Origin: Minisyncoccota bacterium
Lineage (GTDB): Bacteria > Patescibacteriota > Minisyncoccia > Phycocordibacterales > UBA9973
Reading direction: 5' to 3'
Length of the DNA: 53,574 nucleotides
Assembly: GCA_017991915.1 (NCBI GenBank)
Contig: JAGOPQ010000002.1
Coordinates: 1-53,574 of the forward strand
This document shows positions 1 through 53,574 of the stretch, one piece after another. Below the pieces are notes generated by a model. That model worked only from the letters and a program-made list of their open reading frames with translations. It searched no databases and was not told the origin of the DNA. The translations under genes and the position numbers were made by a program. Numbering within the stretch: the first letter of the stretch is position 1; every line of letters starts with the position of its first letter.

Positions 1-2
1 CT

Positions 3-179
3 ACCAGCCTTATCTGCCTCCCCGAATATTACGAAAATGGATTTGATGACTTAACTTAGAACCTATCGACCCCCATTAAGCCAGTTTTGATGATTGTGAT
101 GGGATTTTTAGTTGGATTTGTAGCAATATCCATCATCACTCCAATTTACAGCATCACCCAACACTTAACTCCAAAATAA
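3..179 (+). pseudogene. pilC: C-terminal end of a PilC/GspF-family type IV pilus platform protein, cut by the window edge and interrupted by an in-frame TAG at 57-59
   Basis: Frame 3 reads ..LPEYYENGFDDLT*NLSTPIKPVLMIVMGFLVGFVAISIITPIYSITQHLTPK*. This is colinear without gaps with the conserved PilC C-terminus (FY.xEVD..L..L.EP.....G....PI[FY]). It lies directly upstream of four pilin-like genes. Confidence 0.55.
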
Positions 180-183
180 TTCG

Positions 184-636
184 ATGAAATTTTCACACAA
201 CAATAGAGGATTTACATTCATAGAAATTTTAGTAGTTTTGGCATTGTTGACCGTAGTACTTGGTTTTGGTTCCTTTGTAGATTTGAGTGCTTTCCGCACT
301 GATACTTTTCGCGCCGAAGAATACACCATCACCGCAATCTTAGAAAAAGCACGCAGTCGAGCTATGGCCAACATAAATGAGACCCCTCATGGTGTTTGCT
401 ACATCGCTCCCAATTACGTAATTTTTGAAGGCAGTAACTGCACAGCTATGGGAAGTGAACTTATTCCGGCCAATCAAAATATTGCCTCTCTGTCTGATTT
501 TGCAAATATGTCCAAATTTCCTAAATTTGTTTTTACCCAGCTCTCTGGTAGAACCACCGGAGCTACCATAGCCATAACCGATGGAATAAAAAATACCAGC
601 ATAGCAATAAACAATGAGGGCACAATCAATTGGTAA
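184..636 (+). CDS. Prepilin-type N-terminal cleavage/methylation domain protein (minor pilin/pseudopilin)
   Basis: The N-terminus is MKFSHNNRG|FTFIEILVVLALLTVVLGFG, i.e. the G-F-T-x-x-E prepilin motif followed by a hydrophobic helix. It sits in a pilin operon. Confidence 0.8.
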   Translation: MKFSHNNRGFTFIEILVVLALLTVVLGFGSFVDLSAFRTDTFRAEEYTITAILEKARSRAMANINETPHGVCYIAPNYVIFEGSNCTAMGSELIPANQNIASLSDFANMSKFPKFVFTQLSGRTTGATIAITDGIKNTSIAINNEGTINW

Positions 637-2170
637 AAACTCAAAGCAAGGTTTTGCAACTTTAGAAATATTGATTGCTTTTGCTGTGGTTATTTTGTGC
701 ATCAGCGCAGTGGTTTTGGTTGCTTTTAGTAATCAATCTATTGCCCTAGATTCAGAGGCAAGCAATGAAGCAATATCTAAGGCTCAGGCTGGACTTGAGC
801 TCGCCCGAGCCAATTCGAGATTGGATTTTAATTTAGTAAACCCCTCTATCGCCACCGAACAAAGTGGATCTCTCGCATACACAAAAAATATTGACGTAAC
901 CCAAATCGATTTATTTACGAAAAAAGTAACCTCTATTGTTTCTTGGCAAATGGCTGGTAGAACTCTGTCTACAATGCTCACAACTCTACTGACAAACAAA
1001 GAAGCCGTGGCGGGTGGTGACACTTGTAGTTCTGTACCTGTTGGAGATTGGACTAACCCAAAAATTATACCTCCGGGGGGTTACGAATTTGGAAGTGATA
1101 TTCTAAATGATACTTCTAGCGGCTTCCCCATTACCTCTATTCAAGCTTTTAACCACAAAATGTATGTCACCGTAAACAATAGTAACGGAAACAATCCAGG
1201 GACTTTTTTTATACTTGATATTTCCAACCCAGAACAAAAGCCAATCCTATTAAGCCCAACTTCATTCGACAACTCTACTGTAGGAGAAGGGCTTAACGCT
1301 GTCGCCATAGATGGAAATGGTTACGCTTATGTAGCAAATGGTTACACTAGCGCATCAGCCAATTGTGTACAAAATCATAATTGTGCTCAACTTCAAGTAA
1401 TCAACATCGACATCCCCGCAAACCCAGTAATCGTAAAAAACTTTAAAATTCCAAGCATCACCACGGGAAATAAACTCGCTTACGGAACAAGTATTTTTTA
1501 CAGAAAAGGCATAGTTTATTTAGGCTTAGCAAAAGCCAACAATGTAAGTAATGAATTTTACGTAATAGATGTTGGAGGAGCAGGTAGTGGTAACCCAACC
1601 AATCCAGTTATTATGGACAGTGCCAAAATAGATAACGGAATTAATGCAATATATGTTAATGGAAAATACGCTTATGTAGCATCTCCGAACGACGAAGAGT
1701 TGAAAATTTTTGACGTTAGTAGACCAGAAGATATTGGAGAGGTCGGTCGCTTTAATGCACCAGGGGGTGGAGTAAACAATGGAAATGGTAAAAGTTTATA
1801 CTTAGTGGGTGATAAGCTCTATCTTGGGCGTACACTATTAAATGGTGATGAATTTTACATTCTTAATAACTCTAGCCCAGAAAGCACTTTGCAAAGTTTG
1901 GGCTCTAAAAACATACAAAATAGCGGGAGTAATACAAGTGTAAATGGAATTATAGTTCGTGACAACCTTGCTTTTCTAATTACAAACAAAGAATTTCAGA
2001 TCTGGAACATATCTAACCCGTCAAACATAACACCTTATACAAACCCAATTACCCTACCTCCTGGAAGTGGACAACAAGGAACTGCCTCTGACTGTGAGGG
2101 TAATTATATTTTTGTGGGATCTAAAAGCTCTAACAATAAAGGGTACATCTCAATAATAACTTCAAACTAA
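614..2170 (+). CDS. Pilin-like N-terminus fused to a multi-blade LVIVD-type beta-propeller (candidate pilus tip/adhesin subunit)
   Basis: The N-terminus carries GFATLEILIAFAVVILCI. About seven repeats of the pattern [YF]A[YF]VA..(x)..L.I.D[IV]S.P follow (e.g. KYAYVASPNDEELKIFDVSRPED, GYAYVANGY...LQVINIDIPANP, NLAFLITNKEFQIWNISNPSN). Confidence 0.7.
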   Translation: MRAQSIGKNSKQGFATLEILIAFAVVILCISAVVLVAFSNQSIALDSEASNEAISKAQAGLELARANSRLDFNLVNPSIATEQSGSLAYTKNIDVTQIDLFTKKVTSIVSWQMAGRTLSTMLTTLLTNKEAVAGGDTCSSVPVGDWTNPKIIPPGGYEFGSDILNDTSSGFPITSIQAFNHKMYVTVNNSNGNNPGTFFILDISNPEQKPILLSPTSFDNSTVGEGLNAVAIDGNGYAYVANGYTSASANCVQNHNCAQLQVINIDIPANPVIVKNFKIPSITTGNKLAYGTSIFYRKGIVYLGLAKANNVSNEFYVIDVGGAGSGNPTNPVIMDSAKIDNGINAIYVNGKYAYVASPNDEELKIFDVSRPEDIGEVGRFNAPGGGVNNGNGKSLYLVGDKLYLGRTLLNGDEFYILNNSSPESTLQSLGSKNIQNSGSNTSVNGIIVRDNLAFLITNKEFQIWNISNPSNITPYTNPITLPPGSGQQGTASDCEGNYIFVGSKSSNNKGYISIITSN

Positions 2171-2171
2171 T

Positions 2172-2630
2172 ATGAAAAAAGGATTTACTTTAATAGAAAC
2201 TCTTATATACATAGCTCTTTTTTCTTTGTTGCTTGGTGGGGCTTTTGTTATAACCTATCAACTCATAGAGAGTTCGGGAAAATTAAGTATAAAAAATACT
2301 ATTCAAAATGAAGGAAATTTTGTAATGCGAAAACTTAGCTGGGCACTCACTGGAGTAGATTACACAATCACCACCACACCAACATCTGGAAATTCACCCA
2401 CCAATAGATTAGTCGTAACAAAATACAACGGAAACAAAATTACCATGCAATTAAATGGAACAAAAATAGAAATGAAAGAAAGCGCAAATGACAACACGTT
2501 TCTAGCAATAACCACAGACAATGTCGTAGTTTCCAGTTTAAGTTTTCAATACGAAACATTAGGAGGCATCACAGCTACGGCTATCATAGATGGAGTTACT
2601 TTCACCACCACAAAATATTTTAGAAAATGA
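2172..2630 (+). CDS. Prepilin-type N-terminal domain protein (minor pilin/pseudopilin)
   Basis: The N-terminus is MKKG|FTLIETLIYIALFSLLLGGAF. The stop overlaps the next start (ATGA). Confidence 0.8.
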   Translation: MKKGFTLIETLIYIALFSLLLGGAFVITYQLIESSGKLSIKNTIQNEGNFVMRKLSWALTGVDYTITTTPTSGNSPTNRLVVTKYNGNKITMQLNGTKIEMKESANDNTFLAITTDNVVVSSLSFQYETLGGITATAIIDGVTFTTTKYFRK

Positions 2631-3028
2631 TTAACTTAAATTATAAAAATAATAATGGATTTATTGCTTTGATATCTGCAATCATTATTTCAGTCGTACT
2701 TTTGTTGGTCATCACCAATCTTAGTCTTACTGGATTTTATAATCGTTTTAATATTTTAGATTCAGAGTTAAAGGAACGAAGTTCTGCATTAGCAGAATCC
2801 TGTGTAGATATTGTATTACTTATACTGGCACAAAATCCAGCGTATACGGGCAATCAAACCATCACAGTAATTGATGGTGATACATGCACTATTAAATCAA
2901 TAACACCAAGTTCTAATCCCATTATCATAGACACCAAAGCTGTATTTAAAAAAGCCACCACCAACCTAAATGTAAAGGTAACTAAATCAACTCTATTTAT
3001 AGAATCTTGGGAAGAAGTAGCTAATTAG
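2627..3028 (+). CDS. Pilin-like protein lacking the Glu5 (PilX/GspK-style minor pilin)
   Basis: The N-terminus carries NNNGFIALISAIIISVVLLLVITNL with no acidic residue at +5. It is the last gene of the pilin operon. Confidence 0.55.
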   Translation: MINLNYKNNNGFIALISAIIISVVLLLVITNLSLTGFYNRFNILDSELKERSSALAESCVDIVLLILAQNPAYTGNQTITVIDGDTCTIKSITPSSNPIIIDTKAVFKKATTNLNVKVTKSTLFIESWEEVAN

Positions 3029-3060
3029 GTTTAAGTTTTGGAAATTCTTGCTTAGTTATT

Positions 3061-4008
3061 CTATATTTTCACTCCGATTTTTTCACGTATCTCCTCCATT
3101 TTTTGAGATGCTACAGCTTTGGCCTTTTCTCCGCCAGCTTTTAGGATGGCTAAAGCTTTTGGGATATCTTTTTCAAATTCTGCTCGGCGTTCACGCATAG
3201 GAGCGATAAACTTCTCCAAGTCTTCTATAAGTAGTTCTTTTAGTTCCTTGTACTTCCCTGCCTTTTCTTCATAAATTTTCTTAAGCTCGCTTTCAGGGCG
3301 GACTAGTTTGTGGATGGCGTATACATTTTGTGGAAGTTCCCCACTGGAGTCAGTGACTATACTCATCACGCATTTCTTTATCTCTTCATACGAAGCGAAT
3401 AGTGGAATAGTATTACCGTAACTTTTGCTCATCTTGCGTCCGTCGGTGCCTGGGACAATGGCTACATCTTTCATGATCATTGGTTCTGGTAGTTTAAATG
3501 TCTCTCCATAAACGTTGTTGAACTTCAGGGCTATGTCTCTGGTTATTTCGACATGTTGTTTTTGGTCAGCCCCCACTGGCACAATATCTGGGCCATAAAT
3601 CAAAATATCTGAAGCCATTAAGACTGGGTAGTTGAAAGTTCCGACATCTATCTCTTTGTTTTTAGCTTCGGCATCTTTGAAAGCATGCGCGCGCATCAAG
3701 TACGGCATAGTGGTGATGGTATCAAAAATCCAGCAGAGTTCTGTGTGCTCGGAAATATCGGATTGTTTAAAGATGGTAACTTTTTTAGGATCCAAGCCAA
3801 TAGCTAGGAAATCCAAAAGTACGGCGATGATATTTTCTCGCATCTCTTTGGGATTTTGTAAGGAATGCAGGGCATGATAGTCCACGATGATGACATAACC
3901 CTCGTGTTCATTTTGCAATTCTACAAACTGCTTCATTGCGCCGAAATAATTGCCAATATGAGGTTTTCCTGAAGGCTGAACGCCTGAAACGAATGTCTTT
4001 TTAGCCAT
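3061..4008 (-). CDS. trpS: Tryptophan--tRNA ligase
   Basis: Class I aaRS motifs HIGNY and KMSKS are present, and the protein is colinear with TrpRS over 315 aa. Confidence 0.95.
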   Translation of the reverse strand: MAKKTFVSGVQPSGKPHIGNYFGAMKQFVELQNEHEGYVIIVDYHALHSLQNPKEMRENIIAVLLDFLAIGLDPKKVTIFKQSDISEHTELCWIFDTITTMPYLMRAHAFKDAEAKNKEIDVGTFNYPVLMASDILIYGPDIVPVGADQKQHVEITRDIALKFNNVYGETFKLPEPMIMKDVAIVPGTDGRKMSKSYGNTIPLFASYEEIKKCVMSIVTDSSGELPQNVYAIHKLVRPESELKKIYEEKAGKYKELKELLIEDLEKFIAPMRERRAEFEKDIPKALAILKAGGEKAKAVASQKMEEIREKIGVKI

Positions 4009-4014
4009 GAATAA

Positions 4015-4023
4015 ATATTATCA
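4015..4023 (-). promoter_or_regulatory. Extended -10 box (TGaTAATAT) 6 nt upstream of the trpS ATG; predicted leaderless mRNA
   Basis: The minus strand reads acaaataTGaTAATATttattcATG. No SD motif is present. Confidence 0.5.
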
Positions 4024-4092
4024 TATTTGTCCACATTTTAATAACATATTTATTCTTTTTTGGCTTTGACTATTTCCCCGCTATGTTAGAGA

Positions 4093-5523
4093 ATGACTGA
4101 TATGGCTAAGAACACAAATAATAGAGAGGTTCCCAAAACTCCAAGAAATAAAGATATTCGCATTCCTCCTCAGAACATAGAATCCGAACAAGCAGTGTTG
4201 GGCTCTATCATGCTACGCAAGGATGCTATGCATGAAGTGGAAGACATGATCACTCAAGATTCTTTTTATGTAGAAAAACATAAAATGATTTTCCGAGCCA
4301 TGCTAGACCTAGCCAACAAAAATGAACCGATAGATATGTTGTCTTTGTCTGCAAAATTGCGCGAACAAAAGTTGCTAGATGCAGTAGGTGGTAGTCAGTA
4401 CCTAGCGGAAATAGTGAATGTGGTTCCCTCTTCTACAAATATAAAGCACTATGCAGACATAGTGCAGAAGAAATATGTCCTCCGAAGTTTGATTGAAGCT
4501 GCGGACTATGTGTCTGAGTTGGCCTTTGAAGAAGGCGACGACCACATGGATGACATCTTAGATCTAGCTGAGAAAAGAATGTTCAACGCAGTGTCTTCTC
4601 CGAAGAATCAAAAATATGTAAACATGAAAGACGCTCTACCTGAAGCTTGGGAGCGTTTAGAAAAACTTCACGAGAACAAAGGTATGATTCGTGGACTTGA
4701 GACTGGATTCCGAGATTTGGATGGATTGCTTTCTGGTTTTCAAAAATCAGACTTGATCATCCTAGCTGCGCGACCTTCTATGGGTAAGACTACTCTAGCG
4801 CTAGACATAGCTCGTATGTCTGCAGTCAATCATGACAAGTCTATAGTTATCTTTTCTCTGGAAATGTCCTCTCAACAACTTGTAGACAGAATGCTCTCTG
4901 CACAGTCTCGCGTGAACGCTTGGAATTTGCGTACCGGAAACCTTTCTTCTGACCGAGACTTCTCACAGCTCCGTGACTCCTTGGACAAACTAGCCAAGGC
5001 AAAAATTTATATCGATGATCAACCAGGAAACTCTATCACTAGAATGAAAGCGCTCTGTCGCCGATTGAAAATAGAAAAAGGCTTGGACATGATTGTGGTG
5101 GACTACCTCCAGCTCATGAGTACTTCCAAGAATTATGATTCTATGGTCAACCAAGTTACAGAAATTTCTAGATCATTGAAGAGTTTGGCGAAAGAACTCG
5201 ATGTGCCAGTCCTGGCATTGTCACAGCTTTCTCGTGCGGTGGAATCCCGTGGAGGTAAGCCTCGCCTTTCTGACCTTCGTGACTCTGGATCTATCGAACA
5301 GGATGCGGACGTGGTGATGTTTATTCATCGTGAAGATTGGGGCAAGGAACCATCCGAGAAAACCGGTATCGCGGAAATATTAGTGGAGAAGCACCGCAAT
5401 GGTCCAGTCGGTAAAGTAGATTTACACTTTGATGAAAAAACTACAACCTTCCTAACTCTTGAAAAGAGTAGCATTAGTGAATTTGCTCCACGTAAAGTTG
5501 GTGGAGAACTAGACGCCTTTTAA
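4093..5523 (+). CDS. dnaB: Replicative DNA helicase DnaB
   Basis: The protein has IPPQNIESEQAVLGSIM at the N-terminus, Walker A (ARPSMGKTT), IVVDYLQLM and SQLSR motifs. The start may instead be the ATG at 4102. Confidence 0.95.
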   Translation: MTDMAKNTNNREVPKTPRNKDIRIPPQNIESEQAVLGSIMLRKDAMHEVEDMITQDSFYVEKHKMIFRAMLDLANKNEPIDMLSLSAKLREQKLLDAVGGSQYLAEIVNVVPSSTNIKHYADIVQKKYVLRSLIEAADYVSELAFEEGDDHMDDILDLAEKRMFNAVSSPKNQKYVNMKDALPEAWERLEKLHENKGMIRGLETGFRDLDGLLSGFQKSDLIILAARPSMGKTTLALDIARMSAVNHDKSIVIFSLEMSSQQLVDRMLSAQSRVNAWNLRTGNLSSDRDFSQLRDSLDKLAKAKIYIDDQPGNSITRMKALCRRLKIEKGLDMIVVDYLQLMSTSKNYDSMVNQVTEISRSLKSLAKELDVPVLALSQLSRAVESRGGKPRLSDLRDSGSIEQDADVVMFIHREDWGKEPSEKTGIAEILVEKHRNGPVGKVDLHFDEKTTTFLTLEKSSISEFAPRKVGGELDAF

Positions 5524-5535
5524 ATAAGGAAATTG

Positions 5536-5544
5536 TGCTAAACT
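5536..5544 (+). promoter_or_regulatory. Extended -10 box (TGcTAAACT) 7 nt upstream of the recR ATG
   Basis: The sequence reads attgTGcTAAACTggagaccATG. Confidence 0.45.
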
Positions 5545-5551
5545 GGAGACC

Positions 5552-6157
5552 ATGAATCCCATAGAGAAGCTTACTGAAATCTTTAAAGAATTCCCCGGTA
5601 TCGGAGAACGACAAGCCAAGCGGTTTGTGTACTTTTTGATGTTTCGGAATGGCACCTACGCCGAAAATCTGGCTAGGCTGGTACTCGAGCTTAAAAAAGA
5701 AGTGGCTCAATGTAAGGAGTGCTATAGATTTTTCATAATCAAAAATGGCAAAGCTTCCACTTGTGAAATTTGCTCAAATGTAAACGTAGACTCATCCGAA
5801 CTCATGATTGTAGAAAAAGACTCTGATCTAGAGAGTATTGAAAAGAGCCGAGTCTACCATGGTAAATATTTTATATTAGGTGGTTTGGTTCCAGTGGTAG
5901 AGAAAGACACCAAGAGTCGAGTGCGCATAGAAGAATTGAAAAATAAAATCAAAAAAGATAGTGGCGAATTAAAGGAAGTAATACTCGCCTTCTCGCTATC
6001 CCCACAAGGTGAACATACTGACCAATATGTGCGTGAACAACTGGCCGACATAACTGGAATCAAAATCTCTTCCCTCGGTCGCGGACTGTCTACTGGTACG
6101 GAGCTAGAGTATTCTGACAACGAGACTCTGCGCAATGCCTTAAAGAACAGACAATAA
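5552..6157 (+). CDS. recR: Recombination protein RecR
   Basis: The protein has an FPGIGERQAKR helix-hairpin-helix, a C4 zinc finger (CKECYRF...CEIC) and a Toprim-like C-terminal part. Confidence 0.93.
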   Translation: MNPIEKLTEIFKEFPGIGERQAKRFVYFLMFRNGTYAENLARLVLELKKEVAQCKECYRFFIIKNGKASTCEICSNVNVDSSELMIVEKDSDLESIEKSRVYHGKYFILGGLVPVVEKDTKSRVRIEELKNKIKKDSGELKEVILAFSLSPQGEHTDQYVREQLADITGIKISSLGRGLSTGTELEYSDNETLRNALKNRQ

Positions 6158-6161
6158 AAAT

Positions 6162-6196
6162 AAAAACCCTCTGTGTTTAGCAGGGGGCTTTTATTT
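6162..6196. terminator. Bidirectional intrinsic terminator between convergent recR and rplU
   Basis: The stem is ccctctg / caggggg (7 bp, one G.U) with loop tgtttag. An A-run precedes it and a T-run follows. Confidence 0.6.
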
Positions 6197-6197
6197 T

Positions 6198-6524
6198 TTA
6201 GTTTATAGAAGTTATTTTTACTTTAAAGAATGGTTGACGGTGTCCGTTTCTTCGTAGGTAGCGGGACTTTTGCTTGTATTTCATAACTAGGAGTTTTCGA
6301 GCGCGTCCGATTTCTACGATTTCAGCATCTACCTTTGCACCATCGATATATGGGGTGCCGATAGTGGTGTCCTTGCCGTCATCTACCAATAGAACCTTGT
6401 CAAAAGAGATCTTGTCCCCTTTTTCAAATTTCTTCTGACCTTCCTTGATTTTCTCAATAGAAACAAGGCCTCCCTTGGAGACTTTGTATTGCTTTCCGCC
6501 TGTTTGTATTACTGCAAATTCCAT
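6198..6524 (-). CDS. rplU: 50S ribosomal protein L21
   Basis: The N-terminus MEFAVIQTGGKQYKV matches L21. I chose the start at 6524 because a -35/-10 promoter sits immediately upstream. Confidence 0.9.
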   Translation of the reverse strand: MEFAVIQTGGKQYKVSKGGLVSIEKIKEGQKKFEKGDKISFDKVLLVDDGKDTTIGTPYIDGAKVDAEIVEIGRARKLLVMKYKQKSRYLRRNGHRQPFFKVKITSIN

Positions 6525-6531
6525 ACGCCTT

Positions 6532-6560
6532 ATACTATATGATTTTTTTATAAAATGCAA
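6532..6560 (-). promoter_or_regulatory. Sigma70-type promoter TTGCAT-17-TAGTAT, 7 nt upstream of the rplU ATG (leaderless)
   Basis: The minus strand reads TTGCATtttataaaaaaatcataTAGTATaaggcgtATG. Confidence 0.55.
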
Positions 6561-6580
6561 GTTTTTTGGTCTAAAACTGA

Positions 6581-6620
6581 GAAAGCCATCCGAAGAGCGG
6601 ATAGCTCCCCAGATGGCTTC
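6581..6620 (-). terminator. Hairpin terminator of GC-island gene 1
   Basis: The minus strand reads GAAGCCATC..(loop containing ATCCG-CTCTT-CGGAT)..GATGGCTTT, then tctcagtttta. The hairpin starts at the stop codon. Confidence 0.5.
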
Positions 6621-7038
6621 AGATTTTATTCGTGGTTCCCGTACTTCGGAACCGATCGATGTCTCCCCGCACTTCCGGGATGAGGGTGGTGACCCCTTCC
6701 GTCAGGGCTGGTAGAGCAAGCCGCACCCTCAATGCAAGCTCCAAGCCTTGAATTCTCGAAGATTTCGTCATGCTGGTAACGCAGACTACGTTGGATTCGA
6801 TGGTGCACCAGACCTGTGTGTTGGAGCGATTTTCCACCCACCACGACAGGTTCTCAAACTCCGCCAGCTTCATGCGTCTGCCGTCCCAATCGATACTGTC
6901 GGGCCCCTTCCAGCCGAGATGCCGACCAGAAGCCTTGATGAGGAAACGAATGTACTTAACAATTTGTCTTTGGATCTCGTCCATCGTGTCCGACATCCCC
7001 AACACTTCGTCCACCATCACAACATAGTCCGGGTCCAC
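6619..7038 (-). CDS. Orphan 139-aa protein on GC-rich island 1 (GTG start, strong SD), family not recognised
   Basis: AGGAGG lies 5 nt upstream of the GTG at 7038. Third codon positions are mostly G/C in this frame (19 of the first 26). Composition differs sharply from the flanks. Confidence 0.6.
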   Translation of the reverse strand: MDPDYVVMVDEVLGMSDTMDEIQRQIVKYIRFLIKASGRHLGWKGPDSIDWDGRRMKLAEFENLSWWVENRSNTQVWCTIESNVVCVTSMTKSSRIQGLELALRVRLALPALTEGVTTLIPEVRGDIDRFRSTGTTNKI

Positions 7039-7056
7039 GGCTCCCTCCTGAGGGAT

Positions 7057-7091
7057 AGCCCACTAGGGCTTGGTTGTGAGCCACTAGGCTC
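7057..7091 (-). promoter_or_regulatory. Two tandem 5-bp GC stems with identical TAGT loops in the 5' leader of island gene 1
   Basis: The mRNA sense reads GAGCC-TAGT-GGCTC (7091-7078) and AGCCC-TAGT-GGGCT (7070-7057). Their centres are about 21 nt apart, between the predicted TSS and the SD. Confidence 0.5.
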
Positions 7092-7109
7092 GTGAGGTAC
7101 CTCGAAAAC

Positions 7110-7138
7110 ATTATGTCACAAATAAACCAACTAATCAA
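7110..7138 (-). promoter_or_regulatory. Sigma70-type promoter TTGATT-17-CATAAT with TG extension, driving island gene 1
   Basis: The minus strand reads TTGATTagttggtttatttgTGaCATAAT. The predicted leader is about 65 nt. Confidence 0.55.
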
Positions 7139-7174
7139 TAGTCATAAAAAGTACTTTGTTATGCTTTGGATTTT

Positions 7175-7183
7175 TGCTACAAT
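7175..7183 (+). promoter_or_regulatory. Extended -10 box (TGcTACAAT) 6 nt upstream of the transporter ATG (leaderless)
   Basis: The sequence reads tttTGcTACAATattcatATG. Confidence 0.5.
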
Positions 7184-7189
7184 ATTCAT

Positions 7190-8221
7190 ATGCAAACGAA
7201 AATCATTGAGCGTTATTTTTTCTTTTGGCTTTTATTGGCCACCCTTTTATTCACCTTCTTCATTTTTCGTCCATTCTTGATCATATTGATTTTGGGAGTG
7301 TCTTTTGCCATTGTTTTGTTTCCTATCAAAGAATGGCTTGATAGTAAAAGAATCCCCCCTTCCATATCTTCTATTTTAACTGTCATTTTCTTTATTTTGG
7401 TGTTCTGTGGTCCCCTCCTCGGCATAGGACTTTTGGTTTTTAATCAATCTCAAAACTTTTATCATGTGGTGGTAGACGGAGGCAACTCTGGACAATTCCT
7501 ATCTGGAATAAATAATTCTGTAAATAGAATTTTACCCGAAGGAATGACTTTTGATGCTCAACAAAAAGCTCTAGATTTCGTTTCTCTGGTTTCAAATAAC
7601 CTCACCACCATATTTAGCACTACCCTAGCTACGGTATTTTCTTTCTTGCTGACCTTGCTTACTATTTTCTATTTCTTGAAAGACGGAGCACAATGGCGCA
7701 AAGCCCTAGTCATCCTCTCTCCTTTGGCGGATGTGAATGATGAGAAAATAATTTCTAGACTTTCTATTGCAGTAAACGGCGTCATCAAGGGCTACCTACT
7801 AGTGGCCATCGCCCAAGGTTTGTTGATGGGCGTCGGACTTTCAATTTTCGGTGTTCCTTCTCCTGCGCTTTGGGGTGTGGTAGCTGCGGTAACTTCATTG
7901 ATCCCTACGATAGGCACAGCTCTGGTTTCCATACCAGCGATTCTTTTCCTTTTTGCCACAGGACAAAATTCTTCCGCGATTGGATTGATAGTATGGGCGA
8001 CATTTTTGGTGGGCATGATAGACAACTTCCTAAGTCCGCTATTTATCAGTAAGAAAGTAGACATACCTTCTCTTTTGATCATGTTCTCTGTGCTTGGTGG
8101 AATTTCTCTCTTTGGTCCAGTTGGAGTTTTGATAGGTCCACTTTCAGTCAGTCTGCTTTACACATTGATTTCGATTTACCGAGATGAGTTTAACAACAAT
8201 CAGTCAAATGCAACTATATAA
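7190..8221 (+). CDS. AI-2E family transporter (PerM-like permease)
   Basis: This is a multi-pass membrane protein with the family's central block (FYFLKDG...L.P......I...........GY......QG...G) and about 8 TM segments. The ATG at 7190 is preferred over the TTG at 7166. Confidence 0.8.
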   Translation: MQTKIIERYFFFWLLLATLLFTFFIFRPFLIILILGVSFAIVLFPIKEWLDSKRIPPSISSILTVIFFILVFCGPLLGIGLLVFNQSQNFYHVVVDGGNSGQFLSGINNSVNRILPEGMTFDAQQKALDFVSLVSNNLTTIFSTTLATVFSFLLTLLTIFYFLKDGAQWRKALVILSPLADVNDEKIISRLSIAVNGVIKGYLLVAIAQGLLMGVGLSIFGVPSPALWGVVAAVTSLIPTIGTALVSIPAILFLFATGQNSSAIGLIVWATFLVGMIDNFLSPLFISKKVDIPSLLIMFSVLGGISLFGPVGVLIGPLSVSLLYTLISIYRDEFNNNQSNATI

Positions 8222-9557
8222 CACGCTCTCTAGGGAAAAAGAAGAATTTGTACCACTCAAAAATAACGAAGTTACTTTTTATTCTTGTGGGCCTACTGTC
8301 TACAACTACCCCCATATAGGCAACTACCGGGCTTATATTTTTGCTGACACACTCAAGCGCGTGCTCAATTATTGCGGGTACAATGTGCACCACATCACCA
8401 ACCTCACTGATGTGGACGACAAGACTATTCGTGATTCTCAAAAAGAAGGAAAAAGTCTAAAAGAATTTACTGAATTTTATACAGCTGAATTTTATGAAGA
8501 TTTAAAATCTTTAAATATTTTGCCTCCAGAAAAATTCACCAAAGCCACTGACAACATCCCCGCCATGGTAGAGCTGATTGAGAAGTTGCTCGAGAAAGGT
8601 CTGGCTTACAAGAGCGAAGACGGCAGTGTGTATTTCAATATCAAGAAATTTAAAAATTACGGACAACTAGCCCATATAGTCCTAGATCAACAAAAAGAAA
8701 ATGCTGGCGGTAGAATCGTCACCGATGAATACGACAAAGACAATGTGCAAGATTTTGCGCTTTGGAAAGCTTGGGATGAAAAAGACGGAGATGTTTTTTG
8801 GGAGACTGGTCTCGGCAAGGGACGCCCAGGTTGGCACATCGAATGTTCAGCTATGAGTATGAAGTTTTTGGGTGAGCAGATAGATATCCATACTGGTGGA
8901 GTGGACTTGATATTTCCCCATCATGAAAATGAAATAGCTCAATCTGAAGGTGCGACTGAAAAACAATTTGTAAAATATTGGATGCACAACGAATGGGTTC
9001 TCGTGGATCAAAAAAAGATGGCCAAGTCTGCGCAAAATTTCTACACCTTGCGTGACCTAATGGAGAAAGGAATCAACCCCCTTGCTTATAGATTTTGGCT
9101 TTTGATGGCGAGCTATCGCACCCGAGTAAACTTCGTCTGGGAAGCCCTAGAAGGCGCAGAAACAGCCCTAAAACGCTTATATAACCTCTACAATGACCTT
9201 GGTGAGGCGGTGGGAACCCCAGTGCTCAAGTATCAAGAAAGCTTCAAGAAGTACGTACAAGATGACCTAGACACTCCACGTGGCTTGTCACTCCTTTGGG
9301 ATGTGCTCAAGGATGAACATATAGATAATGCAGACAAAAAAGCTACTATTTTAGATTTTGATAAAGTACTTGGTTTGGACTTTGTAAATTTAAAAGCTGA
9401 TGTGATTCCAGTAGAAGTTATGGAATTGGTTGCTCTACGTGAGCAAGCCCGAACGGATAAAGATTTTAAATTGTCTGATGAGATACGTGCAAAAATAAAT
9501 GCACTTGGCTATGAAGTCAAAGATACTGCCGATGGACAAAAAATATTAAAGATGTAA
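8208..9557 (+). CDS. cysS: Cysteine--tRNA ligase
   Basis: The protein begins MQLYNTLSREKEEF and has HIGNY, PGWHIECS and KMAKS motifs. The start at the internal ATG matches the canonical CysRS N-terminus. Confidence 0.93.
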   Translation: MQLYNTLSREKEEFVPLKNNEVTFYSCGPTVYNYPHIGNYRAYIFADTLKRVLNYCGYNVHHITNLTDVDDKTIRDSQKEGKSLKEFTEFYTAEFYEDLKSLNILPPEKFTKATDNIPAMVELIEKLLEKGLAYKSEDGSVYFNIKKFKNYGQLAHIVLDQQKENAGGRIVTDEYDKDNVQDFALWKAWDEKDGDVFWETGLGKGRPGWHIECSAMSMKFLGEQIDIHTGGVDLIFPHHENEIAQSEGATEKQFVKYWMHNEWVLVDQKKMAKSAQNFYTLRDLMEKGINPLAYRFWLLMASYRTRVNFVWEALEGAETALKRLYNLYNDLGEAVGTPVLKYQESFKKYVQDDLDTPRGLSLLWDVLKDEHIDNADKKATILDFDKVLGLDFVNLKADVIPVEVMELVALREQARTDKDFKLSDEIRAKINALGYEVKDTADGQKILKM

Positions 9558-9567
9558 TTATTGATAT

Positions 9568-10455
9568 ATGGTAAAAATAGTTATAAATTCAAATATTGAG
9601 AACGCAGATGTAGTTTTTGTGTCAGCTCCGTATGAAAAGACTGCATCAAGCCACAAAGGCACGGCGCATGGCCCGAGTGCTGTGATCGAACAACTTAATC
9701 ATCAGCTAGAATTCTTTGATAGAAAATTTAAGAAAGAAGTTATTGAGTATGTGAAGTCTGGACACTTAGACCTAGGAGATTTAAATGCGCTTACTCCCGT
9801 TGAGAATAATTTTAAAATTCAAAATGCCTGCAACGAATTAATAAAGGATGGTAAGTTCGTCTTTATGCTAGGTGGTGAGCATGCGGTCTCCGTGGGACAC
9901 TTCCAAGCTTTGGCAAAAAAGTACGAACCCAAAGATGTCACTATTTTACATATCGATGCACACTGCGATTTGCGCAATGACGACAGTGATTATAGTGAGA
10001 CCCCTTCTGACCTCGCCCACTCTACAGTCATGCGTCGGGCTAGTGAGCTTGGCTACAACTTGGTGCAGGTAGGTATTCGTACCTATTCAGTGGATGAATA
10101 TAATTATTTCAGTGACAAAAAGCACAATGTGACTGTCTTTGAATGGGGCAACGGTAAAAAAGTCCCAGCGATTTCTAAAATCATAAGTAGCATAAAAACA
10201 AAATATTTATTTATTTCAATAGATGTAGATGGATTCGACCCAGCACATATGCCGGGTACTGGTACTGCGGTTCAAGGCGGATTGGAGTGGTGGTATGGAA
10301 TCTCACTCATCGAACAAGCTATCGCTAAAAAGGAACTAATTGGAGCAGACATCGTAGAAGTTTCCCCTATTGCTGACTCTGTGCTCACCGAATACGGCGC
10401 AGCGCAACTTGCCTACACTATTATTGCGCAGAAATTTGCTGATAGGTTAAAATAA
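9568..10455 (+). CDS. Arginase/agmatinase-family ureohydrolase (probable agmatinase)
   Basis: Mn-binding signature blocks are present: GGEHAVS, HIDAHCDLR, SIDVDGFDP. Confidence 0.8.
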   Translation: MVKIVINSNIENADVVFVSAPYEKTASSHKGTAHGPSAVIEQLNHQLEFFDRKFKKEVIEYVKSGHLDLGDLNALTPVENNFKIQNACNELIKDGKFVFMLGGEHAVSVGHFQALAKKYEPKDVTILHIDAHCDLRNDDSDYSETPSDLAHSTVMRRASELGYNLVQVGIRTYSVDEYNYFSDKKHNVTVFEWGNGKKVPAISKIISSIKTKYLFISIDVDGFDPAHMPGTGTAVQGGLEWWYGISLIEQAIAKKELIGADIVEVSPIADSVLTEYGAAQLAYTIIAQKFADRLK

Positions 10456-11020
10456 TTTTCTTACGATATATAAAAGTAATTAAAGTTAGGTTGAGAAGGA
10501 TAAGATAAACTCCAAAAGAGTAAATCGAAAACCTCCAATCTTTTATAAACATCAATCCAATGCCGTTATTGATAACTCCAGGAATATAACCCAGAGAGGA
10601 TTCTGTTTCTGGGAATTTCCAAGATTTTATTAGTGTCGGAACTGCAGCTAGGGCATCAGATAATATTGCGAATAAAATAGAGATTTCAGTTCTTCTAGTT
10701 GTGATCCAAAAAATCAATGCCAAGGCAGACAAAATTCCACATACAACATCCAAGAGAGAAATTTTCCAGATTACATTGCGTTTGATTAAGGCTGTCACTA
10801 AAACCGGAATGCAAACAAAACCCGCCACAAGCACAGGTATTACAGACAAACCCGCCCCATCTTTTATTTGCAAAAAACCACCTATCACGGGAGCAAGAAA
10901 CCACAAAAACCACGAGACTAAATTGGGTTTGGTGTTTCCACGTATGATATCTCTCACATAAAAAGAAATACCCACAGAGCTGATTAATATTGGCAGGTAC
11001 GCTACTTGTTCCGGAATCAT
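10421..11020 (-). CDS. Polytopic membrane protein, function unknown
   Basis: The protein has about six hydrophobic helices and no recognisable catalytic motif. Its 3' end overlaps the convergent ureohydrolase gene by 35 nt. Confidence 0.55.
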   Translation of the reverse strand: MIPEQVAYLPILISSVGISFYVRDIIRGNTKPNLVSWFLWFLAPVIGGFLQIKDGAGLSVIPVLVAGFVCIPVLVTALIKRNVIWKISLLDVVCGILSALALIFWITTRRTEISILFAILSDALAAVPTLIKSWKFPETESSLGYIPGVINNGIGLMFIKDWRFSIYSFGVYLILLNLTLITFIYRKKIILTYQQISAQ

Positions 11021-11021
11021 A

Positions 11022-12104
11022 TTAGATTCCCTCCTTCTTGAGTTCTTCTATGAGCTCACGAGACTTGCGAGATATTTTAGTTGGAAGTTTTATATTGAGC
11101 TTGATCAAGATGTCTCCACGCTTGCTTCTGTCATGAGGTACACCCTTGCCTTTGACTCGCAAGATTTCATTTACTGTCACACCTTCTGGGATGCTGACTT
11201 CCATCTCACCATCTAGAGTTTCTATTTTGTATTTTGTGCCTAGGAGTGCATCGGAGAGTTTCAGGTTTAGGTTCATGACTAGATCATATCCATCACGTTT
11301 GAATACAGGGTGTGGAGCTACGTTTATTTTTATATACAAGTCTCCGGCAGTTCCTTTGAATACGGCTTCACCCATGCCAGTCATACGGATCATTTCACCG
11401 TCACGGATTCCAGCTGGAATAGCGATAGATATCTCTTCTTCGCGACGTAGCACGCCCTTGCCCTTACATTTATCGCAATGTTCTTTTGGCACTTCACCAG
11501 CACCGTGGCAGTCTTCGCAGACCTTGGTACTAGCGATGTTACCGAGTATGGTTCTCTTGGTTTCTCTGATTTGTCCTTGGCCGTTGCACTTTTTACAAGT
11601 TTCCATCTTGGTTCCGGATTTGGCGCCAGAGCCATGACAGGTCAAACATGAAGATGTTTTGGTAATTAAAATTTTTCTTTGTACTCCAAACACAGCATCA
11701 CTAAAAGATATTTGAATCTCAGTAGAGATGTCTCGGCCACGTCGAGGTTGATTTCCGCCCATACCACCGCCAAAGAAATCACTAAAAATGTCATTCAAAT
11801 TTCCAAAATCAAATTCTGCTCCACCGTTTTGAAATCCACTGAAGTCGAAACCACCAAAGCCTTGTCCGCCTTGGAATCCACCACCACCCATATTTTCAAA
11901 ACCAGCTCCGAACTGGTCGTATTTTGAACGCTTGCCGTCATCAGAAAGGACTTGGTAAGCCTCGTTTACCTCTTTAAATTTACCTTCGTCGCCCTCCTTC
12001 TTATCAGGATGGTATTTGTGCGCCAGCTTGTAAAAAGCCTTCTTTATCTCGTCTTTGGACGCGCCCTTATTTACACCCAGAATGTTGTAATAATCTTTAC
12101 TCAT
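11022..12104 (-). CDS. dnaJ: Molecular chaperone DnaJ
   Basis: The protein has a J-domain (YYNILGV...HPD), a G/F-rich linker and four CxxCxGxG zinc-finger repeats. Confidence 0.95.
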
Positions 12105-12111
12105 AACTACT

Positions 12112-13575
12112 TTATATCATAGGTTCAGCTTCCTGTGAAGATTCGTCTATTTGTGTGCGTGACTTGCCTTCGATGATGGCTTTCTCTTCTGAACTTCGGA
12201 TGATTGTGGCTTCTTCTTCAGCTATCAACTGTGCTGCAGATTCTTTTGGAATAGAATATTTTCTGCGAGAAGCGGCTATGATTTCATCTCTATATGATGG
12301 ATGTGGTGGTGGTAATACTCGCAAAGTTTCTGCAGAGAATGGATCATACGACTCTCCATCTATTGTCATCTTGATATAAAATTCTGTCACCGCGAGGTTT
12401 ATCATATCCTTCACATCAAACAGCGGAGCGAATTCAGGCTTCAATTTTACTGCGTCTTCACCGCCGACACGGAAAGTAATAACTGAACCTACGTTTCCAA
12501 GTACAGCTTGGTGAACCTTGGGTATGATTTGCCCGACGTATTGGTGAGCGATGGTGAGATTTAGCCCGTATTTGCGAGCTTCGGACAATATGTTTTCAAA
12601 AGTTTGAGTGACTACGTTTTGGAACTCGTCCACATAGATGTAGAAATCTTTGCGTTCTTTTTCTGGTATGGCCGCGCGCTCCATGCCGGCTTGTTTGATC
12701 TTGGTCAAGAATATAGAGCCGAGGAAAGAAGAGTTTTCTTCACCAAGGCGACCCTTGGATAGGTTGATGAGGATTATTTTCTCTTCGTTCATCAACTTGC
12801 TGATATCAATTTTGTTTTCTTTCTGTCCGAATATGTTGCGTAGAAGTGGATCAGACAGGAATTGACCGAGTTTGTTTACTAGCGGGATGATTGCGTCAGT
12901 ATCGAATTTTTCAGACCAGTCCGCGAATTCAATGGCGAAGAATCTTTTCACCATGTCATCTTTGATGTACTCCACCACTTTCTGTCTGTAATTTCTATCA
13001 GTCAACATAGAAATCATTCCGCGCATTGTGGCGTGAGGATAGTCTAATAGAGCCAGACAGGTAAATCGAAAAACGTGCTCTAGGCGAGGAGTCCAGTTCG
13101 CTCCGAATTGTTTTTGGAAAACTTCGATGAGTCCTTGGGTCAATTGAAACTTGAACATTGGATCCACGTTGGCTAGTGGATTGAATGAAGCTGGGAAATC
13201 AATATCGGAGGGCTCAATAATACAGACATCCTCAATGCGTTCTTTAGGAACATAGTCCAATATTGCATCCACTACGTCACCGTGTGGGTCTATCAAACAA
13301 AGTCCATGCCCATAGGTGATGTCTTGGCGGATAAAAAGTTCTAGGAGTTTGGTTTTACCCACTCCAGACTTTCCGATGATGTACATGTGGCGACGTCGGT
13401 CTACGCGCTTTACGCCAAAAATAAATTTCTTCTCTTCTAGGGAGGCCACATAGTTTGTACGTCCAATAAAAGAAACCTCTTCGGGTTTTACTTTGCCGAA
13501 AACTGGAAGCTCTGGTGGTGGCGGACCGTATTTAATTATTTGAACTCGATTTGGTTTAGGCATTTGATTTTGCAA
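12112..13575 (-). CDS. P-loop ATPase of the VirD4/TraG/TrwB - HerA(DUF87)-like class (T4SS coupling-protein-like), paralog 1
   Basis: The protein has Walker A ([10 protein letters not shown]), CLIDPHGD and Walker B ([10 protein letters not shown]), then [14 protein letters not shown]. It is strongly similar to the ORF at 15421-17514. Confidence 0.75.
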
Positions 13576-13579
13576 ATCA

Positions 13580-13606
13580 CGTCGCGTAAGTCCTATAGGC
13601 GCGACG
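13580..13606 (-). other. Intercistronic GC hairpin between the Cys-rich gene and ATPase paralog 1
   Basis: The stem is cgtcgcg / cgcgacg (7 bp, 13-nt loop). No U-tract follows on the minus strand, so this is a possible processing or attenuation site. Confidence 0.3.
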
Positions 13607-13629
13607 CTACTCTTATTTTACCATACTAT

Positions 13630-15414
13630 CTAGTACACTTCTTGCTGGTAACATTTTTCGCAATAAACTATATCCTGTTTTTCGGTTGGAAATCCTGTTT
13701 TAAATTCCTCTCCGCAGTGCGTATCTCCATGGAAATGATTTACTTCGTTTTTATATTCCCCACTATCGTCAGTAGACCCAGCGCACATACATTTTCTATC
13801 GTATAGATTTATACCGAGGCGTAGTTTTAGGCGCTCCATTGTGCGACAAGCTGGACATAACGTTGGTAATGGTACACCAATTTTTCTGTAAAAATTTAAT
13901 TCATTTGGAAGAATTCGAAATGCCTTGGTGCACCCCTGATTGCAATTCATCTTATGCGCACATTCAAAAACCTCTTTAGTAATAGTATCTTCTACCCTTG
14001 AAATATCGTTTGGTATGTCTTCGGCTTTTATTGTTGGTTGGTAGTCCTTGGATTCCATATCCTTCCAGCGGTAACCTTGGGCCAGTGCTTCTTCTTTGGT
14101 TAATGGAAAATATTCCTGAGCTATAGTTTCATTGTATGCCCATGGGCTAAATTCACCTGGAAAAAATTCTCCATATTTATAGATTTTCCCAGTTTTGTCT
14201 ACATAGGGCATGGCATTCATGTGCGCAATGATTTTTGGAACTAGTTCATTGTATTCCTCTTTGGAATATTGTTTATTGAGTATGCAATATTGTTTTTTCT
14301 TTAGCCCAATACATCCAAAAATATTTTCTGAACCCCTGCAGGTCATAGTGTATTCAGTGTTGTGAGAAGATTCTTGAGTAAACCATGCAAATTTTAAATT
14401 ATTTACACCAGATCCACAGGAAATAGATTCATATACAAGTTCTGCTGCGTCTCCCCAATTGGAATAATCATAACAATCTTTTGATCCAGGAGTTTCTTGT
14501 AAATACTGGCAGTATCTACAATTTTCACTTTCACGAACCAAAAAGGAATCTTGAACATTTTTGGAATTTGTGACATATGAACCAGTAGAGTTTTCGTTCT
14601 TTACACCTTGGTGGTTTTTATTTGGAAACTTATTCCAAAATTCTTGTGAATCTGCCAATCCCTTTTCAATACCTTCTCTGGTGTGGAGTTGGTAAGCCTT
14701 AACCTTTTCATCGTATTCTTCTTTTGTGCATTTTTGGTTGAAAAAATAGTGACTTTTGTTTCGTAAATTTACTGACCCGAAGCAATCTAGACATCCTTGG
14801 CAGTCACGACAAAACCACAAGTCGCTGGACTCCACACATTGAGAAGAAAAATGAGTACGGTAACACCCTGAGACCCAGAAACTTTGGTAGCAGGACTGTG
14901 ACTTAGATACATGTGATACATCTACACAATCTTGTGTGGCATTGACGCTATTGGAATACATGCAATCCTCTGCGCCAGTTGAACCAAAAGTTAGGTAACA
15001 GTTTTTTGGGTCTGTGGCGTTGTTTACATATGGGCTACCTACTCCACGGATGACATTTACAGACTTGAAAGGAACTTCCAACATTAACTCATACATTTGG
15101 GTCAGAAACGGTTGGGACCAATCAATTTCTTTACCATAATCCATCGCATCCCATACATCTGAAATCCAAATATCTCTATCGTAGACCTTTACTGGTGACT
15201 CAGGGGCATACATAGAAAAAATTTCTTTTCCAGAATAATCGCATTTCCTTTTATAGAGTCCTCTTTCATTACGAAATAGCCAGCGTCGTTGAGCACGACA
15301 CATTGGGCAGAAAGTCGGTGGTGGAACTTTTACTTTTTCGTAGAAATTAAAATCTTCCGAATCTATCGTAAAGTCTTTTTTGCAATTCTGACAGTTTCTG
15401 GTTTCAGTATTCAT
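13630..15414 (-). CDS. Cys-rich protein bracketed by two copies of one zinc-ribbon module, function unknown
   Basis: I count 33 Cys in 594 aa. The N-terminal module is CQNCKKDFTIDSEDFNFYEKVKVPPPTFCPMCRAQRR..LYKRKC. The C-terminal module is CNQGCTKAFRILPNELNFYRKIGVPLPTLCPACRTMER..LYDRKC. The centre holds Cys spaced about 9-14 residues apart. Confidence 0.7.
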   Translation of the reverse strand: MNTETRNCQNCKKDFTIDSEDFNFYEKVKVPPPTFCPMCRAQRRWLFRNERGLYKRKCDYSGKEIFSMYAPESPVKVYDRDIWISDVWDAMDYGKEIDWSQPFLTQMYELMLEVPFKSVNVIRGVGSPYVNNATDPKNCYLTFGSTGAEDCMYSNSVNATQDCVDVSHVSKSQSCYQSFWVSGCYRTHFSSQCVESSDLWFCRDCQGCLDCFGSVNLRNKSHYFFNQKCTKEEYDEKVKAYQLHTREGIEKGLADSQEFWNKFPNKNHQGVKNENSTGSYVTNSKNVQDSFLVRESENCRYCQYLQETPGSKDCYDYSNWGDAAELVYESISCGSGVNNLKFAWFTQESSHNTEYTMTCRGSENIFGCIGLKKKQYCILNKQYSKEEYNELVPKIIAHMNAMPYVDKTGKIYKYGEFFPGEFSPWAYNETIAQEYFPLTKEEALAQGYRWKDMESKDYQPTIKAEDIPNDISRVEDTITKEVFECAHKMNCNQGCTKAFRILPNELNFYRKIGVPLPTLCPACRTMERLKLRLGINLYDRKCMCAGSTDDSGEYKNEVNHFHGDTHCGEEFKTGFPTEKQDIVYCEKCYQQEVY

Positions 15415-15420
15415 ATAAAT

Positions 15421-17514
15421 TTATTCTAATATTTTTCTTAATACATCTTCGGGTACTTCACGGATTTTCTTTGGTGCGCTTTCAGTAGAAGGAGCCGGTG
15501 TTGGGGTTTCAATTTTTGGTTGCGGAGTTGGTGCTGGTTTGGGTGCAGGTGGAGGAGTTGGGATCGGTGTAGCAATCGGAGCAGTTTTCGCTATCAGATC
15601 CTTTAGCTTGTTCATTTCTTCTGGCGTTGCAGCTCTGTCTTTTGTATTAGCAATCACCTCTTTTGGTTTATCCTTTAGAATATTTATTGATACGGGTGGT
15701 GGTGTAGGCTTGGCCACAGGGGTGACTTCTGCTACCTTGTCTCCACTCATTGTTTTATTTAGGATTTCTTTTAAAGCTGGATTTTCGTTTCTAGATTTGG
15801 GTTTGTCATGTGAAAAAACTTTCTTGATTCCAGAAAGAATTCCATCTTTTCTCTTTGGCTCTGAATTATTATTTTTAGCTGAGTGAGCATTCGCGCGTTC
15901 GGGATGTCTCTCACCAGTTTTTTCTTCTTCAACGTTTTCGGATTTGAATTCTATACCCAAGTCCGCAAGTGGTTTGTAGAATTTTGCATCATCTCTTTTG
16001 CTTGGCTGGTTTAGTTCTTTGCTATTGTTTACTTTTATTTCTCCAGATTTTATTTTTGCTACGCATTCTTTGCAGTATACTGATCGGCCCGGTTCTGGCT
16101 TGAATGGTACTGTCTTCTCTAGTCCACAAGCTGAACATATGATAGGGAACTTCCCTACTTCTCCACCGCTTCCTCCGCCTGATGGTGCGAAATCTCCGAG
16201 TGACATTCCACTCCAATCATTTATTTCTTTCTCCACTGCTTCTCTGGGTTTACAATAAAGCTCACGGGAAGATGCGATAACTCCATCTTCTACAGACTGG
16301 TCATTCTTCTTTGCCATCGGTGGCAGTGTGCGTGCAGAAAACGGACGTGAGGTGACGCCGTCTATCATTAGCTTCAAATATATTTTGTAGTTTGGCAGGT
16401 TCACTATGTCACTCGGGGTGAACTCTGGATCAAATTCTTTTTCCAAGAAATCTGCATCATCAGAACCCACTCGGAAAACTATCATCGTACCCACGTTGCC
16501 GAAGACAGCGTCACGCACAGCAGAGCTCTTGTCAGAGATAAGCTGGGCGGTGTATTGGTGCGCCACAGTCAGGTTTAAGCGGTATTTACGAGCTTCGGAC
16601 AAAATACCGGCAAAGGCGTCGGTGACGAAGTTTTGGAATTCGTCCACGTATAGGTAGAAGTCTTTACGTTCATCTTCAGGGATACGCACGCGCTCCATGG
16701 CCGCGAGCTGGATCTTGGTGATAATCATACCTCCCAAGAGTGCAGAATTGTCCTCACCTATTCTTCCTTTGGACACATTCACTAGGAAAACTTTTCCTTC
16801 GTTCATGATGTCAAAAATATTTATTGTACTTTGTTGTTGGCCGACTACGTTGCGGATGATAGAAGTAGACAAGAATTGACCGACTTTATTTTGAATCGGA
16901 GCGATGGCTTCATTTCTAAATTTTTCTTGCCATGCCTCGTACTCGTGCACCCAAAAAGCCTTGATGACTGGATCTTTCAAGTTGTTTATGATTTTCTGTC
17001 GGTAATCTTTGTCTACTAGCATTCTAGGAATGCCGAGGAGTGTGGTGCCCGGAGTGTCTAGGAGCGCCAGAATACAATTGTTCAAAATGTATTCCATTCT
17101 GGCAGACCAAGCGTTTGCCCAAATCTTGGTGAATATTCCCATGAGTCCAGAGGCTACGAGGTGTTTGTATTTTGGATCAATCAATTCTAGAACGTTGAAG
17201 CCGATGTGGTAGTCCGTATCTGCTGGGTTGAAATATATGACATCCTTCACGCGATGAAGTGGAATAGCGGAGAGAACTTCTTCTACGAGCTCGCCGTGTG
17301 GATCTACCACGCAGACACCCTCACCATTTCGGATGTTCTGGATGATCATGTTGAACATGAGCACAGATTTACCTGTTCCAGATTTTCCGAGGATGTAGAC
17401 ATGCTGACGGCGGTCTTTGCGCTTGATACCAAAAAGAGTGTTCTTGTCTCTAAAAGTAGAGAGCCCAAGATACGTGATATCTCTGTTCATTGGTATTTCG
17501 GGAACGTCAGCCAT
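15421..17514 (-). CDS. VirD4/TraG/HerA-like P-loop ATPase, paralog 2, with a C-terminal zinc ribbon and Pro-rich tail
   Basis: The protein has Walker A (ILGKSGTGKS), CVVDPHGE and Walker B (FYLYVDEFQN). About 250 extra residues follow, containing CSACGLEKTVPFKPEPGRSVYCKEC and PIATPIPTPPPAPKPAPTPQPKIETPTPAP. Confidence 0.75.
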   Translation of the reverse strand: MADVPEIPMNRDITYLGLSTFRDKNTLFGIKRKDRRQHVYILGKSGTGKSVLMFNMIIQNIRNGEGVCVVDPHGELVEEVLSAIPLHRVKDVIYFNPADTDYHIGFNVLELIDPKYKHLVASGLMGIFTKIWANAWSARMEYILNNCILALLDTPGTTLLGIPRMLVDKDYRQKIINNLKDPVIKAFWVHEYEAWQEKFRNEAIAPIQNKVGQFLSTSIIRNVVGQQQSTINIFDIMNEGKVFLVNVSKGRIGEDNSALLGGMIITKIQLAAMERVRIPEDERKDFYLYVDEFQNFVTDAFAGILSEARKYRLNLTVAHQYTAQLISDKSSAVRDAVFGNVGTMIVFRVGSDDADFLEKEFDPEFTPSDIVNLPNYKIYLKLMIDGVTSRPFSARTLPPMAKKNDQSVEDGVIASSRELYCKPREAVEKEINDWSGMSLGDFAPSGGGSGGEVGKFPIICSACGLEKTVPFKPEPGRSVYCKECVAKIKSGEIKVNNSKELNQPSKRDDAKFYKPLADLGIEFKSENVEEEKTGERHPERANAHSAKNNNSEPKRKDGILSGIKKVFSHDKPKSRNENPALKEILNKTMSGDKVAEVTPVAKPTPPPVSINILKDKPKEVIANTKDRAATPEEMNKLKDLIAKTAPIATPIPTPPPAPKPAPTPQPKIETPTPAPSTESAPKKIREVPEDVLRKILE

Positions 17515-17565
17515 ATAAAGAGTATTTTACAATAAAATTAAGTTTTATGCCATACAAAAACTATA

Positions 17566-17592
17566 AACCGCCTGAAGAATACATTGGCGGAT
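17566..17592 (-). terminator. Candidate terminator of GC-island gene 2
   Basis: The minus strand has a CCGCC..13 nt..GGCGG stem followed by tttatagttttt. Confidence 0.4.
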
Positions 17593-17628
17593 TCTTTCAA
17601 GCGGTTGATGACGCGGATATTCTTTTTT

Positions 17629-17668
17629 CGCACGAACGGAGTCCGGCAACTTTAACCCCGTTCGTATG
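17629..17668 (-). other. Strong hairpin in the 3' UTR of island gene 2
   Basis: The stem is gcaCGAACGG / CCGTTCGtatgc (8 bp plus 2 bp) with an 18-nt loop, starting 12 nt after the stop codon. Confidence 0.4.
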
Positions 17669-17679
17669 CAGTCACTGCG

Positions 17680-17973
17680 CTAGACCATGGGTCGGAGTAG
17701 TGACCAGTGGATCTTGCGGATCTCTCCTTCCCACCCGTGTGGTTCGAGGCCGTCCTCCTTGTTCCACGGTCTGCGGAGTGGTTCGCCGTTGTGCAGGAGG
17801 GTGACAGCAAAATCTCCCCCCGTAAATGCCTCCTTCGAGAGTACAACAAAGTACCCCCTGCCGTAGGTGTCTACGAGATCTTGGTGAATCCCCTTGAGGT
17901 TCCATGGAACAAGCTCAGCGGGGACGAAAGTCACGGGCATCCATTCTTCTGGGTCGAGCTTTCGTTGCGACAT
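17680..17973 (-). CDS. Orphan 98-aa protein on GC-rich island 2, family not recognised
   Basis: The ATG at 17973 is preceded by AGGGAGA, 6 nt upstream. The protein MSQRKLDPEEWMPVTFVPAELVPWNLKG... is Trp-rich and not low-complexity. G/C dominates third codon positions. Confidence 0.55.
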   Translation of the reverse strand: MSQRKLDPEEWMPVTFVPAELVPWNLKGIHQDLVDTYGRGYFVVLSKEAFTGGDFAVTLLHNGEPLRRPWNKEDGLEPHGWEGEIRKIHWSLLRPMV

Positions 17974-18017
17974 CGCGAATCTCCCTGGAGGTGGTGGAAC
18001 TATGTGGCTCTGTTTGT

Positions 18018-18045
18018 ACTTTACAACATTATTTTTAATAAGCAA
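18018..18045 (-). promoter_or_regulatory. Candidate promoter TTGCTT-16-TAAAGT for island gene 2
   Basis: The minus strand reads TTGCTTattaaaaataatgttgTAAAGT. The predicted leader is about 38 nt. Confidence 0.35.
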
Positions 18046-18153
18046 GAAAAGACCAAATACTTATTCTAGTTAAACTATTTACAATTCACAAATCACATAT
18101 TAAAATAATAATATTACAAGTCGAATATTATAAATTAATATTTAACACTAAAT

Positions 18154-18585
18154 ATGAAAAAACTATCTAGGAATAAAGGTTTTACGTTGATTGAAATCTT
18201 AGTCGTAATCGGAATAATTGCAATCTTAGCTACTATAGTTATCATTGCCATTAATCCTTCTCGTCAATTCAAACAAGCTCGAGACACTCAAAGAACCAGC
18301 AACGTAAATGCCATCTTAAATGCAATCGGCCAATACGTAGCTGATAACAAAGGTGACTTACCTTCTGTGCCATCTGGTGAAGTAAACCAAGCTTTGTGTG
18401 ATGATTTAGTTCCTATGTACCTGCCATCTCTACCCACAGATCCAAATTCTGATTCCAAGGGTTCTTCTATCACCTGTTCAGGAATTAGCACAAATGATGT
18501 TGGTTATGATACTAGTGTAAGTGGCGGAAGAGTTACTGTTTCTGCTCCTGATGCAGAACTTTCAACAATTTCAGTTACTCGCTAA
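18154..18585 (+). CDS. Type IV pilin (major-pilin-like)
   Basis: The N-terminus is MKKLSRNKG|FTLIEILVVIGIIAILATIVIIAI, a canonical prepilin leader with Glu5. Two Cys lie in the C-terminal part. Confidence 0.85.
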   Translation: MKKLSRNKGFTLIEILVVIGIIAILATIVIIAINPSRQFKQARDTQRTSNVNAILNAIGQYVADNKGDLPSVPSGEVNQALCDDLVPMYLPSLPTDPNSDSKGSSITCSGISTNDVGYDTSVSGGRVTVSAPDAELSTISVTR

Positions 18586-18607
18586 ATATAATTGATTAAA
18601 TATAAAT

Positions 18608-20305
18608 TTATTTAAAATACTCGGGTGTATTTAGAGACATCCAATCAAGGAGTCCACGCATAACCGACGAAGCACTAACAGTACCAGTACTTGGGCCAGA
18701 TTCCATCATTACAGTAAAAGCATACTTCGGATTTTCGTATGGAAAAAATCCAACAATCCAAGAGTTAACTCTATTTTTTAAGGCACCCAATTGGGCTGTA
18801 CCGGACTTAGCGGCAACCTCGACATAAGGCACATTTAACGCCACAGCAGTGCCGTAACTAACTGCTTGTCGCATTCCCTCGTGCACAACATCATAATATT
18901 CCTTGGGGATGTCTTTTGATAAGTTTCTTTTTTCAGTTTCAGTACCAAGAATAAAATGCGGAGTTAATAGTGTGCCGTTATTTGCAAGTCCTGCTACGGC
19001 ACGATTTATCTCCATTGGTGTAACTTGAAATCCATACTGCCCTATCGAAGTGTTAAATGTATCTCCGAGCCTCCATGGATCGCCTTTAAAATTTTTCAAC
19101 TTCCAGTCTGGATTCGGAATAACTCCATTTTTTTCATCGGGTAGATCTACTCCAGTCTCCTCCCCCATACCAAATAGCTTTGAATATTCTTCAATTTTCA
19201 AAACACCAAGTCCTTTTTGGTCTTCAAATCCTCCTCCGATAGAATAAAAATAAACGTCGCTAGATACTGCAATAGCCTGCTTCATATCTGTCCAACCGTG
19301 AGCCTTCCAGTCTTTAAAAATGCTTGGTTTATCTGGAAAATATGGATTCGGAATCGAGATTGAACCAGTAGATAATATTTTTTTGTTGGGGTCAATAATT
19401 CCCTCCACAAGAGCACCCAACGCAACAAATGGCTTTACAATAGACCCTGGAGTATATAGGCCAGAAATAGTTCTATCGAGAAGAACCTTCCTCTTATCCG
19501 AGAAGTAGCCGTTAATAACGCTTCGATCTTTTCCTTGAGATAAAACCTGGGAATCATATTCAGGATAGCTCGTGGAAACCAAAACTTCACCTGTGTTCAC
19601 GTCCATTATCACCCCGGCTCCACCGGTAAATGAAAAATTCTCAGAAGCACTCTTGATTAAGTTGAAAAGCTCACCTTGAATTCTAGCATCCATCGTGGTA
19701 ACTAGATCGTCTCCTCGCACTGGAGCATTGACTATGTTTTCTGAATGAGTTTTCTTTAGCGCATCTGTTTCCACTATCTTTGAACCATTCGTTCCAGTCA
19801 TTTTATCATTGTATTGTTTTTCCAACCCGTCCTTACCTATAAACTCACTTTGCCAAAAATTACCCACTTTATCTTGAGCTGGATAACTAACATAGCCGAG
19901 TACGTGCGAAAATCCCGGTGTTTTGTAAACACGCGTCGGGAATACTTCTGCCCCTTCTCCTTCTTTTGTATTCCAAGCAAGCTCTATTTTATTTCTATCA
20001 TAAATAATACCTCGATCAGCAAAAATTATTTGCTTTTCTAAAACATTATTTTCACTTCTTTGCAGATAAGCCTCACCTTTGGAAATTTGCAACCAACCGA
20101 GACGAACCCCAAACAACACCGTCAAAATCATAAAAAAAGAACCGAGTATAAATACAGTTTGTTTGGAAATTGGTTTTTCGATGCGTCCCTCAAATTGCTG
20201 ACGATCAAAATTTTGCAAATTCTTTGAATCAAGAAAAATCTCGTCTGGTTCTACAAAGAAATTGGCGTTTTTTATTTTATTTTTTCTTAATAAACGTCTA
20301 ATCAT
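18608..20305 (-). CDS. Penicillin-binding protein 2 / FtsI-class transpeptidase
   Basis: The protein has an N-terminal TM anchor, a PBP dimerisation region, and the transpeptidase motifs STxK-like (GSIVKP), SxN-like and KSGTA. Confidence 0.88.
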   Translation of the reverse strand: MIRRLLRKNKIKNANFFVEPDEIFLDSKNLQNFDRQQFEGRIEKPISKQTVFILGSFFMILTVLFGVRLGWLQISKGEAYLQRSENNVLEKQIIFADRGIIYDRNKIELAWNTKEGEGAEVFPTRVYKTPGFSHVLGYVSYPAQDKVGNFWQSEFIGKDGLEKQYNDKMTGTNGSKIVETDALKKTHSENIVNAPVRGDDLVTTMDARIQGELFNLIKSASENFSFTGGAGVIMDVNTGEVLVSTSYPEYDSQVLSQGKDRSVINGYFSDKRKVLLDRTISGLYTPGSIVKPFVALGALVEGIIDPNKKILSTGSISIPNPYFPDKPSIFKDWKAHGWTDMKQAIAVSSDVYFYSIGGGFEDQKGLGVLKIEEYSKLFGMGEETGVDLPDEKNGVIPNPDWKLKNFKGDPWRLGDTFNTSIGQYGFQVTPMEINRAVAGLANNGTLLTPHFILGTETEKRNLSKDIPKEYYDVVHEGMRQAVSYGTAVALNVPYVEVAAKSGTAQLGALKNRVNSWIVGFFPYENPKYAFTVMMESGPSTGTVSASSVMRGLLDWMSLNTPEYFK

Positions 20306-20580
20306 TTAGTTAATTTTTTATTATAGAATATGGATTTACTTTTAAAAATTTCAACTGCTGTGAGCATGGCCATAGATATAAGCAAAGAAATAAAAAGAAT
20401 ATCAGAAAATCTCCCTTCTGTAACTCCGAAAAGTAGATCAGAGAATAGAAAAATCACAACGGCCTCTATAAACATGGGGAAAGCCAACATGCCTATGAAC
20501 GCCAACAATAAAGACACCCAAAAAGGCATGAAAATTATTGATAAAATCAACACCAATACTATGCAAATCCGAAGCGTCAT
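20302..20580 (-). CDS. Small three-TM membrane protein (position suggests MreD-like)
   Basis: The protein is 92 aa and almost entirely hydrophobic. It overlaps the PBP2 start by 4 nt. The MreD suggestion rests on context only. Confidence 0.45.
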   Translation of the reverse strand: MTLRICIVLVLILSIIFMPFWVSLLLAFIGMLAFPMFIEAVVIFLFSDLLFGVTEGRFSDILFISLLISMAMLTAVEIFKSKSIFYNKKLTK

Positions 20581-20625
20581 ATATCCATATTACACGCTTA
20601 TTACTAAAATACAAAATTTCAGTAA

Positions 20626-20973
20626 TTAGAAAAAGAACCTCCAGATAGAACGAAGTATCATAAACAAAGCTACAAAAAATAGGCCGTAGAATATGAACAC
20701 ATTATTGAAGCTATTCTTTCTAAAATCTTCCAGAAAATTTACAAACCATATGATCGGCTTAGACAAGAACCCGGGTGTATTTTTACCTACGATGGTTTTT
20801 ATTTCTTCAATCTGTTTGTTGTTACCCGTGTTGGTATTTTTATTTTCTACTGGTGTTGTAGTAGTACTGGCAGTAGACTTTGTACTGGTGGCAGCTTGGG
20901 CAACATTTAATTGTGATACGAATATGAAAAGAAAAAATATAGGCAAAAATATAAAGCCAAACTTTTTATGCAT
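20626..20973 (-). CDS. Small secreted/membrane protein with a Thr-rich linker, unknown function
   Basis: The protein has a signal-like N-terminus ending AQA, a TSTKSTASTTTTP stretch and a C-terminal TM helix. Confidence 0.45.
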   Translation of the reverse strand: MHKKFGFIFLPIFFLFIFVSQLNVAQAATSTKSTASTTTTPVENKNTNTGNNKQIEEIKTIVGKNTPGFLSKPIIWFVNFLEDFRKNSFNNVFIFYGLFFVALFMILRSIWRFFF

Positions 20974-20990
20974 ATTTATATTATACGCCT

Positions 20991-22298
20991 TTATTTTTTT
21001 TGAGCTAGTATTATTTCTAAAGCAGATTTTCCTATATCTTTTCTGTATTGCATACCCTCAAACGCTACTTCTGGGACTGCACTATACGCCGTGTACAAGG
21101 CTTCTTTTAGACTGTTGCCTATTGCGCTAACCCCGAGCACTCGCCCGCCGTTTGTAAAATAAGTGCCGTCTTTTTTGGTCACCCCACTATAAAAAACAAC
21201 GATGTTTGGAAAAAGTTCCAAGTCCTTAATCCCAGAAATAACTTTTCCTTTTAGGTATTCGCCCGGATATCCTCCAGACGCCAAGACAAGGTTGCAGGCA
21301 TACATATTTTTCTTCCAACTTATATTTATATCCGAAATTTTTCCATCAATACTAGCATCAACCATGTCTAAGAAATCTGAGTCGAGCAAACGCATGTATG
21401 TCTGGGTTTCGGGATCACCTAAACGAGAGTTGAATTCGAAAACTTTTGGGCCCTCAATGGTCAACATTATTCCCGGATATAAACAACCCACAAAGGGTCT
21501 ACCCTCTTCTCGCATTCCTTTTATGGTTGGTTCAATTATTTCTCTTTCAATACGTGACATCAATGCATCATCCACAAATGGTAATGGTGATATGGTGCCC
21601 ATGCCCCCAGTATTTGGTCCGACGTTGCCATTGTGAATTCTTTTATGATCCTGGGCTGGTGGAAAAATTTTCCAATTTGTTCCGTCGGAAATAGCGTGTA
21701 TAGAAATTTCTACTCCTTTTAAATATTCTTCAATCACAACTTCGTTACCAGAATTTCCGAAAATTTTCACAACCAATATTTTATGTAACGCATCCACAGC
21801 TTCATCTATTGTATGTGCCACAATCACCCCCTTACCGAGAGCTAGCCCACTCGCCTTCACCACCACTGGCACAGGACCATTTTCTACATACGCCTTGGCT
21901 TCTTCAAAATCTCTAAAAACCCGATAGCTGGCTGTCGGTATCTGGTGTCGTTCCATAAAATCCTTGGCGTAAGCCTTGGACCACTCTAGCTCACTTGCAG
22001 CCTTGCTAGGCCCCCATATGCGTAGTTTCTCCGCTTGAAAAGCATCTACGATCCCGAGCGCTAGTGGATCCTCTGGAAGAGCTAGGGTTAAATCAATTTT
22101 TTCTTTTTTAACAAATTCTATTAGGGCGGGTATGTCTGTCGAAGCAATATCTAAATTTAGACCTAGATCTGCGGTACCAGCATTACCTGGAGCAAAAAAT
22201 ATTTGCCCGGCTCGTTCAGATTGAGAAATCTTCCAGGCTACTGCGTGTTCCCTACCACCCGAACCTATTATCAAAATTTTTTGCTTATCTCTTGTCAT
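20991..22298 (-). CDS. purD: Phosphoribosylamine--glycine ligase
   Basis: The protein begins ILIIGSGGREHAVAWK, has an ATP-grasp core, and is colinear over 435 aa. Confidence 0.92.
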   Translation of the reverse strand: MTRDKQKILIIGSGGREHAVAWKISQSERAGQIFFAPGNAGTADLGLNLDIASTDIPALIEFVKKEKIDLTLALPEDPLALGIVDAFQAEKLRIWGPSKAASELEWSKAYAKDFMERHQIPTASYRVFRDFEEAKAYVENGPVPVVVKASGLALGKGVIVAHTIDEAVDALHKILVVKIFGNSGNEVVIEEYLKGVEISIHAISDGTNWKIFPPAQDHKRIHNGNVGPNTGGMGTISPLPFVDDALMSRIEREIIEPTIKGMREEGRPFVGCLYPGIMLTIEGPKVFEFNSRLGDPETQTYMRLLDSDFLDMVDASIDGKISDINISWKKNMYACNLVLASGGYPGEYLKGKVISGIKDLELFPNIVVFYSGVTKKDGTYFTNGGRVLGVSAIGNSLKEALYTAYSAVPEVAFEGMQYRKDIGKSALEIILAQKK

Positions 22299-22314
22299 TT
22301 AAACAGTGTAGTGT

Positions 22315-22899
22315 CTACTCTATGTCTTTGTATTCGTAAACATTCACTCGCGCTGGACGGATTACTCGCTCACCGAGTTTGTATCCTTGTTGAATGACAC
22401 TGGAGACTTTGTGATTCATTTCTTTTTTATCAGTGGGAACCAAATCTATGGATTCATGCACACTTGGATCAAAGTCTTCACCAACTACACCCACTGGCTT
22501 TACACCGTATTCTTCAAAGATTCCATTCATTTGAGAATAAATATATTCCACACCCTTGCGCCAATTTGCATCTACTTTCTCCCAAGCTTCCTTGTTGGCA
22601 AAAGCCATATTGAAACTATCAGCCACGGTGAGGAATCTGGTAATTATTCGCTCGCGCATAGCTTCAGAGAATAGAGACTTGCGTTCGTCTTCTTGTTTTT
22701 TGTAGTTAGCAAAATCAGCTCGCTCTTTCTGCCAACCATTTAAATATTCTTCTTTTTCAGCCTTGGCCTGCTTCAAATCTGCCCTCAATTTCTTGAGAGT
22801 TTTCTTTAAGTCCTCTTCCCCGTCATCATTAAATTCAAATTCTACAACGTCGTCCTCTGTTTCCGCGTCCTCGGGTTTTTTAATTTCTTCGTCATTCAT
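22315..22899 (-). CDS. grpE: Nucleotide exchange factor GrpE
   Basis: The protein has an acidic N-terminus, a coiled coil, RADFANYKKQ and a C-terminal beta domain. Confidence 0.92.
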   Translation of the reverse strand: MNDEEIKKPEDAETEDDVVEFEFNDDGEEDLKKTLKKLRADLKQAKAEKEEYLNGWQKERADFANYKKQEDERKSLFSEAMRERIITRFLTVADSFNMAFANKEAWEKVDANWRKGVEYIYSQMNGIFEEYGVKPVGVVGEDFDPSVHESIDLVPTDKKEMNHKVSSVIQQGYKLGERVIRPARVNVYEYKDIE

Positions 22900-22905
22900 A
22901 TGCCT

Positions 22906-22914
22906 ATACTAGCA
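22906..22914 (-). promoter_or_regulatory. Extended -10 box (TGcTAGTAT) 6 nt upstream of the grpE ATG (leaderless)
   Basis: The minus strand reads gTGcTAGTATaggcatATG. Confidence 0.5.
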
Positions 22915-22915
22915 C

Positions 22916-22945
22916 AAAAATACCCCTGTAAAAAGGGGCATTTTT
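22916..22945 (-). terminator. Intrinsic terminator after rpsI
   Basis: The minus strand reads aaaaaTGCCCCTttttacAGGGGTAtttttg. Confidence 0.6.
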
Positions 22946-22959
22946 GAGTAAATATTTGA

Positions 22960-23379
22960 TTAACGCTTTGACCATTGTGGAGCCTTACGAGCTTTCTTGA
23001 GTCCGAATTTTCTTCGTTCCTTAGCTCTTGGATCTCTTTTAAGGAATCCTAAAGTCTTTAGGTTGTGTCGTAGTTCTCCATCGCTCTCAACCAATGCTCG
23101 GGAAAGTCCGTGTCGTACAGCTTCAGCTTGAGAATGAGTTCCGCCACCAGATACTTTAGCTTCGATAGCCCACTTGGTAACTGGCTTACCTTCGGTAGCA
23201 CCTTTTACCATTGGATCTTGGATCAATCGGCGTTCACCTTCAGTCTGGAAGTAATCCTTTGCATCTTTTTCATTTACCACAAAGCTAGCCTTGGTAGCAG
23301 GGGTGATGCGCACTCTTGCAGTAGAAGTTTTTCTTCGTCCGACTGCTTCTATGTATTTTTCTGTTGATTTATCAGCCAT
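22960..23379 (-). CDS. rpsI: 30S ribosomal protein S9
   Basis: The protein contains GRRKTSTARV, GGGTHSQAEA..HG.SRAL and ends in KKARKAPQWSKR. Confidence 0.95.
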   Translation of the reverse strand: MADKSTEKYIEAVGRRKTSTARVRITPATKASFVVNEKDAKDYFQTEGERRLIQDPMVKGATEGKPVTKWAIEAKVSGGGTHSQAEAVRHGLSRALVESDGELRHNLKTLGFLKRDPRAKERRKFGLKKARKAPQWSKR

Positions 23380-23388
23380 ATAAATATA

Positions 23389-23760
23389 TTAATCTTCTAT
23401 TGTTAAATGCTTCATCATTTCTCGGCGAAGCTTGTTGTCTGGAAGCATTTGGAAAGTCGCAAGCTTTACAAGCTCTTTCATTCCCTTCTTCTCAGCTGTC
23501 TCAGTACCTTTCAATATTCGAAGACCGCCTGGTATACCTGAGTATCGGGTGTGATAAATTTCTTCAAGCTTTCTTGCGGTAATTTTTATCTTGGAAGCAT
23601 TTAAAACCTTTACTGGAAATCCGGAGTAAACATTTCGTTCAAATGTTGGAGATGTCTTACCCATAAGTGACATTGCTACTTCAGAAGCCACGCGTCCTAG
23701 AGTTCGTCCGGAAGCATCGATGGTCTTCAATTCTTTTTTGTTTACAGATACTTTTTTCAT
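23389..23760 (-). CDS. rplM: 50S ribosomal protein L13
   Basis: The protein contains IDASGRTLGRVAS and GMLP-type motifs. It occupies the conserved rplM-rpsI position. Confidence 0.92.
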   Translation of the reverse strand: MKKVSVNKKELKTIDASGRTLGRVASEVAMSLMGKTSPTFERNVYSGFPVKVLNASKIKITARKLEEIYHTRYSGIPGGLRILKGTETAEKKGMKELVKLATFQMLPDNKLRREMMKHLTIED

Positions 23761-23763
23761 ATA

Positions 23764-24117
23764 TTATATAAATTCAATTACAGCCATCTTTGCTCCGTCT
23801 GACTTGCGGGCGCCTAATTTTATTACTCTGGTGTATCCTCCTTTTACATCTTTATATTTTGGTGCGATTACATCAAAAAGCTTTTTGGGTGCTTTACCTC
23901 GGCTCGCCAATTTTGCGATGATCAATTTTCGTGTAGCCACATCTCCTTTCTTTGCAGAAGTGATTAGCTTTTCGATAAATGGGCGAAGTTCCTTGGCCTT
24001 TGGTTCAGTAGTAGTGATTTTTTCACGCACTATCAAATTGAGCGCCAATGAATTCATCAATGCGATTCTCTGATTTTTTTCTCGTCCGAATTTTCTTTTG
24101 TTATTACCGTGTCTCAT
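23764..24117 (-). CDS. rplQ: 50S ribosomal protein L17
   Basis: The N-terminus MRHGNNKRKFGRE...R.AL..L matches L17. It follows rpoA. Confidence 0.93.
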   Translation of the reverse strand: MRHGNNKRKFGREKNQRIALMNSLALNLIVREKITTTEPKAKELRPFIEKLITSAKKGDVATRKLIIAKLASRGKAPKKLFDVIAPKYKDVKGGYTRVIKLGARKSDGAKMAVIEFI

Positions 24118-24136
24118 ATGATTCTTTCAAATGCTA

Positions 24137-25111
24137 TTATTCTTTTAAGTTCAGGCCGAATTTACCCAAAACTTTTTTAATCTCTGTGATTCCCTTTTCA
24201 CCAATACCCTCTACTTCGAGCAAATCTTCTCGCTTTTTACGAGCAAGTCCTCCAAGTGTTCGAATATTTGCCGCAGTTAGGGCGTTTAGGGTTCGTGTGG
24301 AAAGATCTAGGGTGTCAGTGCGAGTCTTTAAGACATCAGTAAAATCATCAGACTTTTTGTCTTCCTTTGATTCCTTATCGTCTTCCTTTGCTGACTTCTT
24401 TACCTCTACTTCAACTTCTTCCTCCTTGAAATCAATGATAGCCTTAAGTTGGTTTATCATGATAGCGATAGATTGAGAAAGAGCTTCACGTGGAGAAAGA
24501 GTACCATCAGTTTCTATAGATATTCGTAGACGATTGTGGTTGGTCTTGTCTCCGACACGCATGTTTTCAACTTCGTAAGATACTCGGCGAATAGGAGTAA
24601 AGATAGCATCTACGGCAATAGTACCGATATCTACTTTATCTTTTTGCATTACTTCTTTGGAGATAAAGCCTAGACCTTTTTCAATCTTCAATTCTACTTC
24701 TAGGTTTACCTTGCCAGTGATTGAACAGATATAAGAATCTGGATTCAAGATTTGTACTTGACCACTAGTCTTTACATCAGAAGCAGTTACTTCTTTTGGA
24801 CCCTTCACAGATAGAGTTACAGTCTGAGGCTCATCAGAAGCCATTTGAAATCGGAGTTTCTTTAAATTAAGAATGATTAAAATTACATCCTCTTTGATAC
24901 CGTCAATAGTTTGAAATTCATGAGTTACACCTTCTATTTTAATAGAAGTTACACTCGCGCCCGGCAATGAAGAAAGAATAATTCTGCGCAAACTATTACC
25001 CAAGGTATGTCCGTACCCAGGATATAGACCGTCTATTTCAAATACTCCCTTGTTGCCTTCCTCTACAACAACACGAGGCTTTGAAGGCATAATTATTTTA
25101 TATTCAGGCAT
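24137..25111 (-). CDS. rpoA: DNA-directed RNA polymerase subunit alpha
   Basis: The N-terminal domain contains GYGHTLGNSLRRILLSS, and the C-terminal domain contains LDLSTRTLNAL. An acidic linker insertion separates them. Confidence 0.95.
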   Translation of the reverse strand: MPEYKIIMPSKPRVVVEEGNKGVFEIDGLYPGYGHTLGNSLRRIILSSLPGASVTSIKIEGVTHEFQTIDGIKEDVILIILNLKKLRFQMASDEPQTVTLSVKGPKEVTASDVKTSGQVQILNPDSYICSITGKVNLEVELKIEKGLGFISKEVMQKDKVDIGTIAVDAIFTPIRRVSYEVENMRVGDKTNHNRLRISIETDGTLSPREALSQSIAIMINQLKAIIDFKEEEVEVEVKKSAKEDDKESKEDKKSDDFTDVLKTRTDTLDLSTRTLNALTAANIRTLGGLARKKREDLLEVEGIGEKGITEIKKVLGKFGLNLKE

Positions 25112-25162
25112 ATTTTTATAATTTTAAAAATCTTAATAATAAAGTTAACAAAAATTCTAAAT

Positions 25163-25774
25163 TTATCTACTATAAAATTCTAGGACGGCGTTCAAGTCCA
25201 AGAAAGTTTCAATATTTTTTGGCTTAGCTAAGATATGACCTTCCATTTTTGGTATCTCAAAAGAAATCCATGTTGGAGCTTTGTAGTCTTTTAGTCGTTC
25301 AGTCAAATTTTCAAAAAGTTTTGAACTCTTAGAACCCTCACGAACTTTTACTACATCTCCTGGCTTCATAGCATAAGAAGGCACAGTCACGCGGTGATCA
25401 TTTACGATAAAGTGACCATGAGAAACCATTTGGCGTGCACCACGTCGGCTATTTGCTAGACCCAAACGATACACAACGTTGTCTAGACGAGATTCCAACT
25501 CTTCGTAAAATTTCTCAGCTGTACCAGCACCTTTGATTTGAGTTGCCTTCTTCACATAGTTTGAAAGTTGGCGTTCTGTAATACCATAAGAAAATCGAAT
25601 TTTTTGCTTTTCAACAAGCTGAGTTCCGTATTCGGTCAAAGCCTTTGGGCGCTTGCCCGCAGCTCCTATCTTGTTAGCAAGTCCACCTGTAGCAGAAAAC
25701 TTTGAAGTCTGACATTTGTCATATACTCCAGGTCCAAGTCTGCGGCAGATTTTAAATTTTGGTTTTGATATCAT
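25163..25774 (-). CDS. rpsD: 30S ribosomal protein S4
   Basis: The protein has LDNVVYRLGLA, an S4 RNA-binding domain, and the conserved operon position. Confidence 0.94.
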   Translation of the reverse strand: MISKPKFKICRRLGPGVYDKCQTSKFSATGGLANKIGAAGKRPKALTEYGTQLVEKQKIRFSYGITERQLSNYVKKATQIKGAGTAEKFYEELESRLDNVVYRLGLANSRRGARQMVSHGHFIVNDHRVTVPSYAMKPGDVVKVREGSKSSKLFENLTERLKDYKAPTWISFEIPKMEGHILAKPKNIETFLDLNAVLEFYSR

Positions 25775-25806
25775 ATTTTTAAAAAATTAATTATTCTTTA
25801 TTCTCT

Positions 25807-26238
25807 TTATACGCGTCGTGGCTTCTTAGCTTTTGGACCATTGTGTGGTACTGGGGTTGCGTCTTTGATACCGGTGACTTCTATGCCGTGGGCCATAAAT
25901 GCTCTGATAGCTGGCTCACGTCCTGAACCCACTCCACGTACTACTACATCTGAATCTTTTACTCCCAATGCTGCCATCTTGCCACCGATTATGTCTCCGA
26001 CTTTTGAAGCTGCGAAAGGAGTACCCTTCTTTGCTCCTCGGAATCCTAGACTTCCTGAACTTGACCAGAAAAGAGTGTTACCAACTTTGTCGGCAAAAAG
26101 AACTTTGGTGTTGTTGAAAGTGGCATCAATGTGAACAACCCCAGAAGTTATTTTCTTCTTTGGTGTCTTACTTGGTGCTGCCTTTACTTCAGGAGTTGCG
26201 GTAGCTGTAGATTCTGTTGTAGTTGGTGTTTTTGCCAT
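25807..26238 (-). CDS. rpsK: 30S ribosomal protein S11
   Basis: The protein has an S11 core (HI.ATFNNT....D..GN...W.S.G..GF.G..K.T.FAA) and the C-terminal DATPVPHNG.K..K.RRV block. Confidence 0.94.
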   Translation of the reverse strand: MAKTPTTTESTATATPEVKAAPSKTPKKKITSGVVHIDATFNNTKVLFADKVGNTLFWSSSGSLGFRGAKKGTPFAASKVGDIIGGKMAALGVKDSDVVVRGVGSGREPAIRAFMAHGIEVTGIKDATPVPHNGPKAKKPRRV

Positions 26239-26248
26239 ATGATTAATT

Positions 26249-26629
26249 TTATGTCTTTGTTTCTTTTCTCTTACCTGACGCCATTGTCTTTCTTACGTTT
26301 CCTCGGACAGTTCTAGAGTTTGTCTTTGTTCTTTGTCCTCGAACTGGCAATCTCTTCATGTGTCGGACACCTCGATAACTCTTGATATCCTTTAGTCTTT
26401 TTATGTTTGCGGCTACTTCTCTTTTTAGATTTCCTTCGATGGGAGTAGCTTCCACAATGACACGGATTTTATTTTCTTCATCTGGACTCAAATCTTTGGC
26501 TTTCTTGCCGTGATCGATACCAGCTTGGTCCAAAATCTTTCGCGCCTTCGGAATACCTATACCGTAGAAGCAGGTTAGGCCAATTTCAAGTCTCTTATTA
26601 TCTGGTACTGTGATTCCAAGTATTCTCAT
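26249..26629 (-). CDS. rpsM: 30S ribosomal protein S13
   Basis: The protein begins MRILGITVPDNKRLEIGLTCFYGIG and contains SYRG.RH...LPVRGQRT.TN. Confidence 0.95.
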   Translation of the reverse strand: MRILGITVPDNKRLEIGLTCFYGIGIPKARKILDQAGIDHGKKAKDLSPDEENKIRVIVEATPIEGNLKREVAANIKRLKDIKSYRGVRHMKRLPVRGQRTKTNSRTVRGNVRKTMASGKRKETKT

Positions 26630-26633
26630 ATGA

Positions 26634-26744
26634 TTATTGTTTTTGCTTATGCTTTGGGTTAGAACAGATCACGCGCAAGTGCCTCTGTCGGCGGACAATT
26701 TTACAGTTATCACAAATTTTTTGTACTGCTGATCTGATTTTCAT
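26634..26744 (-). CDS. rpmJ: 50S ribosomal protein L36 (not in the ORF track, 36 aa)
   Basis: My own translation gives [36 protein letters not shown]. It has the C..C..C..H zinc motif and the conserved infA-rpmJ-rpsM order. Confidence 0.85.
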
Positions 26745-26783
26745 AAATTTATTTGGTCTCTCGTCACAATATAGAGCAAAAAC

Positions 26784-26798
26784 AAGGGAAAAACCCTT
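26784..26798 (-). terminator. Small hairpin plus U-tract between infA and rpmJ (terminator/attenuator candidate)
   Basis: The minus strand reads AAGGGtttttCCCTTgtttttg. Confidence 0.4.
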
Positions 26799-26882
26799 AT
26801 TTTTCAATCTATCTGGCTATTCAAATGTTTCTAACAAACTAACATTACTATGATACACCATACTTAAAAAAATTACAAGCCC

Positions 26883-27116
26883 CTACAACCTTTTTATTAT
26901 TCTACCTTTTCCGCCATACGGATCAAGGATAACTTCGACTGAATCCCCTATCAAAACCTTGATTCTATGCATTCGCATTTTTCCACCCAGATATGCCAGA
27001 AGTTCTTTCTCGTCATCACCCGAACCATCCATCTTTACTCTAAATAAAGTCGAAGGCAGGGCTTCGGTAACAATCCCCCTCGCAGTAACCAGTTTTTCAT
27101 TTTTGGAATCACTCAT
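26883..27116 (-). CDS. infA: Translation initiation factor IF-1
   Basis: The protein is an S1-like fold (G.V.E.LP...FRV......L.AY..GKMR...I....GD.V.V...PY). A short Gly/Asp insertion is present. Confidence 0.92.
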   Translation of the reverse strand: MSDSKNEKLVTARGIVTEALPSTLFRVKMDGSGDDEKELLAYLGGKMRMHRIKVLIGDSVEVILDPYGGKGRIIKRL

Positions 27117-27178
27117 TTGGTATCATTAATATAACAAAACTATAAACAAACGTCAAGGAAAATAAGTATATTTTGAGG

Positions 27179-28585
27179 CTAGTTTGGGTAATTTACAATT
27201 ATTTTAATATCTTTGTTTTTTGTTGGAAGTGAGGTTTTCCAAAATGGACGAATCACGAGCTGAGCAGAGTCGATATTTTGATAAGATGACAAGATTGTAT
27301 TAAAGCTTTTTTTGGGTTGACCCACGATATCTGAAATGAGCTTCTCTTCATCAATTTTCCAAACAACTCTCAAATTACCAGACAACGTAAATGCAATACT
27401 TTGTGATAAAGAAGTTAGACTATCTTTGCTAACCAAAGACAAGGTTAAGTCACGGATGTTCTTCAAGTAAATCTTACTAGCGTCTTCGTTGGGTAAGATT
27501 TTTTCAGCAATTTTAGCCGTAAGTTTCTTTTCATCAAACAAGAATCCAGAAAACGTTCCGGACAAGCTGGCCACGGCAGTATTGTTTGAACTAGGAGTCA
27601 ATTTTAGCTCATCATTGTTTGTATTAAAGAGTGCCCCATCTTTGAAAAGCACAAAACCACTAGGAATTTGCTCTTCGGCTTTAGCCAACAACTTACTTTG
27701 CAGTACGGGCTTGAGTTTGGCTATGATGCGAGCCTTGTCTGAATCAGACACATCACTGGATTTTCCCTTAAAACCACCAGTAAGGTCACCCTTGCTGCGG
27801 GCATAAAATTTAGCGTATTTAGGTGTACCCTTGAAACCAAAAATTTTAAAATCTAAGGCGGTACTATTGTACTCAGCACCTGCTTCAGATGCATATATAC
27901 CGACTTCAATGGATCCTGGGGTAGTTCCCTTCATTCCTGGTACAGTAGTTTTGGTGGTGGTTTTGTATAGCTTGCCATTTGAACCCTCTAGTCTGGTATC
28001 TATGGACAAAGATTGGGGGCTGGTACTAAATGCATTGTATAGAACTACTTTACCTGTAGCCTTCACAGCCACATCCTTTTCTTCACCAGCAGTTACCGTC
28101 TCGTGTTCTTCTCCAGATATGACCACAACATCAAAAGGCAATCCACCTTGGTCACTGTCTTTCATGGCGGACAAATCCAAGTTTACATTTTGATCTTTGA
28201 TTTTTGGACTAACGGTTATTTTTGCACTAGAGAATAAAAACGAAAGTGCGAAAATAAGAAAAAGTGCGGACACTCCGGCCACCATCCACAAAGCAAACCT
28301 AGACTTATCGGGATCCTTGTATCCACCCACATCATTAATAGAAGCAAACCGACTCTCAAAACCAGAGTATTTTGGTCTCTCTAAAATTGTTTTTTCTGGG
28401 GTTTTTATTATTTTCGGTGCTTCTTCTGGTTCTTTGGCTTTTTCTACTACAGGGGGTGGAGTATAAACTGGCTCAACAACTTTTTTGGGAAGAGATATTT
28501 TGATTGGAATTTTTACTGCCTCAGGCACCTTGGGTGCGCCCACTGATTGCCTCTTCACCATGTCTTGAAGTAGATTTTTAGCCAT
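27179..28585 (-). CDS. Bitopic membrane protein with a large extracytoplasmic domain, unknown function
   Basis: The protein has a cytoplasmic N-terminus of about 95 aa (MAKNLLQDM..., Pro/Lys-rich), one TM helix (FALWMVAGVSALFLIFALSFLF) and about 350 aa outside. It follows the actin-like ATPase gene after a 9-nt gap. Confidence 0.55.
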   Translation of the reverse strand: MAKNLLQDMVKRQSVGAPKVPEAVKIPIKISLPKKVVEPVYTPPPVVEKAKEPEEAPKIIKTPEKTILERPKYSGFESRFASINDVGGYKDPDKSRFALWMVAGVSALFLIFALSFLFSSAKITVSPKIKDQNVNLDLSAMKDSDQGGLPFDVVVISGEEHETVTAGEEKDVAVKATGKVVLYNAFSTSPQSLSIDTRLEGSNGKLYKTTTKTTVPGMKGTTPGSIEVGIYASEAGAEYNSTALDFKIFGFKGTPKYAKFYARSKGDLTGGFKGKSSDVSDSDKARIIAKLKPVLQSKLLAKAEEQIPSGFVLFKDGALFNTNNDELKLTPSSNNTAVASLSGTFSGFLFDEKKLTAKIAEKILPNEDASKIYLKNIRDLTLSLVSKDSLTSLSQSIAFTLSGNLRVVWKIDEEKLISDIVGQPKKSFNTILSSYQNIDSAQLVIRPFWKTSLPTKNKDIKIIVNYPN

Positions 28586-28594
28586 AGTTATATC

Positions 28595-29779
28595 TTAACA
28601 AAGAAAACGATTAATATAAATAGATTCTATGATCAAAAATGGGTCACGAGCTACATCGGGATTAAAGTTTGCCGCACTATGTAGTACTTCCGCATTCAAA
28701 AATATAATTTGAAAATTGGATTCAGTGAGTGTGTATTGATTCAGCTGATCACTCTTTATCGTTTCTCCAAAAAATCCAGCCATCTCCTTGTCCACACTTA
28801 CAAAAATTGTTGAAGGTATGGAAATATCATTTGAAATAACCATCAATGATGCTTGGAATTTCTGCAACCACTCCTTTTTCAGTTTAGCTATAATTGGTTC
28901 AAGTTTATTTTCAATCGCTTCCTCGGCGTGCCCATCCTTGTATAAAGACAAGAGGGATTTGGCTTCTTCTAGAGAAGTATTTAATTCAGAAGCGACTCCA
29001 CGAATTATATAATTTGGACCAACTGGGAAAGAAGTTGAACTGGTTAAAATATCTTTTTTAATTATTGAAACATCTGTAACCTCCCCGCCTATGTCTATCA
29101 AGACGAAATCCTCATGATGAGCAAACATGTCGCGCGCCACAGTATATGAAGCCATGGCGAAAGAAGAAAATTTTATGTGCTGGCAATTCAAGTTTTTACA
29201 TACAACTTCTTTTATTTTTTCCAAAACCTGCTCACCACTCATAGAAATAAACATGACCATCTGTAGTTCAGTAGCCTTTTGATTATAAGGATTGTCTGTA
29301 GCGTAGCCATTCAACATGGTCTTCATGTTTTTGAGCTCAATTGCCACAATCTTGTCTTTACTATCCATATATTTCTGTAAATGTTGCTCCTCAAACAAAC
29401 TTATTTCTTTATCAATAAGACTGTCTGCGAGCTTGGTGTTGAAAACAAAAGGAGCATTCTTTTGCATATTGATGGTGCGAGTTTGTGAAGCATACCAAGG
29501 CGAAGACAACACACAAAAAATCTTTTTCGGCATTCCGAAACCACTTTTTGAAATTTTAGCCGATATGATTTCTAGAGACTTGGTAGTTAGAGACAGAAAT
29601 CTATCTGCATCAATATCTTTTTCTAACAATATAGGTTCTCGCACGGAGAAAATAATTTTTGGAACACCTGATTTTTGAATATAAAAAAGTGCTCCTCCAG
29701 TAGAAGATGAACCAACATCAAAAACCAGGACTAGCTCTTCCTTTTTTAATGTGGAAAATATTCCTGAAAATATGCCCAT
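28595..29779 (-). CDS. Actin-like (ASKHA) ATPase, FtsA/PilM-like
   Basis: The phosphate-1 motif is LVFDVGSSSTGGALF and the phosphate-2/adenosine motif is VLIDIGGEVTDVSII. Confidence 0.65.
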   Translation of the reverse strand: MGIFSGIFSTLKKEELVLVFDVGSSSTGGALFYIQKSGVPKIIFSVREPILLEKDIDADRFLSLTTKSLEIISAKISKSGFGMPKKIFCVLSSPWYASQTRTINMQKNAPFVFNTKLADSLIDKEISLFEEQHLQKYMDSKDKIVAIELKNMKTMLNGYATDNPYNQKATELQMVMFISMSGEQVLEKIKEVVCKNLNCQHIKFSSFAMASYTVARDMFAHHEDFVLIDIGGEVTDVSIIKKDILTSSTSFPVGPNYIIRGVASELNTSLEEAKSLLSLYKDGHAEEAIENKLEPIIAKLKKEWLQKFQASLMVISNDISIPSTIFVSVDKEMAGFFGETIKSDQLNQYTLTESNFQIIFLNAEVLHSAANFNPDVARDPFLIIESIYINRFLC

Positions 29780-29791
29780 GGCTTAATTATA

Positions 29792-31435
29792 TCACAACAA
29801 AACAGCTTTGATACGTCTAACCCCAGCAGATACAGCTTCTTCTTTCTGTATTTTAAATGTTCCTATTTCTCCGGTATTACCGACATGTGGTCCACCACAG
29901 AATTCTTTGGATATTGGATTACCATTTTCATCTTCAATGAAATAAACTGACACAACTTCTGGATATTTTGCACCAAATTCCATTTCCGCGCCGAGTTGTT
30001 GCGCTTCAGCCAACGGCATCTCTCGACGGATGACATTTAATTTTTGAGAAATTTTATCATTTACCCAGGCCTCTACTTTTTGTTTTTCTTCATCCGTCAG
30101 CTTGTGATCACACATGAAGTCTATACGTAGTCGCTCTTCGGTTATGTTACTTCCCCGTTGTTTTATATTTTTATCTACAATTGTCTGCAGTCCTGCGAGT
30201 AATAAGTGGTGGGCAGTATGAAGCTTGATAGTTTTTGGTTCATGATTCGCTAGTCCACCCTTAAACATACCCGCAGATGAAGTCTGGGAAAGCTTTTGGT
30301 GATCTTCCATTTTTTTATTAAATTCTTCTAGGTTTATGATTTGATTTTTCTCTTGAGCTAGCTCTAGCGTCAGCTCTATTGGAAAACCATAGGTAGTAAA
30401 GAGAACAAATGGATCCTCCCCCTTTTCAAATTCTTTAAGTCCATGCTGTAGAGTAATTCGAAATTTATTTTCTTCTTTTTCTATTTCCCCCTTATCGTCT
30501 AGATCATAAATTCCCTTATAAATATTTTTTATTTTCTCTATTTCCATGGATAGTGGATTTGTAGATAGTCTCACCGCACGGCGAATCAATCTGCGTAAAA
30601 CATAACCTCGGCCAGTGTTACTAGGTACAGCTCCATCGGATATCATAAACAAAGCAGCTTTGACATGGTCAGCTATGATACGGTCCTCTTTGGTTATCTC
30701 ACCATTAAACAAATCAGTCTCGTAGACATTCTTTTTATTTTGCACAGTAGCGAGCAAGCGCTCGAGCCCCATCCCTGTATCTATGCCCAAAATATCTAGC
30801 TTTTTAAGATTGGCTTCACCTTTATCTAGTTTCTCCCTTGAACCATCACAAAAATACTCATTGAAAACTACATTCCAAATTTCTACATCGTCTCCATTGG
30901 CATTCTTACAATATATTTCAGTGGTTGGACCACATGGACCGGAGTCCCCCGTTGGACCCCAGAAAACATCACTACCGTCTTCGCGAATATCTTTTACTCC
31001 AAGCTCTGTCCAGATAGATTTAGACTCATCATCTCTAGGAACCACACCTTCACCTTTATAAAAAGTTACGAAGGAAATTTCTAATCCTAATTCTTTGGTT
31101 ATAAAATCATGCGCATAAGTTATCGCCTCTTTTCGTCCGTAGCCACCAAAAGAAAAATTTCCGAGCATTTCAAAAAATGTGAGGTGCGTATCATCCCCAA
31201 CTTCTTCTATGTCTCCAGTGCGGATACATTTCTGTGAAGTGGTGACATTCTTGGAACCAAAATCTTTTAAGGCGTTATCAGGTGCAGTATAGTAGGGTTT
31301 GAATTGTTGCATACCAGCAGTGGTGAAAAGCACTGACGGATCATTCTCTGGCACCAATGAAGAAGAAGGAAGTATTTTATGCCCCCTTTGTTCAAAAAAT
31401 TTTAAAAACCTTTCCCTGACTTCATGTGACTGCAT
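29792..31435 (-). CDS. alaS: Alanine--tRNA ligase, short form lacking the C-Ala domain
   Basis: The protein begins MQSHEVRERFLKFFEQRGHK and contains FTTAGMQQFKPYY and GMGLERL. Editing-domain motifs HTAHHLL and GGPHV are present. It ends after the editing domain at 547 aa. Confidence 0.9.
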   Translation of the reverse strand: MQSHEVRERFLKFFEQRGHKILPSSSLVPENDPSVLFTTAGMQQFKPYYTAPDNALKDFGSKNVTTSQKCIRTGDIEEVGDDTHLTFFEMLGNFSFGGYGRKEAITYAHDFITKELGLEISFVTFYKGEGVVPRDDESKSIWTELGVKDIREDGSDVFWGPTGDSGPCGPTTEIYCKNANGDDVEIWNVVFNEYFCDGSREKLDKGEANLKKLDILGIDTGMGLERLLATVQNKKNVYETDLFNGEITKEDRIIADHVKAALFMISDGAVPSNTGRGYVLRRLIRRAVRLSTNPLSMEIEKIKNIYKGIYDLDDKGEIEKEENKFRITLQHGLKEFEKGEDPFVLFTTYGFPIELTLELAQEKNQIINLEEFNKKMEDHQKLSQTSSAGMFKGGLANHEPKTIKLHTAHHLLLAGLQTIVDKNIKQRGSNITEERLRIDFMCDHKLTDEEKQKVEAWVNDKISQKLNVIRREMPLAEAQQLGAEMEFGAKYPEVVSVYFIEDENGNPISKEFCGGPHVGNTGEIGTFKIQKEEAVSAGVRRIKAVLL

Positions 31436-31444
31436 ATTTTTTGA

Positions 31445-31915
31445 TTACAATTTCGGCTCACCCATATCTCCAGACATTCGGCGAATTGGCTTTTCCAATA
31501 AATACACAAAGATAAGTATAAACAATACGAGCACAGTAGCGATAACTGCCAAACTATAAAATCTAAGTCCAGAAGCCATACCAATCCCAGCTGTAACCCA
31601 AAGACCACCCGCAGTAGTGAGTCCAAGCAATCTAGGACCTTGAAGCATTATTGAACCAGCGCCAAGGAATCCGATACCCACCACTATTTGAGACACAATC
31701 ATGGTTGGATTTAGTCCAGGTAAATTAATATACTTTGCAGTCATGGCTTCAGAAATAATAACAAATACGGCAGCACCGAGAGACACAAGGGCATGAGTCT
31801 TCATACCAGCCTCTTTATGGACAATAAGTCTTTCCACGCCTATGGCCATACCCAGACCCACTGCTATCATTAATCTAAATATAATATCGCTATTTTGTGT
31901 AAAAAAGTTAAACAT
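31445..31915 (-). CDS. MgtC/SapB family membrane protein
   Basis: The protein contains GLGMAIGVERLIVHKEAGMKTHALVSLGAA and has four or five TM helices. Confidence 0.82.
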   Translation of the reverse strand: MFNFFTQNSDIIFRLMIAVGLGMAIGVERLIVHKEAGMKTHALVSLGAAVFVIISEAMTAKYINLPGLNPTMIVSQIVVGIGFLGAGSIMLQGPRLLGLTTAGGLWVTAGIGMASGLRFYSLAVIATVLVLFILIFVYLLEKPIRRMSGDMGEPKL

Positions 31916-31924
31916 ATATACTGA

Positions 31925-33115
31925 TTATATAATAACTCCCCCACCTAGGCAAACAGCTTTATCGTAGACCACACAGGACTGACCAGAAGCAACCAGAACA
32001 GGCTTGTTGAAAATTACTTCAGCTGTATCCTTGCCTGTGATTTTAATTTTACATGGTAAAAACTCTCCGTGGTAGCGGATTTGCGCGGTATAGTCTTTAC
32101 CTTCTACTGGAACTTCCGAAATCCAATTTGTGTTTTCAATAACAACAGAAAACAAAGAATTCTTCGAGCGGAAGGTTCCGCCCGCAGGGTGGAGGAAAGC
32201 CGAAGAATTATTTGTTTTCTGTTGCGATACTATGAGAGTATTTTTATTCAAATCTTTCGCCACTACATAGTACGGTTTATCATTGGGACTTTTTTTAGTA
32301 ATGGTAAATCCGTGTCGCTCCCCTAGTGTAGAAAACACAACACCATTGTGCCAACCAATTTCTTCACCTTTTTCGTTCCCCGCAGACGGGGCAAGCACCA
32401 CCTTACCTTTCTTTTCTTTAATGTAGTGTTTCAAAAATTCCTTTAAATCCACCGCGCCCAAGAAGCATATACCCTGACTGTCCTTCTTCTCGGCTACTGG
32501 TAGCTTGAACTTGGTAGCAAGCTTGCGCACCTCACTTTTCTGGAATCCACCAACTGGAAATAAAATTTTACTGATTTGTTCTTGGCGAAGTGTCCAAAGG
32601 AAATAACTTTGGTCCTTGCTTGGGTCAACAGATTGAAGTAATGAAATCTTCGGGAATGATGAATTTTTTCGGATTACTCCAGTCCTTAAAGCCCGAGACT
32701 GGAACCTTCCCCGTGCAAAATTCACCATTCCCTGCGACTGGGCGTAATGTCCCGTCGCCACATAATCTGCACCCATAGACAGAGCCTTCTTGAGAAAGGC
32801 GCCGAACTTCACCTCCTTGTTGCACATAACATCAGGGTTCGGAGTTCTACCCTTTTTGTATTCAGAAATCATATAATCCGCAACTTCTTTTTTGTAGACA
32901 TTCTCAAGGTCAAAAGTCAGAAATGGAATGTCTAAAAAGGCTGCCACTCGCATAGCGTCTCGTCGTTCTTCTTCTTCGTTACACTCCAAAAAATCCGGGT
33001 GCCAAGTCTTTATAAAGACACCCACCACTTCAAAGCCTTTTTCTTTTAACAAGGCGGCCGAAACAGCGGAATCCACTCCACCCGAGAGCCCAACAAATAC
33101 AACCTCTTTCTTCAT
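31925..33115 (-). CDS. mnmA: tRNA-specific 2-thiouridylase MnmA
   Basis: The protein has the PP-loop motif GLSGGVDSAV, the catalytic Cys context CNKEVKFG, and KDQSYFL. Confidence 0.92.
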   Translation of the reverse strand: MKKEVVFVGLSGGVDSAVSAALLKEKGFEVVGVFIKTWHPDFLECNEEEERRDAMRVAAFLDIPFLTFDLENVYKKEVADYMISEYKKGRTPNPDVMCNKEVKFGAFLKKALSMGADYVATGHYAQSQGMVNFARGRFQSRALRTGVIRKNSSFPKISLLQSVDPSKDQSYFLWTLRQEQISKILFPVGGFQKSEVRKLATKFKLPVAEKKDSQGICFLGAVDLKEFLKHYIKEKKGKVVLAPSAGNEKGEEIGWHNGVVFSTLGERHGFTITKKSPNDKPYYVVAKDLNKNTLIVSQQKTNNSSAFLHPAGGTFRSKNSLFSVVIENTNWISEVPVEGKDYTAQIRYHGEFLPCKIKITGKDTAEVIFNKPVLVASGQSCVVYDKAVCLGGGVII

Positions 33116-33124
33116 ATTTTTACT

Positions 33125-33652
33125 TTATAGATTCATCAGCTTTTTGTAAAGCGCAAAGGTAGCTCTAGCGTCAGACAGTGCGGTGTGGGCATGAGCGTTA
33201 ACTATACCAAAACGAAGACACATTTCACGTAAAGAAAAATGATCAAAACTAACATCTTTGTGAAATTTTGCCCAAGCAATGGATATGGTGTCTAGTCTGT
33301 GATAGTGCATAGTATTTTTGATTTTAGTTTTAGAAAAAGCATACTCCAGAAATCCAGAATCAAAAGCCACGTTCTGGCCAACCATAATACAACCCTCGGT
33401 TTTTACCGCCAAAAATTCTAAAGCCTTTTTAAGAGAGACAGCATCAACCCATTTCTCCTCACTGTAGTGGCTGATCTTTAGAGATACTTTATTCGCATCC
33501 TCTATGTGCTTGGGTTTTATTTTTAATTCAAATTCTTCGATGACTTCTAACCCTGGACTAACAATCACGCAACCAATCTCAATTATCTCGTGCTTGGTAA
33601 TATCAAGTCCAGTAGTTTCTATATCTATAAATGCTAAATTGTGTTTTCTCAT
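33125..33652 (-). CDS. DEDD-family 3'-5' exonuclease (DnaQ/epsilon-like)
   Basis: ExoI is FIDIETTGLD, ExoII is GQNVAFDSGFL and ExoIII is H.ALSDA. Confidence 0.8.
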   Translation of the reverse strand: MRKHNLAFIDIETTGLDITKHEIIEIGCVIVSPGLEVIEEFELKIKPKHIEDANKVSLKISHYSEEKWVDAVSLKKALEFLAVKTEGCIMVGQNVAFDSGFLEYAFSKTKIKNTMHYHRLDTISIAWAKFHKDVSFDHFSLREMCLRFGIVNAHAHTALSDARATFALYKKLMNL

Positions 33653-33653
33653 T

Positions 33654-34556
33654 TTATTTTTTTAAATATTTTGAAATATTGGCCTTATGCTCAGTAAAGG
33701 TTTTCGCATAATGAATTTCTCCATCCTTATCATGCAAATAATATAAGTATGGCGAGCTAGTTGGGTGAATAGTGGCCTTGATGGATTCTAGGCCGGGATT
33801 ACATATTGGACTCTCCGGCAAACCTTTGGTTTTATAAGTCTCTGGCGCAGCATCCACTTGGAGTGGCATACCCAAGCTTATTCGGCGCCACAAAATACCA
33901 GCTATGATTCTACGTTCTTGCCCAGTTTTATCACCCTTGGCTTCACGTTCAATAATAGAGGCCATGCTGATGATATCTTGTTCGCTTTTCCCAAATTTAG
34001 TAAATTCTTCGCGAAGTGGCGCAACCTTGCGTTCAAAGTTGTCGCTCATGGATTTCAAAACTTCGACTTCATCTGATCTAGTAAAGAAAAAGTAAGTATC
34101 GGGGAAAAGATACCCTTCTTCGGCGGTAGCTAAAAATTTAGCTTTATCAAATGCAGACAATCTGTCTTTGTAAGTGTCGGCAATCATTTCATTGTCAAAA
34201 CCTTCTGGTATCACCACCTTCACTGGGGCTAGATGACTTTCTCCCCTACTCATTCTTCTGGCAATCTCAAAAACGGATAGCTTGCTTTCAAGTAAATAAT
34301 CTGAAGAAACCAAATGTCTCTCACCACCATAAGCAATCATCAAAGCTTCAAAAGTGGTTCGTGAGCGAATTATATTTTCTTCCTTAAGTTTCAACGAAGC
34401 TTTTCTCAAATTCATTCCTGGCTCAATGCTGACGATTTGACCTACTGGGAAATTTCCAGGCACACTAAAAAACAAAAAGTAAAAAGCCCATAAAAATGTT
34501 ATGGCCAGCAACACATAAAGTGCAATTTTTTTTCTAGAAAAATTAAATGAATCCAT
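33654..34556 (-). CDS. mltG: Endolytic murein transglycosylase MltG (YceG-like)
   Basis: The protein has an N-terminal TM helix and YceG blocks (EGYLFPDTY, ASIIEREA, LQ.DA). The C-terminus is YYLHD..G..HYAKT..EH. Confidence 0.87.
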   Translation of the reverse strand: MDSFNFSRKKIALYVLLAITFLWAFYFLFFSVPGNFPVGQIVSIEPGMNLRKASLKLKEENIIRSRTTFEALMIAYGGERHLVSSDYLLESKLSVFEIARRMSRGESHLAPVKVVIPEGFDNEMIADTYKDRLSAFDKAKFLATAEEGYLFPDTYFFFTRSDEVEVLKSMSDNFERKVAPLREEFTKFGKSEQDIISMASIIEREAKGDKTGQERRIIAGILWRRISLGMPLQVDAAPETYKTKGLPESPICNPGLESIKATIHPTSSPYLYYLHDKDGEIHYAKTFTEHKANISKYLKK

Positions 34557-34559
34557 AAA

Positions 34560-35864
34560 TTATGTTGGCAGGTTTGTTGGCGGCGAAGCTTCTTTGGATT
34601 CAATACGTTCAAGTGTAGGTACTTTCAATATCTGTCCTGGGAAGTGCCAGAGAGTGGCTAGCTCTTCGGTATTCATCACAAAAGTATGCGGATGCTTATA
34701 TCCTGGAAAGATAAACGGTGATATCGGCCAAAAAAGAGGAATTCCGTCCGACAAAAGCGTGTGCCTCATTGGTAAGTGGAAGAAAGAACGCTCCCGGTAC
34801 TCGGTCAACATTCTGTCAGTTATTTTCAAAACCACATCAGGGGGTGTAGAGAAAATTCCACCATAAGCATCACCCTGAGTAGAGTTAATACGCTTTAGTC
34901 CATTCACGTCAGGCGCAGCATATTGGCGAAAAATCAAACGTAAATTTCTTCGGCTGTTTAGATCATACACTTCTTTTTTGGCTATATACATGGCTCGTAT
35001 ACCGGTATCAAAACCAACCTTGGTAACCTTGGTAGTCATTTTTTCAAGGGCTCGCTTTAGGAAATCTGGCGGACGTATTTCCACTCTGGCATCTGTACCC
35101 AACTCTACACCCTTACCCTTTATGGCTGTATAATCTTTCAACATATTAAACATTTCGTGTTTGGATTCTTCCACCCAATCATGCCTGCGGAACCAGTGTC
35201 CAGCAGTACGAAAAGTTTTCTTGGAAGGAGTCACCACAATCTGCACCCACATTTGTTCTCCTTTTTTAAGAGAAGCAAAAAGCTCTACCACTGGAGAAAT
35301 CGGATCAACTTTAAATTCTTCCTTTGGATCTTTGTCAAGTCCGAAATCCACATAAGTTTTGATTGGGAAAGCTTCATGTTTTTCTAAAGCAAATTCACAA
35401 CCCCAACCCATCCAAGAACTTGTCGGAGAAATTTCATCTATGGCTAAAGTATAGTCCTCTACTTCTTTGACTTGAGCTTGTGGATACTGGGCGTACATTT
35501 GAGTTTCGATAAGACCTTTGACACGTGAGGGTGTGCGGATGAAGAAATGCACTTGCCCATCTATAGATGCAATTTCTAAAGAAAACCAAAACCACACAGC
35601 ACCCTGCCAGAGTTCTTCTTTTCCTCCCTTCACACTAAAGTGGTACAGGGCATTGGTTATAAAAAGCTCCATGGCTTTCGGTGAACGCAAAACCTCACGC
35701 GGAGGAACTACTTCTAAAACCACGAATTCAATACCGGATATGAAATCTTGGCGAACATAATGAATCCAAAATTTAAAAGTTATGAACGCCAAAAGCACCG
35801 TTCCGGCAAAAGGCAAAAGAGCTAGTAAAACTTTGTAAATAAAGATAAGAATTGGCTCAATCAT
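34560..35864 (-). CDS. N-terminally anchored protein of unknown function. From memory only, similar proteins usually sit beside the VirD4/HerA-like ATPases in CPR genomes.
   Basis: The protein has two N-terminal TM helices, then VVLEVVPPREVLRSPKAMELFITNALYH, and ends TEELATLWHFPG. The family link is unverified recollection. Confidence 0.5.
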   Translation of the reverse strand: MIEPILIFIYKVLLALLPFAGTVLLAFITFKFWIHYVRQDFISGIEFVVLEVVPPREVLRSPKAMELFITNALYHFSVKGGKEELWQGAVWFWFSLEIASIDGQVHFFIRTPSRVKGLIETQMYAQYPQAQVKEVEDYTLAIDEISPTSSWMGWGCEFALEKHEAFPIKTYVDFGLDKDPKEEFKVDPISPVVELFASLKKGEQMWVQIVVTPSKKTFRTAGHWFRRHDWVEESKHEMFNMLKDYTAIKGKGVELGTDARVEIRPPDFLKRALEKMTTKVTKVGFDTGIRAMYIAKKEVYDLNSRRNLRLIFRQYAAPDVNGLKRINSTQGDAYGGIFSTPPDVVLKITDRMLTEYRERSFFHLPMRHTLLSDGIPLFWPISPFIFPGYKHPHTFVMNTEELATLWHFPGQILKVPTLERIESKEASPPTNLPT

Positions 35865-35883
35865 GCTGCTTATATTTTAACAC

Positions 35884-35914
35884 AAAAAACCACTCGAGCG
35901 CGAGTGGTAAAAAG
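35884..35914 (-). terminator. Intrinsic terminator after the sigma-r4/HARE-HTH gene
   Basis: The minus strand reads CCACTCGcgctCGAGTGGttttttg (7-8 bp perfect stem). Confidence 0.65.
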
Positions 35915-35935
35915 AAACTCTTTTTAAACAACTAT

Positions 35936-36967
35936 TTAAGATGCAGGAGTATACAGGCCAGACTTGTTTTTCTTGAAGTACTTAGGATTTACAAGGTTAA
36001 CTAAAATTGTATTTTTCTTGAAATATCTTTCTTTCATTACTTTTTCTACTATATCGTCTTTGGTCATTGGTCCTTCTCGCTTTAAGATGTCGCGAATTAC
36101 TTCACGAGCAATTCCAGCTTTATAACCCCATTCTGCCAAAGCATACATACCACGTCCAACCAAGATAAATCTTGAGTCTTTAATGAGTTCATTGTGGCAA
36201 GTAGCATAGTGAGTCTTGCGTCCGAAAGTTTTAGAAATAGAATCAGCAACTTCTCGGAAGTGCATTGGTGAGCCATGACGTCGCATCACGAGGAAAGCAT
36301 AATCCTTTACTCCACGAGTTCGGATATTTGGTGAACTAGCCTTACCCCATTCACCAAGAGGATTCTTGGAAATAGTTTTAGACATAGCCAACCATCGCTT
36401 AGCGATTTCTTCGTTCTTGTAATGATCAGAAACATCTTTCAACTGATCGAAGAATTTCTTTATCATCTCACTCTCAGGCACTAGGTCTTCATCAGACAGA
36501 CTTGAGTAGAGTTTCTTTAGGGATTCGTGAACCTTTACAGCAGTTTCATCGTCCACACTCCAGCGAGTATGAAAATGGTTGTCCTCTCGGTGCTTTTTAA
36601 ATGCATCACCCAACTCTAAATAAAAGTTGATGTGGTTTTGAGTAGCTTGATCTTTGGAAATATGATGCAAAAATTCATGTTCAGAAATAATGCCACCAAG
36701 AGAAATTATCAATTGTTTGATTTCTTCAAAAACTGCTTGCTCTTTTTTATAAGCATCAGATTTTTTTATAGAATTTAAAGCCGTATCCTCTATTTGTCGG
36801 ACACGCTCTCTGGTGATGTTGTATTTTTTACCAATTTCCTCAAGAGTTTTTCGTGCAGAGTCTGGAGTTAGTCCGAATCTGCTCATAATCACGTCACTAG
36901 CGCGATCTTGGAGATGAGAGGTTATTCTTTTTGTTACTTGTTTTGGTTTGAAAGTTATTTTAGACAT
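35936..36967 (-). CDS. DNA-binding protein: sigma-70 region-4-like HTH (N-terminus) plus HARE-HTH-like winged helix (C-terminus)
   Basis: The N-terminus carries RFGL...RKTLEEIGKKYNITRERVRQIEDTAL. The C-terminus carries MHFREVADSISK...IKDSRFILVGRGMYALAEWGY. No sigma region 2 is present. Confidence 0.65.
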   Translation of the reverse strand: MSKITFKPKQVTKRITSHLQDRASDVIMSRFGLTPDSARKTLEEIGKKYNITRERVRQIEDTALNSIKKSDAYKKEQAVFEEIKQLIISLGGIISEHEFLHHISKDQATQNHINFYLELGDAFKKHREDNHFHTRWSVDDETAVKVHESLKKLYSSLSDEDLVPESEMIKKFFDQLKDVSDHYKNEEIAKRWLAMSKTISKNPLGEWGKASSPNIRTRGVKDYAFLVMRRHGSPMHFREVADSISKTFGRKTHYATCHNELIKDSRFILVGRGMYALAEWGYKAGIAREVIRDILKREGPMTKDDIVEKVMKERYFKKNTILVNLVNPKYFKKNKSGLYTPAS

Positions 36968-37072
36968 AATTTTAAGAAACTTACTAGTTCACTCGTAAAA
37001 CTCATCTCAATCTTGCTTATATATTATACACGCATATTCTGGTGTGTCAAATTTAGCTAATTCTCAAGAGCA

Positions 37073-38878
37073 CTATTTTGAACGTTCAGCTTTGGTTCTA
37101 GCTAGTTCGGTCAAATATTTTTTGCGAAGTCTTACTGATTTAGGAGTAATCTCTAAATACTCATCTCCGCTCATCACTTCTAGGCCTCTTTCGATGCTCA
37201 AAGTAAAAGCAGGCTTTAAAAATAAGGCTTCATCGGTACCGGAGGCTCGCATGTTTGTCAGCTGTTTACCCTTGGTTGGGTTTACAGACATGTCTTCGCC
37301 CTTCAAAACGTTACCAATAACCATACCTTCGTATACTTCGGTTCCGTGCTCTATATACATAATACCACGTTCTTGTAAATTTGCAAGTGCAAAGGCTACA
37401 GCCTTACCTGGAGCCATAGAAACCATGGATCCATATTCTCGTTTTTTGATCTCACCTGCATACTCTCTAAATCCAGTAACGCGTGAGGACATGATTCCCT
37501 CCCCCTTTGTATCAATGATAAATTCACCTCTATAGCCGAGTAATCCACGAGTTGGGATGTCGAAAATAATTCTAGCGATACCTTCTTTCTCTACCATATC
37601 TTTCATTATTCCTCTTCGCTTGCCCATCTTCTCGATAACTCCACCGGAAGACTCCATCGGTACATCTACCACAAGTTCTTCATAAGGTTCAGTCTTCTGT
37701 CCATTTTCTTCCTTGATGATTACTTCTGGTTGTGAGACCTGCATTTCAAATCCCTCGCGACGCATATTCTCAAGTAAGATAGCTATGTGTAATTCTCCGC
37801 GTCCATAAACTTTAAAGAAGCTTGGGCCAGATTTACCGCCTTGGTCTGGAGAGAAATCAATCTTGAGTCCCACGTTTATTTCTAATTCTTTATCTAGTCT
37901 CTCTTTGAGTTGTCTTGAGGTCACGAATTTTCCTTCCTTACCGGCAAATGGAGAATCGTTGACCAAGAAGTTTAGAGAGAGTGTTGGCTCATCGATAGCG
38001 ATAGCAGGCATGGCTTCTACGGTGTCATCTTCACATAGAGTTTCACCGATATAAATGTCAGGAATACCAGCAAGTAGCACGATATCCCCAGAAGTAGCTT
38101 CAGTAACTTCTTTTCTGGCAATACCTTCAAATGTAAATAGCTTTGTAATTTTTGCTACGCGGTTTCCATTTATGCCCTTTACAAACATAGGCTTGGTGGA
38201 TGAAATTTTTCCAGAATAAATTCGAGCGATACCTAAACGTCCCAAGAAGTTATCATACCCAAGGTTGAAAACCTGAGCAGACATTTTGCCATCTTCGTTC
38301 TTAGAAGCTGGGGGGACTTTTGCCAAAATCAAATCAAGAAGTGGAGATAAGTCAGTTGACTCATCACCTAGATTCTTGAAAGCTTTACCTTCACGTCCGA
38401 TAGCATATATGGTTTCAAAGTTGGCTTGCTCTTCAGTAGCACCAAGCTCAAAGAATAATCCGAGAACTTCTTCGTGCACGCGGTGTGGATCAGAAGCTGG
38501 CTTGTCTATCTTGTTGATTACTACGATGGGCTTCAAACCAAGCTCCAAAGACTTCTTCAAAACGAATCGAGTTTGTGGCATTGGACCTTCCACTGCATCA
38601 ACGAGTAGAAGCACAGAATCAATAGCTCTAAGAACTCGCTCTACCTCTGAACCGAAGTCCGCGTGGCCTGGAGTGTCCACAATGTTTATCTTCGTATCTT
38701 TGTAATAGATAGAGGTGTTTTTAGAATAAATAGTAATACCACGCTCCTTTTCTAGGGCGTTTGAGTCCATGGATACACCCTCGTCTGAGAGCATTCCGTT
38801 TTGTTGCATTAGTGCATCGGTCAAGGTTGTCTTGCCGTGGTCCACGTGAGCGATAATTGCGATGTTTCGAATCTGCAT
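37073..38878 (-). CDS. typA: Translational GTPase TypA/BipA
   Basis: The protein has [25 protein letters not shown] and NKID, is colinear over 601 aa, and carries the BipA-specific C-terminal domain. Confidence 0.95.
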
Positions 38879-38913
38879 TTTATTTGATAATTTTTAATAT
38901 TAAAGTAAACAAA

Positions 38914-38930
38914 AAATCCCCGTGGGATTT
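38914..38930 (-). terminator. Hairpin plus U-tract after the VanY-like gene
   Basis: The minus strand reads AAATCCCacgGGGATTTtttgttt. Confidence 0.5.
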
Positions 38931-38976
38931 GATTTCATAATAACATACTTTTTAGAAAACAACAAATGCTGTCGGT

Positions 38977-39960
38977 TTATGACTGCTCACTGAGTGAATC
39001 AAAGTATTCTTCTATGCTAATTCCTCTATTATAGATGTCTGATGCGACTTCTGCACCAACGTATCTATAGTGCCAAGGCTCATGATCGTAACCAGTAATG
39101 TCGGTCTTACCCTTAGGATAACTCAAGGCAAATCCATATTTGTAAGCATTAGTTCTCAACCAGATTTCTTCTTTGGTGTTGTTGAATCTATCACTCGCGC
39201 TCACATTTTTTATAGAAGCTCCAGTAAAATCCAAAGCTGTACCGAGCTGATGTTCAGAGTGTAATGGTGCGGCAACTCTATTCTTTTGTTTTTCACCCCT
39301 TAGCTCCACCCAGGCATCGTAAATAGACTTTTGAATTTCGGGCCGACGAAAACCGGAAGTAACGGCTAATTCAACATTTTCTTTTTTAGCGTCTCGAAAC
39401 ATCTCTCGAAGAGACGTAGCGATATACCCCTTCACACAGACTATTCCCATGGTCTTGGCTCCATACGAGATATCAATCAAATTTTCTGGAATATAATTCT
39501 CGGGCAAAGATTTCTGCTTGTTTACGTGAAATAAGATTTGGTCTGGGGATATATCACCCTCTCCTTCTGGGCAAAGCTCGGCGAAATATAAACCATTCAT
39601 AATTCCCCTAGTCGCTCCATCCAATTTACCAGTTACGGACAGATTATTCTTCTTTTGAAAATTAGAAATGCCTTCGGCTGTCAGTGGACCGAATTTTCCA
39701 GTAATGTTTGCACCGCTAAAATTCGGCAAAGATTTATTTAAAGCATATTGGAGAAGTCGCACATCTCGGCCAGTATCTCCGATGGCCAAATCTTTGTTTA
39801 GGCCGCCTTGCAACTGCCACTGTGTAACCGCATTTAAATTTATACCGATGACTTGAGCCACCTGGGAACTGACAAATTTATTCAACGAGGGAAGAGTGAA
39901 AAAAGTCAGGGCAAAAATTGCCACAATACCCAAACCTGAATATAGAAATAATCTTTTCAT
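38977..39960 (-). CDS. VanY/M15B-family D-alanyl-D-alanine carboxypeptidase with a peptidoglycan-binding domain
   Basis: The protein has a signal/TM N-terminus, a PG_binding_1-like repeat (GDTGRDVRLLQYAL...FGPLTAEGISNFQ) and zinc-ligand blocks SGFRRP, SEHQLGTALDF and EPWHYRYVG. Confidence 0.85.
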   Translation of the reverse strand: MKRLFLYSGLGIVAIFALTFFTLPSLNKFVSSQVAQVIGINLNAVTQWQLQGGLNKDLAIGDTGRDVRLLQYALNKSLPNFSGANITGKFGPLTAEGISNFQKKNNLSVTGKLDGATRGIMNGLYFAELCPEGEGDISPDQILFHVNKQKSLPENYIPENLIDISYGAKTMGIVCVKGYIATSLREMFRDAKKENVELAVTSGFRRPEIQKSIYDAWVELRGEKQKNRVAAPLHSEHQLGTALDFTGASIKNVSASDRFNNTKEEIWLRTNAYKYGFALSYPKGKTDITGYDHEPWHYRYVGAEVASDIYNRGISIEEYFDSLSEQS

Positions 39961-39963
39961 TTG

Positions 39964-40046
39964 TGCGTCGGGAAGGATTCGAACCTTCGGAGCCCGGAGG
40001 CGACAGATTTACAGTCTGTTGTAATTGACCACTCTACCACCGACGC
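39964..40046 (-). tRNA. tRNA-Tyr (anticodon GTA), type II long variable arm, no encoded CCA
   Basis: I folded the cloverleaf by hand: acceptor GCGTCGG/CCGACGC, anticodon stem ACAGA/TCTGT with loop CTGTAAA, T-arm GAAGG-TTCGAAT-CCTTC. Confidence 0.9.
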
Positions 40047-40108
40047 GTGCGTATAAAATACCACAAAAAGTCATTTTTTGCATCTTTTTTATACGTTTTC
40101 TATATTGT

Positions 40109-42778
40109 TTAGACTGAATGCTTGGAACGAGGATGAATTGGACTTTTTATTTTTCCTTTTTGATTTTCTATCACTAAATCGTTTCCTTTTACAGTGACAA
40201 CAACGGTATCACCTTTCTTTACTCCGTTACTGATTATATAAGTCGCCACGGGATTTAAAATCTTGGTTTGAATCAGACGGTTAAGTGGTCGAGCACCATA
40301 GTGCGGATCATAACCTTCCTTGGCAAGATATGACATCGCTTCTTCGGAAATTTTGAAAGCAATACCTTTTGACAACAAACGGTCTTTGACCACTTGGACA
40401 CGTAGCCCAACTATAGTTTTGATTGCTTCTGGTGGCAAAATATCAAAAAGAATAATTTCATCTATGCGGTTCAAGAATTCAGGACGGAAATGATCTTTCA
40501 ATGCCTCCATCACCTTGCCCTTCATGGCACTGTAGTCTTGCTTCTCTTGATTGTTTGAGAATCCGATAGCTTCCATCTTCTCTACGAATTGTGAGCCGAT
40601 GTTTGAAGTCAGAATAATGATTGTATTTTTGAAGTTAACGATTCTACCTTTACCGTCAGTCAATCTACCTTCATCAATAACTTGGAGAAGCATATTGAAT
40701 ACTTCTGGGTGAGCTTTTTCAATCTCATCAAACAGCACAACAGAGTATGGTCGGTGACGTACAGTTTCGGTGAGTTGCCCCGCTTCATCATAGCCCACAT
40801 ATCCAGGCGGAGAACCGATAAGTTTGGAGATAGAATGTCGCTCCATGTATTCAGACATATCTACACGAATCAATGCGCGATCGTCATTGAACATAAATGA
40901 AGCCAAAGCTTTAGTGAGCTCGGTCTTTCCCACTCCAGTCGGTCCTAGGAATATAAATGAACCGATTGGTCTGTTTGGATCACTGATACCAGCACGAGAA
41001 CGACGAATCACATCCGCCACTCGGCCGATAGCTTCATCTTGTCCGACGACTCGCTTCTTGAGCTCCTCTTCCATTTTTTCCAACTTTTCTCTCTCCTCTT
41101 CCAACATCTTGGTAAGTGGAATTCCGGTCCAGCGGGCCACCACCTCAGCGATATCTTCAGCGGTGATTTCTTCTTTCAAGATTCGGCGAGATTTTTGCAA
41201 TTTCTTTAGGCGCATTAATTTTGTTTCCAATTCTTTTTTTAGTGTTGGAATCTTTCCATAACGTATCTCAGCAGCACGAGACAAGTCTGCTCGCATCTCG
41301 GCATTCTCCGCTTCTACTCGCATAATCTCCAGCTCTTTTTTTATCGCTCGAATTTCCACGACAATATTTCTCTCGTTTTGCCACTTGAGTTCAAGCTCTT
41401 TGGTCTTCTCAGAAAGATTGCCGATTTCTTTATCAATATCTTTTACTCGGCGCTTGGCGTCCCTGCTGTCTTCACTTTCTTTCTTCAAAGCTTCTTTTTC
41501 AATTTCCAAACGCATTATTTTTCTATGCGCATCTTCCAAGACTGGAGGCTTGTTTTCAAGTGCAATTTTCAAAGAAGAAGAAGCTTCATCTATCAGGTCC
41601 ACTGCTTTATCTGGCAGAAATCTATTGGTGATGTATCTGGTAGACAAATTTACTGCCGCCAAGATAGCGTCATCAGTAATACGAACACCGTGGAAAAGTT
41701 CATACTTCTCCTTGAGTCCACGCAATATTGCAATAGCGTCTTCTGTTCCCGGCTCATCTATATACACGGGCTGAAAACGTCTAGCCAGAGCTGGATCTTT
41801 CTCAATATGTTTTTGATATTCTTTTAAGGTTGTCGCACCGATCGCTCGCAATTCTCCACGAGAGAGTGCTGGCTTCAACATATTTGAAGCATCCATCGTA
41901 CCTTCTGCTCCACCCGCACCGACGATAGTGTGGATTTCATCGATGAAAAGAATTATTTTTCCGTCCGCGCGTTCGATTTCTTTCATGATACCTTTCAATC
42001 TTTCTTCAAACTCTCCACGGTATTTAGTACCAGCTATTAGTGAACCGAGGTCCAAAGATACCAGCTCTTTATCTTTCAAAGATTCTGGAACATTATTTTT
42101 GGCAATTTGTTGAGCCAGTCCTTCCACGACAGCGGTCTTTCCAGTACCTGCTTCACCTATCAAGATAGGATTGTTCTTGGTGCGACGAGAAAGAATTTGC
42201 ATAATGCGCATGATTTCATTGTCACGACCAATGACCGGATCAAGTTTGTCTTCTTTGGCTAGCTTGGTCATGTTGCGAGTGTACTTTAAGAGCAAGCGGA
42301 ATTTTTTTGGTTCACCAACATCAGTGATATTTTGACTGCGTAGTTCCTCGAGCACTTTCAGCACAGAATCTTTGCTGATTCTAAATCGAGATAAAATTTC
42401 TCGCGCTTCACCAGCGACTTCTAGCATGGCGATAAATAAATGTTCAGTGGAAACAAAATCATCCTTCAGATGTTCCGCCAATTTCGCAGAATGTTCTATG
42501 ACTTGGGCTAGGTCTGGATTTAAATAAATCTGATATGAAGGTGAGAGTGTAGGATTGGATTCTGGTGCTTCGATAGATTCCAAGATGGAATCAGTTAGTA
42601 GCATGGTATCAATCTCCAATTTGTCTAAAATTGAATTCACCATACTCTCTTCTTGCAAGAGTAGCGCCGCGAGTAAATGCGAAGATGAGACATGGTTTTG
42701 TCCACGTTCAATAGCCAGCTCGTGAGCTTTCTTGATGGCGTCTTTGGCTTTAGTTGTAAATTTATTTAGTGGTGGCAT
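40109..42778 (-). CDS. clpB: ATP-dependent chaperone ClpB
   Basis: The protein has Clp_N repeats and two AAA+ modules ([16 protein letters not shown]). A long coiled-coil M-domain lies between the Walker regions. Confidence 0.95.
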
Positions 42779-42797
42779 GTTTGGTTTTATACGATAA

Positions 42798-43559
42798 TTA
42801 TTGAGCTTTTGGTGCGTTAAGCGCGGTTAGTGCAGTATTGATATCACCAATAGATGCGAAAGATACAGATTCTCCAGATAGAGCCACACCGAGCGCTTGA
42901 CCATCTAGATTGAGGACTATCCCCCCACCATCTCCTCTCGGCACGGTGAGGTGGTCGTCTCCTTCGTAGATAGAAGAAGAAAGTGTAGTTCCCAATATGA
43001 TTATTTTTTGACCTATTTTCATTTTACTCAAATCGCCAGCGGTTGGAACAGTATAAGCAAGTTTATTTACAGGGTCTAATGGCTCACCAATTTTTAGAAA
43101 AGAAAATCCACCTTTATCGGATGCAATAAACTCTGCTTTAAATTTTCCGCTACTATTTTTTACATAATATTTTTCTTGACCAGGTGCCATACGTGCATCC
43201 GTCACCACGATGTCACTATTGGACACCGCAAAGGCTCGGCCCGCTGCGAGCTCCATCTTGTTTCCTTCTAAATCATATCCGTCTTTACTCAAAGCAAAAA
43301 CTGCAGATTGATTTTTCGCTAAAGCATCAACAATCAAATCCTCTTCCTTGACCACGACAGTATTCACTGTGGTCTTACCTTCCACTTGCTGAATTTTTTC
43401 AATAGTCTGTCTGACCACATTGTTTATAGGCGCAGTCACAGACTGCGGAGCCTGTTGCATCAAGGTCACCGTGGTGATACCGGTTGCAATAGAGGTAATA
43501 AAACTAAGGAGTATTGCAAGTAATATTAATTGTGATTTGTTTAAGTCTTTGATATCCAT
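42798..43559 (-). CDS. Membrane-anchored trypsin-fold (HtrA-like) homolog lacking the catalytic His and Ser (pseudoprotease)
   Basis: The protein is colinear with S1C blocks but substituted: TNxHV becomes TDARM and GNSGGP becomes [22 protein letters not shown] and [11 protein letters not shown] are retained. Confidence 0.5.
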
Positions 43560-43562
43560 AGC

Positions 43563-44708
43563 TTAATAATACCATTTTTCTAATTTTTTCAAAATTTCAG
43601 ATAGTGCTTTGATTGTGTCATCAATATCTTTTTTAGTTGTTTCTCGGCCTAGTGAAAAACGAAGGGATCCATCTGTATCTTTTAGATTTGGATTGATCGC
43701 CTCTATCACATAAGACGCCTTACCGTCCCCACTCTTACAAGCACTTTTTGCTGAAGCCATAACTCCCCGAGCAGAAAGTTCTATGACGAGTAGGTCGCTG
43801 GGAATTTTCGGAATCGTAATATTTACATTGTTGGGCAATCTATTTTCTAAATCTCCATTGATCACCAAATTAAATTTTTGTAATTTAGAAATAAAATAAT
43901 CTCGCAGTTTAGTTACGCGCGCAACTTCTTTGTTTTTTATTTTCTCGGTTTCAGTCATCACTTGCGCTAGTGCCATAATGCCAGTGACATTTTCCGTGCC
44001 TGGTCTTAGTCCTCCTTCTTGCTCCCCGCCCCACATGATCGGCTTGATTGGTGTGCCACGCTTTACATACAGAGCACCGACTCCCTTCGGGCCATATATC
44101 TTCGCACCATTCCAAGACATCATGTCCACACCCAGACTCTCTACCCTGATCGGTAAATAATTTACAGCCTGTGTGGCATCAGTGTGGAAAAGCGGAAATT
44201 TTACAAGGTTCGACCTTGTAGAGTTTTTTCGGTAGTGGCGTATTTCTTTAGCAATTTCACGAATGGGTTGAATCGTGCCGATTTCATTGTTCGCATACAT
44301 GACACTCACCAGCACAGTATCTGGCCTTATAGCTTTTTTTATTTTCTTTGGATCAACAATTCCATTTTTTTCTACCGGCACAAAAGTAACACTGCCTACG
44401 TGTTTACATGTCTCCAATACAGACGCATGCTCAATGTTAGTAGTAACTATATGCCCTTTGGTCATACCTAAAATCGCCAAGTTGTTGCTCTCAGTGGCAC
44501 CTCCGGTAAATATGATTTCATCGGGCCTAGCATCTAGAATATCCGCAATCGTTCGTCTAGATTGCTCGAGTTTATTTTTTTCAATCACCCCTAGTTCATG
44601 GATGGCACTCGGATTGGCTTCTTCTCCTCTCGCTCCAGAAGCTACATCCAAGTAAATTTTCCTTATTTTGCTTGGCTTTTTATTTTGTTTCTTCGTTGAT
44701 TTCGGCAT
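43563..44708 (-). CDS. Class V aminotransferase / cysteine desulfurase (NifS/IscS-like)
   Basis: The protein has IYLD at the N-terminus, a PLP-Lys context (SWNGAKIYGPKGVGALYV) and an active-site Cys loop (SAKSACKSG). A Lys-rich N-terminal extension is present. Confidence 0.82.
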   Translation of the reverse strand: MPKSTKKQNKKPSKIRKIYLDVASGARGEEANPSAIHELGVIEKNKLEQSRRTIADILDARPDEIIFTGGATESNNLAILGMTKGHIVTTNIEHASVLETCKHVGSVTFVPVEKNGIVDPKKIKKAIRPDTVLVSVMYANNEIGTIQPIREIAKEIRHYRKNSTRSNLVKFPLFHTDATQAVNYLPIRVESLGVDMMSWNGAKIYGPKGVGALYVKRGTPIKPIMWGGEQEGGLRPGTENVTGIMALAQVMTETEKIKNKEVARVTKLRDYFISKLQKFNLVINGDLENRLPNNVNITIPKIPSDLLVIELSARGVMASAKSACKSGDGKASYVIEAINPNLKDTDGSLRFSLGRETTKKDIDDTIKALSEILKKLEKWYY

Positions 44709-44714
44709 AAAAAT

Positions 44715-44720
44715 AGTATA
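44715..44720 (-). promoter_or_regulatory. -10 box TATACT 6 nt upstream of the desulfurase ATG (leaderless)
   Basis: The minus strand reads caatataTATACTatttttATG. Confidence 0.4.
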
Positions 44721-44732
44721 TATTGAAAGCGT

Positions 44733-45191
44733 ATGAATACAAAGCTCGAACTGGCTTTTTTTATTTTTATAGCAATTGCCATACTGGTAGGCGCTATTTG
44801 GGTATTTATTACAGAAAAGCGTCTAAAAAGATTTTTCCTCGGCAAAGCTGCCAAGGATCTAGAGGAAACTATCACTGCCCTAGAAGACAACATCGTAAAA
44901 TTAAATTCTGCTAAAGAAAAAGCTGAAGCGAATATAATTGAGATCAATAACAAATTAAAGAAAAGTATTCGTGGAGTGGAAACTATCCGATTCAATCCAT
45001 TTCCAGATCAAGGCAGCAATCAATCCTTTGCTATCGGCATGTTAAATGAAGATGGTGACGGTGTCGTGGTTTCTAGTCTATACGCCAGAGAGCGAATGAG
45101 TGTATTTGCAAAACCCGTCAAAGGTGGCAAATCCGAGTACGAACTTTCTGATGAAGAGCGTGATGTTTTGAAAAAAGCCGAGGTCAAGTAG
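44733..45191 (+). CDS. DUF4446-like protein
   Basis: The protein has an N-terminal TM helix, a coiled coil, then IRFNPFPDQGSNQSFAIGMLNEDGDGVVVSSLYARE. Confidence 0.65.
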   Translation: MNTKLELAFFIFIAIAILVGAIWVFITEKRLKRFFLGKAAKDLEETITALEDNIVKLNSAKEKAEANIIEINNKLKKSIRGVETIRFNPFPDQGSNQSFAIGMLNEDGDGVVVSSLYARERMSVFAKPVKGGKSEYELSDEERDVLKKAEVK

Positions 45192-45207
45192 TTTGGAAGT
45201 AAAAGTT

Positions 45208-46722
45208 ATGCATAAAGAAAAAACTGAAAAATTAAAAATAGAACGCCCACCCGTCGTGGTAGTCATGGGTCACATTGACCATGGTAAATCTACACTCCTA
45301 GACTATATCAGGAAGACAAATGTGGTGGAGGGTGAAGCAGGTAGTATTACCCAGCATATTTCGGCATATGAAGTTGTACATAAAGATGAAAAAGGAGTAG
45401 AGAAAAAAATTACCTTCCTGGATACTCCAGGACACGAAGCATTTTCCAAAATGCGAGAACGTGGTGCCAACATCGCCGACATCGCCATCTTGGTAGTTTC
45501 GGCTGAAGACGGCGTAAAACCACAAACAATTGAAGCTTACAAAACCATCCTGGCCAGCGAACTGCCATATCTAGTGGCTATAAACAAGATAGATAAGCCA
45601 GGCGCAAACATAGAAAACACCAAAGCAGGGCTAGCCGAGAACGAAATATATTTGGAAAATTATGGGGGCAAAATTCCCTTCGCTGAAATTTCAGCCAAGA
45701 CTGGTGCCGGCATAGATGACCTCTTATCCTTGATTTTGATTTTAGCTGAACTTGAAGACTTCAAGGGATCACCTGATGAATGCGCGTCTGGATTGGTGAT
45801 TGAATCTCACTTGGACTCCAAGCGCGGAATCCAAGCCACCCTCGTAATCAAAAACGGCACCTTGAAGAAAGGAATGACCGTGGCGGTAGATGGCGCACTA
45901 TGTTCTACTCGAATCATAGAAAACTTCAAGGGTGAGATGATCGCTGAAGCTACATTCTCCTCCCCTGTCCGACTTGTGGGATTTGATAAGACTCCGACCA
46001 TTGGCGCAGAATTCAAATCTTTTGAGAAAAAGCGAGATGCTGAAGACTACGCAAAAAATTGGCAATTAAATAAAAATCAAAACAAAGACCTCTCTGCCAA
46101 GGTGGCCGAAACAGATAAAAAAATAATTCCTATTATCTTGAAGGCAGATGTTTGGGGATCTATCGAAGCTATTGAGAAAGAAATCGGTAAGATAAAAAGC
46201 GAGAGCGCGGAATTTAGAATCGTCCAAAAAGGCGTGGGTCCTATTTCTGAATCTGATATAAAAAATGTCTCCGATGGTGAGAGTGCGTTGATTGTGGGCT
46301 TCAATGTGAAGGCCGACAAGAGCGCTACGGAGCTCGCTGATCGTAACTCTGTATCTATAGCTTTCTTTGACATCATCTATAAGATGACTGAATGGCTAGC
46401 CGAAGAGATGGAAAAGCGCCGACCAAAAATCGAAACCATAGAGACTACTGGCCGGGCAAAAATAATCAAAACTTTTAGCCGTACCAAGGAACGTCAGATC
46501 ATTGGTGGAAAAGTAGCTGAAGGAACTATCAACCTCCAAGGCGTGGTCAAGATTGTCCGTAGAGATTTTGAAATCGGACGAGCAAAGATCGTAAATCTAG
46601 AAAAAGGCAAAGTAAAAACTAGCTCTGTCATGGAGGGCGATGAATTTGGCATGATGGTTGAATCCAAAATCGAAGTAGCCCCTGGTGATATGATTGAAGC
46701 CTTTGCTGTAACTCAAAAATAA
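45208..46722 (+). CDS. infB: Translation initiation factor IF-2 (short form)
   Basis: The protein has [28 protein letters not shown] and NKIDK, plus the IF-2 C-terminal domains. The ATG at 45208 is preferred over the TTG at 45193. Confidence 0.93.
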
Positions 46723-46724
46723 TA

Positions 46725-47048
46725 ATGTCTCAACGCACTGACAAAGTATCTAGTCTGGTCAAAGAGCTCGCCGCTCAATTTTTGGGACGCGAAAACAACG
46801 GCACCTCATTGATCACAGTGACTTCTGCTGACGTCTCCCCTGACCTAAAACGCGGAACCATATATATGACTGTGCTTCCACTTGATAAAGAGAAGACGGC
46901 TTTAGAGTTTGCGAAACGAAAAAAGGGCGACCTGCGGGAATTCTTAAAAAAGAATATGAATACCAAGGTGGTGCCTTTTATTGAGATAGAGATAGACCAG
47001 GGAGAAAAGAATCGTCAAAAAATTGACGAACTGCTCCGAGAAAGCTAG
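46725..47048 (+). CDS. rbfA: Ribosome-binding factor A
   Basis: The protein has an RbfA KH-like core (VTVTSADVSPDLKRGTIYM) and occupies the conserved infB-rbfA position. Confidence 0.87.
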   Translation: MSQRTDKVSSLVKELAAQFLGRENNGTSLITVTSADVSPDLKRGTIYMTVLPLDKEKTALEFAKRKKGDLREFLKKNMNTKVVPFIEIEIDQGEKNRQKIDELLRES

Positions 47049-47063
47049 GATTATATATTATTA

Positions 47064-47135
47064 GGCCTGGTAGCCAAGTGGTAAGGCATTCCTCTGCAAA
47101 AGGAATATACGGCGGTTCGATTCCGCCCCAGGCCT
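47064..47135 (+). tRNA. tRNA-Cys (anticodon GCA)
   Basis: The acceptor is GGCCTGG/CCAGGCC, the anticodon stem is TTCCT/AGGAA with loop CTGCAAA, and the T-arm is GGCGG-TTCGATT-CCGCC. The discriminator is U. Confidence 0.9.
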
Positions 47136-47174
47136 CAGGGTTATTTGATAAAATAATAGTGATGAACTATAATT

Positions 47175-47256
47175 GCCCGAGTGGCGGAATTGGTATACGC
47201 GCACGACTTAAAATCGTGTCTCGCAAGGGATGTGGGTTCGACCCCCACCTCGGGCA
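47175..47256 (+). tRNA. tRNA-Leu (anticodon TAA), type II
   Basis: The acceptor is GCCCGAG/CTCGGGC, the anticodon stem is CACGA/TCGTG with loop CTTAAAA, and the variable arm is long. Confidence 0.9.
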
Positions 47257-47287
47257 CTTGTTTGTGAAGTAGAAGAATTGTTTGTTT

Positions 47288-47360
47288 GCGCCCATAACTC
47301 AGCTGGTAGAGTAGCTCCCTCTTAAGGAGAATGTCCCAGGTTCGATCCCTGGTGGGCGCA
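47288..47360 (+). tRNA. tRNA-Lys (anticodon CTT)
   Basis: The acceptor is GCGCCCA/TGGGCGC, the anticodon loop is CTCTTAA, and the T-arm is CCAGG-TTCGATC-CCTGG. Confidence 0.9.
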
Positions 47361-47361
47361 C

Positions 47362-47382
47362 AAAAGTACCGATGTACTTTTT
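47362..47382 (+). terminator. AT-rich hairpin plus T-run directly after tRNA-Lys
   Basis: The sequence reads AAAAGTACcgatGTACTTTTt (8-bp perfect stem). Confidence 0.35.
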
Positions 47383-47421
47383 GCGAGCCGCAGGCACGAC
47401 GGTGCCGAGGCGGGGCCGCGC
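47383..47421 (+). other. Isolated GC-rich imperfect hairpin inside the tRNA cluster
   Basis: The sequence is gcgagccgcaGGCACgacgGTGCCgaggcggggccgcgc, flanked by ttttt and aaaaa. The flanking runs are in the wrong order for a terminator on either strand. Confidence 0.35.
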
Positions 47422-47483
47422 AAAAATTCAACAGAATTTTATGTGTGGCCACAAAGCATGGATGTGTGTTAACGTAGAAATAT

Positions 47484-47565
47484 GGGCAAGTGGCGGAATT
47501 GGTATACGCGTTAGTCTTAGGAACTAATGTCGCAAGACTTGAGGGTTCGAGTCCCTCCTTGCCCA
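47484..47565 (+). tRNA. tRNA-Leu (anticodon TAG), type II
   Basis: The acceptor is GGGCAAG/CTTGCCC, the anticodon stem is TTAGT/ACTAA with loop CTTAGGA, and the variable arm is long. Confidence 0.9.
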
Positions 47566-47579
47566 CATATTTGAGGTAC

Positions 47580-47608
47580 TTGACTTTTGTGTACGAGTAT
47601 GCTATACT
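47580..47608 (+). promoter_or_regulatory. Consensus promoter TTGACT-17-TATACT with TG extension, 8 nt upstream of the ATG
   Basis: The sequence reads TTGACTtttgtgtacgagtaTGcTATACTattagcatATG. Confidence 0.6.
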
Positions 47609-47616
47609 ATTAGCAT

Positions 47617-48372
47617 ATGAGTAAAACAATAACAACAATTAAATACGGCCTAATTTACACCTTAATTTTATTAGCTATTTTGGTCCTAGGCGCTATTACA
47701 TTTATGGCAAGGGAAGCGAATGCTGATGAAACAGCTACTTACCAAGCCTACAATAGCCAGCCTTGGGTTGAGAATGAAGCCCCACTAAAGAACCCTACTC
47801 CGGTAGTTAATTCCCTTAGTCCAAATTCTGCAAACTTGGGATCTGGTTCTAGAAACGTAACTATCACAGGAAGTGGATTCGTAAATGATTCTGTGGCTCG
47901 ATGGAATGGTTCTGATCGTCCAACGACTTTCATAGATAGCTCTCACCTTTTGATTTCTCTACGAGGTACTGACATGACTGGCTCAGCTGGTAAATACATA
48001 ACAGTGTTTAACCCTGAACCAAAAGGAGGATACTCAAATGCATCTTTCTTTACTATTAATGGATACGTAGCTCCAGCAGGAAGCAAGGCTACTACTACAA
48101 AGAGTTCTACTAGTACTTCTGGTGCATCAAGCAAAAGTTCTACTGGTAACAATTCTGGAAGTGTTCTAGGTGCTGATAACTCAAACAATACTTCAACGAA
48201 CGACAGTTTCAACTCTCTGACTTCAAATGCTTTGTTTGGTGCAGGTACTTTCCTACCTTCTGGTATCATCCAATGGTTACTCTTCGCAATATTTATCCTA
48301 CTTGTAGTGATAATTATCAGAAAGATTTTCTTTGCAGATAGATATCATTCTACTCCACTAAAGCACGCTTAA
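47617..48372 (+). CDS. Surface protein: signal/TM, IPT/TIG-like Ig domain, Ser/Thr-rich stalk, C-terminal hydrophobic anchor
   Basis: The IPT-like segment is PVVNSLSPNSANLGSGSRNVTITGSGF....V.WNG......FIDSSHLLISL. An S/T/N-rich linker follows, and the C-terminus is FLPSGIIQWLLFAIFILLVVIIIRK. Confidence 0.6.
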   Translation: MSKTITTIKYGLIYTLILLAILVLGAITFMAREANADETATYQAYNSQPWVENEAPLKNPTPVVNSLSPNSANLGSGSRNVTITGSGFVNDSVARWNGSDRPTTFIDSSHLLISLRGTDMTGSAGKYITVFNPEPKGGYSNASFFTINGYVAPAGSKATTTKSSTSTSGASSKSSTGNNSGSVLGADNSNNTSTNDSFNSLTSNALFGAGTFLPSGIIQWLLFAIFILLVVIIIRKIFFADRYHSTPLKHA

Positions 48373-48403
48373 TACCAAGCAAATCAGCTTGAAATAGAAC
48401 GAC

Positions 48404-48431
48404 AAAAGTCAGCCCGAGAGGGTTGACTTTT
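48404..48431 (+). terminator. Intrinsic terminator after the TIG-domain gene
   Basis: The sequence reads aaaaGTCAGCCCgagaGGGTTGACtttt (12-bp stem, one G.U, GAGA loop). Confidence 0.6.
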
Positions 48432-48451
48432 GCGTTATATTGTGATACAAT
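48423..48451 (+). promoter_or_regulatory. Consensus promoter TTGACT-17-TACAAT with TG extension, driving the GC-rich SPFH cassette
   Basis: The sequence reads TTGACTtttgcgttatattgTGaTACAAT. The -35 box lies inside the 3' arm of the preceding terminator. Confidence 0.6.
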
Positions 48452-48454
48452 ATA
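48436..48454. promoter_or_regulatory. Perfect 8-3-8 palindrome overlapping the -10 box (operator candidate)
   Basis: The sequence reads TATATTGT-gat-ACAATATA. Confidence 0.4.
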
Positions 48455-48488
48455 TAAGTACTTTGGTCTTTGAAAATTGGTTGTAAAT

Positions 48489-48559
48489 GAGCGATTTGTT
48501 CGCCGAGTAGCCCTACCCTGCTTAGGAATCCCTAGAGCTTTTGGGCGAACAAATCGTTC
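48489..48559 (+). promoter_or_regulatory. 16-bp inverted repeat closing a 39-nt loop in the ~170-nt leader of the SPFH cassette
   Basis: The arm gagcgatttgttcgcc (48489-48504) pairs with ggcgaacaaatcgttc (48544-48559), with one G.U. A second hairpin, GCGCC-ccc-GGCGC (48600-48612), abuts the SD. Confidence 0.45.
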
Positions 48560-48627
48560 ACACAATTCACTACACGCGCGCCACAAGGCGACGCACTATG
48601 CGCCCCCGGCGCGGAGGAGATACACAA

Positions 48628-49503
48628 ATGCCTACACAAGACAGCACCTGGGACTTGGTCCTGGGGGGTGTCATTACCCTCATCCTGCTCATCTTCAGCA
48701 TCACTGCATTCCCGTCTGGAACGGGATTTCTCAATGAAGTATTCTATCTCTTGTTGATGTGCATCCCCTGGGGATGGCACTTCACAGGGTGGAAAACCAC
48801 CCAGGTGGGTTTCCGCTCTCAAGCTCTTTTGTTTGGAGCAAGGGTGAACTACTTCATGGGAGAAGGCCTTCACTACACGCCATGGCCAGCAGGACGCAAG
48901 GAAGTGGATTGCAGGGAGCAGGTGTTAAAGCTGGATCCAGTCAAAGCTTTCACAAAGGGCCGAGACGGTACTCCAGATGAAGTTGGACCAGAAGTGGAAG
49001 TGCAAGCAACCGTCACCAGAAGAGTGACGAACCTGCATGAATACTTCGACGTCAACGAGAAGGATATCAAGCAGTGGCTTGATGACACTCGCGACGAGGT
49101 CGTGCGCCACAAGGTTTCAGAGAAAACCCTGAGCCAAGCCCTCACTATGGGCTCTACTCTCGCAGTGGAGCTTCATTCAGCTCTGCAGGGGAAGAGTCAT
49201 TGGGGAATCGAAATCACTGGGGCAGCAATACCAGGTATCGCTCCGACTGACGAGAAGATCATGAAGGACCTCGCACTCAAGGAGGGCGAGGAACTCCAGC
49301 GCACTGGACAGCAGATCGAGGTAAAAAACTTTACCGAGATCATGAAGCAACTCATGGACGCTGGGTGCTCTCGTGAACAAGCCTTTGAACAGGCCCAACT
49401 CACGATCAAGAAGGCCACCAAGACGATTGACTCGAAGAGTCTGGTGGTTGATGCCACAACCGCATCCATCTTCGCAGGAATCCTCGGAGGGAAGAAGCCA
49501 TGA
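48628..49503 (+). CDS. SPFH/Band-7 (stomatin/prohibitin/HflK-like) membrane protein on GC-rich island 3
   Basis: GGAGGAG lies 8 nt upstream of the ATG. The protein has two N-terminal TM helices and SPFH-like blocks (FRSQALLFGARV...EGLHYTPWP...VDCREQVLKL....VEVQATVTRRV, WGIEITGAAIPGIAPTDE). Confidence 0.72.
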   Translation: MPTQDSTWDLVLGGVITLILLIFSITAFPSGTGFLNEVFYLLLMCIPWGWHFTGWKTTQVGFRSQALLFGARVNYFMGEGLHYTPWPAGRKEVDCREQVLKLDPVKAFTKGRDGTPDEVGPEVEVQATVTRRVTNLHEYFDVNEKDIKQWLDDTRDEVVRHKVSEKTLSQALTMGSTLAVELHSALQGKSHWGIEITGAAIPGIAPTDEKIMKDLALKEGEELQRTGQQIEVKNFTEIMKQLMDAGCSREQAFEQAQLTIKKATKTIDSKSLVVDATTASIFAGILGGKKP

Positions 49504-49937
49504 ATAAGGCTAGAAACCCTGCGTGGATTGCGGGGTCAATCGTTGGCATGTTGCTGGTCGTGATGGTTCTGGTCTTCGTCTTCACTCGTGGAAGTTCGAA
49601 TTCAACACGAGACGACAAGCAAGACACCGGCGGTCAGTCGGCGGGAACTGCAGCGGACACCGTGTATATGGCGCCGCGATTTCGGACCATGCGGGTGTTT
49701 GACAGCATTCCGCCCGAAGGCATCCGTCTTTATCTCCGACAGGGGTGGCAAGACTTCCCTCTGGGTGGAGCTATCACGATCCAGATGATCAACGAATCGG
49801 GAAGCCCTGTTGGTCCAATTCTGCATGATGAACCAGGTGTCCAACATGACTTTGGATTCCAACCCGACGGACTTTACATCATCCACGCCGACCCACAAGG
49901 GTCACGTAGGGGGGTAAGACTTTACAACCAATGGTAG
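49500..49937 (+). CDS. 145-aa bitopic protein translationally coupled to the SPFH gene, family not recognised
   Basis: The ATGA start overlaps the SPFH stop, and GGAGGG lies 8 nt upstream. The protein has one TM helix (WIAGSIVGMLLVVMVLVFVF), then a domain of about 100 aa with beta-strand-like patterns. Confidence 0.6.
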   Translation: MNKARNPAWIAGSIVGMLLVVMVLVFVFTRGSSNSTRDDKQDTGGQSAGTAADTVYMAPRFRTMRVFDSIPPEGIRLYLRQGWQDFPLGGAITIQMINESGSPVGPILHDEPGVQHDFGFQPDGLYIIHADPQGSRRGVRLYNQW

Positions 49938-49963
49938 TTAAACGATCTGCGCAATAATGCGCA

Positions 49964-49997
49964 AAGGGGGCGGACTCAACATCGAGTCTGCCCCCTT
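49964..49997 (+). terminator. Strong hairpin terminator closing GC island 3
   Basis: The sequence reads AAGGGGGCGGACTCaacatcGAGTCTGCCCCCTTtcacgtttt (14 bp, one G.U). A small GCGCA-ataa-TGCGC hairpin precedes it. Confidence 0.7.
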
Positions 49998-50035
49998 TCA
50001 CGTTTTAATTCCTTTTTACAAACCTTTATCTATCT

Positions 50036-50371
50036 TTATCTTGGAGGGTAAGTGGGATTATAACCATCCAACTCCACTTTTCCAGTTTCCGGCGTTATTC
50101 CATCAACCTTTAGAGTATTTAGAATCAAATTCATGATTGCGAACACTCCCATCATAATAGTAAGACCAATAATTCCCCAAACCATGTGCATCTTGCCAGT
50201 AGTTTTTGCTTCTTCATTGTCCCCATTCGAAATGAATTGGAAAACTCCATACAAGAAGTAAACCAACGCTAGGGCGAAAAGCAAAGTGATGATTGGATTT
50301 ACAATGAGTTTATTTATCTTCATTATAAACGAATCAAGATTTCCACTCGCAGCATACGCAATGTTTATCAT
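50036..50371 (-). CDS. Small two-TM TrbC/VirB2-like pilin-family protein (paralog 5, no signal peptide)
   Basis: The module is PIITLLFALALVYFLYGVFQFISNGDNEEAKTTGKMHMVWGIIGLTIMMGVFAIMNLI. An in-frame stop lies two codons upstream of the ATG. Confidence 0.6.
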   Translation of the reverse strand: MINIAYAASGNLDSFIMKINKLIVNPIITLLFALALVYFLYGVFQFISNGDNEEAKTTGKMHMVWGIIGLTIMMGVFAIMNLILNTLKVDGITPETGKVELDGYNPTYPPR

Positions 50372-50400
50372 AACTTACTATTGATACTTACTGCTTTAGA

Positions 50401-50793
50401 TTAATAAGGAACTGTTGGGAAATTGATGTTTGTGGTGTTGTTTAGTCCGAAAGTGTTAGTAACTATTCTAACAAGACCCCACATACCTACGATAACCACC
50501 AAGCCGATGATTCCGTAAATCATTCGGTTTCTTCCAGTAGTCTTCGCCTCTTCATCACTAGCGATAACGAATTGAACTACTCCAAACACGAAGTAAAGTA
50601 CTCCGAGGGCGATTAGAAATGGAAGGATTGCTCCCAAGATTTCATTGAACTTACAAATCAAACTCTGGATAGTTGTGATAGAACCACCAGTACATTGTGT
50701 AGGATTTTGACCAGTAACTTGGGCAAACGCCACCAATGGGGCATATCCTAGAACAAGACCTGACAATACGATTAATTTATTTTTCATAATCAT
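50401..50793 (-). CDS. Small two-TM TrbC/VirB2-like pilin-family protein (paralog 4)
   Basis: The signal peptide ends AFAQV. A Cys pair follows, then ILPFLIALGVLYFVFGVVQFVIASDEEAKTTGRNRMIYGIIGLVVIVGMWGLVRIV. Confidence 0.62.
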   Translation of the reverse strand: MIMKNKLIVLSGLVLGYAPLVAFAQVTGQNPTQCTGGSITTIQSLICKFNEILGAILPFLIALGVLYFVFGVVQFVIASDEEAKTTGRNRMIYGIIGLVVIVGMWGLVRIVTNTFGLNNTTNINFPTVPY

Positions 50794-50825
50794 TTTTTAC
50801 TAATAATAACTTATTGCGACCCCCA

Positions 50826-50853
50826 CCCGACTGAGTGACTTCAGTCATTCGGG
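50826..50853 (-). other. GC-rich hairpin in the predicted 83-nt leader of paralog 4
   Basis: The minus strand reads CCCGAatgaCTGAAgtcaCTCAGTCGGG, followed by tgggggtcgc. Confidence 0.3.
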
Positions 50854-50882
50854 CAGGTTTTAATAATTAATAATGTCTATAT

Positions 50883-50891
50883 ATTGTAGCA
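50883..50891 (-). promoter_or_regulatory. Extended -10 box (TGcTACAAT) inside the pilin-like array
   Basis: The minus strand reads gtgTGcTACAATatatag, about 25 nt downstream of the paralog 3 stop. Confidence 0.45.
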
Positions 50892-50915
50892 CACAACTTG
50901 CAAGTCGTCTGTGAA

Positions 50916-51752
50916 TTACTGACTTTTTAGCTGTGGAATGGCATATTCAATACCAAAGGTGGTTCCGACAATTTTAACCAATCCCCACACAGAAACCATC
51001 ACAACTAAGGCGATAATTCCCCACAACATAAACTGTCTACCCTTTTCTTTCTTTGCCTCTTCGTCACTATTTATTACGTATTGAACAACACCCCAGATAA
51101 ACATAGCCAAGGCTAGCGCAAATATAAGTGGAATGACAGATTTACTGATAATACAAATCACGTAATTAATCAAACTTTGCAAATTGGAATTCTTAACCAA
51201 ACTACACAATCCCCCGCTTGAGGCTTGTACGATACCACTACTCAAATTACTGATGTCTGGAGCTTGATTGGCAATACCAAAAGTATTTACAACAATAGCA
51301 ACGAGACCCCACATACCGAAAATCACGACTAGTCCAATAAGACCAAAAATAATTCGGTTTCTGCCTTCCTTTTTGGCTTCATCTCCCCCACCTATCATGT
51401 ACTGCACCACACCCCAAACAAAGTAGACCACCCCAAGTGCGACAAGCAGTGGAATCAAGGCATTCAAGATGGAACCGAGCTTACACAACAAATCTCCAAA
51501 GTCGTTTACGTTTGTAGCACAGACTCTACCAGAAGAACCTTGGTTGCTGGAAAAAATAGTTGATCCACTACCACCTCCAAAGGTTCCGTTGCTGTAGCAA
51601 CCAGTCGAAGTTTCCCACGTATCTGGTTCATCTGGATCACAGGGTAAGCCGAGTGCGTTTTGAGCGTTGGAAAAATTTGGTAAAATAGTAAAAACTAAAA
51701 CTAAAACAAGTAAGAATGCTTGAGCTATTTTAAATTTATTGAAGTTTTTCAT
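50916..51752 (-). CDS. Tandem-duplicated (double-module) TrbC/VirB2-like protein (paralog 3)
   Basis: Two complete modules lie in one ORF. The first is LIPLLVALGVVYFVWGVVQYMIGGGDEAKKEGRNRIIFGLIGLVVIFGMWGLVAIV. The second is VIPLIFALALAMFIWGVVQYVINSDEEAKKEKGRQFMLWGIIALVVMVSVWGLVKIV. Confidence 0.62.
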   Translation of the reverse strand: MKNFNKFKIAQAFLLVLVLVFTILPNFSNAQNALGLPCDPDEPDTWETSTGCYSNGTFGGGSGSTIFSSNQGSSGRVCATNVNDFGDLLCKLGSILNALIPLLVALGVVYFVWGVVQYMIGGGDEAKKEGRNRIIFGLIGLVVIFGMWGLVAIVVNTFGIANQAPDISNLSSGIVQASSGGLCSLVKNSNLQSLINYVICIISKSVIPLIFALALAMFIWGVVQYVINSDEEAKKEKGRQFMLWGIIALVVMVSVWGLVKIVGTTFGIEYAIPQLKSQ

Positions 51753-51759
51753 ATTTTTA

Positions 51760-52131
51760 TTAAGAAATTCCCAAGACAGTCTCAGAAATAAGTATAGCTA
51801 TAGCCCAAGCCCCGAGCAATATAGCTGCGCCAATAATAGTGTACAACAGTGATTTTTTTGCAGTTTCTAATTTTTCCGAATTTCCTTGGGCAGCCACAAA
51901 CAAGAATCCACTGTAAATCAAAGCTAGAGCAATGATGGGAATACCTATCTTTATTACTCCAATCAAAATGACTTGAATAAATTCTGGAATAGTTTTATAT
52001 GGAATTGGGGGACAAATTGTGCCCGGTTCACAGGTAATACCATCAGCATAAATTGTAGTTGGTAAACTAAAAACAACAAGTAAGCTACTTATAATTCTAT
52101 AGCTATGTTTCTGGAATAATTTCATAAACAT
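51760..52131 (-). CDS. Small two-TM TrbC/VirB2-like protein (paralog 2)
   Basis: The signal peptide ends IYADG and is followed by CEPGTIC. The module is IPIIALALIYSGFLFVAAQGNSEKLETAKKSLLYTIIGAAILLGAWAIAIL. The start could be 52143, 52131 or 52125. Confidence 0.58.
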   Translation of the reverse strand: MFMKLFQKHSYRIISSLLVVFSLPTTIYADGITCEPGTICPPIPYKTIPEFIQVILIGVIKIGIPIIALALIYSGFLFVAAQGNSEKLETAKKSLLYTIIGAAILLGAWAIAILISETVLGIS

Positions 52132-52144
52132 ATTGTATAACATA

Positions 52145-52753
52145 TTAAAATCCAATCCAACTTCCATTATAACCCACAATCAACAATATTGTTCTAATAA
52201 TTAGCCACGATGCTACAGCAATAACTAAACCCTTCACAACATCAACAAAAATACCCTTAGCTTTGCTCATGGACTCAGTACTACCCCCAGATGTAACCAT
52301 CAAAACGCCAGCGTAAGCAAACATTATAGCAGCAATTGGTAGAGCCATCTTGAACAGTAAAAACTGGATAACTGTATTTATAAGATTCATAAAAGCATTA
52401 AAATCACAGTCACCAGGATTTGCTGATGTTTTACAGGGGACCAAACCCTTACCATCATAGGGTGTTTTTGTTGTAGCTGAAGAATTTGTATTCGTATTAG
52501 TATTTGGATTTGGTGATGGATTTCCTGTATTTATCGGAACAGCATTGTTTGGTGCTGGAGAATCTGCTACCCAAGTACCCCCATCAGCATAACATTGATC
52601 TTCTGGATACCCTGGAGCAGTAGCGCCTTGGGAAGCTAGTGAAGGTAAGGTGCATGTACCCAATGGAACTTGAGCGGAAGAGATATTGGAAAAACCAAAA
52701 ATCAAAGCAAGCAACAAACTCGGGATTGATAATTTGGTAAAAATTTTTTTCAT
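52145..52753 (-). CDS. TrbC/VirB2-like protein with an extended Cys/Pro/Asn-rich ectodomain (paralog 1)
   Basis: The signal peptide ends SSAQV. The ectodomain has four or more Cys and an NPSPNPNTNTNTN tract. The module is LPIAAIMFAYAGVLMVTSGGSTESMSKAKGIFVDVVKGLVIAVASWLII. Confidence 0.58.
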   Translation of the reverse strand: MKKIFTKLSIPSLLLALIFGFSNISSAQVPLGTCTLPSLASQGATAPGYPEDQCYADGGTWVADSPAPNNAVPINTGNPSPNPNTNTNTNSSATTKTPYDGKGLVPCKTSANPGDCDFNAFMNLINTVIQFLLFKMALPIAAIMFAYAGVLMVTSGGSTESMSKAKGIFVDVVKGLVIAVASWLIIRTILLIVGYNGSWIGF

Positions 52754-52765
52754 AAATTACAAATA

Positions 52766-53574
52766 CTACTTGAGTAATAATAAATCTAGCTTTGAACTCG
52801 CGTCTCGTATGGCATTGTCGGCAGTTAAATTATTTGAAAGTACTCCGTCCACCATTCCTTTAAATATGTTATTCGTATCATCTGAAGATGGGTCCATCCA
52901 GCTACGTGCGTACAAAGCGGAAGGATAAAAAGTAGTATTGTATGCATCCACTTTTTTCACGGCCAACAAATCTCTTCTGGCTGGGGTCACGCCTAGCGTA
53001 CCAGAGAGCTTGGCTGCAAAGTCTCCGCTACTCATCAAGCCCGCAGCGGTGATAGCGGTAGTTAAATTTTTAGAAAATGCAGATATGGCAATACCTGTAA
53101 CCCGACCGGAAGTTAATTTAAAATTAGCATTTTTTATTTGAGGCAATGGCGCCACCATGAAATTCTGATTTGGATTTTTATTCACCAAATTTTGAAGCTC
53201 ACTTGCGTATCCGAAATAAAAGGCCAAATTCTCTGCACTAAAGGCATCACTAGAATTTGAGAATGACCTATTCCATGAATATACGTTCTTCACTGGATCG
53301 GCAAAATCTGTATAAAATTGTAAGACACTAGCTAGGTCATACTTGCCGACTGTTTGATCAAGCGAGGAAACAAAGAAGCCCTCCTTTTCAGACACGATGG
53401 GGTTCCCGGCTTGCATAAACAATGCTGAGATTATTTCTTTGGCATGAGCTACGTTCACAAACTGACCCATAGCTACAGCACTCTTGGTGACACTATTGGT
53501 GGCATCTTTTTTGGTTAGAAGGGGCACCATATTTATCAAATCATCCCAATAAACCGGAGGATTCGTGATACCGT
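52766..53574 (-). CDS. Extracellular solute-binding protein (ABC-type, family-1-like), 5'-truncated by the window edge
   Basis: The frame stays open to position 53574 (..GITNPPVYWDDLINMVPLL..). SBP-like blocks are present (AFYFGYASELQ, MVAPLPQ, GIAISAFSKN, PARRDL). Confidence 0.55.
   Translation of the reverse strand, partial: GITNPPVYWDDLINMVPLLTKKDATNSVTKSAVAMGQFVNVAHAKEIISALFMQAGNPIVSEKEGFFVSSLDQTVGKYDLASVLQFYTDFADPVKNVYSWNRSFSNSSDAFSAENLAFYFGYASELQNLVNKNPNQNFMVAPLPQIKNANFKLTSGRVTGIAISAFSKNLTTAITAAGLMSSGDFAAKLSGTLGVTPARRDLLAVKKVDAYNTTFYPSALYARSWMDPSSDDTNNIFKGMVDGVLSNNLTADNAIRDASSKLDLLLLK

Follow-up and report, generated by a model that had tools for sequence, protein, structure and literature searches.

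The window, a stretch of 53,574 nucleotides, belongs to a chromosome of Candidatus Nomurabacteria (CPR), as judged from the relatives of its dnaJ. Three short segments in it are GC-rich: island 1 (6581-7100, GC 0.552), island 2 (17566-18010, 0.551) and island 3 (48486-49997, 0.535). The background GC is 0.398, and its 450-nt windows (n = 1910) have a standard deviation of 0.032 and a maximum of 0.487, placing the islands 4-5 standard deviations above it. The sole further sustained GC peak, at 47064-47566, comes from four clustered tRNA genes. An earlier, sequence-only reading had singled out these segments as GC-rich compositional outliers, and our windowed values agree; its hand counts (37/60, 32/60 and 20/60 G+C) were exact on recount, and the long ORFs it saw on both strands of the islands are present. 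The islands carry four genes, G1 to G4, of nearly identical overall GC (0.53-0.54), with a GC3 of 0.57-0.68 compared to 0.23-0.50 in the remaining called ORFs. Their neighbors include T4SS components (four pilin genes and coupling-protein genes) as well as competence-type and pilin genes. Just as that reading had stated, no integrase or transposase lies near the islands, and each has the parts of a self-contained unit: promoter-like sites, a leader (about 65, 38-80 and 170 nt, respectively) and hairpins. The promoters, leaders and regulation that we infer here are predicted from sequence. Compared with one another, the three islands have no sequence, repeat or RNA motif in common, and similar GC-rich cassettes are present elsewhere in Paceibacteria.

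Island 1 is an inserted cassette of about 602 nt (6569-7170, minus strand) between the divergent promoters of rplU and an AI-2E-permease gene. The site is empty in 16 of 23 sampled relatives, where a 40-116 nt gap reads ...gcaag-tttttgctataat...; other relatives have an AT-rich gene of about 600 aa (three), a different GC-rich gene (one) or a 163-nt gap (one), and two independent assemblies (L161 and L162) have the G1 cassette at the identical site. A possible 6-bp duplication, TTTTTG, flanks the cassette (6563-6568 and 7171-7176) and, being T-rich, may be due to chance; relatives show both the unoccupied site and the duplicated TTTTTG. Within the inserted piece, a consensus scan finds a promoter-like site (7110-7138, minus strand; TTGATT, 17 nt, TG-CATAAT). 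This promoter, TTGATT-17-TGTGACATAAT, is of the type native to the lineage and is kept in L161 as TTGATT-N-TGTGATATAAT. The predicted 5' leader of about 65 nt (7039-7103, minus strand; -26.4 kcal/mol, z = -1.75) contains two tandem hairpins with UAGU loops, and a third, UCCCU-CAGG-AGGGA, that half-sequesters the Shine-Dalgarno (SD) site AGGAGGGA (7042-7049) and would probably gate it. G1 itself (6619-7038, minus strand; 139 aa, GTG start, GC3 0.68) encodes a putative protein with 53% identity to its homologue P0005 (E = 1.6e-37), no match to any Pfam, PHROG or PADLOC family and an AlphaFold2 pLDDT of 51.5. A scan places its terminator, a 17-pair hairpin that runs into a U-rich tail, at 6582-6620 (minus strand; z = -6.49).

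G1 was seen in one sub-lineage. Its leader is about 97% identical to that of L161 over 62 nt and its terminator about 96%, compared to 61% for the coding sequence, and dN/dS is 0.29; the island-1 UTRs appear strongly constrained and the protein fast-evolving. Across the split between this genome and the G1-carrying relative, four-fold sites of host genes are near randomised, and the dS of G1 is 1.43 versus 1.8-1.9 for cysS and the permease. The two G1 copies still have a GC3 of 0.65-0.68, and passive amelioration would need the ancestral GC3 to be 1.04 or higher, as estimated from 32 four-fold sites under a simple F81 model. The claim of recent horizontal acquisition holds here only in part: compared with most sampled relatives, island 1 is indeed inserted, but it is older than this split. 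We conclude that island 1 is an older, lineage-specific insertion whose own promoter came along.

Island 2 lies in a variable slot, upstream of the gene for a T4SS coupling protein, and its own gene is an orphan. The same slot contains unrelated GC-rich, SD-led mini-genes, analogous cassettes, in two relatives (L017 and L010). A promoter scan and direct reading of the promoter and leader region (17974-18091, minus strand) gave a scan match, TTGTGA-17-TAGAAT (18091-18063), and a nearer candidate, TTGCTT-16-TAAAGT (18045-18018); the leader of about 38-80 nt has no significant structure (fold z = +0.95), and the SD GGGAGA lies at 17980-17985. G2 (17680-17973, minus strand; 97 aa, ATG start, GC3 about 0.65) has strong 3-base periodicity, with a GC by codon position of 0.64/0.39/0.65, and an AlphaFold2 pLDDT of 42. 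We found no homologues of it in 5.8 billion protein clusters, in the loci of 160 relatives or in collections of phage, plasmid and virus sequences. Its 3' UTR (17563-17667, minus strand) has two hairpins, the second followed by UAUAGUUUUUG and likely a terminator, which a simple scan missed because the loop is long. The 131 nt from 17555 to 17685 fold at -41 kcal/mol (z = -3.05), the last hairpin preceding a U-rich tail, and the UTR lies immediately upstream of the promoter of the leaderless coupling-protein gene. Because G2 has no relative in these searches, island 2, alone of the three, could be a recent import.

Island 3 is a two-gene operon, an SPFH/Band-7 gene (G3) and a small membrane partner (G4), that lies between an IPT/TIG surface protein gene and an array of VirB2-like T4SS pilin genes. 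About 20 relatives have the operon in synteny in this slot, and the G3-G4 pair is near-universal in the clade. The terminator of the IPT/TIG gene, found by scan (48403-48451, plus strand), contributes its 3' arm as the -35 element (TTGACT) of the predicted operon promoter, whose extended -10 is TG-TACAAT. Of 18 relatives inspected, most show this nested arrangement, and the operon would be transcribed from the conserved promoter within it. In the leader of about 170 nt stands a conserved hairpin (48489-48559, plus strand) with a covarying stem and a conserved apical motif, GAGU(A/G)GC. It covaries in eleven aligned copies, the present one included: 12 of its 17 pairs have compensatory changes, and 0 of 500 shuffles were as good. 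A covariance model of it, R1, has its only real match in the window here (58.9 bits, E = 1e-10), its matches in relatives are confined to the SPFH operon slot, and 1.27 Mb of control loci gave none; no Rfam family matched the hairpin. Two short GC hairpins follow (48576-48619, plus strand; fold z = -2.25). The outer pairs of the second, GCGCC-CCC-GGCGC, extend into the G3 SD, GGAGGAG (48613-48619), and other GC-rich SPFH alleles have a similar GGCGC-AAGGAG arrangement. The operon is probably regulated by the conserved leader hairpin together with the GC hairpin abutting the SD. An inverted repeat with a 15-bp GC-rich stem (49963-49998, plus strand; z = -7.3) forms its terminator hairpin.

G3 (48628-49503, plus strand; 291 aa, GC3 0.61), an SPFH/Band-7 membrane protein, matches Pfam PF01145 with 31.3 bits (cut-off 23.6), in keeping with its earlier assignment as an SPFH scaffold, and 12 of its 19 positional counterparts match the same family (best E = 8e-17). 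Its closest relatives are P0003 (40% identity) and L139 (32-33%). The start of G4 (49500-49937, plus strand; 145 aa, SD GGAGGG) overlaps the G3 stop (ATGA), and the gene encodes a single-pass membrane protein whose C-terminal domain is predicted to be beta-rich. G4 matched no Pfam family; phmmer/HMM clustering gives it 19-21 positional homologues in relatives, with at least three unrelated-looking C-terminal subtypes that are scattered over the infB tree and differ between sister genomes. Some of the relatives' operon copies are AT-rich and some GC-rich. Composition follows the host and not the allele type, because 9/9 copies are AT-rich in two low-GC host clades and 9/9 are GC-rich in mid-GC lineages; GC state tracks host clades, whereas G4 subtype does not. 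In genomes of at most 0.37 GC the operon has a GC3 close to background (the exception is L139, 0.36); in the others it lies 0.2-0.3 above it. Among the GC-rich alleles, identity at third codon positions is close to chance with GC3 kept at 0.52-0.75, and the leader hairpin is GC-enriched too, via compensatory changes. The view that island 3 is recent is contradicted by sister genomes in which both genes have AT-rich orthologues at this locus, a finding that the earlier reading had itself named as grounds for rejecting it.

All four island genes have a strong SD, as had been noticed: AGGAGGGA-3-GTG for G1, GGGAGA-6-ATG for G2, GGAGGAG-8-ATG for G3 and GGAGGG-7-ATG for G4, with duplexes of -8 to -10.8 kcal/mol with an assumed anti-SD. 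Two of 49 host genes have one (Fisher p = 5e-5), namely p199 (10421-11020) and, weakly, recR. A largely leaderless genome is likewise supported, since a -10-like hexamer ends 4-10 nt 5' of the ATG in 33/49 host genes, compared to 6/49 when the window is moved to 30-36 nt upstream as a control. An anti-SD motif was found in only 48% of Parcubacteria (PMC9297842). An SD precedes 16 of 17 G4 family members and most relatives' SPFH genes, and the G3 and G4 orthologues of AT-rich relatives also have GGAGG. The genome is not strictly SD-less, and the lineage puts SDs on the conserved SPFH operon even in AT-rich relatives. Because AT-rich orthologues carry it too, the SD is not the mark of an SD-using donor that it had been taken for. 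A leadered gene without a 5'-terminal start codon would require an internal initiation signal, which may be why SD and leader are paired in the islands.

We consider it reasonably probable that the islands are accessory cassettes resident in a Nomurabacteria chromosome, neither one system nor fresh cargo from a distant high-GC source. It is possible, though unlikely, that homologous recombination at the conserved promoter/leader and terminator flanks repeatedly exchanges their coding parts, with donors of about 55% GC among other Paceibacteria or in an unsampled mobile element or phage. Under such exchange the islands would stay GC-rich and hypervariable and their UTRs homogenised, consistent with the ultraconserved UTRs around the divergent G1 coding sequence and with the conserved SPFH promoter and leader beside proteins of less than 35% identity, where flanking proteins have 55-80%. 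The scattered G4 subtypes, the sharp GC boundaries at transcription-unit edges and the adjoining T4SS, competence-type and pilin genes also fit. However, the host-dependent composition of the operon argues against exchange, the dS of G1 matches host dS as vertical descent predicts, and searches of viral, phage and plasmid collections found no reservoir element.

We regard as quite unlikely a GC-rich equilibrium held locally in the mid-GC Nomurabacteria clades, either by selection on leadered transcripts (via mRNA structure, mRNA stability or rare-codon throttling) or by GC-biased gene conversion at recombination-prone loci. It would account for a GC state that maps to host clades and is higher where genome GC is higher, for the GC-enriched non-coding hairpin and for third positions that are randomised with composition kept. 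Against it, the shift of 25-30 points of GC3 exceeds the effects of biased gene conversion reported in bacteria, which to our knowledge are far smaller, and selection on codon composition is expected to be weak in small-population symbionts.

Very unlikely is the original proposal that all islands are recent, unameliorated imports from a high-GC, SD-using bacterium or phage, perhaps parts of one dispersed function. The atypical composition, the SDs shared with few host genes, G1 and G2 without family assignment, the absence of island 1 from most relatives and the near-identical GC of the four genes all speak for it, but for islands 1 and 3 the age of the G1 cassette and the syntenic, mostly SD-led G3-G4 orthologues, AT-rich ones among them, already contradict it. 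A distant donor is also at odds with the lineage-type promoter of island 1 and with the island genes' homologues, none of which was found outside Nomurabacteria-type contexts or short metagenome contigs. As for one function, G3-G4 is near-universal, G1 was found only in its sub-lineage, G2 was found nowhere else and the islands share nothing, co-occurrence being judged by frequencies rather than whole genomes, with different contigs for the relatives around sites 1-2 and site 3. Finally, GC-rich patches of AT-rich genomes are often RNAs and the ORFs are open on both strands, but an artefact (assembly chimeras, contaminant fragments or structured non-coding RNAs instead of genes) is extremely improbable and close to refuted by the native sequence on both sides of each intergenic island, the recurrence of the island-1 junctions in two independent assemblies and of the island-3 arrangement in many assemblies from several studies, the strong codon periodicity, the protein homologues and Pfam match, and the lack of Rfam matches in the islands.

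Several known systems resemble these resident cassettes in part. Phage 'morons' (Hendrix and colleagues) are reportedly independent units that have their own promoter, ORF and terminator, lie between conserved genes and deviate in composition; the islands share the self-contained promoter, small ORF and terminator, the intergenic insertion between conserved genes, the composition unlike their neighbors and cargo mostly without assigned function. Unlike morons, they lie on a bacterial chromosome without prophage context and have no PHROG or viral-contig match, and at least two have persisted for long and have conserved UTRs. In the model of Lawrence and Ochman, horizontally acquired islets are said to ameliorate to host composition. 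The islands are likewise compositional outliers, and island 1 an insertion with a possible target duplication, but their composition is undecayed across near-saturated divergence, they have no integrase or donor homologue, and island 3 keeps its syntenic place throughout the clade. SPFH/stomatin-NfeD and flotillin-NfeD2 operons join an SPFH protein to a small membrane partner; like them, G3-G4 translationally couples an SPFH/Band-7 membrane protein to a small membrane protein whose beta-rich domain is soluble, but with the SPFH gene first and a partner of at least three subtypes that matches no NfeD or other Pfam model. Capsule and O-antigen loci have a variable interior, conserved flanks and atypical GC. 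The islands share conserved flanks, a hypervariable interior and atypical composition with such surface loci and also adjoin host-interaction machinery (T4SS pilin and coupling-protein genes), but they deviate toward high GC, are units of one or two small genes, and their exchange by recombination is something we infer. The same comparison applies to VirB2-like pilin arrays, which are variable in CPR (bioRxiv 10.1101/2025.01.22.634366). Integron cassettes also have small, often orphan genes with their own SD and deviant composition, whereas the islands have no shared attC-like repeat, integrase or array and each has its own promoter.

We conclude that at least two of the three islands are long-term residents common with relatives. 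Each cassette would be a transcription unit of its own, in which a sigma-70-type promoter is followed by an untranslated leader with an SD, then by a GC-rich ORF and a terminator hairpin, and these leadered cassettes would be the exception where most genes start at the mRNA 5' end. Because GC3 is kept across near-saturated divergence, the GC excess is a maintained property, not a decaying, unameliorated donor signature, and the candidate causes of its maintenance are the rival readings weighed above.

The three islands deviate in composition as the sequence-only reading had described, and its hand counts of G+C were exact on recount. GC is 0.406 over the window and 0.398 in the background, with islands and tRNA genes left out, whereas island 1 (about 6581-7100), island 2 (about 17566-18010) and island 3 (about 48486-49997) reach 0.552, 0.551 and 0.535. 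Background GC over 1910 windows of 450 nt has a standard deviation of 0.032 and a maximum of 0.487, and the sole other sustained peak (47064-47566) is the Cys-Leu-Lys-Leu tRNA cluster. Third-position GC (GC3) is 0.57-0.68 in the island genes, compared to 0.23-0.50 in the remaining called ORFs. These genes are G1 in island 1 (139 aa), G2 in island 2 (97 aa) and, in island 3, an operon of the SPFH gene G3 and its partner G4. All four have a strong Shine-Dalgarno (SD) site, while just 2 of the 49 host genes are preceded by one (Fisher p = 5e-5). In 33 of those 49, the end of a -10-like hexamer lies 4-10 nt 5' of the ATG, as against 6/49 in a control window, which bears out the description of this genome as largely leaderless. 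The promoter-like sites, leaders and terminal hairpins of the islands also lay where they had been placed.

The sole strong SD-like sequence before a gene of native composition is AAGGAGGG (11005-11021, minus strand), upstream of the host gene p199 (10421-11020). Because it sits in the last dnaJ codons, which encode the conserved DnaJ C-terminus KKEG, and varies among relatives, in which it is weaker or missing, it is little guide to SD use. An anti-SD motif has been detected in just 48% of Parcubacteria (PMC9297842). The DnaJ relatives of this host (about 80% identity) all come from Candidatus Nomurabacteria or Paceibacteria MAGs, placing it in the CPR.

High GC together with SD sites is the textbook signature of recent transfer, and the islands had been taken for recent imports from a high-GC, SD-using donor, perhaps serving one dispersed function. 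Such compositional islands can mislead. On comparison with relatives, at least two of the three are old residents whose composition is actively kept, and the islands as a whole are most likely resident accessory cassettes.

Island 3 is a conserved operon rather than a newcomer. Across 80 metagenome loci anchored on infB, the order infB, rbfA, tRNA cluster, IPT/TIG protein, variable slot, pilin genes is kept, and the same overlapping pair of genes (about 300 and 150 aa) fills the slot in the roughly 20 loci long enough to show it, so absence from sister genomes does not hold for this island. Clustering with phmmer and HMMs gave 19-21 positional homologues for G4; for G3 it linked 12 and placed 5 more in a second cluster. 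G3 matches the SPFH/Band 7 family PF01145 at 31.3 bits against a curated cut-off of 23.6, and a Band_7 match is found in 12 of 19 first genes of the slot (best E = 8e-17). Searching PDB sequences with G3 returned no match, nor did a metagenome scan with the alignment of G3 and its homologue P0003. The island lies 0.9 kb from the tRNA cluster with a conserved native gene in between. We considered a 12-nt perfect inverted repeat around it (48476-48487 and 49921-49932) as a mark of mobility, but an estimated probability of about 10% by chance and the fact that the 3' copy encodes a conserved C-terminal YNQW lead us to treat it as a coincidence.

The operon tracks its hosts in composition. Its GC3 is 0.14-0.34 in genomes of at most 0.35 GC, 0.41 in one at 0.37, and 0.54-0.71 in most genomes at or above 0.36; on an infB tree, the AT-rich operons belong to two clades of low-GC hosts and the GC-rich ones to the other lineages. 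AT-rich orthologues thus occupy the same locus in sister genomes, the very observation by which the sequence-only reading had proposed to reject its own claim, and "recent" has to be dropped for island 3. A GGAGG-type SD lies before most G3-family genes and a strong one before 16 of 17 G4-family genes. Since the AT-rich copies carry it too, the SD is a trait of the SPFH operon in this lineage and does not mark an SD-using donor. The G4 family (window 49500-49937 and counterparts in relatives' loci L084-L159) keeps an N-terminal membrane anchor followed by at least three C-terminal types that barely align, each of which occurs in AT-rich as well as GC-rich form. Three such subtypes are scattered on the infB tree, with sister genomes carrying different ones.

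The region upstream of the SPFH gene has a layout common to most of 18 relatives inspected. From 5' to 3', the -35 (TTGACT) is part of the preceding gene's terminator and is followed by an extended -10, a YTTTGAAAA box and a long hairpin with a covarying stem and the apical motif GAGU(A/G)GC. In the window (48403-48487), the IPT/TIG terminator hairpin, AAAAGTCAGCCC-n4-GGGTTGACTTTTG, contains the -35 of the next operon's promoter, and the conserved box TAAGTACTTTG...CTTTGAAAA lies 3' of the -10; the overlap and the box are kept whatever the GC (L084, L092, L096, L101, L117, L123, L136, L158, L159). Aligned over 11 sequences, the long hairpin has 17 predicted pairs with 94% of cells paired, and 12 pairs show compensatory double changes, a result that 0 of 500 shuffles equalled and that slid controls fell far below. 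A covariance model built from it matched the window once (48489-48559, 58.9 bits), matched the same slot in relatives outside the seed alignment and, across 1.27 Mb of control loci, matched nothing. An RNA-level structure is favoured by its G-U pairs and by higher scores on the plus strand. GC-rich alleles carry an extra short GC hairpin abutting the SD. Against Rfam 15, the leader hairpin and islands 1 and 2 had no family match, the window giving only tRNAs at gathering score, and permissive E-values produced only chance-level matches for each island (E >= 4). The leader hairpin, with its covarying stem and its place 5' of a conserved SPFH operon and beside an array of type IV secretion (T4SS) pilin genes, may be a new RNA element.

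Island 1 is an old insertion. In 16 relatives, the gap between the divergent permease and rplU genes measures 40-116 nt and reads gcaag-TTTTTGCTATAAT; in the window, about 602 nt are inserted there between two copies of TTTTTG, a possible T-rich 6-bp duplication. A full HMMER search found one G1 homologue, P0005 (53% identity, E = 1.6e-37), which stands at the same site in two independent assemblies (L161/L162) and has a GC of 0.53 and a GC3 of 0.65, against a background of 0.40. The closest relative found has the island, and more distant ones lack it. Between the window and the L161 relative, identity is about 97% in the 62-nt leader and about 96% in the terminator but 61% in the G1 coding sequence and 53% in its protein. 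The dS of G1 (1.43) is host-like (cysS 1.77, permease 1.93) and its dN/dS is higher (0.29, compared to 0.04-0.09 in host genes), which is consistent with vertical co-divergence, the protein evolving fast and the untranslated regions being strongly constrained. Three hairpins make up the fold of the leader: two have UAGU loops, and the third leaves the SD half buried. AlphaFold2 gave G1 plus its homologue a pLDDT of 51.5, too low for a fold search. G1 residues 63-95 (window 6754-6852, LSWWVENRSNTQVWCTIESNVVCVTS) weakly resemble an 8-fold repeat, YQWYK...GDSVWC.VTSN..C, in P0006, a 1251-aa metagenome repeat protein; we rejected P0006 as a relative, as the match looks motif-level only. The site itself has been re-used, by a GC-rich PNP/UDP-family nucleoside phosphorylase in L004 (6667-7455) and by an AT-rich protein of about 600 aa in L007 (15028-16854), L011 (16352-18133) and L019 (16738-18516).

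The GC excess of these genes is maintained, not fading. Third codon positions of GC-rich G3 and G4 alleles are 0.20-0.41 identical, against 0.25-0.28 by chance, and despite this near-chance identity their GC3 remains 0.52-0.75. For the G1 comparison, identity at host four-fold sites is 0.40 where chance predicts 0.27 (403 sites), giving e^-2ut = 0.17; under a simple model and on a small sample of 32 G1 sites, passive decay to the host equilibrium would have had to start from an impossible ancestral GC3 of 1.04 or more. The evidence from G3/G4 and from G1 agrees. Candidate causes of the lasting high GC are exchange, through the conserved flanks, with a gene pool richer in GC, and local selection or biased gene conversion.

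Island 2 encodes a protein with clear codon periodicity (GC of 0.64/0.39/0.65 by codon position) and a pLDDT of 42 in AlphaFold2, too low for a fold search. G2 had no relative in protein clusters, relatives' loci, viral contigs, or cultured-phage and plasmid records. Because a word-indexed protein search missed the 53% G1 homologue that full HMMER found, "orphan" here means no close relative, rather than none at all. The slot, just upstream of a T4SS coupling-protein gene, is variable among relatives, which offer no syntenic reference for island 2. In L017 it is occupied by a GC-rich 83-aa ORF with its own promoter, a leader of 75 nt, the SD AAAGGAG and a terminator, and in L010 by a GC-rich ORF for an 84-aa membrane protein with the SD GAGGAG; neither product is related to G2. 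Judged by eye, one relative has a HicB/HicA-like toxin-antitoxin pair in this slot, and four have a protein with a TfoX-like N-terminal domain (L001 3751-4190; L011 1290-1667; L012 3592-3960; L014 220-564; L030 4622-5011). Self-contained GC-rich mini-genes also occur across Paceibacteria loci, about half of them with a strong SD; they are mutually unrelated and mostly lack an assigned function. A Zambryskibacteria MAG of 0.39 GC (L035 5659-9866) has three within 4 kb (63-81 aa), each with its own TTGACA-type promoter, strong SD and terminator.

Recent transfer fares no better on the donor side. Horizontal-transfer islets resemble the islands in composition, but the islands fail on absence from sisters, on donor homologues and on compositional decay: homologues of their genes occur only in Nomurabacteria contexts or on short metagenome contigs (32-53% identity), with none close in a plausible donor lineage. 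Phage morons are likewise promoter-ORF-terminator units of deviant composition; the islands differ in their housekeeping and T4SS neighbours, lack a prophage context and gave no match to phage families or viral contigs. PHROGs yielded nothing meaningful for G1-G4, PADLOC defence profiles gave no family at E up to 1, viral contigs contained no relative of G2, G3 or the G1 alignment, and cultured-phage and plasmid records no match to G1 or G2. G3 belongs to the SPFH family and its pairing with G4 resembles SPFH-NfeD operons, but neither G4 nor 16 members of its family match NfeD or any other Pfam entry. As the sequence-only reading had noted, no integrase or transposase accompanies the islands in the window, and with no attC site and no repeat or hairpin motif in common they differ from integron cassettes. 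The idea of one dispersed function finds no support: the islands differ in distribution and age and, in a search for a repeat or leader motif common to all three, share no sequence, repeat or RNA motif. The relatives compared at the sites of islands 1 and 2 and those compared at the site of island 3 are on different contigs.

Two T4SS coupling-protein-like ATPases with TrwB/TraG domains lie 2 kb apart on the minus strand (12112-13563 and 15421-17514); the longer one has a treble-clef zinc finger, and its long proline-rich tail accounts for a local rise in GC (16441-16760). In the one CPR bacterium examined, T4SS components are reportedly essential for growth as an epibiont. Near island 3 are the IPT/TIG surface protein and, directly 3' of the island, a VirB2-like array of four consecutive minus-strand genes matching the T4SS pilin family PF18895 (50036-52753; 111, 130, 278 and 202 aa, the last just under the curated cut-off). 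Variable VirB2-like pilin arrays adjoin T4SS genes in CPR genomes (bioRxiv 10.1101/2025.01.22.634366). The islands may be functionally linked to the adjacent T4SS and pilin genes. The tRNA cluster, just after rbfA, seems to be a rearrangement hot spot, being inverted wholly or partly in L081, L083, L087, L098, L100, L108, L109, L146, L149 and others. AT-rich ORFs of 160-240 aa lie between its tRNA genes in L117 (12192-12680), L139 (3168-3665) and L119 (12092-12823, 13152-13802); two are mutually homologous, and they may be homing-endonuclease-like.

The anatomy, synteny and ages of the islands, their conserved non-coding elements and the persistence of their composition are established. Taken together, the cassettes are most likely leadered, SD-dependent transcription units in a genome whose other genes start translation at the 5' end of their mRNA. 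Island mRNAs would need an SD because they have leaders, and those leaders would regulate translation; the cassettes are probably riboregulated. A further reading, unlikely though conceivable, is that Nomurabacteria and the wider Paceibacteria maintain a gene class of their own, made up of leadered, SD-dependent, GC-rich, hypervariable cassettes, often beside T4SS or pilus genes, whose ultraconserved untranslated boundaries serve as riboregulators and recombination handles while the coding parts are swapped with an unsampled GC-rich reservoir. If true, this cassette system would do without integrase and attC sites, and it would add a second, regulated regime of translation initiation to the leaderless one. 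Genes like those of the islands may be mislabelled where horizontal transfer in CPR genomes is annotated from composition alone. With leaderless and SD-led initiation side by side in one genome, the locus provides a natural comparison of the two, which bears on the published finding that half of the Parcubacteria have no detectable anti-SD.

Follow-up and report, generated by a model that had tools for sequence, protein, structure and literature searches.

In this study we analysed a 53,574-nucleotide stretch of DNA from a Minisyncoccota bacterium (hereafter the window) and found that it encodes two paralogous ATPase domains of the type IV coupling protein (T4CP, VirD4/TraD-like) family, here called ATP1 and ATP2, together with a membrane protein, MEM, which is the detached N-terminal half of such a coupling protein. 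The two ATPase genes flank a gene for a Cys-rich protein, CYS, and our best explanation, held with moderate confidence, is that the locus encodes both soluble motor subunits of a split T4CP peculiar to Patescibacteria, for which CYS proteins serve as clients or adaptors. [quoted passage not shown] The locus (11022-17514) consists of four co-directional minus-strand ORFs in the order ATP1, CYS, ATP2 and dnaJ, and the ORF list bears out the gaps of 6, 54 and 7 nt first described between them. The features discussed here are:

15421-17514, minus strand: ATP1, a T4CP-type (VirD4/TraD-like) P-loop ATPase of 697 aa
16054-16149, minus strand: zinc-ribbon domain of ATP1 (aa 456-487), zf_Tbcl_2
13630-15414, minus strand: CYS, a cytoplasmic protein of 594 aa with 33 Cys
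13580-13606, minus strand: GC hairpin in the CYS-ATP2 spacer, seen in the sequence and in the fold
12112-13575, minus strand: ATP2, a T4CP-type ATPase of 487 aa with a TTG start
11022-12104, minus strand: dnaJ, a canonical type I DnaJ of 360 aa
34560-35864, minus strand: MEM (DUF8128), 434 aa, a single TM helix at the N-terminus, then a large soluble domain
35936-36967, minus strand: Sigma-70 region 4/HARE-HTH protein (Pfam Sigma70_r4 and HARE-HTH)
50036-52753, minus strand: array of five VirB2-like T4SS pilin genes, PF18895 on four ORFs

Two details of this layout are refined by our analysis. Because alignments of ATP2 orthologs begin at residue 5, the ATG at 13563 is probably the true start of ATP2, in which case the middle gap would measure 66 nt. 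The hairpin within this gap exists as proposed, with a stem of 8 bp (GCGUCGCG/CGCGACGU) rather than 7 bp; since it lacks a U-tract and shuffled versions of the segment fold just as well (z -0.6), it is probably not a terminator.

The two ATPases share 45% identity over 439 aa (E 4e-137), and the motifs from which their paralogy had been read by eye are visible in the alignment. These include Walker A (GKSGTGKS in ATP1, GKSGVGKT in ATP2), the DPHG block (DPHGE and DPHGD, respectively), Walker B (FYLYVDEFQN in ATP1) and the SEARKY block (SEARKYRLNLTVAHQY in ATP1), with both Walker motifs intact in both proteins. Searches with T4CP-type models place them firmly, both exceeding the Pfam gathering scores of TrwB_AAD_bind (44.5 bits on ATP1), T4SS-DNA_transf, TraG-D_C and DUF87; their top NCBIfam matches are TraD and VirD4-like models, and their best PDB sequence match is TrwB. 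Furthermore, ATP1 is 32% identical (E 2e-68) to a T4CP encoded on a plasmid of the actinobacterium Embleya, in a cluster comprising PrgI, a VirB4-like ATPase, the T4CP, a relaxase-like gene and NlpC/P60, whereas it matches the VirB4-like ATPase of that same cluster at only E 2e-6. Of the earlier description "VirD4/HerA-like", the first half is thus sound and the second too loose; the domains belong with T4CPs and not with VirB4, FtsK or classical HerA. Between near-clade orthologs, identity is 87-90% for ATP1 and 83-92% for ATP2, above the 67-82% of DnaJ, which points to selection on the ATPases. Neither ATPase contains a TM segment. In ATP1 the ATPase domain (approximately aa 1-440) is followed by a CxxC-x17-CxxC treble-clef zinc ribbon (PF23477, 43.6 bits against a cutoff of 27; TIGR04272, 45.5 bits against 36) and by a Pro/Lys-rich low-complexity tail that is probably disordered. 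Zinc binding by a domain of the zf_Tbcl_2 type has been demonstrated for small proteins of Methanosarcina (PMC12704099).

The membrane domain of the coupling protein is found elsewhere in the window, 20 kb from the ATPases, in a protein that the initial annotation had set down as an orphan of the same apparatus. MEM carries a single TM segment (aa 1-34) followed by a DUF8128 domain (PF26449, a precomputed assignment for MEM and its homologs). In many genomes its homologs sit directly upstream of the ATPases: MEM is homologous to the gene immediately preceding the ATP2 ortholog in locus L001 (E 3e-42), it adjoins the ATPase in 17 of 19 long loci with a single ATPase, and the two are fused in loci L061 and L069. 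A profile of MEM also aligns by hhalign with the N-terminal 425 aa of the Embleya T4CP (E 1.9e-6, prob 89.6%), covering residues 140-400, just ahead of the ATPase domain. In its predicted fold DUF8128 resembles VirB4, the best eight PDB matches of the AF2 model all being TrwK/VirB4 chains (E 2.6e-4, prob 0.99), although this model is of medium confidence (pLDDT 74.9) and the TM-scores to these chains are low (~0.3). These findings identify MEM as a T4CP half that has become a separate gene, and they agree with the earlier view that the parts of the apparatus are scattered. The most conserved neighbour of MEM is the sigma-r4/HARE-HTH protein, whose gene lies upstream of MEM in 15 of the 19 long single-ATPase loci and in loci of the layout that we term B. 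Its NCBIfam matches, to the RpoD C-terminus and to RNAP delta-like models, both fall below cutoff, and it is possibly a DNA-binding partner or regulator.

CYS, whose 33 Cys we confirmed, begins with a basic zinc ribbon (aa 6-62), followed by two homologous, solenoid-like Cys-ladder repeats (aa ~128-258 and 278-398), an alpha/beta domain C-terminal to the repeats, a second basic zinc ribbon (aa 489-546) and a terminal zf_Tbcl_2-like ribbon (aa 560-594). Internal duplications are evident (z 20.8 and 12.3), and the C-terminal end resembles the zf_Tbcl_2 ribbon of ATP1 (z 4.7; E 0.018), so that this type of ribbon is common to both proteins. CYS has no match above threshold in Pfam, NCBIfam, PADLOC or PDB sequences, and its AF2 model (pLDDT 73.5, pTM 0.73) matches folds in PDB and BFVD at the zinc ribbons only. 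Its family comprises more than 7800 homologs, every one from Patescibacteria and all unnamed or "hypothetical", which form 4625 clusters at 50% identity, have a uniform length of ~590 aa and can stand in tandem, with as many as ~18 copies in one array. The paralogs are old and kept under purifying selection: within one locus they share a median identity of 40%, compared with 60% for the best match in another locus. The rate of change among CYS orthologs is about as low as that of DnaJ. We therefore describe a large, ancient and tandemly amplified family of cytoplasmic, Cys-rich proteins capped by zinc ribbons.

To what extent CYS belongs with the ATPases is best seen across genomes. When ATPase-anchored loci of 12 kb or more are compared, CYS is present in 14 of 18 of the ATP2 type and in none of 19 that carry a single ATPase (Fisher p 5e-7). 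The order ATP1-CYS(n)-ATP2-DnaJ is found again in 10 or more species-representative genomes and in several metagenome contigs, and where an ATPase gene and a CYS gene adjoin on one strand, the median gap between them is 39 nt (n = 54). The association survives gene-order rearrangement, as the orders ATP1-CYS-ATP2, MEM-M191-ATP2-CYS(n)-ATP1 and CYS(11)-ATP1 all occur. The ATPase/CYS/ATPase triplet first noted here thus recurs beyond chance, but not as a fixed sandwich, with zero to three CYS copies between the ATPases and none in locus L087. The CYS family arose or expanded with the ATP2 duplicate and is still coupled to it, the link being a purely genomic one.

The fourth gene is a bona fide dnaJ (J domain with HPD, G/F region, four CxxCxGxG motifs and C-terminal domain; TIGR02349, 401.6 bits against a cutoff of 377.2; Pfam DnaJ, DnaJ_CXXCXGXG and DnaJ_C). 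Its adjacency to ATP2, real as it is, holds for one clade and not in general: many loci of relatives read dnaK-ATP1-CYS(0-3)-ATP2-dnaJ, and dnaJ adjoins ATP2 because this clade carries the cassette as an insertion between the dnaK and dnaJ genes, dnaK itself being absent from this window. In more distant clades the cluster follows secDF and the HARE-HTH gene and has no dnaJ beside it, while in locus L078 a distant DnaJ-like gene (40% identity) lies upstream of secDF. The dnaJ gene is therefore a neighbour by insertion rather than a core part of the module, and chaperone-assisted delivery stays a weak hint. A PemK toxin gene was also observed inside the L001 cluster.

Four ORFs of the proposed pilin array match T4SS_pilin (PF18895), and the fifth (50036-50371) clusters with one of them; arrays of divergent VirB2-like pilins have been described for Patescibacteria T4SSs (PMC12857230). 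The array may be the conduit of the system that ATP1 and ATP2 serve, and a functional link between them is plausible. The reported lack of VirB4 is consistent with our survey, as every ORF of at least 500 aa is otherwise accounted for, nine by Pfam scans and a PBP2-like ORF (565 aa, 18608-20305) by sequence reading only.

Under the split-T4CP reading, ATP1 and ATP2 would form hexamers, possibly mixed, that dock at the membrane via MEM. ATP would power the engagement of CYS proteins through conserved terminal zinc-ribbon modules, of which ATP1 carries one too, and CYS would be cargo passed to a type IV secretion apparatus or, alternatively, an adaptor that brings the motor some other cargo, whether protein or nucleic acid. 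In conjugative systems, relaxase and accessory genes lie beside coupling-protein genes, and it is by this analogy that CYS is cast as client or adaptor. Several observations weigh against this scheme. Multi-zinc folded proteins would be awkward cargo for a T4SS, and the slow evolution and uniform length of CYS orthologs are unlike those of typical secreted effectors. The neighbourhood is a housekeeping one (SecA, SecDF, MnmA, dnaK and dnaJ), which would fit a role outside the T4SS just as well. Approximately half of CYS-anchored loci have no ATPase within 10 kb, and L087 has no CYS between its ATPases. No VirB4 was found in the window, of 5713 T4CP homologs in Patescibacteria just 148 have virB4 nearby, and the homolog in S. 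epibionticum was dispensable for epibiotic growth (PMC12102498).

An alternative that we regard as unlikely, yet the foremost of those considered, is that MEM, ATP1 and ATP2 form a pump for DNA or RNA that takes up nucleic acid of the host or exports it, as in T4CPs, Ced and ComB-type systems, with CYS and the HARE-HTH protein as nucleic-acid-binding or processing partners rather than cargo. T4CPs are DNA-dependent translocases, the ATPases weakly match the DNA-import ATPases CedD and CedB, and the most conserved companion of MEM is a DNA-binding protein. The two basic zf_Tbcl-type ribbons of CYS (pI 9.1 and 9.5) and the annotation of the ATP1 ribbon class as nucleic-acid-binding by one source point the same way, as does the biology of Patescibacteria, which lack nucleotide synthesis and include a cultivated member that acquires RNA from its host (bioRxiv 10.64898/2026.06.21.733656). 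However, over its full length CYS is mildly acidic (family median pI 6.4), profile searches detected no relaxase, nuclease or helicase domain in it, such a pump does not explain the need for 5-18 CYS paralogs, and single-ATPase lineages lack CYS in the vicinity.

Rather improbable, in our assessment, is a housekeeping machine of the envelope or of proteostasis, in which a T4CP-like ATPase was exapted for a membrane task such as quality control or FtsK-like segregation and CYS proteins, expressed alongside the chaperones, are zinc- or redox-dependent factors that resemble holdases or handle metals. The ATPases are better conserved than DnaJ, the core module lies within the synteny SecA...SecD-SecF-HARE-MEM-ATP-MnmA, the cassette sits in the dnaK-dnaJ operon of one clade, and CutA1, associated with divalent-ion tolerance, recurs beside ATP2 and CYS. 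Some Cys/Zn proteins, among them Hsp33 and DnaJ, have a chaperone role. Ruc is another (PMC7448276), and exaptation of the Patescibacteria T4CP has been proposed as possible (PMC12102498). Against this, the closest homologs outside the phylum are carried by conjugative or mobile elements, a gene order kept in reduced genomes says little about function, neither a chaperone nor a protease domain can be detected, and 18 paralogs are too many for a holdase.

We consider it very unlikely that there is no functional link, with CYS a proliferating, possibly selfish or mobile family lying near the ATPases by chance or regional synteny. The many CYS copies far from any ATPase, their variable number between the ATPases, and an insertion of three copies with a GIY-YIG endonuclease gene between rplB and rpsS (locus L002) would fit such a family; the contrast between ATP2-type and single-ATPase loci, adjacency kept across several gene orders and clades, and the age and constraint of the paralogs do not, and neither a transposase or integrase at the locus nor any member of the family in phages, plasmids or IMG/VR was seen. 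Least credible is an anti-phage or conflict system pairing a HerA/FtsK-type ATPase with diversified sensors, for which weak PADLOC matches to mad8 (E 1.7e-14) and HerA models, the multi-copy, diversified partner family and the PemK gene might speak, but CYS and MEM have no PADLOC match, the searches revealed neither a nuclease nor any other effector domain, and the high identity of the ATPases and their fixed housekeeping position are unlike defence islands.

Together, the split-T4CP reading describes motor ATPases whose membrane domain is encoded in a separate gene and which are tied to a huge, uncharacterised family of Cys- and zinc-rich proteins, a conserved module that may bear on how the ultra-small, parasitic Patescibacteria move macromolecules.

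The four genes at the centre of this analysis lie in a stretch of about 40.6% GC, whose gene content is the housekeeping set typical of a reduced genome (among others DnaB, CysRS, AlaRS, MnmA, IF-2, BipA, ClpB and PurD, together with tRNAs).

Genes of the four-gene locus
15421-17514, minus strand: ATP1, first of two paralogous ATPases, ORF of 697 aa
13630-15414, minus strand: CYS, protein with 33 cysteines, ORF of 594 aa
12112-13575, minus strand: ATP2, second paralogous ATPase, ORF of 487 aa
11022-12104, minus strand: DnaJ, ORF of 360 aa

These ORF coordinates bear out the initial annotation, which described four same-strand genes separated by gaps of 6, 54 and 7 nt. Its reading of ATP1 and ATP2 as paralogs is likewise upheld by pairwise alignment (45% identity across 439 residues, E 4e-137), in which all of the motifs it named are common to both proteins and Walker A/B are visible. 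Because alignments with orthologs start at residue 5, the true start of ATP2 is probably the ATG at 13563. The GC hairpin noted in the spacer between CYS and ATP2 (13580-13606) exists; its candidacy as a terminator or attenuator was rejected, as it carries no U-tract and folds no more stably than shuffled sequences do (z -0.6). Promoter and terminator scans over the locus gave results at chance level. DnaJ is a canonical type I Hsp40 (TIGR02349, 401.6 bits against a cutoff of 377.2) with three matched Pfam domains, and its J domain with HPD, G/F region, four CxxCxGxG motifs and C-terminal domain are legible in the translation.

HMM searches agree with the affinity to type IV coupling proteins (T4CPs; VirD4/TrwB/TraD) that had been proposed from motifs. 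Both ATPases exceed the Pfam gathering thresholds for TrwB_AAD_bind (ATP1 44.5 bits, ATP2 28.4 bits; cutoff 20.5), T4SS-DNA_transf (31 and 25 bits; cutoff 20.1), TraG-D_C (25.4 and 22.1 bits; cutoff 22) and DUF87, and their sole PDB sequence match is TrwB. Their top NCBIfam matches are TraD and VirD4-like coupling proteins, but at scores far below the equivalog cutoffs, the best of the named T4CP equivalogs (TraD, VirD4-like CD1115 and others) reaching 52-55 bits against cutoffs of 250-650. Neither ATPase contains a transmembrane or hydrophobic segment, and an N-terminal anchor on the same polypeptide is thus absent; a separate gene (MEM, described below) supplies it. ATP1 additionally possesses a long Pro/Lys-rich tail and a CxxC-x17-CxxC zinc ribbon (PF23477/TIGR04272, both above cutoff), a domain class for which zinc binding has been shown by experiment (PMC12704099).

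The best relatives of ATP2 outside Patescibacteria in annotated collections are plasmid proteins, among them an 812-aa "conjugative DNA transfer family protein" of an Embleya sp. plasmid (NZ_CP108778, WP_331738717), encoded in a monoderm-type T4SS cluster with PrgI, a VirB4-like ATPase, the T4CP, a replication-relaxation protein and NlpC/P60. ATP1 matches this T4CP at E 2e-68 and the neighbouring VirB4-like ATPase at 2e-6; for ATP2 the corresponding values are 7e-59 and 0.012. Since the Embleya T4CP is matched so far above its VirB4, ATP1 and ATP2 are, on sequence grounds, T4CP-type ATPases and not VirB4, FtsK or classical HerA. This assignment is consistent with a survey that counted 5,713 VirD4-like homologs in 2,918 Patescibacteria genomes, about two per genome and only 148 of them near virB4, and left their role as "possibly exapted" (PMC12102498).

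Other identities were considered and rejected. VirB4 models match marginally (TIGR00929, E 0.064 and 0.006, 11-15 bits against a cutoff of 643), in contrast to the T4CP-like character of the ATPase domains. A P-loop superfamily is shared with HerA, FtsK and the archaeal Ced DNA-import ATPases, and the generic DUF87 central domain alone passes its cutoff; however, PADLOC HerA and CedD/CedB matches are weak, HerA and Ced equivalog models score far below their cutoffs, a NurA partner was not found nearby, and neither protein matches PF01580 (FtsK/SpoIIIE) at E <= 0.1. A scan of the 53.6-kb window aimed at VirB4-sized ATPases found none, a 565-aa PBP2-like ORF in this survey being assigned by eye. 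The only T4SS parts detected in the window are VirB2-like pilins, 33 kb from the ATPases; the array proposed earlier proved to comprise five tandem T4SS pilin genes (PF18895, 50036-52753) at the window edge. It resembles the multi-pilin clusters described for Patescibacteria T4SS, and any virB4 would fall outside the window. Soluble ATP1-like ATPases, 37-53% identical, were also observed on contigs called viral in IMG/VR (L165-L170, some of 58-60% GC), and an orphan one on an alphaproteobacterial plasmid (L083, Sulfitobacter, NZ_CP081110), the family therefore also circulating on mobile elements outside Patescibacteria; the DUF8128 membrane protein discussed below was not detected beside any of these ATPases.

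Loci of relatives anchored on CYS fall into two recurrent layouts. Layout A, found in the near clade, has the order PaaX, DnaK, ATP1, one to three CYS genes, ATP2, DnaJ, a 199-aa membrane protein, an arginase-like protein and CysRS, with PaaX and CysRS reading in the direction opposite to DnaK (identities: ATP1 87-90%, ATP2 83-92%, DnaJ 72-82%). Layout B, found in more distant clades, runs SecD, SecF, a sigma-70 region 4/HARE-HTH protein, the DUF8128 membrane protein (hereafter MEM), a small two-TM membrane protein of 191 aa (M191), then ATP2 and/or ATP1 with CYS arrays interleaved, and has no dnaJ beside the cassette. Hsp70/DnaK is the gene family upstream of ATP1 in layout A, across 18 CYS-anchored loci, and the cassette of the near clade is therefore situated between dnaK and dnaJ. 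Adjacency to dnaJ is thus clade-specific and not a defining part of the module, though it may reflect co-expression with chaperones.

The window retains the downstream synteny of layout A (DnaJ, 199-aa membrane protein, arginase family protein, CysRS); dnaK was not found in it by tblastn, nor was M191 found there. Upstream of ATP1 it carries instead a 56%-GC island, an opposite-strand pilin-like gene, a PBP2-like gene (read by eye) and purD. The island (17600-18010, in a genome of 40.6% GC) sits where relatives have dnaK, contains overlapping ORFs on both strands (e.g. 17680-18045, minus strand, 121 aa) and could be a foreign insertion or remnant. The 121-aa ORF matched nothing in Pfam, NCBIfam, plasmid or phage collections, and a non-coding RNA at 17.6-18.0 kb was rejected after searches turned up no Rfam match at E <= 1 and neither tRNA nor tmRNA, and folding showed no excess of structure. 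Elsewhere in the window a 468-aa ORF (27179-28585) with no Pfam match lies beside an FtsA-like gene; both are syntenic with relatives, directly before a run of small genes that we provisionally regard as the ribosomal/rpoA operon.

To remove the bias of anchoring on CYS, 80 metagenome loci were fetched with the ATPase as anchor, and counts were restricted to loci of at least 12 kb. CYS genes were present in 14 of 18 ATP2-type loci (mean 2 copies) and in none of 19 loci with a single ATP1-like ATPase (Fisher p 5e-7); M191 was present in 7/18 and 0/19, respectively. Same-strand ATPase-CYS neighbours have a median spacing of 39 nt. The usual single-ATPase locus has the order SecA...SecD-SecF-HARE-MEM-ATPase-MnmA, from which it follows that the widespread core module consists of the HARE-HTH protein, MEM and a single T4CP-like ATPase, on which the CYS arrays, M191 and the duplicated ATP2 represent a derived elaboration. 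These three stay together through several rearrangements, which, together with the locus counts, argues against the chance adjacency that would have undone the original reading of the triplet. The window retains the HARE-HTH and MEM genes (35936-34560), after which come YceG, an RNase T-like exonuclease and MnmA; this is the ancestral position, which the ATPases appear to have left.

MEM (34560-35864, minus strand) had been listed as an orphan membrane protein and tentatively grouped with the ATPases in one scattered apparatus, a grouping now favoured by adjacency, fusions, T4CP homology and predicted fold. On the 888-kb contig L001, orthologs of ATP2 (77%) and ATP1 (66%) flank five tandem CYS paralogs; ahead of them lie two genes, one of 531 aa, which encodes a homolog of MEM (E 3e-42), and one of 191 aa with two TM segments. 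MEM has a single, N-terminal TM helix and about 2,400 homologs, all "hypothetical" and all from Patescibacteria. The window protein has a precomputed PF26449 (DUF8128) match, as do 118 of 119 other listed homologs; a local Pfam scan gave no match, the model being either missing from that copy or below threshold. MEM adjoins the ATPase in layout B loci and in 17 of the 19 long single-ATPase loci, and two loci (L061 and L069) encode fusions of 790-801 aa in which a MEM-like domain stands between a TM helix and the ATPase. A further 932-aa ORF (L028) has a long N-terminal extension that matches neither the window nor the L001 MEM protein. A diverse MEM profile aligns by hhalign to residues 140-400 of the Embleya T4CP, directly before its ATPase domain (probability 89.6%, E 1.9e-6, 246 columns), and takes in the conserved EELAxLxHxP...PP..LP motif at the MEM end; diversity was required, as an earlier run with a shallow alignment recovered the C-terminal motif alone (E 0.054).

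In the predicted structure of MEM (AF2, pLDDT 74.9), the eight top-ranked PDB matches by fold all go to R388 chains of TrwK/VirB4 (E 2.6e-4 to 5e-3, probability up to 0.99; five pass E 0.001), the only significant matches of the model; the remainder are weaker and to unrelated ferredoxin-like folds, and a profile search against PDB sequences gave no match. Because TM-scores are low and the aligned ranges are not visible, we only infer that MEM resembles the VirB4 N-terminal domain. VirB4 and VirD4 share a common ancestry, with which such a fold would be consistent, and the MEM-ATPase fusions have the same overall layout as VirB4, with the N-terminal domain associated with the membrane and a RecA-like ATPase after it. 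It would likewise fit the abundance in Patescibacteria of TrsD, a detached, stand-alone protein resembling the VirB4 N-terminal domain (PMC12102498); TrsD genes mostly adjoin virB4, whereas MEM adjoins the HARE-HTH gene and a T4CP-like ATPase. Of the genes upstream of the DUF8128 gene on many contigs, the HARE-HTH gene (35936-36967, minus strand; L116-L164) is the most conserved; it usually follows secD-secF and encodes an N-terminal sigma-70 region 4 with a central HARE-HTH domain, a candidate regulator or DNA-binding partner.

Taken together, adjacency, fusion, T4CP homology and fold indicate that MEM plus ATP1/ATP2 is a split T4CP of monoderm or actinobacterial type, the halves of which lie 20 kb apart in the window. 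Its closest counterpart, the TM-DUF8128-ATPase protein of actinobacterial conjugative plasmids represented by Embleya, has a homologous ATPase (30-32% identity over about 400 aa, with Walker A/B and the TraG-D_C region in common and the same Pfam models matched) and an N-terminal region homologous to MEM. In contrast to that protein, the system described here is divided between a membrane/DUF8128 gene and soluble ATPase genes, its ATPase is duplicated, a Zn ribbon and a long disordered tail have been added to ATP1, the genes occupy a chromosomal, housekeeping location with no adjoining relaxase or VirB4, and they are accompanied by the CYS family, which was not found in plasmids.

CYS is a very large protein family within this module. 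It has more than 7,800 close homologs, "hypothetical" where named and from Patescibacteria where the organism is named, with one JGI entry called "Zn ribbon nucleic-acid-binding protein"; a profile search of 1.84 billion representatives yielded 4,625 clusters at 50% identity, nearly all of 550-600 aa. Phage, plasmid and IMG/VR collections gave no match, and a mobile or viral origin was rejected on that ground. CYS contains internal duplications: a basic Zn ribbon at aa 6-62 matches aa 489-546 (z 20.8), and a Cys-ladder repeat at aa ~128-258 matches 278-398 (z 12.3). Outside the ribbons, which have pI values of 9.1 and 9.5, the protein is acidic. Its extreme C-terminus (H560, H562, C567, C585, C588) resembles the ATP1 zinc ribbon (PF23477, E 0.018). 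Scores nevertheless remain below gathering for PF13451 (15.2 bits for the whole protein, 19.7 for a fragment; cutoff 24) and PF23477 (15.1 bits; cutoff 27), and five fragments gave sub-threshold Zn-ribbon matches only; a few orthologs have precomputed matches, and the likeness of CYS is confined to its termini. Such treble-clef zinc modules (zf_Tbcl, and zf_Tbcl_2/TIGR04272, of which the ATP1 domain passes both models while the CYS termini stay below threshold) are small and generic, cover about 25% of CYS and are uninformative on its 400-aa core. A PDB sequence search with CYS returned nothing. The AF2 model (pLDDT 73.5, pTM 0.73) predicts solenoid-like rungs with a 12-residue period; a known fold was rejected, the best Foldseek match in PDB having E 1.1 (left-handed beta-helix enzymes) and BFVD matches being to Zn-ribbon modules only. 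At the end of the first solenoid-like repeat lies a conserved CxxCxxCxxC (CRDCQGCLDC, aa 202-211, window 14781-14810), absent from the second repeat, which could hold an Fe-S cluster instead of zinc.

Across 80 species-representative genomes, CYS genes occur in tandem arrays of 1-11 copies per 20-kb locus. The largest, in the single-cell genome AH-259-L05 (L072/L080, the same contig JALLOO010000001.1), has about 17-18 copies in uninterrupted tandem over some 30 kb, with an ATP1 ortholog at its end; for a genome of that size class this is a very large investment. Median identity is 40% between paralogs within a locus and 60% to the best match in another locus, and the paralogs are therefore ancient and individually conserved, rather than recent or fast-evolving. 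Several gene neighbourhoods deserve mention. In a Nomurabacteria MAG (L002, JAPLXO010000010.1; 3017-9779 and 13808-15469), insertions within the ribosomal S10 operon place three CYS paralogs, a GIY-YIG endonuclease gene, NUDIX and CutA1 between rplB and rpsS, and a 553-aa unknown protein between rplE and rpsN. The operon is normally invariant, and such an unusual interruption hints that CYS genes are highly expressed or mobile. A small CutA1 gene (divalent-ion tolerance) recurs beside ATP2 and CYS genes in more distant clades (L051, L057, L058, L063, L066 and L002; L105 at 9631-9936 and six other metagenome loci) and may tie this Zn/Cys-rich family to metal handling. On L001 a PemK-family toxin gene (5677-6120) lies on the opposite strand between the ATP2 ortholog and the CYS array.

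How these parts might work together is suggested by analogy. Relaxase and accessory genes adjoin coupling-protein genes, and the T4CP DotL of Legionella works with an adaptor complex of DotM, DotN, IcmS, IcmW and LvgA, in which DotN is a Cys/Zn protein, a precedent for Zn-containing adaptors. We give about even weight to a joint reading in which ATP1 and ATP2 would form ring ATPases, docked at the membrane by MEM, and by M191 where present, and would engage CYS proteins through their shared Zn-ribbon modules, CYS being cargo or cargo adaptors. The likeness to the DotL complex is one of concept, a coupling ATPase with dedicated cytoplasmic adaptors, a DotL chain also appearing among the weak PDB sequence matches of a fused paralog; unlike the Dot/Icm adaptors, to which it has no detectable homology, CYS is far larger and amplified to many paralogs. 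Unlikely, and yet of interest because a cultivated member of the Patescibacteria takes up host RNA by a mechanism that is not known (bioRxiv 10.64898/2026.06.21.733656), is a motor for nucleic-acid import or export in which CYS and the HARE-HTH protein handle the nucleic acid. A housekeeping role in the envelope or in proteostasis, unrelated to T4SS, seems rather unlikely to us; were it correct, the module would even then be an unusual case of conjugation machinery exapted for core cell biology. That CYS and the ATPases have no functional link is very improbable in view of their linkage in ATP2-type loci, but in roughly half of the loci anchored on CYS no ATPase lies within 10 kb, and one layout A contig (L087) lacks CYS between ATP1 and ATP2. 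A defence system, for which PADLOC gave weak mad8 and HerA matches to the ATPases and none to CYS or MEM, was rejected as the main reading and is extremely improbable.

Patescibacteria, episymbionts whose genomes are minimal, make up a very large share of bacterial diversity; in the sole genetically tractable member the T4SS is essential. Our searches of the literature found no description of the split architecture with DUF8128 or of the HARE-HTH neighbour, nor of the coupling of an ATP2 duplicate to a very large Zn/Cys family or of the dnaK/dnaJ insertion, and nothing relevant on DUF8128, Cys-rich tandem families in CPR or FtsK in CPR. The many VirD4-like homologs of this phylum, published as counts and left unexplained (PMC12102498), prove here to form a split coupling protein that is conserved and has DUF8128 as its membrane partner, its duplicated ATPase tied in Paceibacteria-type lineages to a Zn/Cys family of about 590 aa that occupies up to some 30 kb per genome. 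Three "hypothetical" families (DUF8128, the T4CP-like ATPases and CYS) thereby become one testable module, and candidates for how macromolecules pass between Patescibacteria and their hosts. A bolder reading, and quite an unlikely one, is that MEM, ATP1 and ATP2 with CYS are the cytoplasmic engine of the Patescibacteria T4SS/pilus conduit, driving macromolecule transfer between parasite and host. Such an engine could import RNA or DNA of the host, in which case the CYS paralogs with their Zn ribbons would handle nucleic acids in a substrate-specific manner, or could inject a repertoire of Zn proteins into the host. Were this true, CYS would represent a new fold family with a new role in episymbiosis, and the module would provide a concrete gene set for the acquisition of host nucleic acids by nucleotide-auxotrophic bacteria.

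Follow-up and report, generated by a model that had tools for sequence, protein, structure and literature searches.

SPFH cages have been studied intensively, and to our knowledge NfeD is the only recurrent operon partner of bacterial SPFH proteins to have been described. The SPFH-NfeD operons, such as E. coli QmcA-YbbJ, B. subtilis YuaF-FloT and Pyrococcus PH1510/PH1511, combine an SPFH gene with a gene for a small membrane-anchored protein; in E. coli, ybbJ follows qmcA. These operons are tight, and the small partner has a C-terminal all-β domain (PMC2636767). A short NfeD typically spans the membrane with three segments, and YuaF was assigned to NfeD at 21% identity, on structural grounds (PMC2636767). 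The prokaryotic subfamilies SPFH3/HflKC, SPFH4 and SPFH6-12 are without an identifiable NfeD partner (Hinderhofer et al. 2009).

The window analysed here, a stretch of 53,574 nucleotides, contains a two-gene cassette whose parts follow in the order terminator hairpin (holding the -35 box), strong extended -10 promoter, structured 5' UTR of about 170 nt, SPFH gene, coupled gene for a bitopic partner, and putative bidirectional terminator. It shares with the SPFH-NfeD operons the combination of an SPFH gene and a small membrane-anchored protein, but its partner has neither an NfeD sequence signal nor a predicted OB-type fold and has one transmembrane segment rather than three; in addition, the pair is hypervariable, is fixed beside a pilin array, has a raised GC3 and is preceded by a dedicated structured leader. 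Compared with SPFH3/HflKC, SPFH4 and SPFH6-12, the cassette has a different partner, which is recurrent and translationally coupled. We take it, with a probability of about 0.6, to be one copy of an expression cassette that is fixed in position and specific to a lineage of ultra-small (CPR) bacteria of the Nomurabacteria/Paceibacterota type, and in which an SPFH protein and its client or adaptor are encoded beside pilins, behind a leader that acts post-transcriptionally. The cassette varies the known SPFH operon in a new way and carries a leader motif that is itself new. The sequence features listed in a preliminary description of this DNA are all present, at the positions given there or a few bases away.

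The SPFH protein and its coupled partner

The first gene (48628–49503, + strand) encodes a protein of 291 residues with an N-terminal hydrophobic anchor, located at residues 10–28 by hydropathy. It is identified as an SPFH/Band-7 membrane scaffold protein by Pfam, in which residues 60–225 match Band_7 (PF01145) with 31.3 bits against a cut-off of 23.6; the public copy of this ORF and the homologue P0002 likewise carry PF01145. The AlphaFold2 model is of moderate confidence (pLDDT 63 overall, from an alignment of 2 sequences) and places strands at 98–133 and 194–206 and helices at 209–244 and 249–270, giving an α/β SPFH core followed by a long C-terminal helix, the part that makes up the coiled-coil wall of SPFH cages. 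Foldseek matched the core to HflK/C, stomatin, prohibitin, QmcA and flotillin with E-values from 5e-8 to 1e-5 and a probability of 1.00. The score above cut-off and the predicted fold bear out the original assignment of the first ORF to SPFH. Its closest relative in a word-indexed search of 5.8 billion proteins is merely 40% identical, so that ORF1 is not assignable to a described SPFH subfamily, and a scan of the JGI metagenomes with the SPFH alignment found no relative.

The public gene call begins 30 nt further upstream (ATG at 48598, giving 301 residues). We favour the ATG at 48628 because of the position of the Shine-Dalgarno sequence GGAGGAG (48613–48619, + strand), which lies 8 nt ahead of it. 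The order GGCGC-(A)AGGAG-ATG is also found in related leaders, and the upstream ATG at the equivalent place in L023 lies in another reading frame, as read from the leader sequence.

The second gene (49500–49937, + strand) overlaps the first in the sequence ATGA (49500–49503), as the preliminary description had it. The junction of the two genes falls between -4 and +3 nt in 28 of 32 loci, and the only close homologue is followed by a gene that likewise overlaps by 4 nt. The partner protein, of 145 residues, consists of a transmembrane helix (10–28), a disordered linker and a seven-stranded β domain (60–145) ending in YNQW; AlphaFold2 models residues 60–145 with a pLDDT above 90. Positive-inside charge counts are ambiguous as to topology. 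An exhaustive search found the partner to belong to an unnamed family of 90 homologue clusters, and many partners have a lipobox-like Cys. The partner alone retrieved nothing in the word-indexed protein search and no family in Pfam, PHROG, PADLOC or NCBIfam, and searches of both proteins against PHROGs, PADLOC and NCBIfam gave nothing usable. Some giant proteins among the partner matches consist of WD40 or SdrD_B/CarboxypepD_reg repeats and were dismissed as summed weak repeat matches, and a FliL match to the partner profile among PDB sequences (E 0.028) was ignored, as it covers only the transmembrane segment and the linker.

In layout the partner corresponds to NfeD, being a small membrane protein in an operon with an SPFH gene. 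The preliminary description had recognised no NfeD motif in it, and this holds both by sequence and by predicted fold. NfeD is absent from the Pfam matches of the partner at E-values up to 1, and a profile of 45 members of its family found no NfeD chain among the PDB sequences at E-values up to 10. The predicted model has seven strands, not the five-stranded OB-fold β-barrel of NfeD, and finds no significant match in the PDB: the best Foldseek matches are cupin- or jelly-roll-like and non-significant (E 0.017 or higher), and the top 50 do not include NfeD. By sequence and by predicted fold, the partner belongs to a separate, unnamed β-domain family and not to NfeD. The preliminary description also remarked on its downstream position. 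That NfeD partners lie upstream is not a rule, and since ybbJ is located 3' of qmcA in E. coli, a downstream partner is not in itself unusual.

At other loci, further first genes at the slot score as Band_7, while six of ten first genes from related loci gave no Pfam match; in L009 and L020 the first gene both lacks a Pfam match and falls outside all SPFH clusters. The first genes form three sequence clusters and the partners two, and these are not co-distributed. A comparison of the two partner clusters with hhalign gave a probability of 13%, too low to establish that they share an origin.

The right end of the cassette is a GC-rich hairpin flanked by A and T runs (49963–49998), with 15-nt arms (49963–49977 and 49984–49998) that are 93% complementary. 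From its sequence, it probably terminates transcription in both directions and so serves the convergent pilin gene as well. Of the 14-bp terminator proposed earlier the hairpin stands; the consensus scan made no terminator call here, the T-run being interrupted.

Promoter and leader RNA

The left end of the cassette is the hairpin terminator of the upstream TIG gene (48403–48432, + strand; arms 48403–48415 and 48420–48432), whose 3' arm, GGGTTGACTTTTG, carries the -35 box of the cassette promoter. A consensus scan identified this promoter as sigma-70-type with an extended -10 (TTGACT-17-TGaTACAAT, 48423–48451, + strand), comprising TTGACT (48423–48428), a spacer of 17 nt, TG (48443–48444) and TACAAT (48446–48451), in agreement with the earlier proposal of such a promoter with its -35 box inside the terminator stem. 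The pattern TTGACT-17(18)-TAnnnT is kept in all 32 orthologous loci, and the AAAGTCAGCCC-loop-GGGTTGACTTTT hairpin recurs in most of them; empty sites have a plain, unrelated terminator in its place. Transcription is predicted to start at about 48458–48459. From 48452 up to the ATG, the promoter scan found nothing else on the + strand that resembles a promoter, and so the predicted leader of about 170 nt, already remarked on as long, stands.

A perfect 8-3-8 palindrome, TATATTGT-gat-ACAATATA, lies over the -10 box (48436–48454; arms 48436–48443 and 48447–48454), and when the 40-nt promoter segment was shuffled 500 times, just 2 of the shuffles attained its arm length. The suggestion that it is a repressor operator is weakened by the comparison of loci: among 32 orthologous promoters, only 8 have a palindrome at this centre whose arms reach 5 nt or more, and the half-sites are not consistently spaced.

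The leader (48458–48640) folds with -65.3 kcal/mol (z = -4.7), and none of 200 shuffles was equally stable. At about +10 it carries a box, CTTTGAAAA (48468–48476, + strand; consensus yTTGAmAA), which is found in about 24 of 32 loci at a fixed offset of 45–47 nt from the start of the -35 box. We considered this box as the -35 element of a second promoter and dismissed it on inspection of the leader sequences, which have no -10-like hexamer at the usual spacing downstream.

The box is followed by a long hairpin (48488–48560, + strand) with 28-nt arms (48488–48515 and 48533–48560) of 82% complementarity, a near-perfect core of 17 bp and an apical region with conserved GAGUAGCC. The inverted repeat of the preliminary description is therefore real, and longer than the 16 bp given there. 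In an RNAalifold alignment of 12 loci the long hairpin has 19 pairs, and compensatory changes are seen in 15. Its paired cells amount to 85%, compared with 68% in shuffles (0 of 500 reach 85%) and 30–52% in slid controls, and G-U pairs are frequent, which indicates an RNA of the + strand. A covariance model of this hairpin (R1), run over 1.34 Mb, matched at such leaders only.

Two GC hairpins complete the leader on the + strand. GC hairpin 1 (GCGCGCC-acaa-GGCGaCGC, 48576–48594) is the counterpart of a conserved CCCGCGCC-ugcg-GGCGC in related leaders. GC hairpin 2 (GCGCC-ccc-GGCGC, 48600–48612), identified from the fold and the alignment of leaders, abuts the Shine-Dalgarno sequence; it had been described as extending to 48619, and the hairpin is indeed there, but 48613–48619 is the Shine-Dalgarno sequence itself. 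In 12 leaders the arms of hairpin 2 are nearly invariant and the loop is 3–7 nt long. The GC hairpins are without covariation, and their predicted folding fits the data. Across 1.33 Mb of related DNA, most hairpins of the GCGCC/GGCGC type lie within these leaders. Metagenome matches to the corresponding DNA pattern are mostly chance matches in contigs above 0.6 GC; among low-GC matches, 10 of 10 are such leaders. AT-rich orthologues are entirely without GC hairpins.

Rfam 15 found nothing for the window leader at E-values up to 10, and for the leaders of L016 and L057 Rfam gave only generic sub-threshold hairpin or terminator-like matches. The leader structure is conserved and its long hairpin covaries, as the preliminary description needed it to. 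On the evidence of sequence comparison, the leader is a conserved RNA element of the + strand with no match in Rfam.

Structured 5' UTRs include mRNA-stabilising 5' hairpins, RNase III processing stems and RNA thermometers. By analogy, the leader would resemble such elements in its length, stability and conservation and in having both a near-perfect 17–20 bp duplex and short GC hairpins at the Shine-Dalgarno sequence. It differs from them in having no Rfam match, in a Shine-Dalgarno sequence that is not predicted to be masked, and in GC arms that are conserved in sequence without covariation. In thermodynamic predictions for 26 leaders, the mean unpaired probability of the Shine-Dalgarno sequence was 0.42 with the native sequence and 0.39 with the upstream part shuffled (Wilcoxon p = 0.47). 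In the window leader it was 0.39, compared with 0.24 in shuffles, that is, more open, and the predicted default fold does not sequester the Shine-Dalgarno sequence. Of the translational or temperature switch that had been proposed for the adjacent hairpin, the conserved hairpin is upheld and the masking is not.

The genomic slot

The cassette lies between the gene for a TIG surface protein (47617–48372), which separates it from the tRNAs, and an array of VirB2-like pilin genes; the surrounding ORFs scanned with Pfam are pilin-like or TIG-domain proteins. Such arrays form the same neighbourhood in Patescibacteria and are highly variable in CPR (bioRxiv 10.1101/2025.01.22.634366), and the one opposite the cassette consists of T4SS_pilin (PF18895) paralogues. 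The terms 'SPFH' and 'Band' have 0 occurrences in that paper, in which the cassette is unmentioned. Judged from gene order, the link between cassette and pilin array appears to be positional only.

Of 40 syntenic genomes (Nomurabacteria/Paceibacterota), about 35 have a comparable coupled pair at this same slot, and in five the site is empty. The contexts retrieved with partner homologues have the same arrangement, a Band_7 gene followed by the partner homologue, flanked by IF-2/RbfA and T4SS_pilin genes, so both surveys confirm that the pairing of SPFH and partner recurs. Across these loci the similarity of IF-2 correlates with that of p257 (rho 0.51), but not with that of gene 1 (rho -0.02) or gene 2 (rho 0.05), and the two module genes do not correlate with each other (rho 0.00); saturation may contribute to the values for the module genes, most module pairs being near the detection limit. 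The slot evolves unusually fast, and divergence or exchange of the module genes proceeds independently of the genes on either side.

The cassette also differs in composition. GC climbs from 0.34–0.44 to 0.52–0.57 across 48500–49999, and GC3 is 0.61 in the SPFH gene and 0.57 in the partner gene, compared with 0.26–0.43 for 32 other ORFs of the window. This anomaly is real and is a lineage-wide property of the slot: GC3 exceeds that of the flanks for gene 1 in 28 of 32 loci and for gene 2 in 29. Besides the cassette, the window contains two further GC-rich ORFan islets.

Proposed function and alternative readings

By analogy with relatives of solved structure, the SPFH protein would form a membrane-anchored ring or cage. 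Translational coupling would provide the partner in fixed proportion to it, and the partner may be a membrane-embedded client or adaptor of SPFH, a functional analogue and not a homologue of NfeD. The pair would work in the cell envelope beside the pilin array, where diversifying pressure from hosts or phages could account for its hypervariability. If the SPFH domain is cytoplasmic (with a QmcA-like N-terminus) and the β domain of the partner lies outside, the soluble domains cannot touch. The leader is proposed to act after transcription, through self-contained hairpins that leave the Shine-Dalgarno sequence unmasked; these are more likely to govern how the mRNA is processed or how stable it is, for instance with an RNase III-type long duplex and, after it, GC hairpins that protect the 5' end, or to be bound by a sequence-specific factor.

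Several other readings were weighed against this one. The preliminary description pointed to foreign DNA at a tRNA landing zone, that is, a recent island beside the four-tRNA cluster. The GC rise, a GC3 in both genes that no other long ORF of the window reaches, the uncoupling of module similarity from the flanking genes and the empty site in some related genomes would suit an island, but synteny largely refutes this and makes it very unlikely: the slot is filled in most of the syntenic genomes and in every context retrieved via partner homologues, the atypical composition recurs at the slot across the lineage, and promoter and leader are common to that lineage. Moreover, the TIG gene intervenes between tRNAs and cassette, no att-like direct repeats were found to bracket the cassette, and no relative was found in IMG/VR or the GenBank phages. 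It is unlikely, if somewhat less so, that the pair is an anti-phage or conflict module, such as a membrane-acting abortive infection system, at a variable hotspot of the kind occupied by defence genes. Conflict loci typically show what is seen here, namely presence in some genomes and absence from others, extreme divergence, mixed combinations of gene-1 and gene-2 families and an unusual composition; yet PADLOC-DB 2.0 gave no match (0 families for both proteins at E-values up to 1), neither a nuclease nor an NTPase nor any other effector domain is present, and the TIG protein and VirB2-like pilins encoded next to the cassette belong to the envelope and not to defence. The near-universal occupancy of the slot would also suit a housekeeping role in the envelope. 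We also doubt that this is an ordinary SPFH-NfeD operon whose NfeD has diverged past recognition. YuaF was accepted as an NfeD at 21% identity only, on structure (PMC2636767), and the partner does have the NfeD arrangement of N-terminal membrane segment, linker, C-terminal all-β domain and SPFH operon; against this stand the single transmembrane segment in place of three, the failure of the Pfam and PDB profile searches to find NfeD even at permissive E-values, and a confidently modelled seven-stranded domain whose non-significant best matches are of another fold.

Two further readings concern the leader. A riboswitch or RNA thermometer that hides the Shine-Dalgarno sequence until signalled would be in keeping with a conserved and very stable leader, with hairpin 2 abutting the Shine-Dalgarno sequence, with GCGCC/GGCGC/GCGCC/GGCGC segments that can pair in alternative registers, and with some MFE folds in which the preceding CCC or the +10 box pairs with the Shine-Dalgarno sequence. 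Ensemble accessibility is not below that of shuffles, however, and is higher in the window; AT-rich orthologues do without any GC hairpins, there is no match to an Rfam family, and no conserved multi-helix pocket was found, which makes such a switch improbable. Least plausible is that the inverted repeats act as DNA, as operators or recombination sites, even though the GCGCC-N-GGCGC units are sequence-invariant palindromes, a perfect palindrome covers the -10 box in the window and the GC-rich block starts at the long hairpin. Pairing in the long hairpin is kept through many G-U pairs, workable only in + strand RNA, loops of 3–7 nt in the GC hairpins are not tolerable for a dimeric DNA-binding site, and the -10 palindrome is confined to 8 of 32 loci.

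On our preferred reading, a lineage-specific SPFH cassette with a coupled partner, a second and, by prediction, structurally different partner family in dozens of genomes would offer a new handle on the contents of SPFH cages. CPR bacteria are mostly uncultivated episymbionts, and the cassette, which marks a hypervariable and compositionally odd slot by VirB2-like pilins, is a candidate determinant of host or phage interaction. The leader is a compact, well-conserved RNA motif that covaries clearly, is absent from Rfam and lies upstream of envelope genes, and it is a candidate new cis-acting element that can be tested directly.

More speculatively, and with odds that we put well short of even, GC-rich 'islet' envelope genes in AT-rich CPR genomes might be an unrecognised class that is swapped between lineages at fixed slots and expressed via a shared, CPR-specific 5'-UTR RNA module, defining a post-transcriptional regulon for the host- or phage-facing surface, with the present cassette as type example. 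The proposed members would be SPFH scaffolds with interchangeable β-domain partners, together with surface lipoproteins, and the module would combine the +10 box with the covarying long hairpin and the invariant hairpins of GCGCC/GGCGC type. Leaders of the same types are also found upstream of genes for a BACON lipoprotein (L145) and a Gly/Asn-rich lipoprotein (L077).

The two proteins of the module

The analyses show an SPFH scaffold gene tightly coupled to the gene for a β-domain membrane protein other than NfeD. The pair fills a fixed slot beside a pilin array and is preceded by a conserved promoter and RNA leader. The first protein, ORF1, matches Pfam Band_7 with 31.3 bits against a cut-off of 23.6. 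Its AlphaFold2 model is of moderate quality overall (pLDDT 63) and good across residues 100–260, and its fold matches are HflK/C, archaeal and human stomatin, prohibitin, QmcA and flotillin (E about 5e-8 to 1e-5). On the Band_7 score and these matches of the predicted fold, ORF1 is an SPFH protein. Among 5.8 billion proteins, a word-indexed search returned a single relative (P0002, 40% identity), whose 1.3-kb contig has a further gene downstream, overlapping by 4 nt. The public copy of the window protein (P0001, 301 aa) has its start called at ATG 48598, within the leader hairpin region; we favour ATG 48628 (291 aa), on the basis of the Shine-Dalgarno (SD) sequence and comparison with the related locus L023.

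The partner, ORF2 (145 aa), has no match in Pfam, PHROGs, PADLOC or NCBIfam. An exhaustive HMMER search gave homologues in 90 clusters, mostly of 130–220 aa. These proteins begin with a hydrophobic segment, and after a variable linker comes a conserved domain of ~85 aa with YNRW at its end. The AlphaFold2 model, built on a 14-sequence alignment, has seven β-strands, with residues 60–145 at pLDDT above 90. Foldseek comparison with the PDB gave no match below E = 0.017 and no NfeD entry in the top 50; the best matches, all non-significant, were cupin or jelly-roll-like. Since NfeD was found neither by Foldseek nor by the partner-family profile searched against PDB sequences, the partner is, as judged from model and profile, not an ordinary NfeD. 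Both assignments agree with the preliminary description, which had called ORF1 an SPFH/Band-7 protein and seen no NfeD signal in its partner. Many partner homologues (for example P0011, P0014, P0017, P0019 and P0050 in the family alignment A2) carry a lipobox-like Cys 2–4 residues past the hydrophobic segment, which is absent from the window's own ORF2. A Cys so placed suggests that these homologues may be processed as lipoproteins, with the domain facing outward.

Among known systems, the SPFH-NfeD operon (PMC2636767) comes closest, and the cassette shares its operon logic. In the published description, an NfeD of about 140–150 aa has three hydrophobic regions and a β-barrel of OB type (PMC2636767); unlike in that operon, the partner here lacks the defining NfeD features tested. 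Full-text literature searches on SPFH or stomatin in Patescibacteria or the candidate phyla radiation (CPR) listed no paper that, by title and abstract, deals with a CPR SPFH module. We rate the partner family and the leader motif as new, and the SPFH scaffold theme as already known.

The genomic slot

By the best match of its IF-2 (75% identity), the window belongs to CPR bacteria of the Nomurabacteria/Paceibacterota type. The comparison set comprised 80 related loci together with the contexts of partner homologues. All contexts retrieved via partner homologues have a common gene order: DUF4446, IF-2, RbfA, (tRNAs), a TIG-like membrane protein, the Band_7 gene and the partner, followed by a convergent T4SS_pilin array, SBP_bac_1, a methyltransferase and GyrA. 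A two-gene module (280–460 aa plus 130–290 aa) occupies the slot in about 35 of some 40 loci that span it, with a gene junction mostly of −4 to +3 nt. Five loci (L021, L037, L049, L054 and L074) are empty sites, in which the TIG gene leads directly to the pilin gene over a gap of 74–111 bp. Because the plain terminator found there is unrelated to the TTGACT-bearing hairpin of the window, the latter is part of the cassette. In L021, the TIG-to-pilin region has GC-rich repeats instead.

The preliminary description had regarded the nearby tRNA cluster as a landing zone for foreign DNA. This reading is made unlikely by the TIG gene, which separates the window cassette from the tRNA genes, by the lack of direct repeats bracketing the cassette, and by the occupation of the same slot in so many loci. 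No relatives were found in IMG/VR or GenBank phages.

In the window, the upstream neighbour is the TIG-domain gene (Pfam TIG, 47617–48372). Its promoter (47580–47619) is TTGACT-17-TATACT with TG, 71% identical to the cassette promoter over 31 nt; the −10 box ends 8 nt before ATG 47617, so the TIG mRNA is probably leaderless, unlike the adjoining 170-nt cassette leader. The two tRNA-Leu genes at 47175–47257 and 47484–47566, with anticodons TAA and TAG, share 73% identity across 85 nt and have the appearance of an ancient tandem duplication. On the other side, a minus-strand run of five ORFs (50036–52753) converges on the cassette. Its first ORF (50036–50371) matches Pfam T4SS_pilin and the other four are pilin-like by tblastn cross-matches, ORF 50916–51752 being an internal duplication. 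VirB2-like pilin arrays in CPR have been described as variable, with this cassette unmentioned (bioRxiv 10.1101/2025.01.22.634366).

Promoter and RNA leader

Reading of 47800–50400, together with mechanical scans, located every sequence element noted earlier. The terminal hairpin of the TIG gene (48403–48415/48420–48432) holds within its 3′ arm the −35 box TTGACT (48423–48428), which is followed by a 17-nt spacer with TG (48443–48444) and the −10 box TACAAT (48446–48451), all on the plus strand. An 8-3-8 palindrome occupies 48436–48454. The predicted plus-strand leader (about 48459–48627) contains the box CTTTGAAAA (the +10 box, 48468–48476), a long inverted repeat (48488–48515/48533–48560), two GC hairpins (48576–48594 and GCGCC-ccc-GGCGC, 48600–48612) and the SD GGAGGAG (48613–48619) ahead of the ORF1 ATG (48628). 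The two genes overlap in ATGA (49500–49503), and a hairpin with 15-nt arms follows ORF2 (49963–49998). The predicted fold of the leader has −65.3 kcal/mol (z = −4.7), and a consensus scan found no further plus-strand promoter-like site between the −10 box and the ATG.

All 32 aligned loci have TTGACT-17(18)-TAnnnT with upstream TG, and about 24 of them have the +10 box yTTGAmAA, 45–47 nt from the start of the −35 box. For the long hairpin, 12 leaders were aligned with MAFFT, without fitting to structure, before RNAalifold was applied. The hairpin has 19 pairs, 15 of them with compensatory double changes, and 85% of its cells are paired, compared with 68% in shuffles (0 of 500 as high) and 30–52% when the partner columns were slid as a control. 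The covariation sought for the leader is present in this hairpin. G-U pairs are frequent, so that the structure would be functional solely as plus-strand RNA. The leader has no Rfam match; a covariance model of the +10 box and long hairpin, run over 1.34 Mb, matched such leaders exclusively, including five loci outside the training set and a second copy in L077 preceding a lipoprotein gene. This copy (L077 12350–13023, E 1.7e-4) has the promoter TTGACA-17-TATACT, and the Gly/Asn-rich lipoprotein behind it (~171 aa, lipobox VSSGC) is encoded upstream of the TIG gene.

The GC hairpins are confined to GC-richer leaders. The GCGCC/GGCGC arms, which occur twice, hardly vary, and covariation consequently speaks neither way; the loops range from 3 to 7 nt, which fits a hairpin better than a dimeric DNA site. 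The double-hairpin pattern gave 120 matches in metagenomes, of which about 110 were chance ones in high-GC contigs, while the low-GC matches were true leaders with promoter and SD-ATG in 10 of 10 cases. Seven of these ten can be recognised by their flanks as belonging to this slot; two are not long enough to judge, and one lies elsewhere (L145 185–1697, on a 559-kb contig shared with L081). The latter, a second double-GC-hairpin leader, reads TTGACA-17-TACAAT, then CCCGCGCC-tgcg-GGCGC ... GCGCC-tat-GGCGC-GAGGAG-ATG, and precedes a GC-rich (0.58) gene for a 458-aa lipoprotein with BACON and TSP1-like domains. The leader is thus not exclusive to the SPFH module.

Two regulatory readings in the preliminary description fared less well. 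At the −10 centre, where a repressor operator had been proposed, 8 of 32 promoters have a palindrome whose arms reach 5 nt or more, with an ATTGT-ACAAT spacing of 3 or 5 nt; on these sequences it may be particular to a subclade and is not generally conserved in the cassette. The SD-adjacent hairpin had been suggested as a translational or temperature switch. Ensemble SD accessibility averages 0.42 in 26 native leaders against 0.39 with shuffled upstream sequence (p = 0.47), and in the window it is above the shuffled value (0.39 against 0.24), which argues against such a switch. In the predicted folds the leader hairpins seem to close on themselves, with the SD left open, and a processing, stability or factor-binding element would fit better than a thermometer.

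Variability and base composition

Gene 1 sequences form three phmmer clusters, two with Band_7-positive members; the partners form two, which are not co-distributed with the gene 1 clusters and are only possibly related to each other (hhalign probability 13%). Pairwise similarity of IF-2 correlates with that of the flanking gene p257 (rho 0.51) but not with that of gene 1 (−0.02) or gene 2 (0.05), and genes 1 and 2 are likewise uncorrelated with each other (0.00). Third-codon-position GC (GC3) in the window is 0.61 for ORF1 and 0.57 for ORF2, and 0.26–0.43 in all 32 other ORFs that reach 200 aa. Across loci it exceeds the flank mean in 28 of 32 for gene 1 and 29 of 32 for gene 2 (mean excess +0.11 and +0.14). 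Codon bias from expression is an unlikely cause, because GC3 is not high in the window's ribosomal and RNA-polymerase-region genes. The simplest reading would be repeated exchange or recombination at the slot, possibly with GC-biased conversion.

By analogy with relatives of solved structure, we propose that the SPFH protein assembles into a ring or cage and that the partner, made together with it, would be its client or adaptor. The module would act in the envelope, under diversifying pressure or exchange, with the leader tuning mRNA fate.

The window has two other GC-rich islets. One (6580–7100, GC 0.54–0.55 against a window mean of 0.41) holds a minus-strand ORFan of 139 aa (6619–7038, no Pfam family), preceded on that strand by a promoter-like TTGATT-17-CATAAT, the GC-rich hairpins gagcctagtggctc and agccctagtgggct, and an SD. 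The other (17600–18010, GC up to 0.56) holds a minus-strand ORFan of 97 aa (ATG 17973 to 17683), also of no Pfam family.

Follow-up and report, generated by a model that had tools for sequence, protein, structure and literature searches.

Layout of the locus

The window, a 53,574-nt stretch of DNA from an ultra-small, Nomurabacteria-type candidate-phyla-radiation bacterium (Paceibacteria), carries on its minus strand, at 50036–52753, an array of five genes that encode six helix-loop-helix modules. This count, which the first-pass annotation had read from the unaided sequence, was borne out by gene calls, Pfam matches and a six-frame scan of the genome that recovered the same six modules together with a seventh on another contig, C5. 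The features of the window are as follows:

52766–53574, minus: gene for a solute-binding protein (SBP), 3' two-thirds, cut by the window end; Pfam SBP_bac_1
52145–52753, minus: g5, 202 aa, one hairpin core
51760–52143, minus: g4, 127 aa counted from the ATG 1 nt past the g5 stop
50916–51752, minus: g3, 278 aa, two modules in one frame
~51246–51533, minus: module a of the two-module fusion g3
~50922–51218, minus: module b of the two-module fusion g3
50794–50915, minus: g3–g2 spacer, 122 nt, precedes g2
50401–50793, minus: g2, 130 aa
50036–50371, minus: g1, 111 aa, terminal gene
49963–49998, no strand: inverted repeat I3, GC-rich, 15 bp, 93% complementary, 6-nt loop
15421–17514 and 12112–13575, minus: two VirD4/TrwB-like coupling-protein ATPase genes; TrwB_AAD_bind, T4SS-DNA_transf and TraG-D_C matches
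13630–15414, minus: 594-aa ORF between both coupling-protein genes, for which a Pfam profile search found no family

The SBP gene stops 12 nt short of the g5 start, and g4 has an alternative start, a TTG at 52179. The inverted repeat lies between g1 and a convergent gene of the SPFH cassette, and is likely a bidirectional terminator. The cassette had been described as foreign; its composition agrees with this (GC 0.54 vs 0.41), but the nearest relative has a very divergent cassette at this position. An Rfam scan of 47.0–53.6 kb returned a tRNA cluster only, with no match inside the array. The coupling-protein ATPases at 12–17.5 kb, proposed earlier as partners of the array, are possible candidates for that role.

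Family membership and protein architecture

The PF18895 (T4SS_pilin) profile matches all five genes at 24.0–55.4 bits. With a gathering cut-off of 26.6 bits, g1 (29.7), g2 (35.1), g3 (55.4, in two stretches) and g4 (28.6) lie above it and g5 alone (24.0) lies slightly under it; among the positional homologues in the genus, 82 of 82 match at E ≤ 0.01. None of the five genes attains the cut-off of PF04956 (TrbC/VirB2; 27.9 bits), for which g4 gave the best match (24.9 bits, E 2.4e-5, profile positions 8–96 of 98), g5 a lesser one (17.0 bits, E 0.007) and g1–g3 none, while 33 of the 82 genus homologues match it at E ≤ 0.01 (best 6.4e-8). The VirB2/TrbC-like identity first suggested for these proteins is therefore supported by PF18895 for the whole array and weakly by PF04956 for g4 and g5.

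By hydropathy, each module has two hydrophobic helices. AlphaFold placed the helices of g2 at 42–77 and 81–114 (hairpin pLDDT 80–89) and modeled g3 as two hairpins, 85–120/124–158 and 191–227/232–265, with a disordered head and linker; the pLDDT of the hairpin cores in the two models was ~75–89. The loop motif [GS]xx[DE]EAKxxG[RK] with GxWGLV, reported earlier as common to all five genes, is present in g3a, g3b and g2 and loosely in g1, but the loops of g5 and g4 differ (GGSTESMSKAKG, QGNSEKLETAKK). An N-terminal hydrophobic segment is evident in g5, g3 and g2, the last with a signal peptide ending in VAFA before QV, and a signal peptide is plausible in g4, ending in TTIYA before DG. The heads of g5, g4, g3, g2 and g1 contain 4, 2, 4+2, 2 and 0 cysteines, respectively, all even counts, and among 539 homologues the non-zero counts are even in 231 and odd in 53 (216 vs 48 for the headed homologues of the same set). 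Signal peptides and paired cysteines in four genes, as first described, thus agree with these data, and the signal peptides, the even cysteine counts and a cysteine pair in the g3 linker past TM2 place the heads outside the cytoplasm by topology. Each protein would span the membrane as a hairpin of two helices, with the N-terminal head and the C-terminus outside and the short charged loop inside, and disulfide pairs would stabilise the heads.

The five proteins differ mainly in what surrounds this hairpin. g5 has a signal peptide and the longest head of the array, which spans ~90 aa and includes 4 Cys as well as the sequence tract already singled out in the first reading, NPSPNPNTNTNTN; its orthogroup ranges from 122 to 617 aa in the genus, with heads of ~40 to 540 aa and fn3 domains in some members. 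g4 joins a short CxxxxxC head to a hairpin core that is 96% identical in the nearest relative (L038). g3 consists of a signal peptide, a ~60-aa head (4 Cys) and two hairpins joined by a 30–40-aa linker that contains a Cys pair. The position-3 gene contains one to three modules across the genus; in clustering, module a of g3 falls among g2-type modules and module b joins the single-module position-3 genes, and the protein database contains 580 multi-module relatives. Such a fusion would covalently join two neighbouring protomers. g2 carries a signal peptide and, before the hairpin core, a head of 23 aa that contains a Cys pair; g1 has a 17-aa conserved N-terminus, the hairpin core and a 25-aa tail.

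Conservation of the array and its members

The array is kept in 40 of 41 genomes of relatives, in line with the conservation expected of it. Its five positions recur in the same order in 18 loci of the genus, and the order is also kept across 15 other genera of the order. Modules cluster by position and not by genome (24 label changes vs 65 in shuffles; 0 of 200 shuffles were as low), and the cores form two deep classes. Comparison with L038 gave pN/pS values of 0.00–0.85, below 1 in every segment, heads and cores alike; since most genes are close to saturated at synonymous sites, these values are read only as no sign of positive selection. A search of the array DNA for repeats that would mark recombination or gene conversion found no conversion tracts, the longest repeat being 29 nt. 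Three additional DNA runs from the same study gave contigs identical to the array, at a depth too low to address population variation. From these comparisons, the paralogues look non-redundant and the array looks like a fixed heteromeric kit and not a fast-changing repertoire.

The last gene, g1, had been taken for a relic that has lost its signal peptide. It starts with MINIAYAAS and lacks a signal peptide, and its open frame spans just 112 aa, which leaves no upstream start. Its N-terminus is 100% identical in L038 with a pS of 0.61, and the pN/pS of 0.04 over the first 17 residues indicates purifying selection. Furthermore, a headless last gene is found in most arrays of the genus, of the order and among public loci, so that a signal-peptide-less end member is the rule across genera. 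We therefore rejected gene decay; judged by its sequence, g1 is a conserved orthogroup member.

The strongest conservation is that of g2. Its protein is 97% identical to that of L038 with an invariant head (100% identical), its nucleotide identity of 90–95% compares with 70–80% in the flanks, and its pS of 0.23 compares with 0.5–0.76 for the other array genes. A search found 558 homologues of g2, and the best 120 of the 558 are all at least 61% identical over near full length. Its codon adaptation index is the highest of the five (0.717, the background mean + 1.7 sd), a small effect. The low synonymous divergence of g2 could also stem from recombination instead of expression. The spacer before g2 is the sole long gap of the array and contains an extended −10-like box, TGcTACAAT (~50883–50892), a hairpin rich in GC, and the conserved motif GGTCG(C) (50817–50821). 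In 15 loci of the same genus this spacer measures 77–203 nt, most other array gaps being ≤ 30 nt; a TATAAT-type box is present in 15 of 15, with a TG-type extension in 12 of 15, and GGTCG, whose background density in the genome is 0.28 per kb, in 14 of 15. A scan with sigma-70 and terminator consensus sequences returned no more hits than in shuffles, and the internal promoter is therefore proposed from conservation across loci; the RNA fold of the spacer is unconvincing alone (z-score −1.76). A promoter-like spacer of its own, together with the greatest conservation of both sequence and synonymous sites, makes g2 the probable major subunit; the other four genes, g5, g4, g3 and g1, would supply accessory or 'minor' subunits that differ in their heads. 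The sole sign of expression, a 201-nt metatranscriptome contig in the g3 head (51500–51700), is too thin for relative expression.

The linked binding protein and the proposed assembly

The gene upstream of g5 encodes a membrane-anchored SBP of the SBP_bac_1/SBP_bac_8, CUT1 sugar type (SBP_bac_1, E 3.9e-8 for the partial gene; E 1.5e-16 for the full-length, 431-aa orthologue of L038). This gene immediately precedes the array in 18 of 18 loci of the genus, in 16 of 16 further loci (15 other genera and one more genome of the same genus) and in 74 of 75 public loci, with a median gap of ~5 nt, and in relatives a small SAM-methyltransferase gene precedes it. The SBP is found in 39 of 41 relatives. 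In contrast, the ABC permease profile PF00528 has no match in the genome itself (94% complete) and is absent from 39 of 41 relatives, with 14 of 14 controls positive, and in L038 no permease adjoins the SBP gene. The SBP is an orphan without an ABC permease, which does not fit an SBP-dependent ABC importer. Taken together, the five genes are most likely, on sequence grounds, the pilin section of an operon conserved in Paceibacteria, which in relatives is composed of the methyltransferase, the SBP and about five VirB2-like paralogues.

The candidate assembly machine is encoded elsewhere. Contig C5 carries, beside dnaA/dnaN, a VirB4-like ATPase (P-loop_TraG 6.2e-24, AAA_10), PrgI (7.3e-8), an SLT-pilin fusion and, in the VirB6 position, a 761-aa polytopic membrane protein without a Pfam match, whereas the array lies on contig C34. 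VirB4 is present in 39 of 41 relatives at 72–91% identity with a PF18895-module gene adjoining it, and the sole PF18895 module next to virB4 is the SLT-fused one. The array itself never adjoins virB4 in this order; in relatives, the two are on separate contigs, or 247 kb apart on the sole contig that they share. Two assemblies of the same genus retain VirB4 and have neither the SBP nor the array, possibly owing to assembly gaps.

We infer, with a probability of roughly 0.6, that the locus is a pilin operon whose products form a heteromeric pilus or conduit built by the T4SS of C5, with the SBP working alongside. The paralogues would be extracted from the membrane and assembled by this monoderm-type machine (VirB4, the PrgI/VirB3-like protein, the VirB6-position protein and the pilin-lytic-transglycosylase fusion), and the resulting structure would serve host-cell contact. 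The co-encoded SBP would probably dock on, or work with, the pilin structure and bind a host-derived glycan or sugar. To our knowledge, no filament has been observed for any PF18895 protein. Neither Foldseek nor a profile search against PDB sequences (nothing below E 1) gave a significant match to solved T4SS pilins, an outcome that speaks neither for nor against the pilin fold.

Other explanations account for parts of these data. A helical hairpin is a generic shape, and a Foldseek search of the PDB with the g2 model gave generic helical matches only (best E 0.5); the five genes might encode unrelated small two-TM proteins, such as holins or immunity proteins, that merely resemble pilins. This is very improbable, because PF18895 is the sole consistent family, shared by every genus homologue, none of the five genes matched a holin or immunity family at E < 0.01, and the array sits in a conserved chromosomal operon with no phage or toxin context. 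No other small-membrane family, a better match to which had been named at the outset as a refutation, outdid the T4SS pilin, and we rejected a holin or other-family identity on the Pfam results. The paralogues could instead be interchangeable, alternative major pilins used singly or shuffled for antigenic variation or host matching, as the first-pass annotation supposed and as is already in print by analogy with the virB2 paralogues of Bartonella and Anaplasma (PMC12102498). The heads are indeed more variable than the cores, as had been noted: identity within orthogroups is 17–46% for heads vs 54–66% for cores, with large indels, including a 40-aa indel between the g3 head and that of its nearest relative, and this spread, the range of g5-type head lengths and the low core identity between paralogues (12–65%) would suit a repertoire. 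However, the positions are old orthogroups in a kept order, the DNA shows no trace of conversion, pN/pS stays below 1, the g2 head is invariant, the further DNA runs carry an identical array (at low depth), and the two deep core classes argue for different structural roles; module fusions, moreover, imply co-assembly and not alternation. A variable repertoire is thus decidedly unlikely.

Harder to dismiss, yet still doubtful, is a membrane device independent of the T4SS, in which the SBP and a fixed hetero-oligomer, acting as channel or anchor, would in effect stand in for the missing ABC permease in capturing or importing a host-derived compound. The strict adjacency of SBP and array in all the loci checked, which span 16 genera of the order, the absence of PF00528 from 39 of 41 genomes as against the presence of the SBP in 39 of 41, the lack of linkage to virB4 and the fixed, purifying-selected composition of the array would all suit such a device. 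Against it, the homology of the hairpin proteins is to pilins and to no transporter family, the operon encodes no ATPase or other energising component, the PF18895 module beside virB4 in the same genomes ties the fold to the T4SS, and in Saccharimonadia the T4SS cluster itself contains the homologous arrays (PMC10633639, PMC12102498).

Compared with known systems, the proteins resemble Agrobacterium VirB2, RP4 TrbC and F TraA in their signal peptide, two hydrophobic helices and short charged loop, and their similarity to the diderm pilins of PF04956 is weak but real, under the gathering cut-off. Diderm systems, however, usually have one pilin gene each, without Cys heads, large ectodomains or multi-module fusions. 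The virB2 clusters of Bartonella and Anaplasma phagocytophilum likewise comprise several tandem, sequence-divergent copies, which are read as antigenic or host-interaction variants, whereas the copies here are ancient orthogroups under purifying selection with their order kept. One abundant, conserved subunit encoded with low-abundance accessory subunits, the major one boosted by an internal promoter or leader, would recall type IV and chaperone-usher pili; these are unrelated families with other assembly machines, and the analogy is functional.

The T4SS of Patescibacteria is essential in the one species tested, and pilin arrays distinguish it from other monoderm T4SSs. Such VirB2-like arrays have been published (Wang 2023; Quiñonero-Coronel 2025), and are defined as 2–11 pilin genes, in tandem or one gene apart, with low mutual identity; a survey counted 441 arrays in 383 assemblies (mean identity ~25%, maximum 54%) and found pilin genes linked to virB4 in 1135 of 1948 assemblies (PMC12102498). 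Examples are SEML1_0006-0019 of Southlakia epibionticum ML1 and the 'Sec-secreted array' of Nanosynbacter lyticus TM7x (PMC12102498; PMC10633639; PMC12857230), and the array is essential in S. epibionticum (PMC10633639). The locus described here, with five adjacent genes and six modules at 12–65% core identity, is of this kind: it shares the PF18895/PF04956 families, the tandem divergent paralogues, a monoderm host and an MPF-FATA-like T4SS without a detected relaxase. Unlike the published arrays, it lies outside the virB4 cluster, behind orphan SBP and methyltransferase genes, a linkage not mentioned in PMC12102498, and it has position-orthologous fixed members, a two-module fusion gene and a last gene without a signal peptide.

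Alone, the locus adds a further example to a published kind of pilin array. What is new is the fixed, ancient order, the separately promoted, conserved candidate major subunit, the signal-peptide-less end member, the recurrent fusions and the link to an orphan SBP; in the comparative picture, the 'pilins' resemble a fixed heteromeric set whose genes always accompany that of an orphan sugar-type binding protein (74/75 public loci). The linkage itself is plain from the loci compared. We tentatively suggest that in Paceibacteria the methyltransferase, the SBP and the roughly five hairpin proteins may form one dedicated apparatus, in which the SBP, detached from ABC permeases, is coupled, by a mechanism that is conjecture, to a T4SS-derived heteromeric pilus or conduit capturing or importing a host compound. 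If true, this single apparatus would give the essential T4SS of Patescibacteria a concrete substrate-side component.

Composition and predicted fold of the pilin array

Five consecutive minus-strand genes, named g5 to g1 in transcription order, make up the array, and with two modules in g3 (g3a and g3b) they bear out the five-gene, six-module arrangement proposed in the first-pass annotation.

Features at the array locus
47064-47565: four-tRNA cluster between IF-2 and the gene of a TIG-domain surface protein
48541-49937: SPFH/Band-7 gene and a 145-aa single-TM partner (GC 0.536; window 0.406)
50036-52753, minus: pilin array
50036-50371, minus: g1, 111 aa
50401-50793, minus: g2, 130 aa
50794-50915: 122-nt spacer before g2, the only long gap in the array
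50916-51752, minus: g3, 278 aa
51760-52143, minus: g4, 127 aa
52145-52753, minus: g5, 202 aa
52766-53574, same strand as the array: membrane-anchored SBP_bac_1/SBP_bac_8 protein (solute-binding protein, SBP), cut by the window end
L038:2392-2904 (locus of the nearest relative; likewise in most of the public loci L056-L135): SAM-dependent methyltransferase, 170 aa, directly upstream of the SBP gene

For g4 we adopted the ATG 1 nt past the g5 stop as the start, a TTG at 52179 being possible instead. Hydropathy gave two hydrophobic helices per module and N-terminal hydrophobic leaders in g5, g3 and g2; of the four signal peptides originally claimed, that of g4 (ending IYA|DG) is only plausible, and g1 has no such leader. 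Ahead of the cores, g5 to g1 carry 4, 2, 4 (plus 2 in the g3 linker), 2 and 0 Cys. The loop/GxWGLV motif described as common to the array fits g3a, g3b and g2 and, loosely, g1, whereas the loop differs in g5 and g4. By identity, the cores form two deep classes, one of g3a, g3b, g2 and g1 (34-65%) and the other of g5, g4 and a seventh module on C5, another contig of the same genome (25-32%). A repeat search found no DNA repeats >29 nt in the array; the copies are therefore old, and the suggested search for recombination or gene-conversion tracts came out negative at this level.

The Pfam T4SS_pilin profile PF18895 matched g1-g5, four above the curated cut-off and g5 slightly under it, and PF04956 (TrbC/VirB2) matched g4 and g5, both under the family cut-off, in agreement with the proposed kinship to pilins of the type IV secretion system (T4SS). 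PF18895 also matched all 82 positional homologues in the genus, 33 of which matched PF04956 as well (best E 6.4e-8). That the genes encode unrelated small membrane proteins, very unlikely in our estimate, is rejected by the profile evidence. AlphaFold models g2 as a helical hairpin (helices 42-77 and 81-114; core pLDDT 80-89), and g3 as a disordered head followed by two hairpins with a disordered linker between them. Neither Foldseek nor profile search found solved pilins, a negative that the simple fold makes uninformative. The leader would bring the head to the outside, with the charged loop on the inner face; the Cys pair of the second g3 module, in the stretch past the second helix, would then be outside again. 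Among 539 homologues, even non-zero Cys numbers exceed odd ones (231 versus 53; 216 versus 48 in headed proteins), and a further 147 headed homologues lack Cys altogether.

A conserved order with drifting heads

The array has been regarded as a diversified antigenic or receptor repertoire, an idea with published precedent. Wang et al. 2023 (PMC10633639) found that predicted pilins encoded in the Southlakia epibionticum T4SS cluster are essential. Quiñonero-Coronel et al. 2025 (PMC12102498) surveyed 3,035 genomes with PF18895 and PF04956, reported 441 arrays of 2-11 pilin genes each in 383 assemblies, with identities averaging 25% and reaching at most 54%, and suggested that the arrays serve antigenic variation or help to adapt to different hosts; these points, together with speculation about a pilus conduit, recur in a review of 2025 (PMC12857230). 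Both the pilin array and the antigenic/host-variation idea were thus previously published, and the present locus is a further member.

In the arrays of 18 same-genus genomes, the gene order is identical: a long-headed gene, a short Cys-headed gene, a gene of one to three modules, a well-conserved gene and a leaderless gene. Another 16 loci, from 15 other genera of the order and from one additional same-genus genome, keep the layout. In a tree of 108 modules, grouping follows position and not genome (24 label changes versus 65 in shuffles, with 0/200 shuffles as low), and SH-aLRT support is 96-97 for the clades of g5-type and of g4-type modules. Against L038, a JGI metagenome contig, pN/pS is 0.00-0.85 in all segments, the g2 head is 100% identical and the g4 core 96% identical. 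The heads do vary on more constant cores, as had been noted: within orthogroups, identity is 17-46% in the N-terminal parts versus 54-66% in the cores, g5-type lengths span 122-617 aa, some of these proteins having fn3 domains, and the g3 head differs from that of L038 by a 40-residue indel. Position-wise orthology, kept order, purifying selection and gene fusions nevertheless contradict an interchangeable antigenic repertoire, which we regard as improbable; the array is an ancient set whose members are non-redundant and keep their order while their heads drift, and not a shuffling repertoire. Likewise, the leaderless g1 had been read as a relic of a lost signal peptide. In most sufficiently sequenced public-locus arrays the module of the last gene starts within ~20 residues, and the first 17 residues of g1 are 100% identical to L038 despite a pS of 0.61. 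It belongs to a conserved orthogroup in which lack of a signal peptide is ancestral.

Three additional DNA runs of the same wastewater study yielded low-depth contigs with no difference from the array sequence. In the wastewater metatranscriptome run X8, one 201-nt contig (word depth 35) is identical to the g3 signal-peptide/head region (51500-51700), and nothing else of the window is present.

Adjoining the array, the SPFH cassette claimed to be foreign does stand out by its GC content. In L038 the same slot is also filled (GC 0.549), with only 33-36% protein identity against 84-94% for the flanking genes; the cassette looks fast-replaced or horizontally exchanged within a fixed slot.

The g2 spacer and the g3 fusion

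The pre-g2 spacer measures 77-203 nt in 15 genus loci, most other gaps being <=30 nt. All 15 spacers contain a TATAAT-type box, 12 in the extended [TG]nTAYAAT form (TGcTACAAT in the window), and 14 contain GGTCG, whose background frequency across the genome is 0.28 per kb. In the window spacer and its equivalents in same-genus loci L020-L037, GGTCG(C/T) follows the box by 15-61 nt and often has ATTATTA at its flank; the combination TAYAAT-N10-70-WGGTCGY has only two other occurrences in the genome. Nucleotide identity to L038 is 90-95% in g2 and 70-80% around it, pS is 0.23 in g2 versus 0.5-0.76 in the other genes, and the CAI of g2 (0.717) is the highest of the five (background 0.663 ± 0.031). 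In our reading g2 encodes the major subunit and has a candidate promoter to itself, though recombination could also account for the identity island.

The gene g3 is a fusion of two pilin modules: g3a groups with g2-type modules and g3b with single-module position-3 genes, and a g3a-like module is a separate gene in two relatives. The protein database holds about 580 multi-module relatives. Fused from neighbouring genes, the two modules may lie side by side in the assembled structure.

Solute-binding protein, secretion machinery and proposed role

The SBP, most similar among solved proteins to sugar and maltose binders (E 7.6e-6 and weaker), is encoded directly upstream of the array and co-oriented with it in 18/18 genus loci, in 16/16 further loci covering 15 other genera, and in 74 of 75 public-genome loci (titled Nomurabacteria, Paceibacterota, Wolfebacteria, Taylorbacteria and others). 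In the public loci a median of ~5 nt separates the SBP gene from the array, and five is the modal gene number per array; upstream of the SBP gene, 72/73 carry a small SAM-methyltransferase gene on the same strand, adjacent to it in 69. This position falls beyond the contig end in our assembly. No ABC permease domain (PF00528) turned up in the organism's own genome (567 kb, 34 contigs, 94% complete; homologues carry the labels Candidatus Nomurabacteria, Paceibacterota or Patescibacteria) or in 39 of 41 relatives, all 14 control genomes being positive. PMC12102498 mentions no solute-binding protein, and a literature search for the SBP and pilin-array combination returned nothing relevant.

T4SS-related features
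12112-13575 and 15421-17514: VirD4/TrwB-like coupling-protein ATPases
13630-15414, minus: 594-aa ORF between these two genes, no Pfam match
C5, beside dnaN and dnaA: VirB4-like ATPase (P-loop_TraG 6.2e-24, AAA_10)
C5, beside dnaN and dnaA: PrgI/VirB3-like protein
C5, beside dnaN and dnaA: 761-aa polytopic protein in the VirB6 position, no Pfam match
C5:16476-17576, minus: 366-aa protein with leader, Cys head, PF18895 module and SLT_2 lytic transglycosylase (VirB1-like), adjoining the three preceding genes

The C5 layout agrees with the published Patescibacteria T4SS near the replication origin (PMC12102498). The two window ATPases are possible partners of the array, as had been suggested; in S. 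epibionticum the coupling protein is non-essential (PMC12102498). VirB4 occurs in 39/41 relatives at 72-91% identity, always with one PF18895-module gene adjoining, and in none of the 41 relatives examined is it adjacent to the array. Two same-genus genomes, G008 (99% complete) and G014 (92%), keep VirB4 and one pilin-module match; SBP and array were not found there, reflecting either joint loss or assembly gaps.

The SBP linkage and the lack of permeases would fit a T4SS-independent membrane device coupled to the SBP. We consider this possible but rather unlikely, though less so than the antigenic repertoire, as it is at odds with the homology and with the PF18895 module beside virB4. We favor, with a probability of roughly 0.6, a VirB2-like heteromeric pilus or conduit kit. 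The interest here is moderate and lies mainly in the comparative refinements and the SBP/methyltransferase coupling, less in the array itself. In the favored kit, g2 would be the major subunit alongside four specialised partners, the unlinked VirB4 machine would assemble them, and at the host interface the kit may act together with the orphan SBP encoded beside it.
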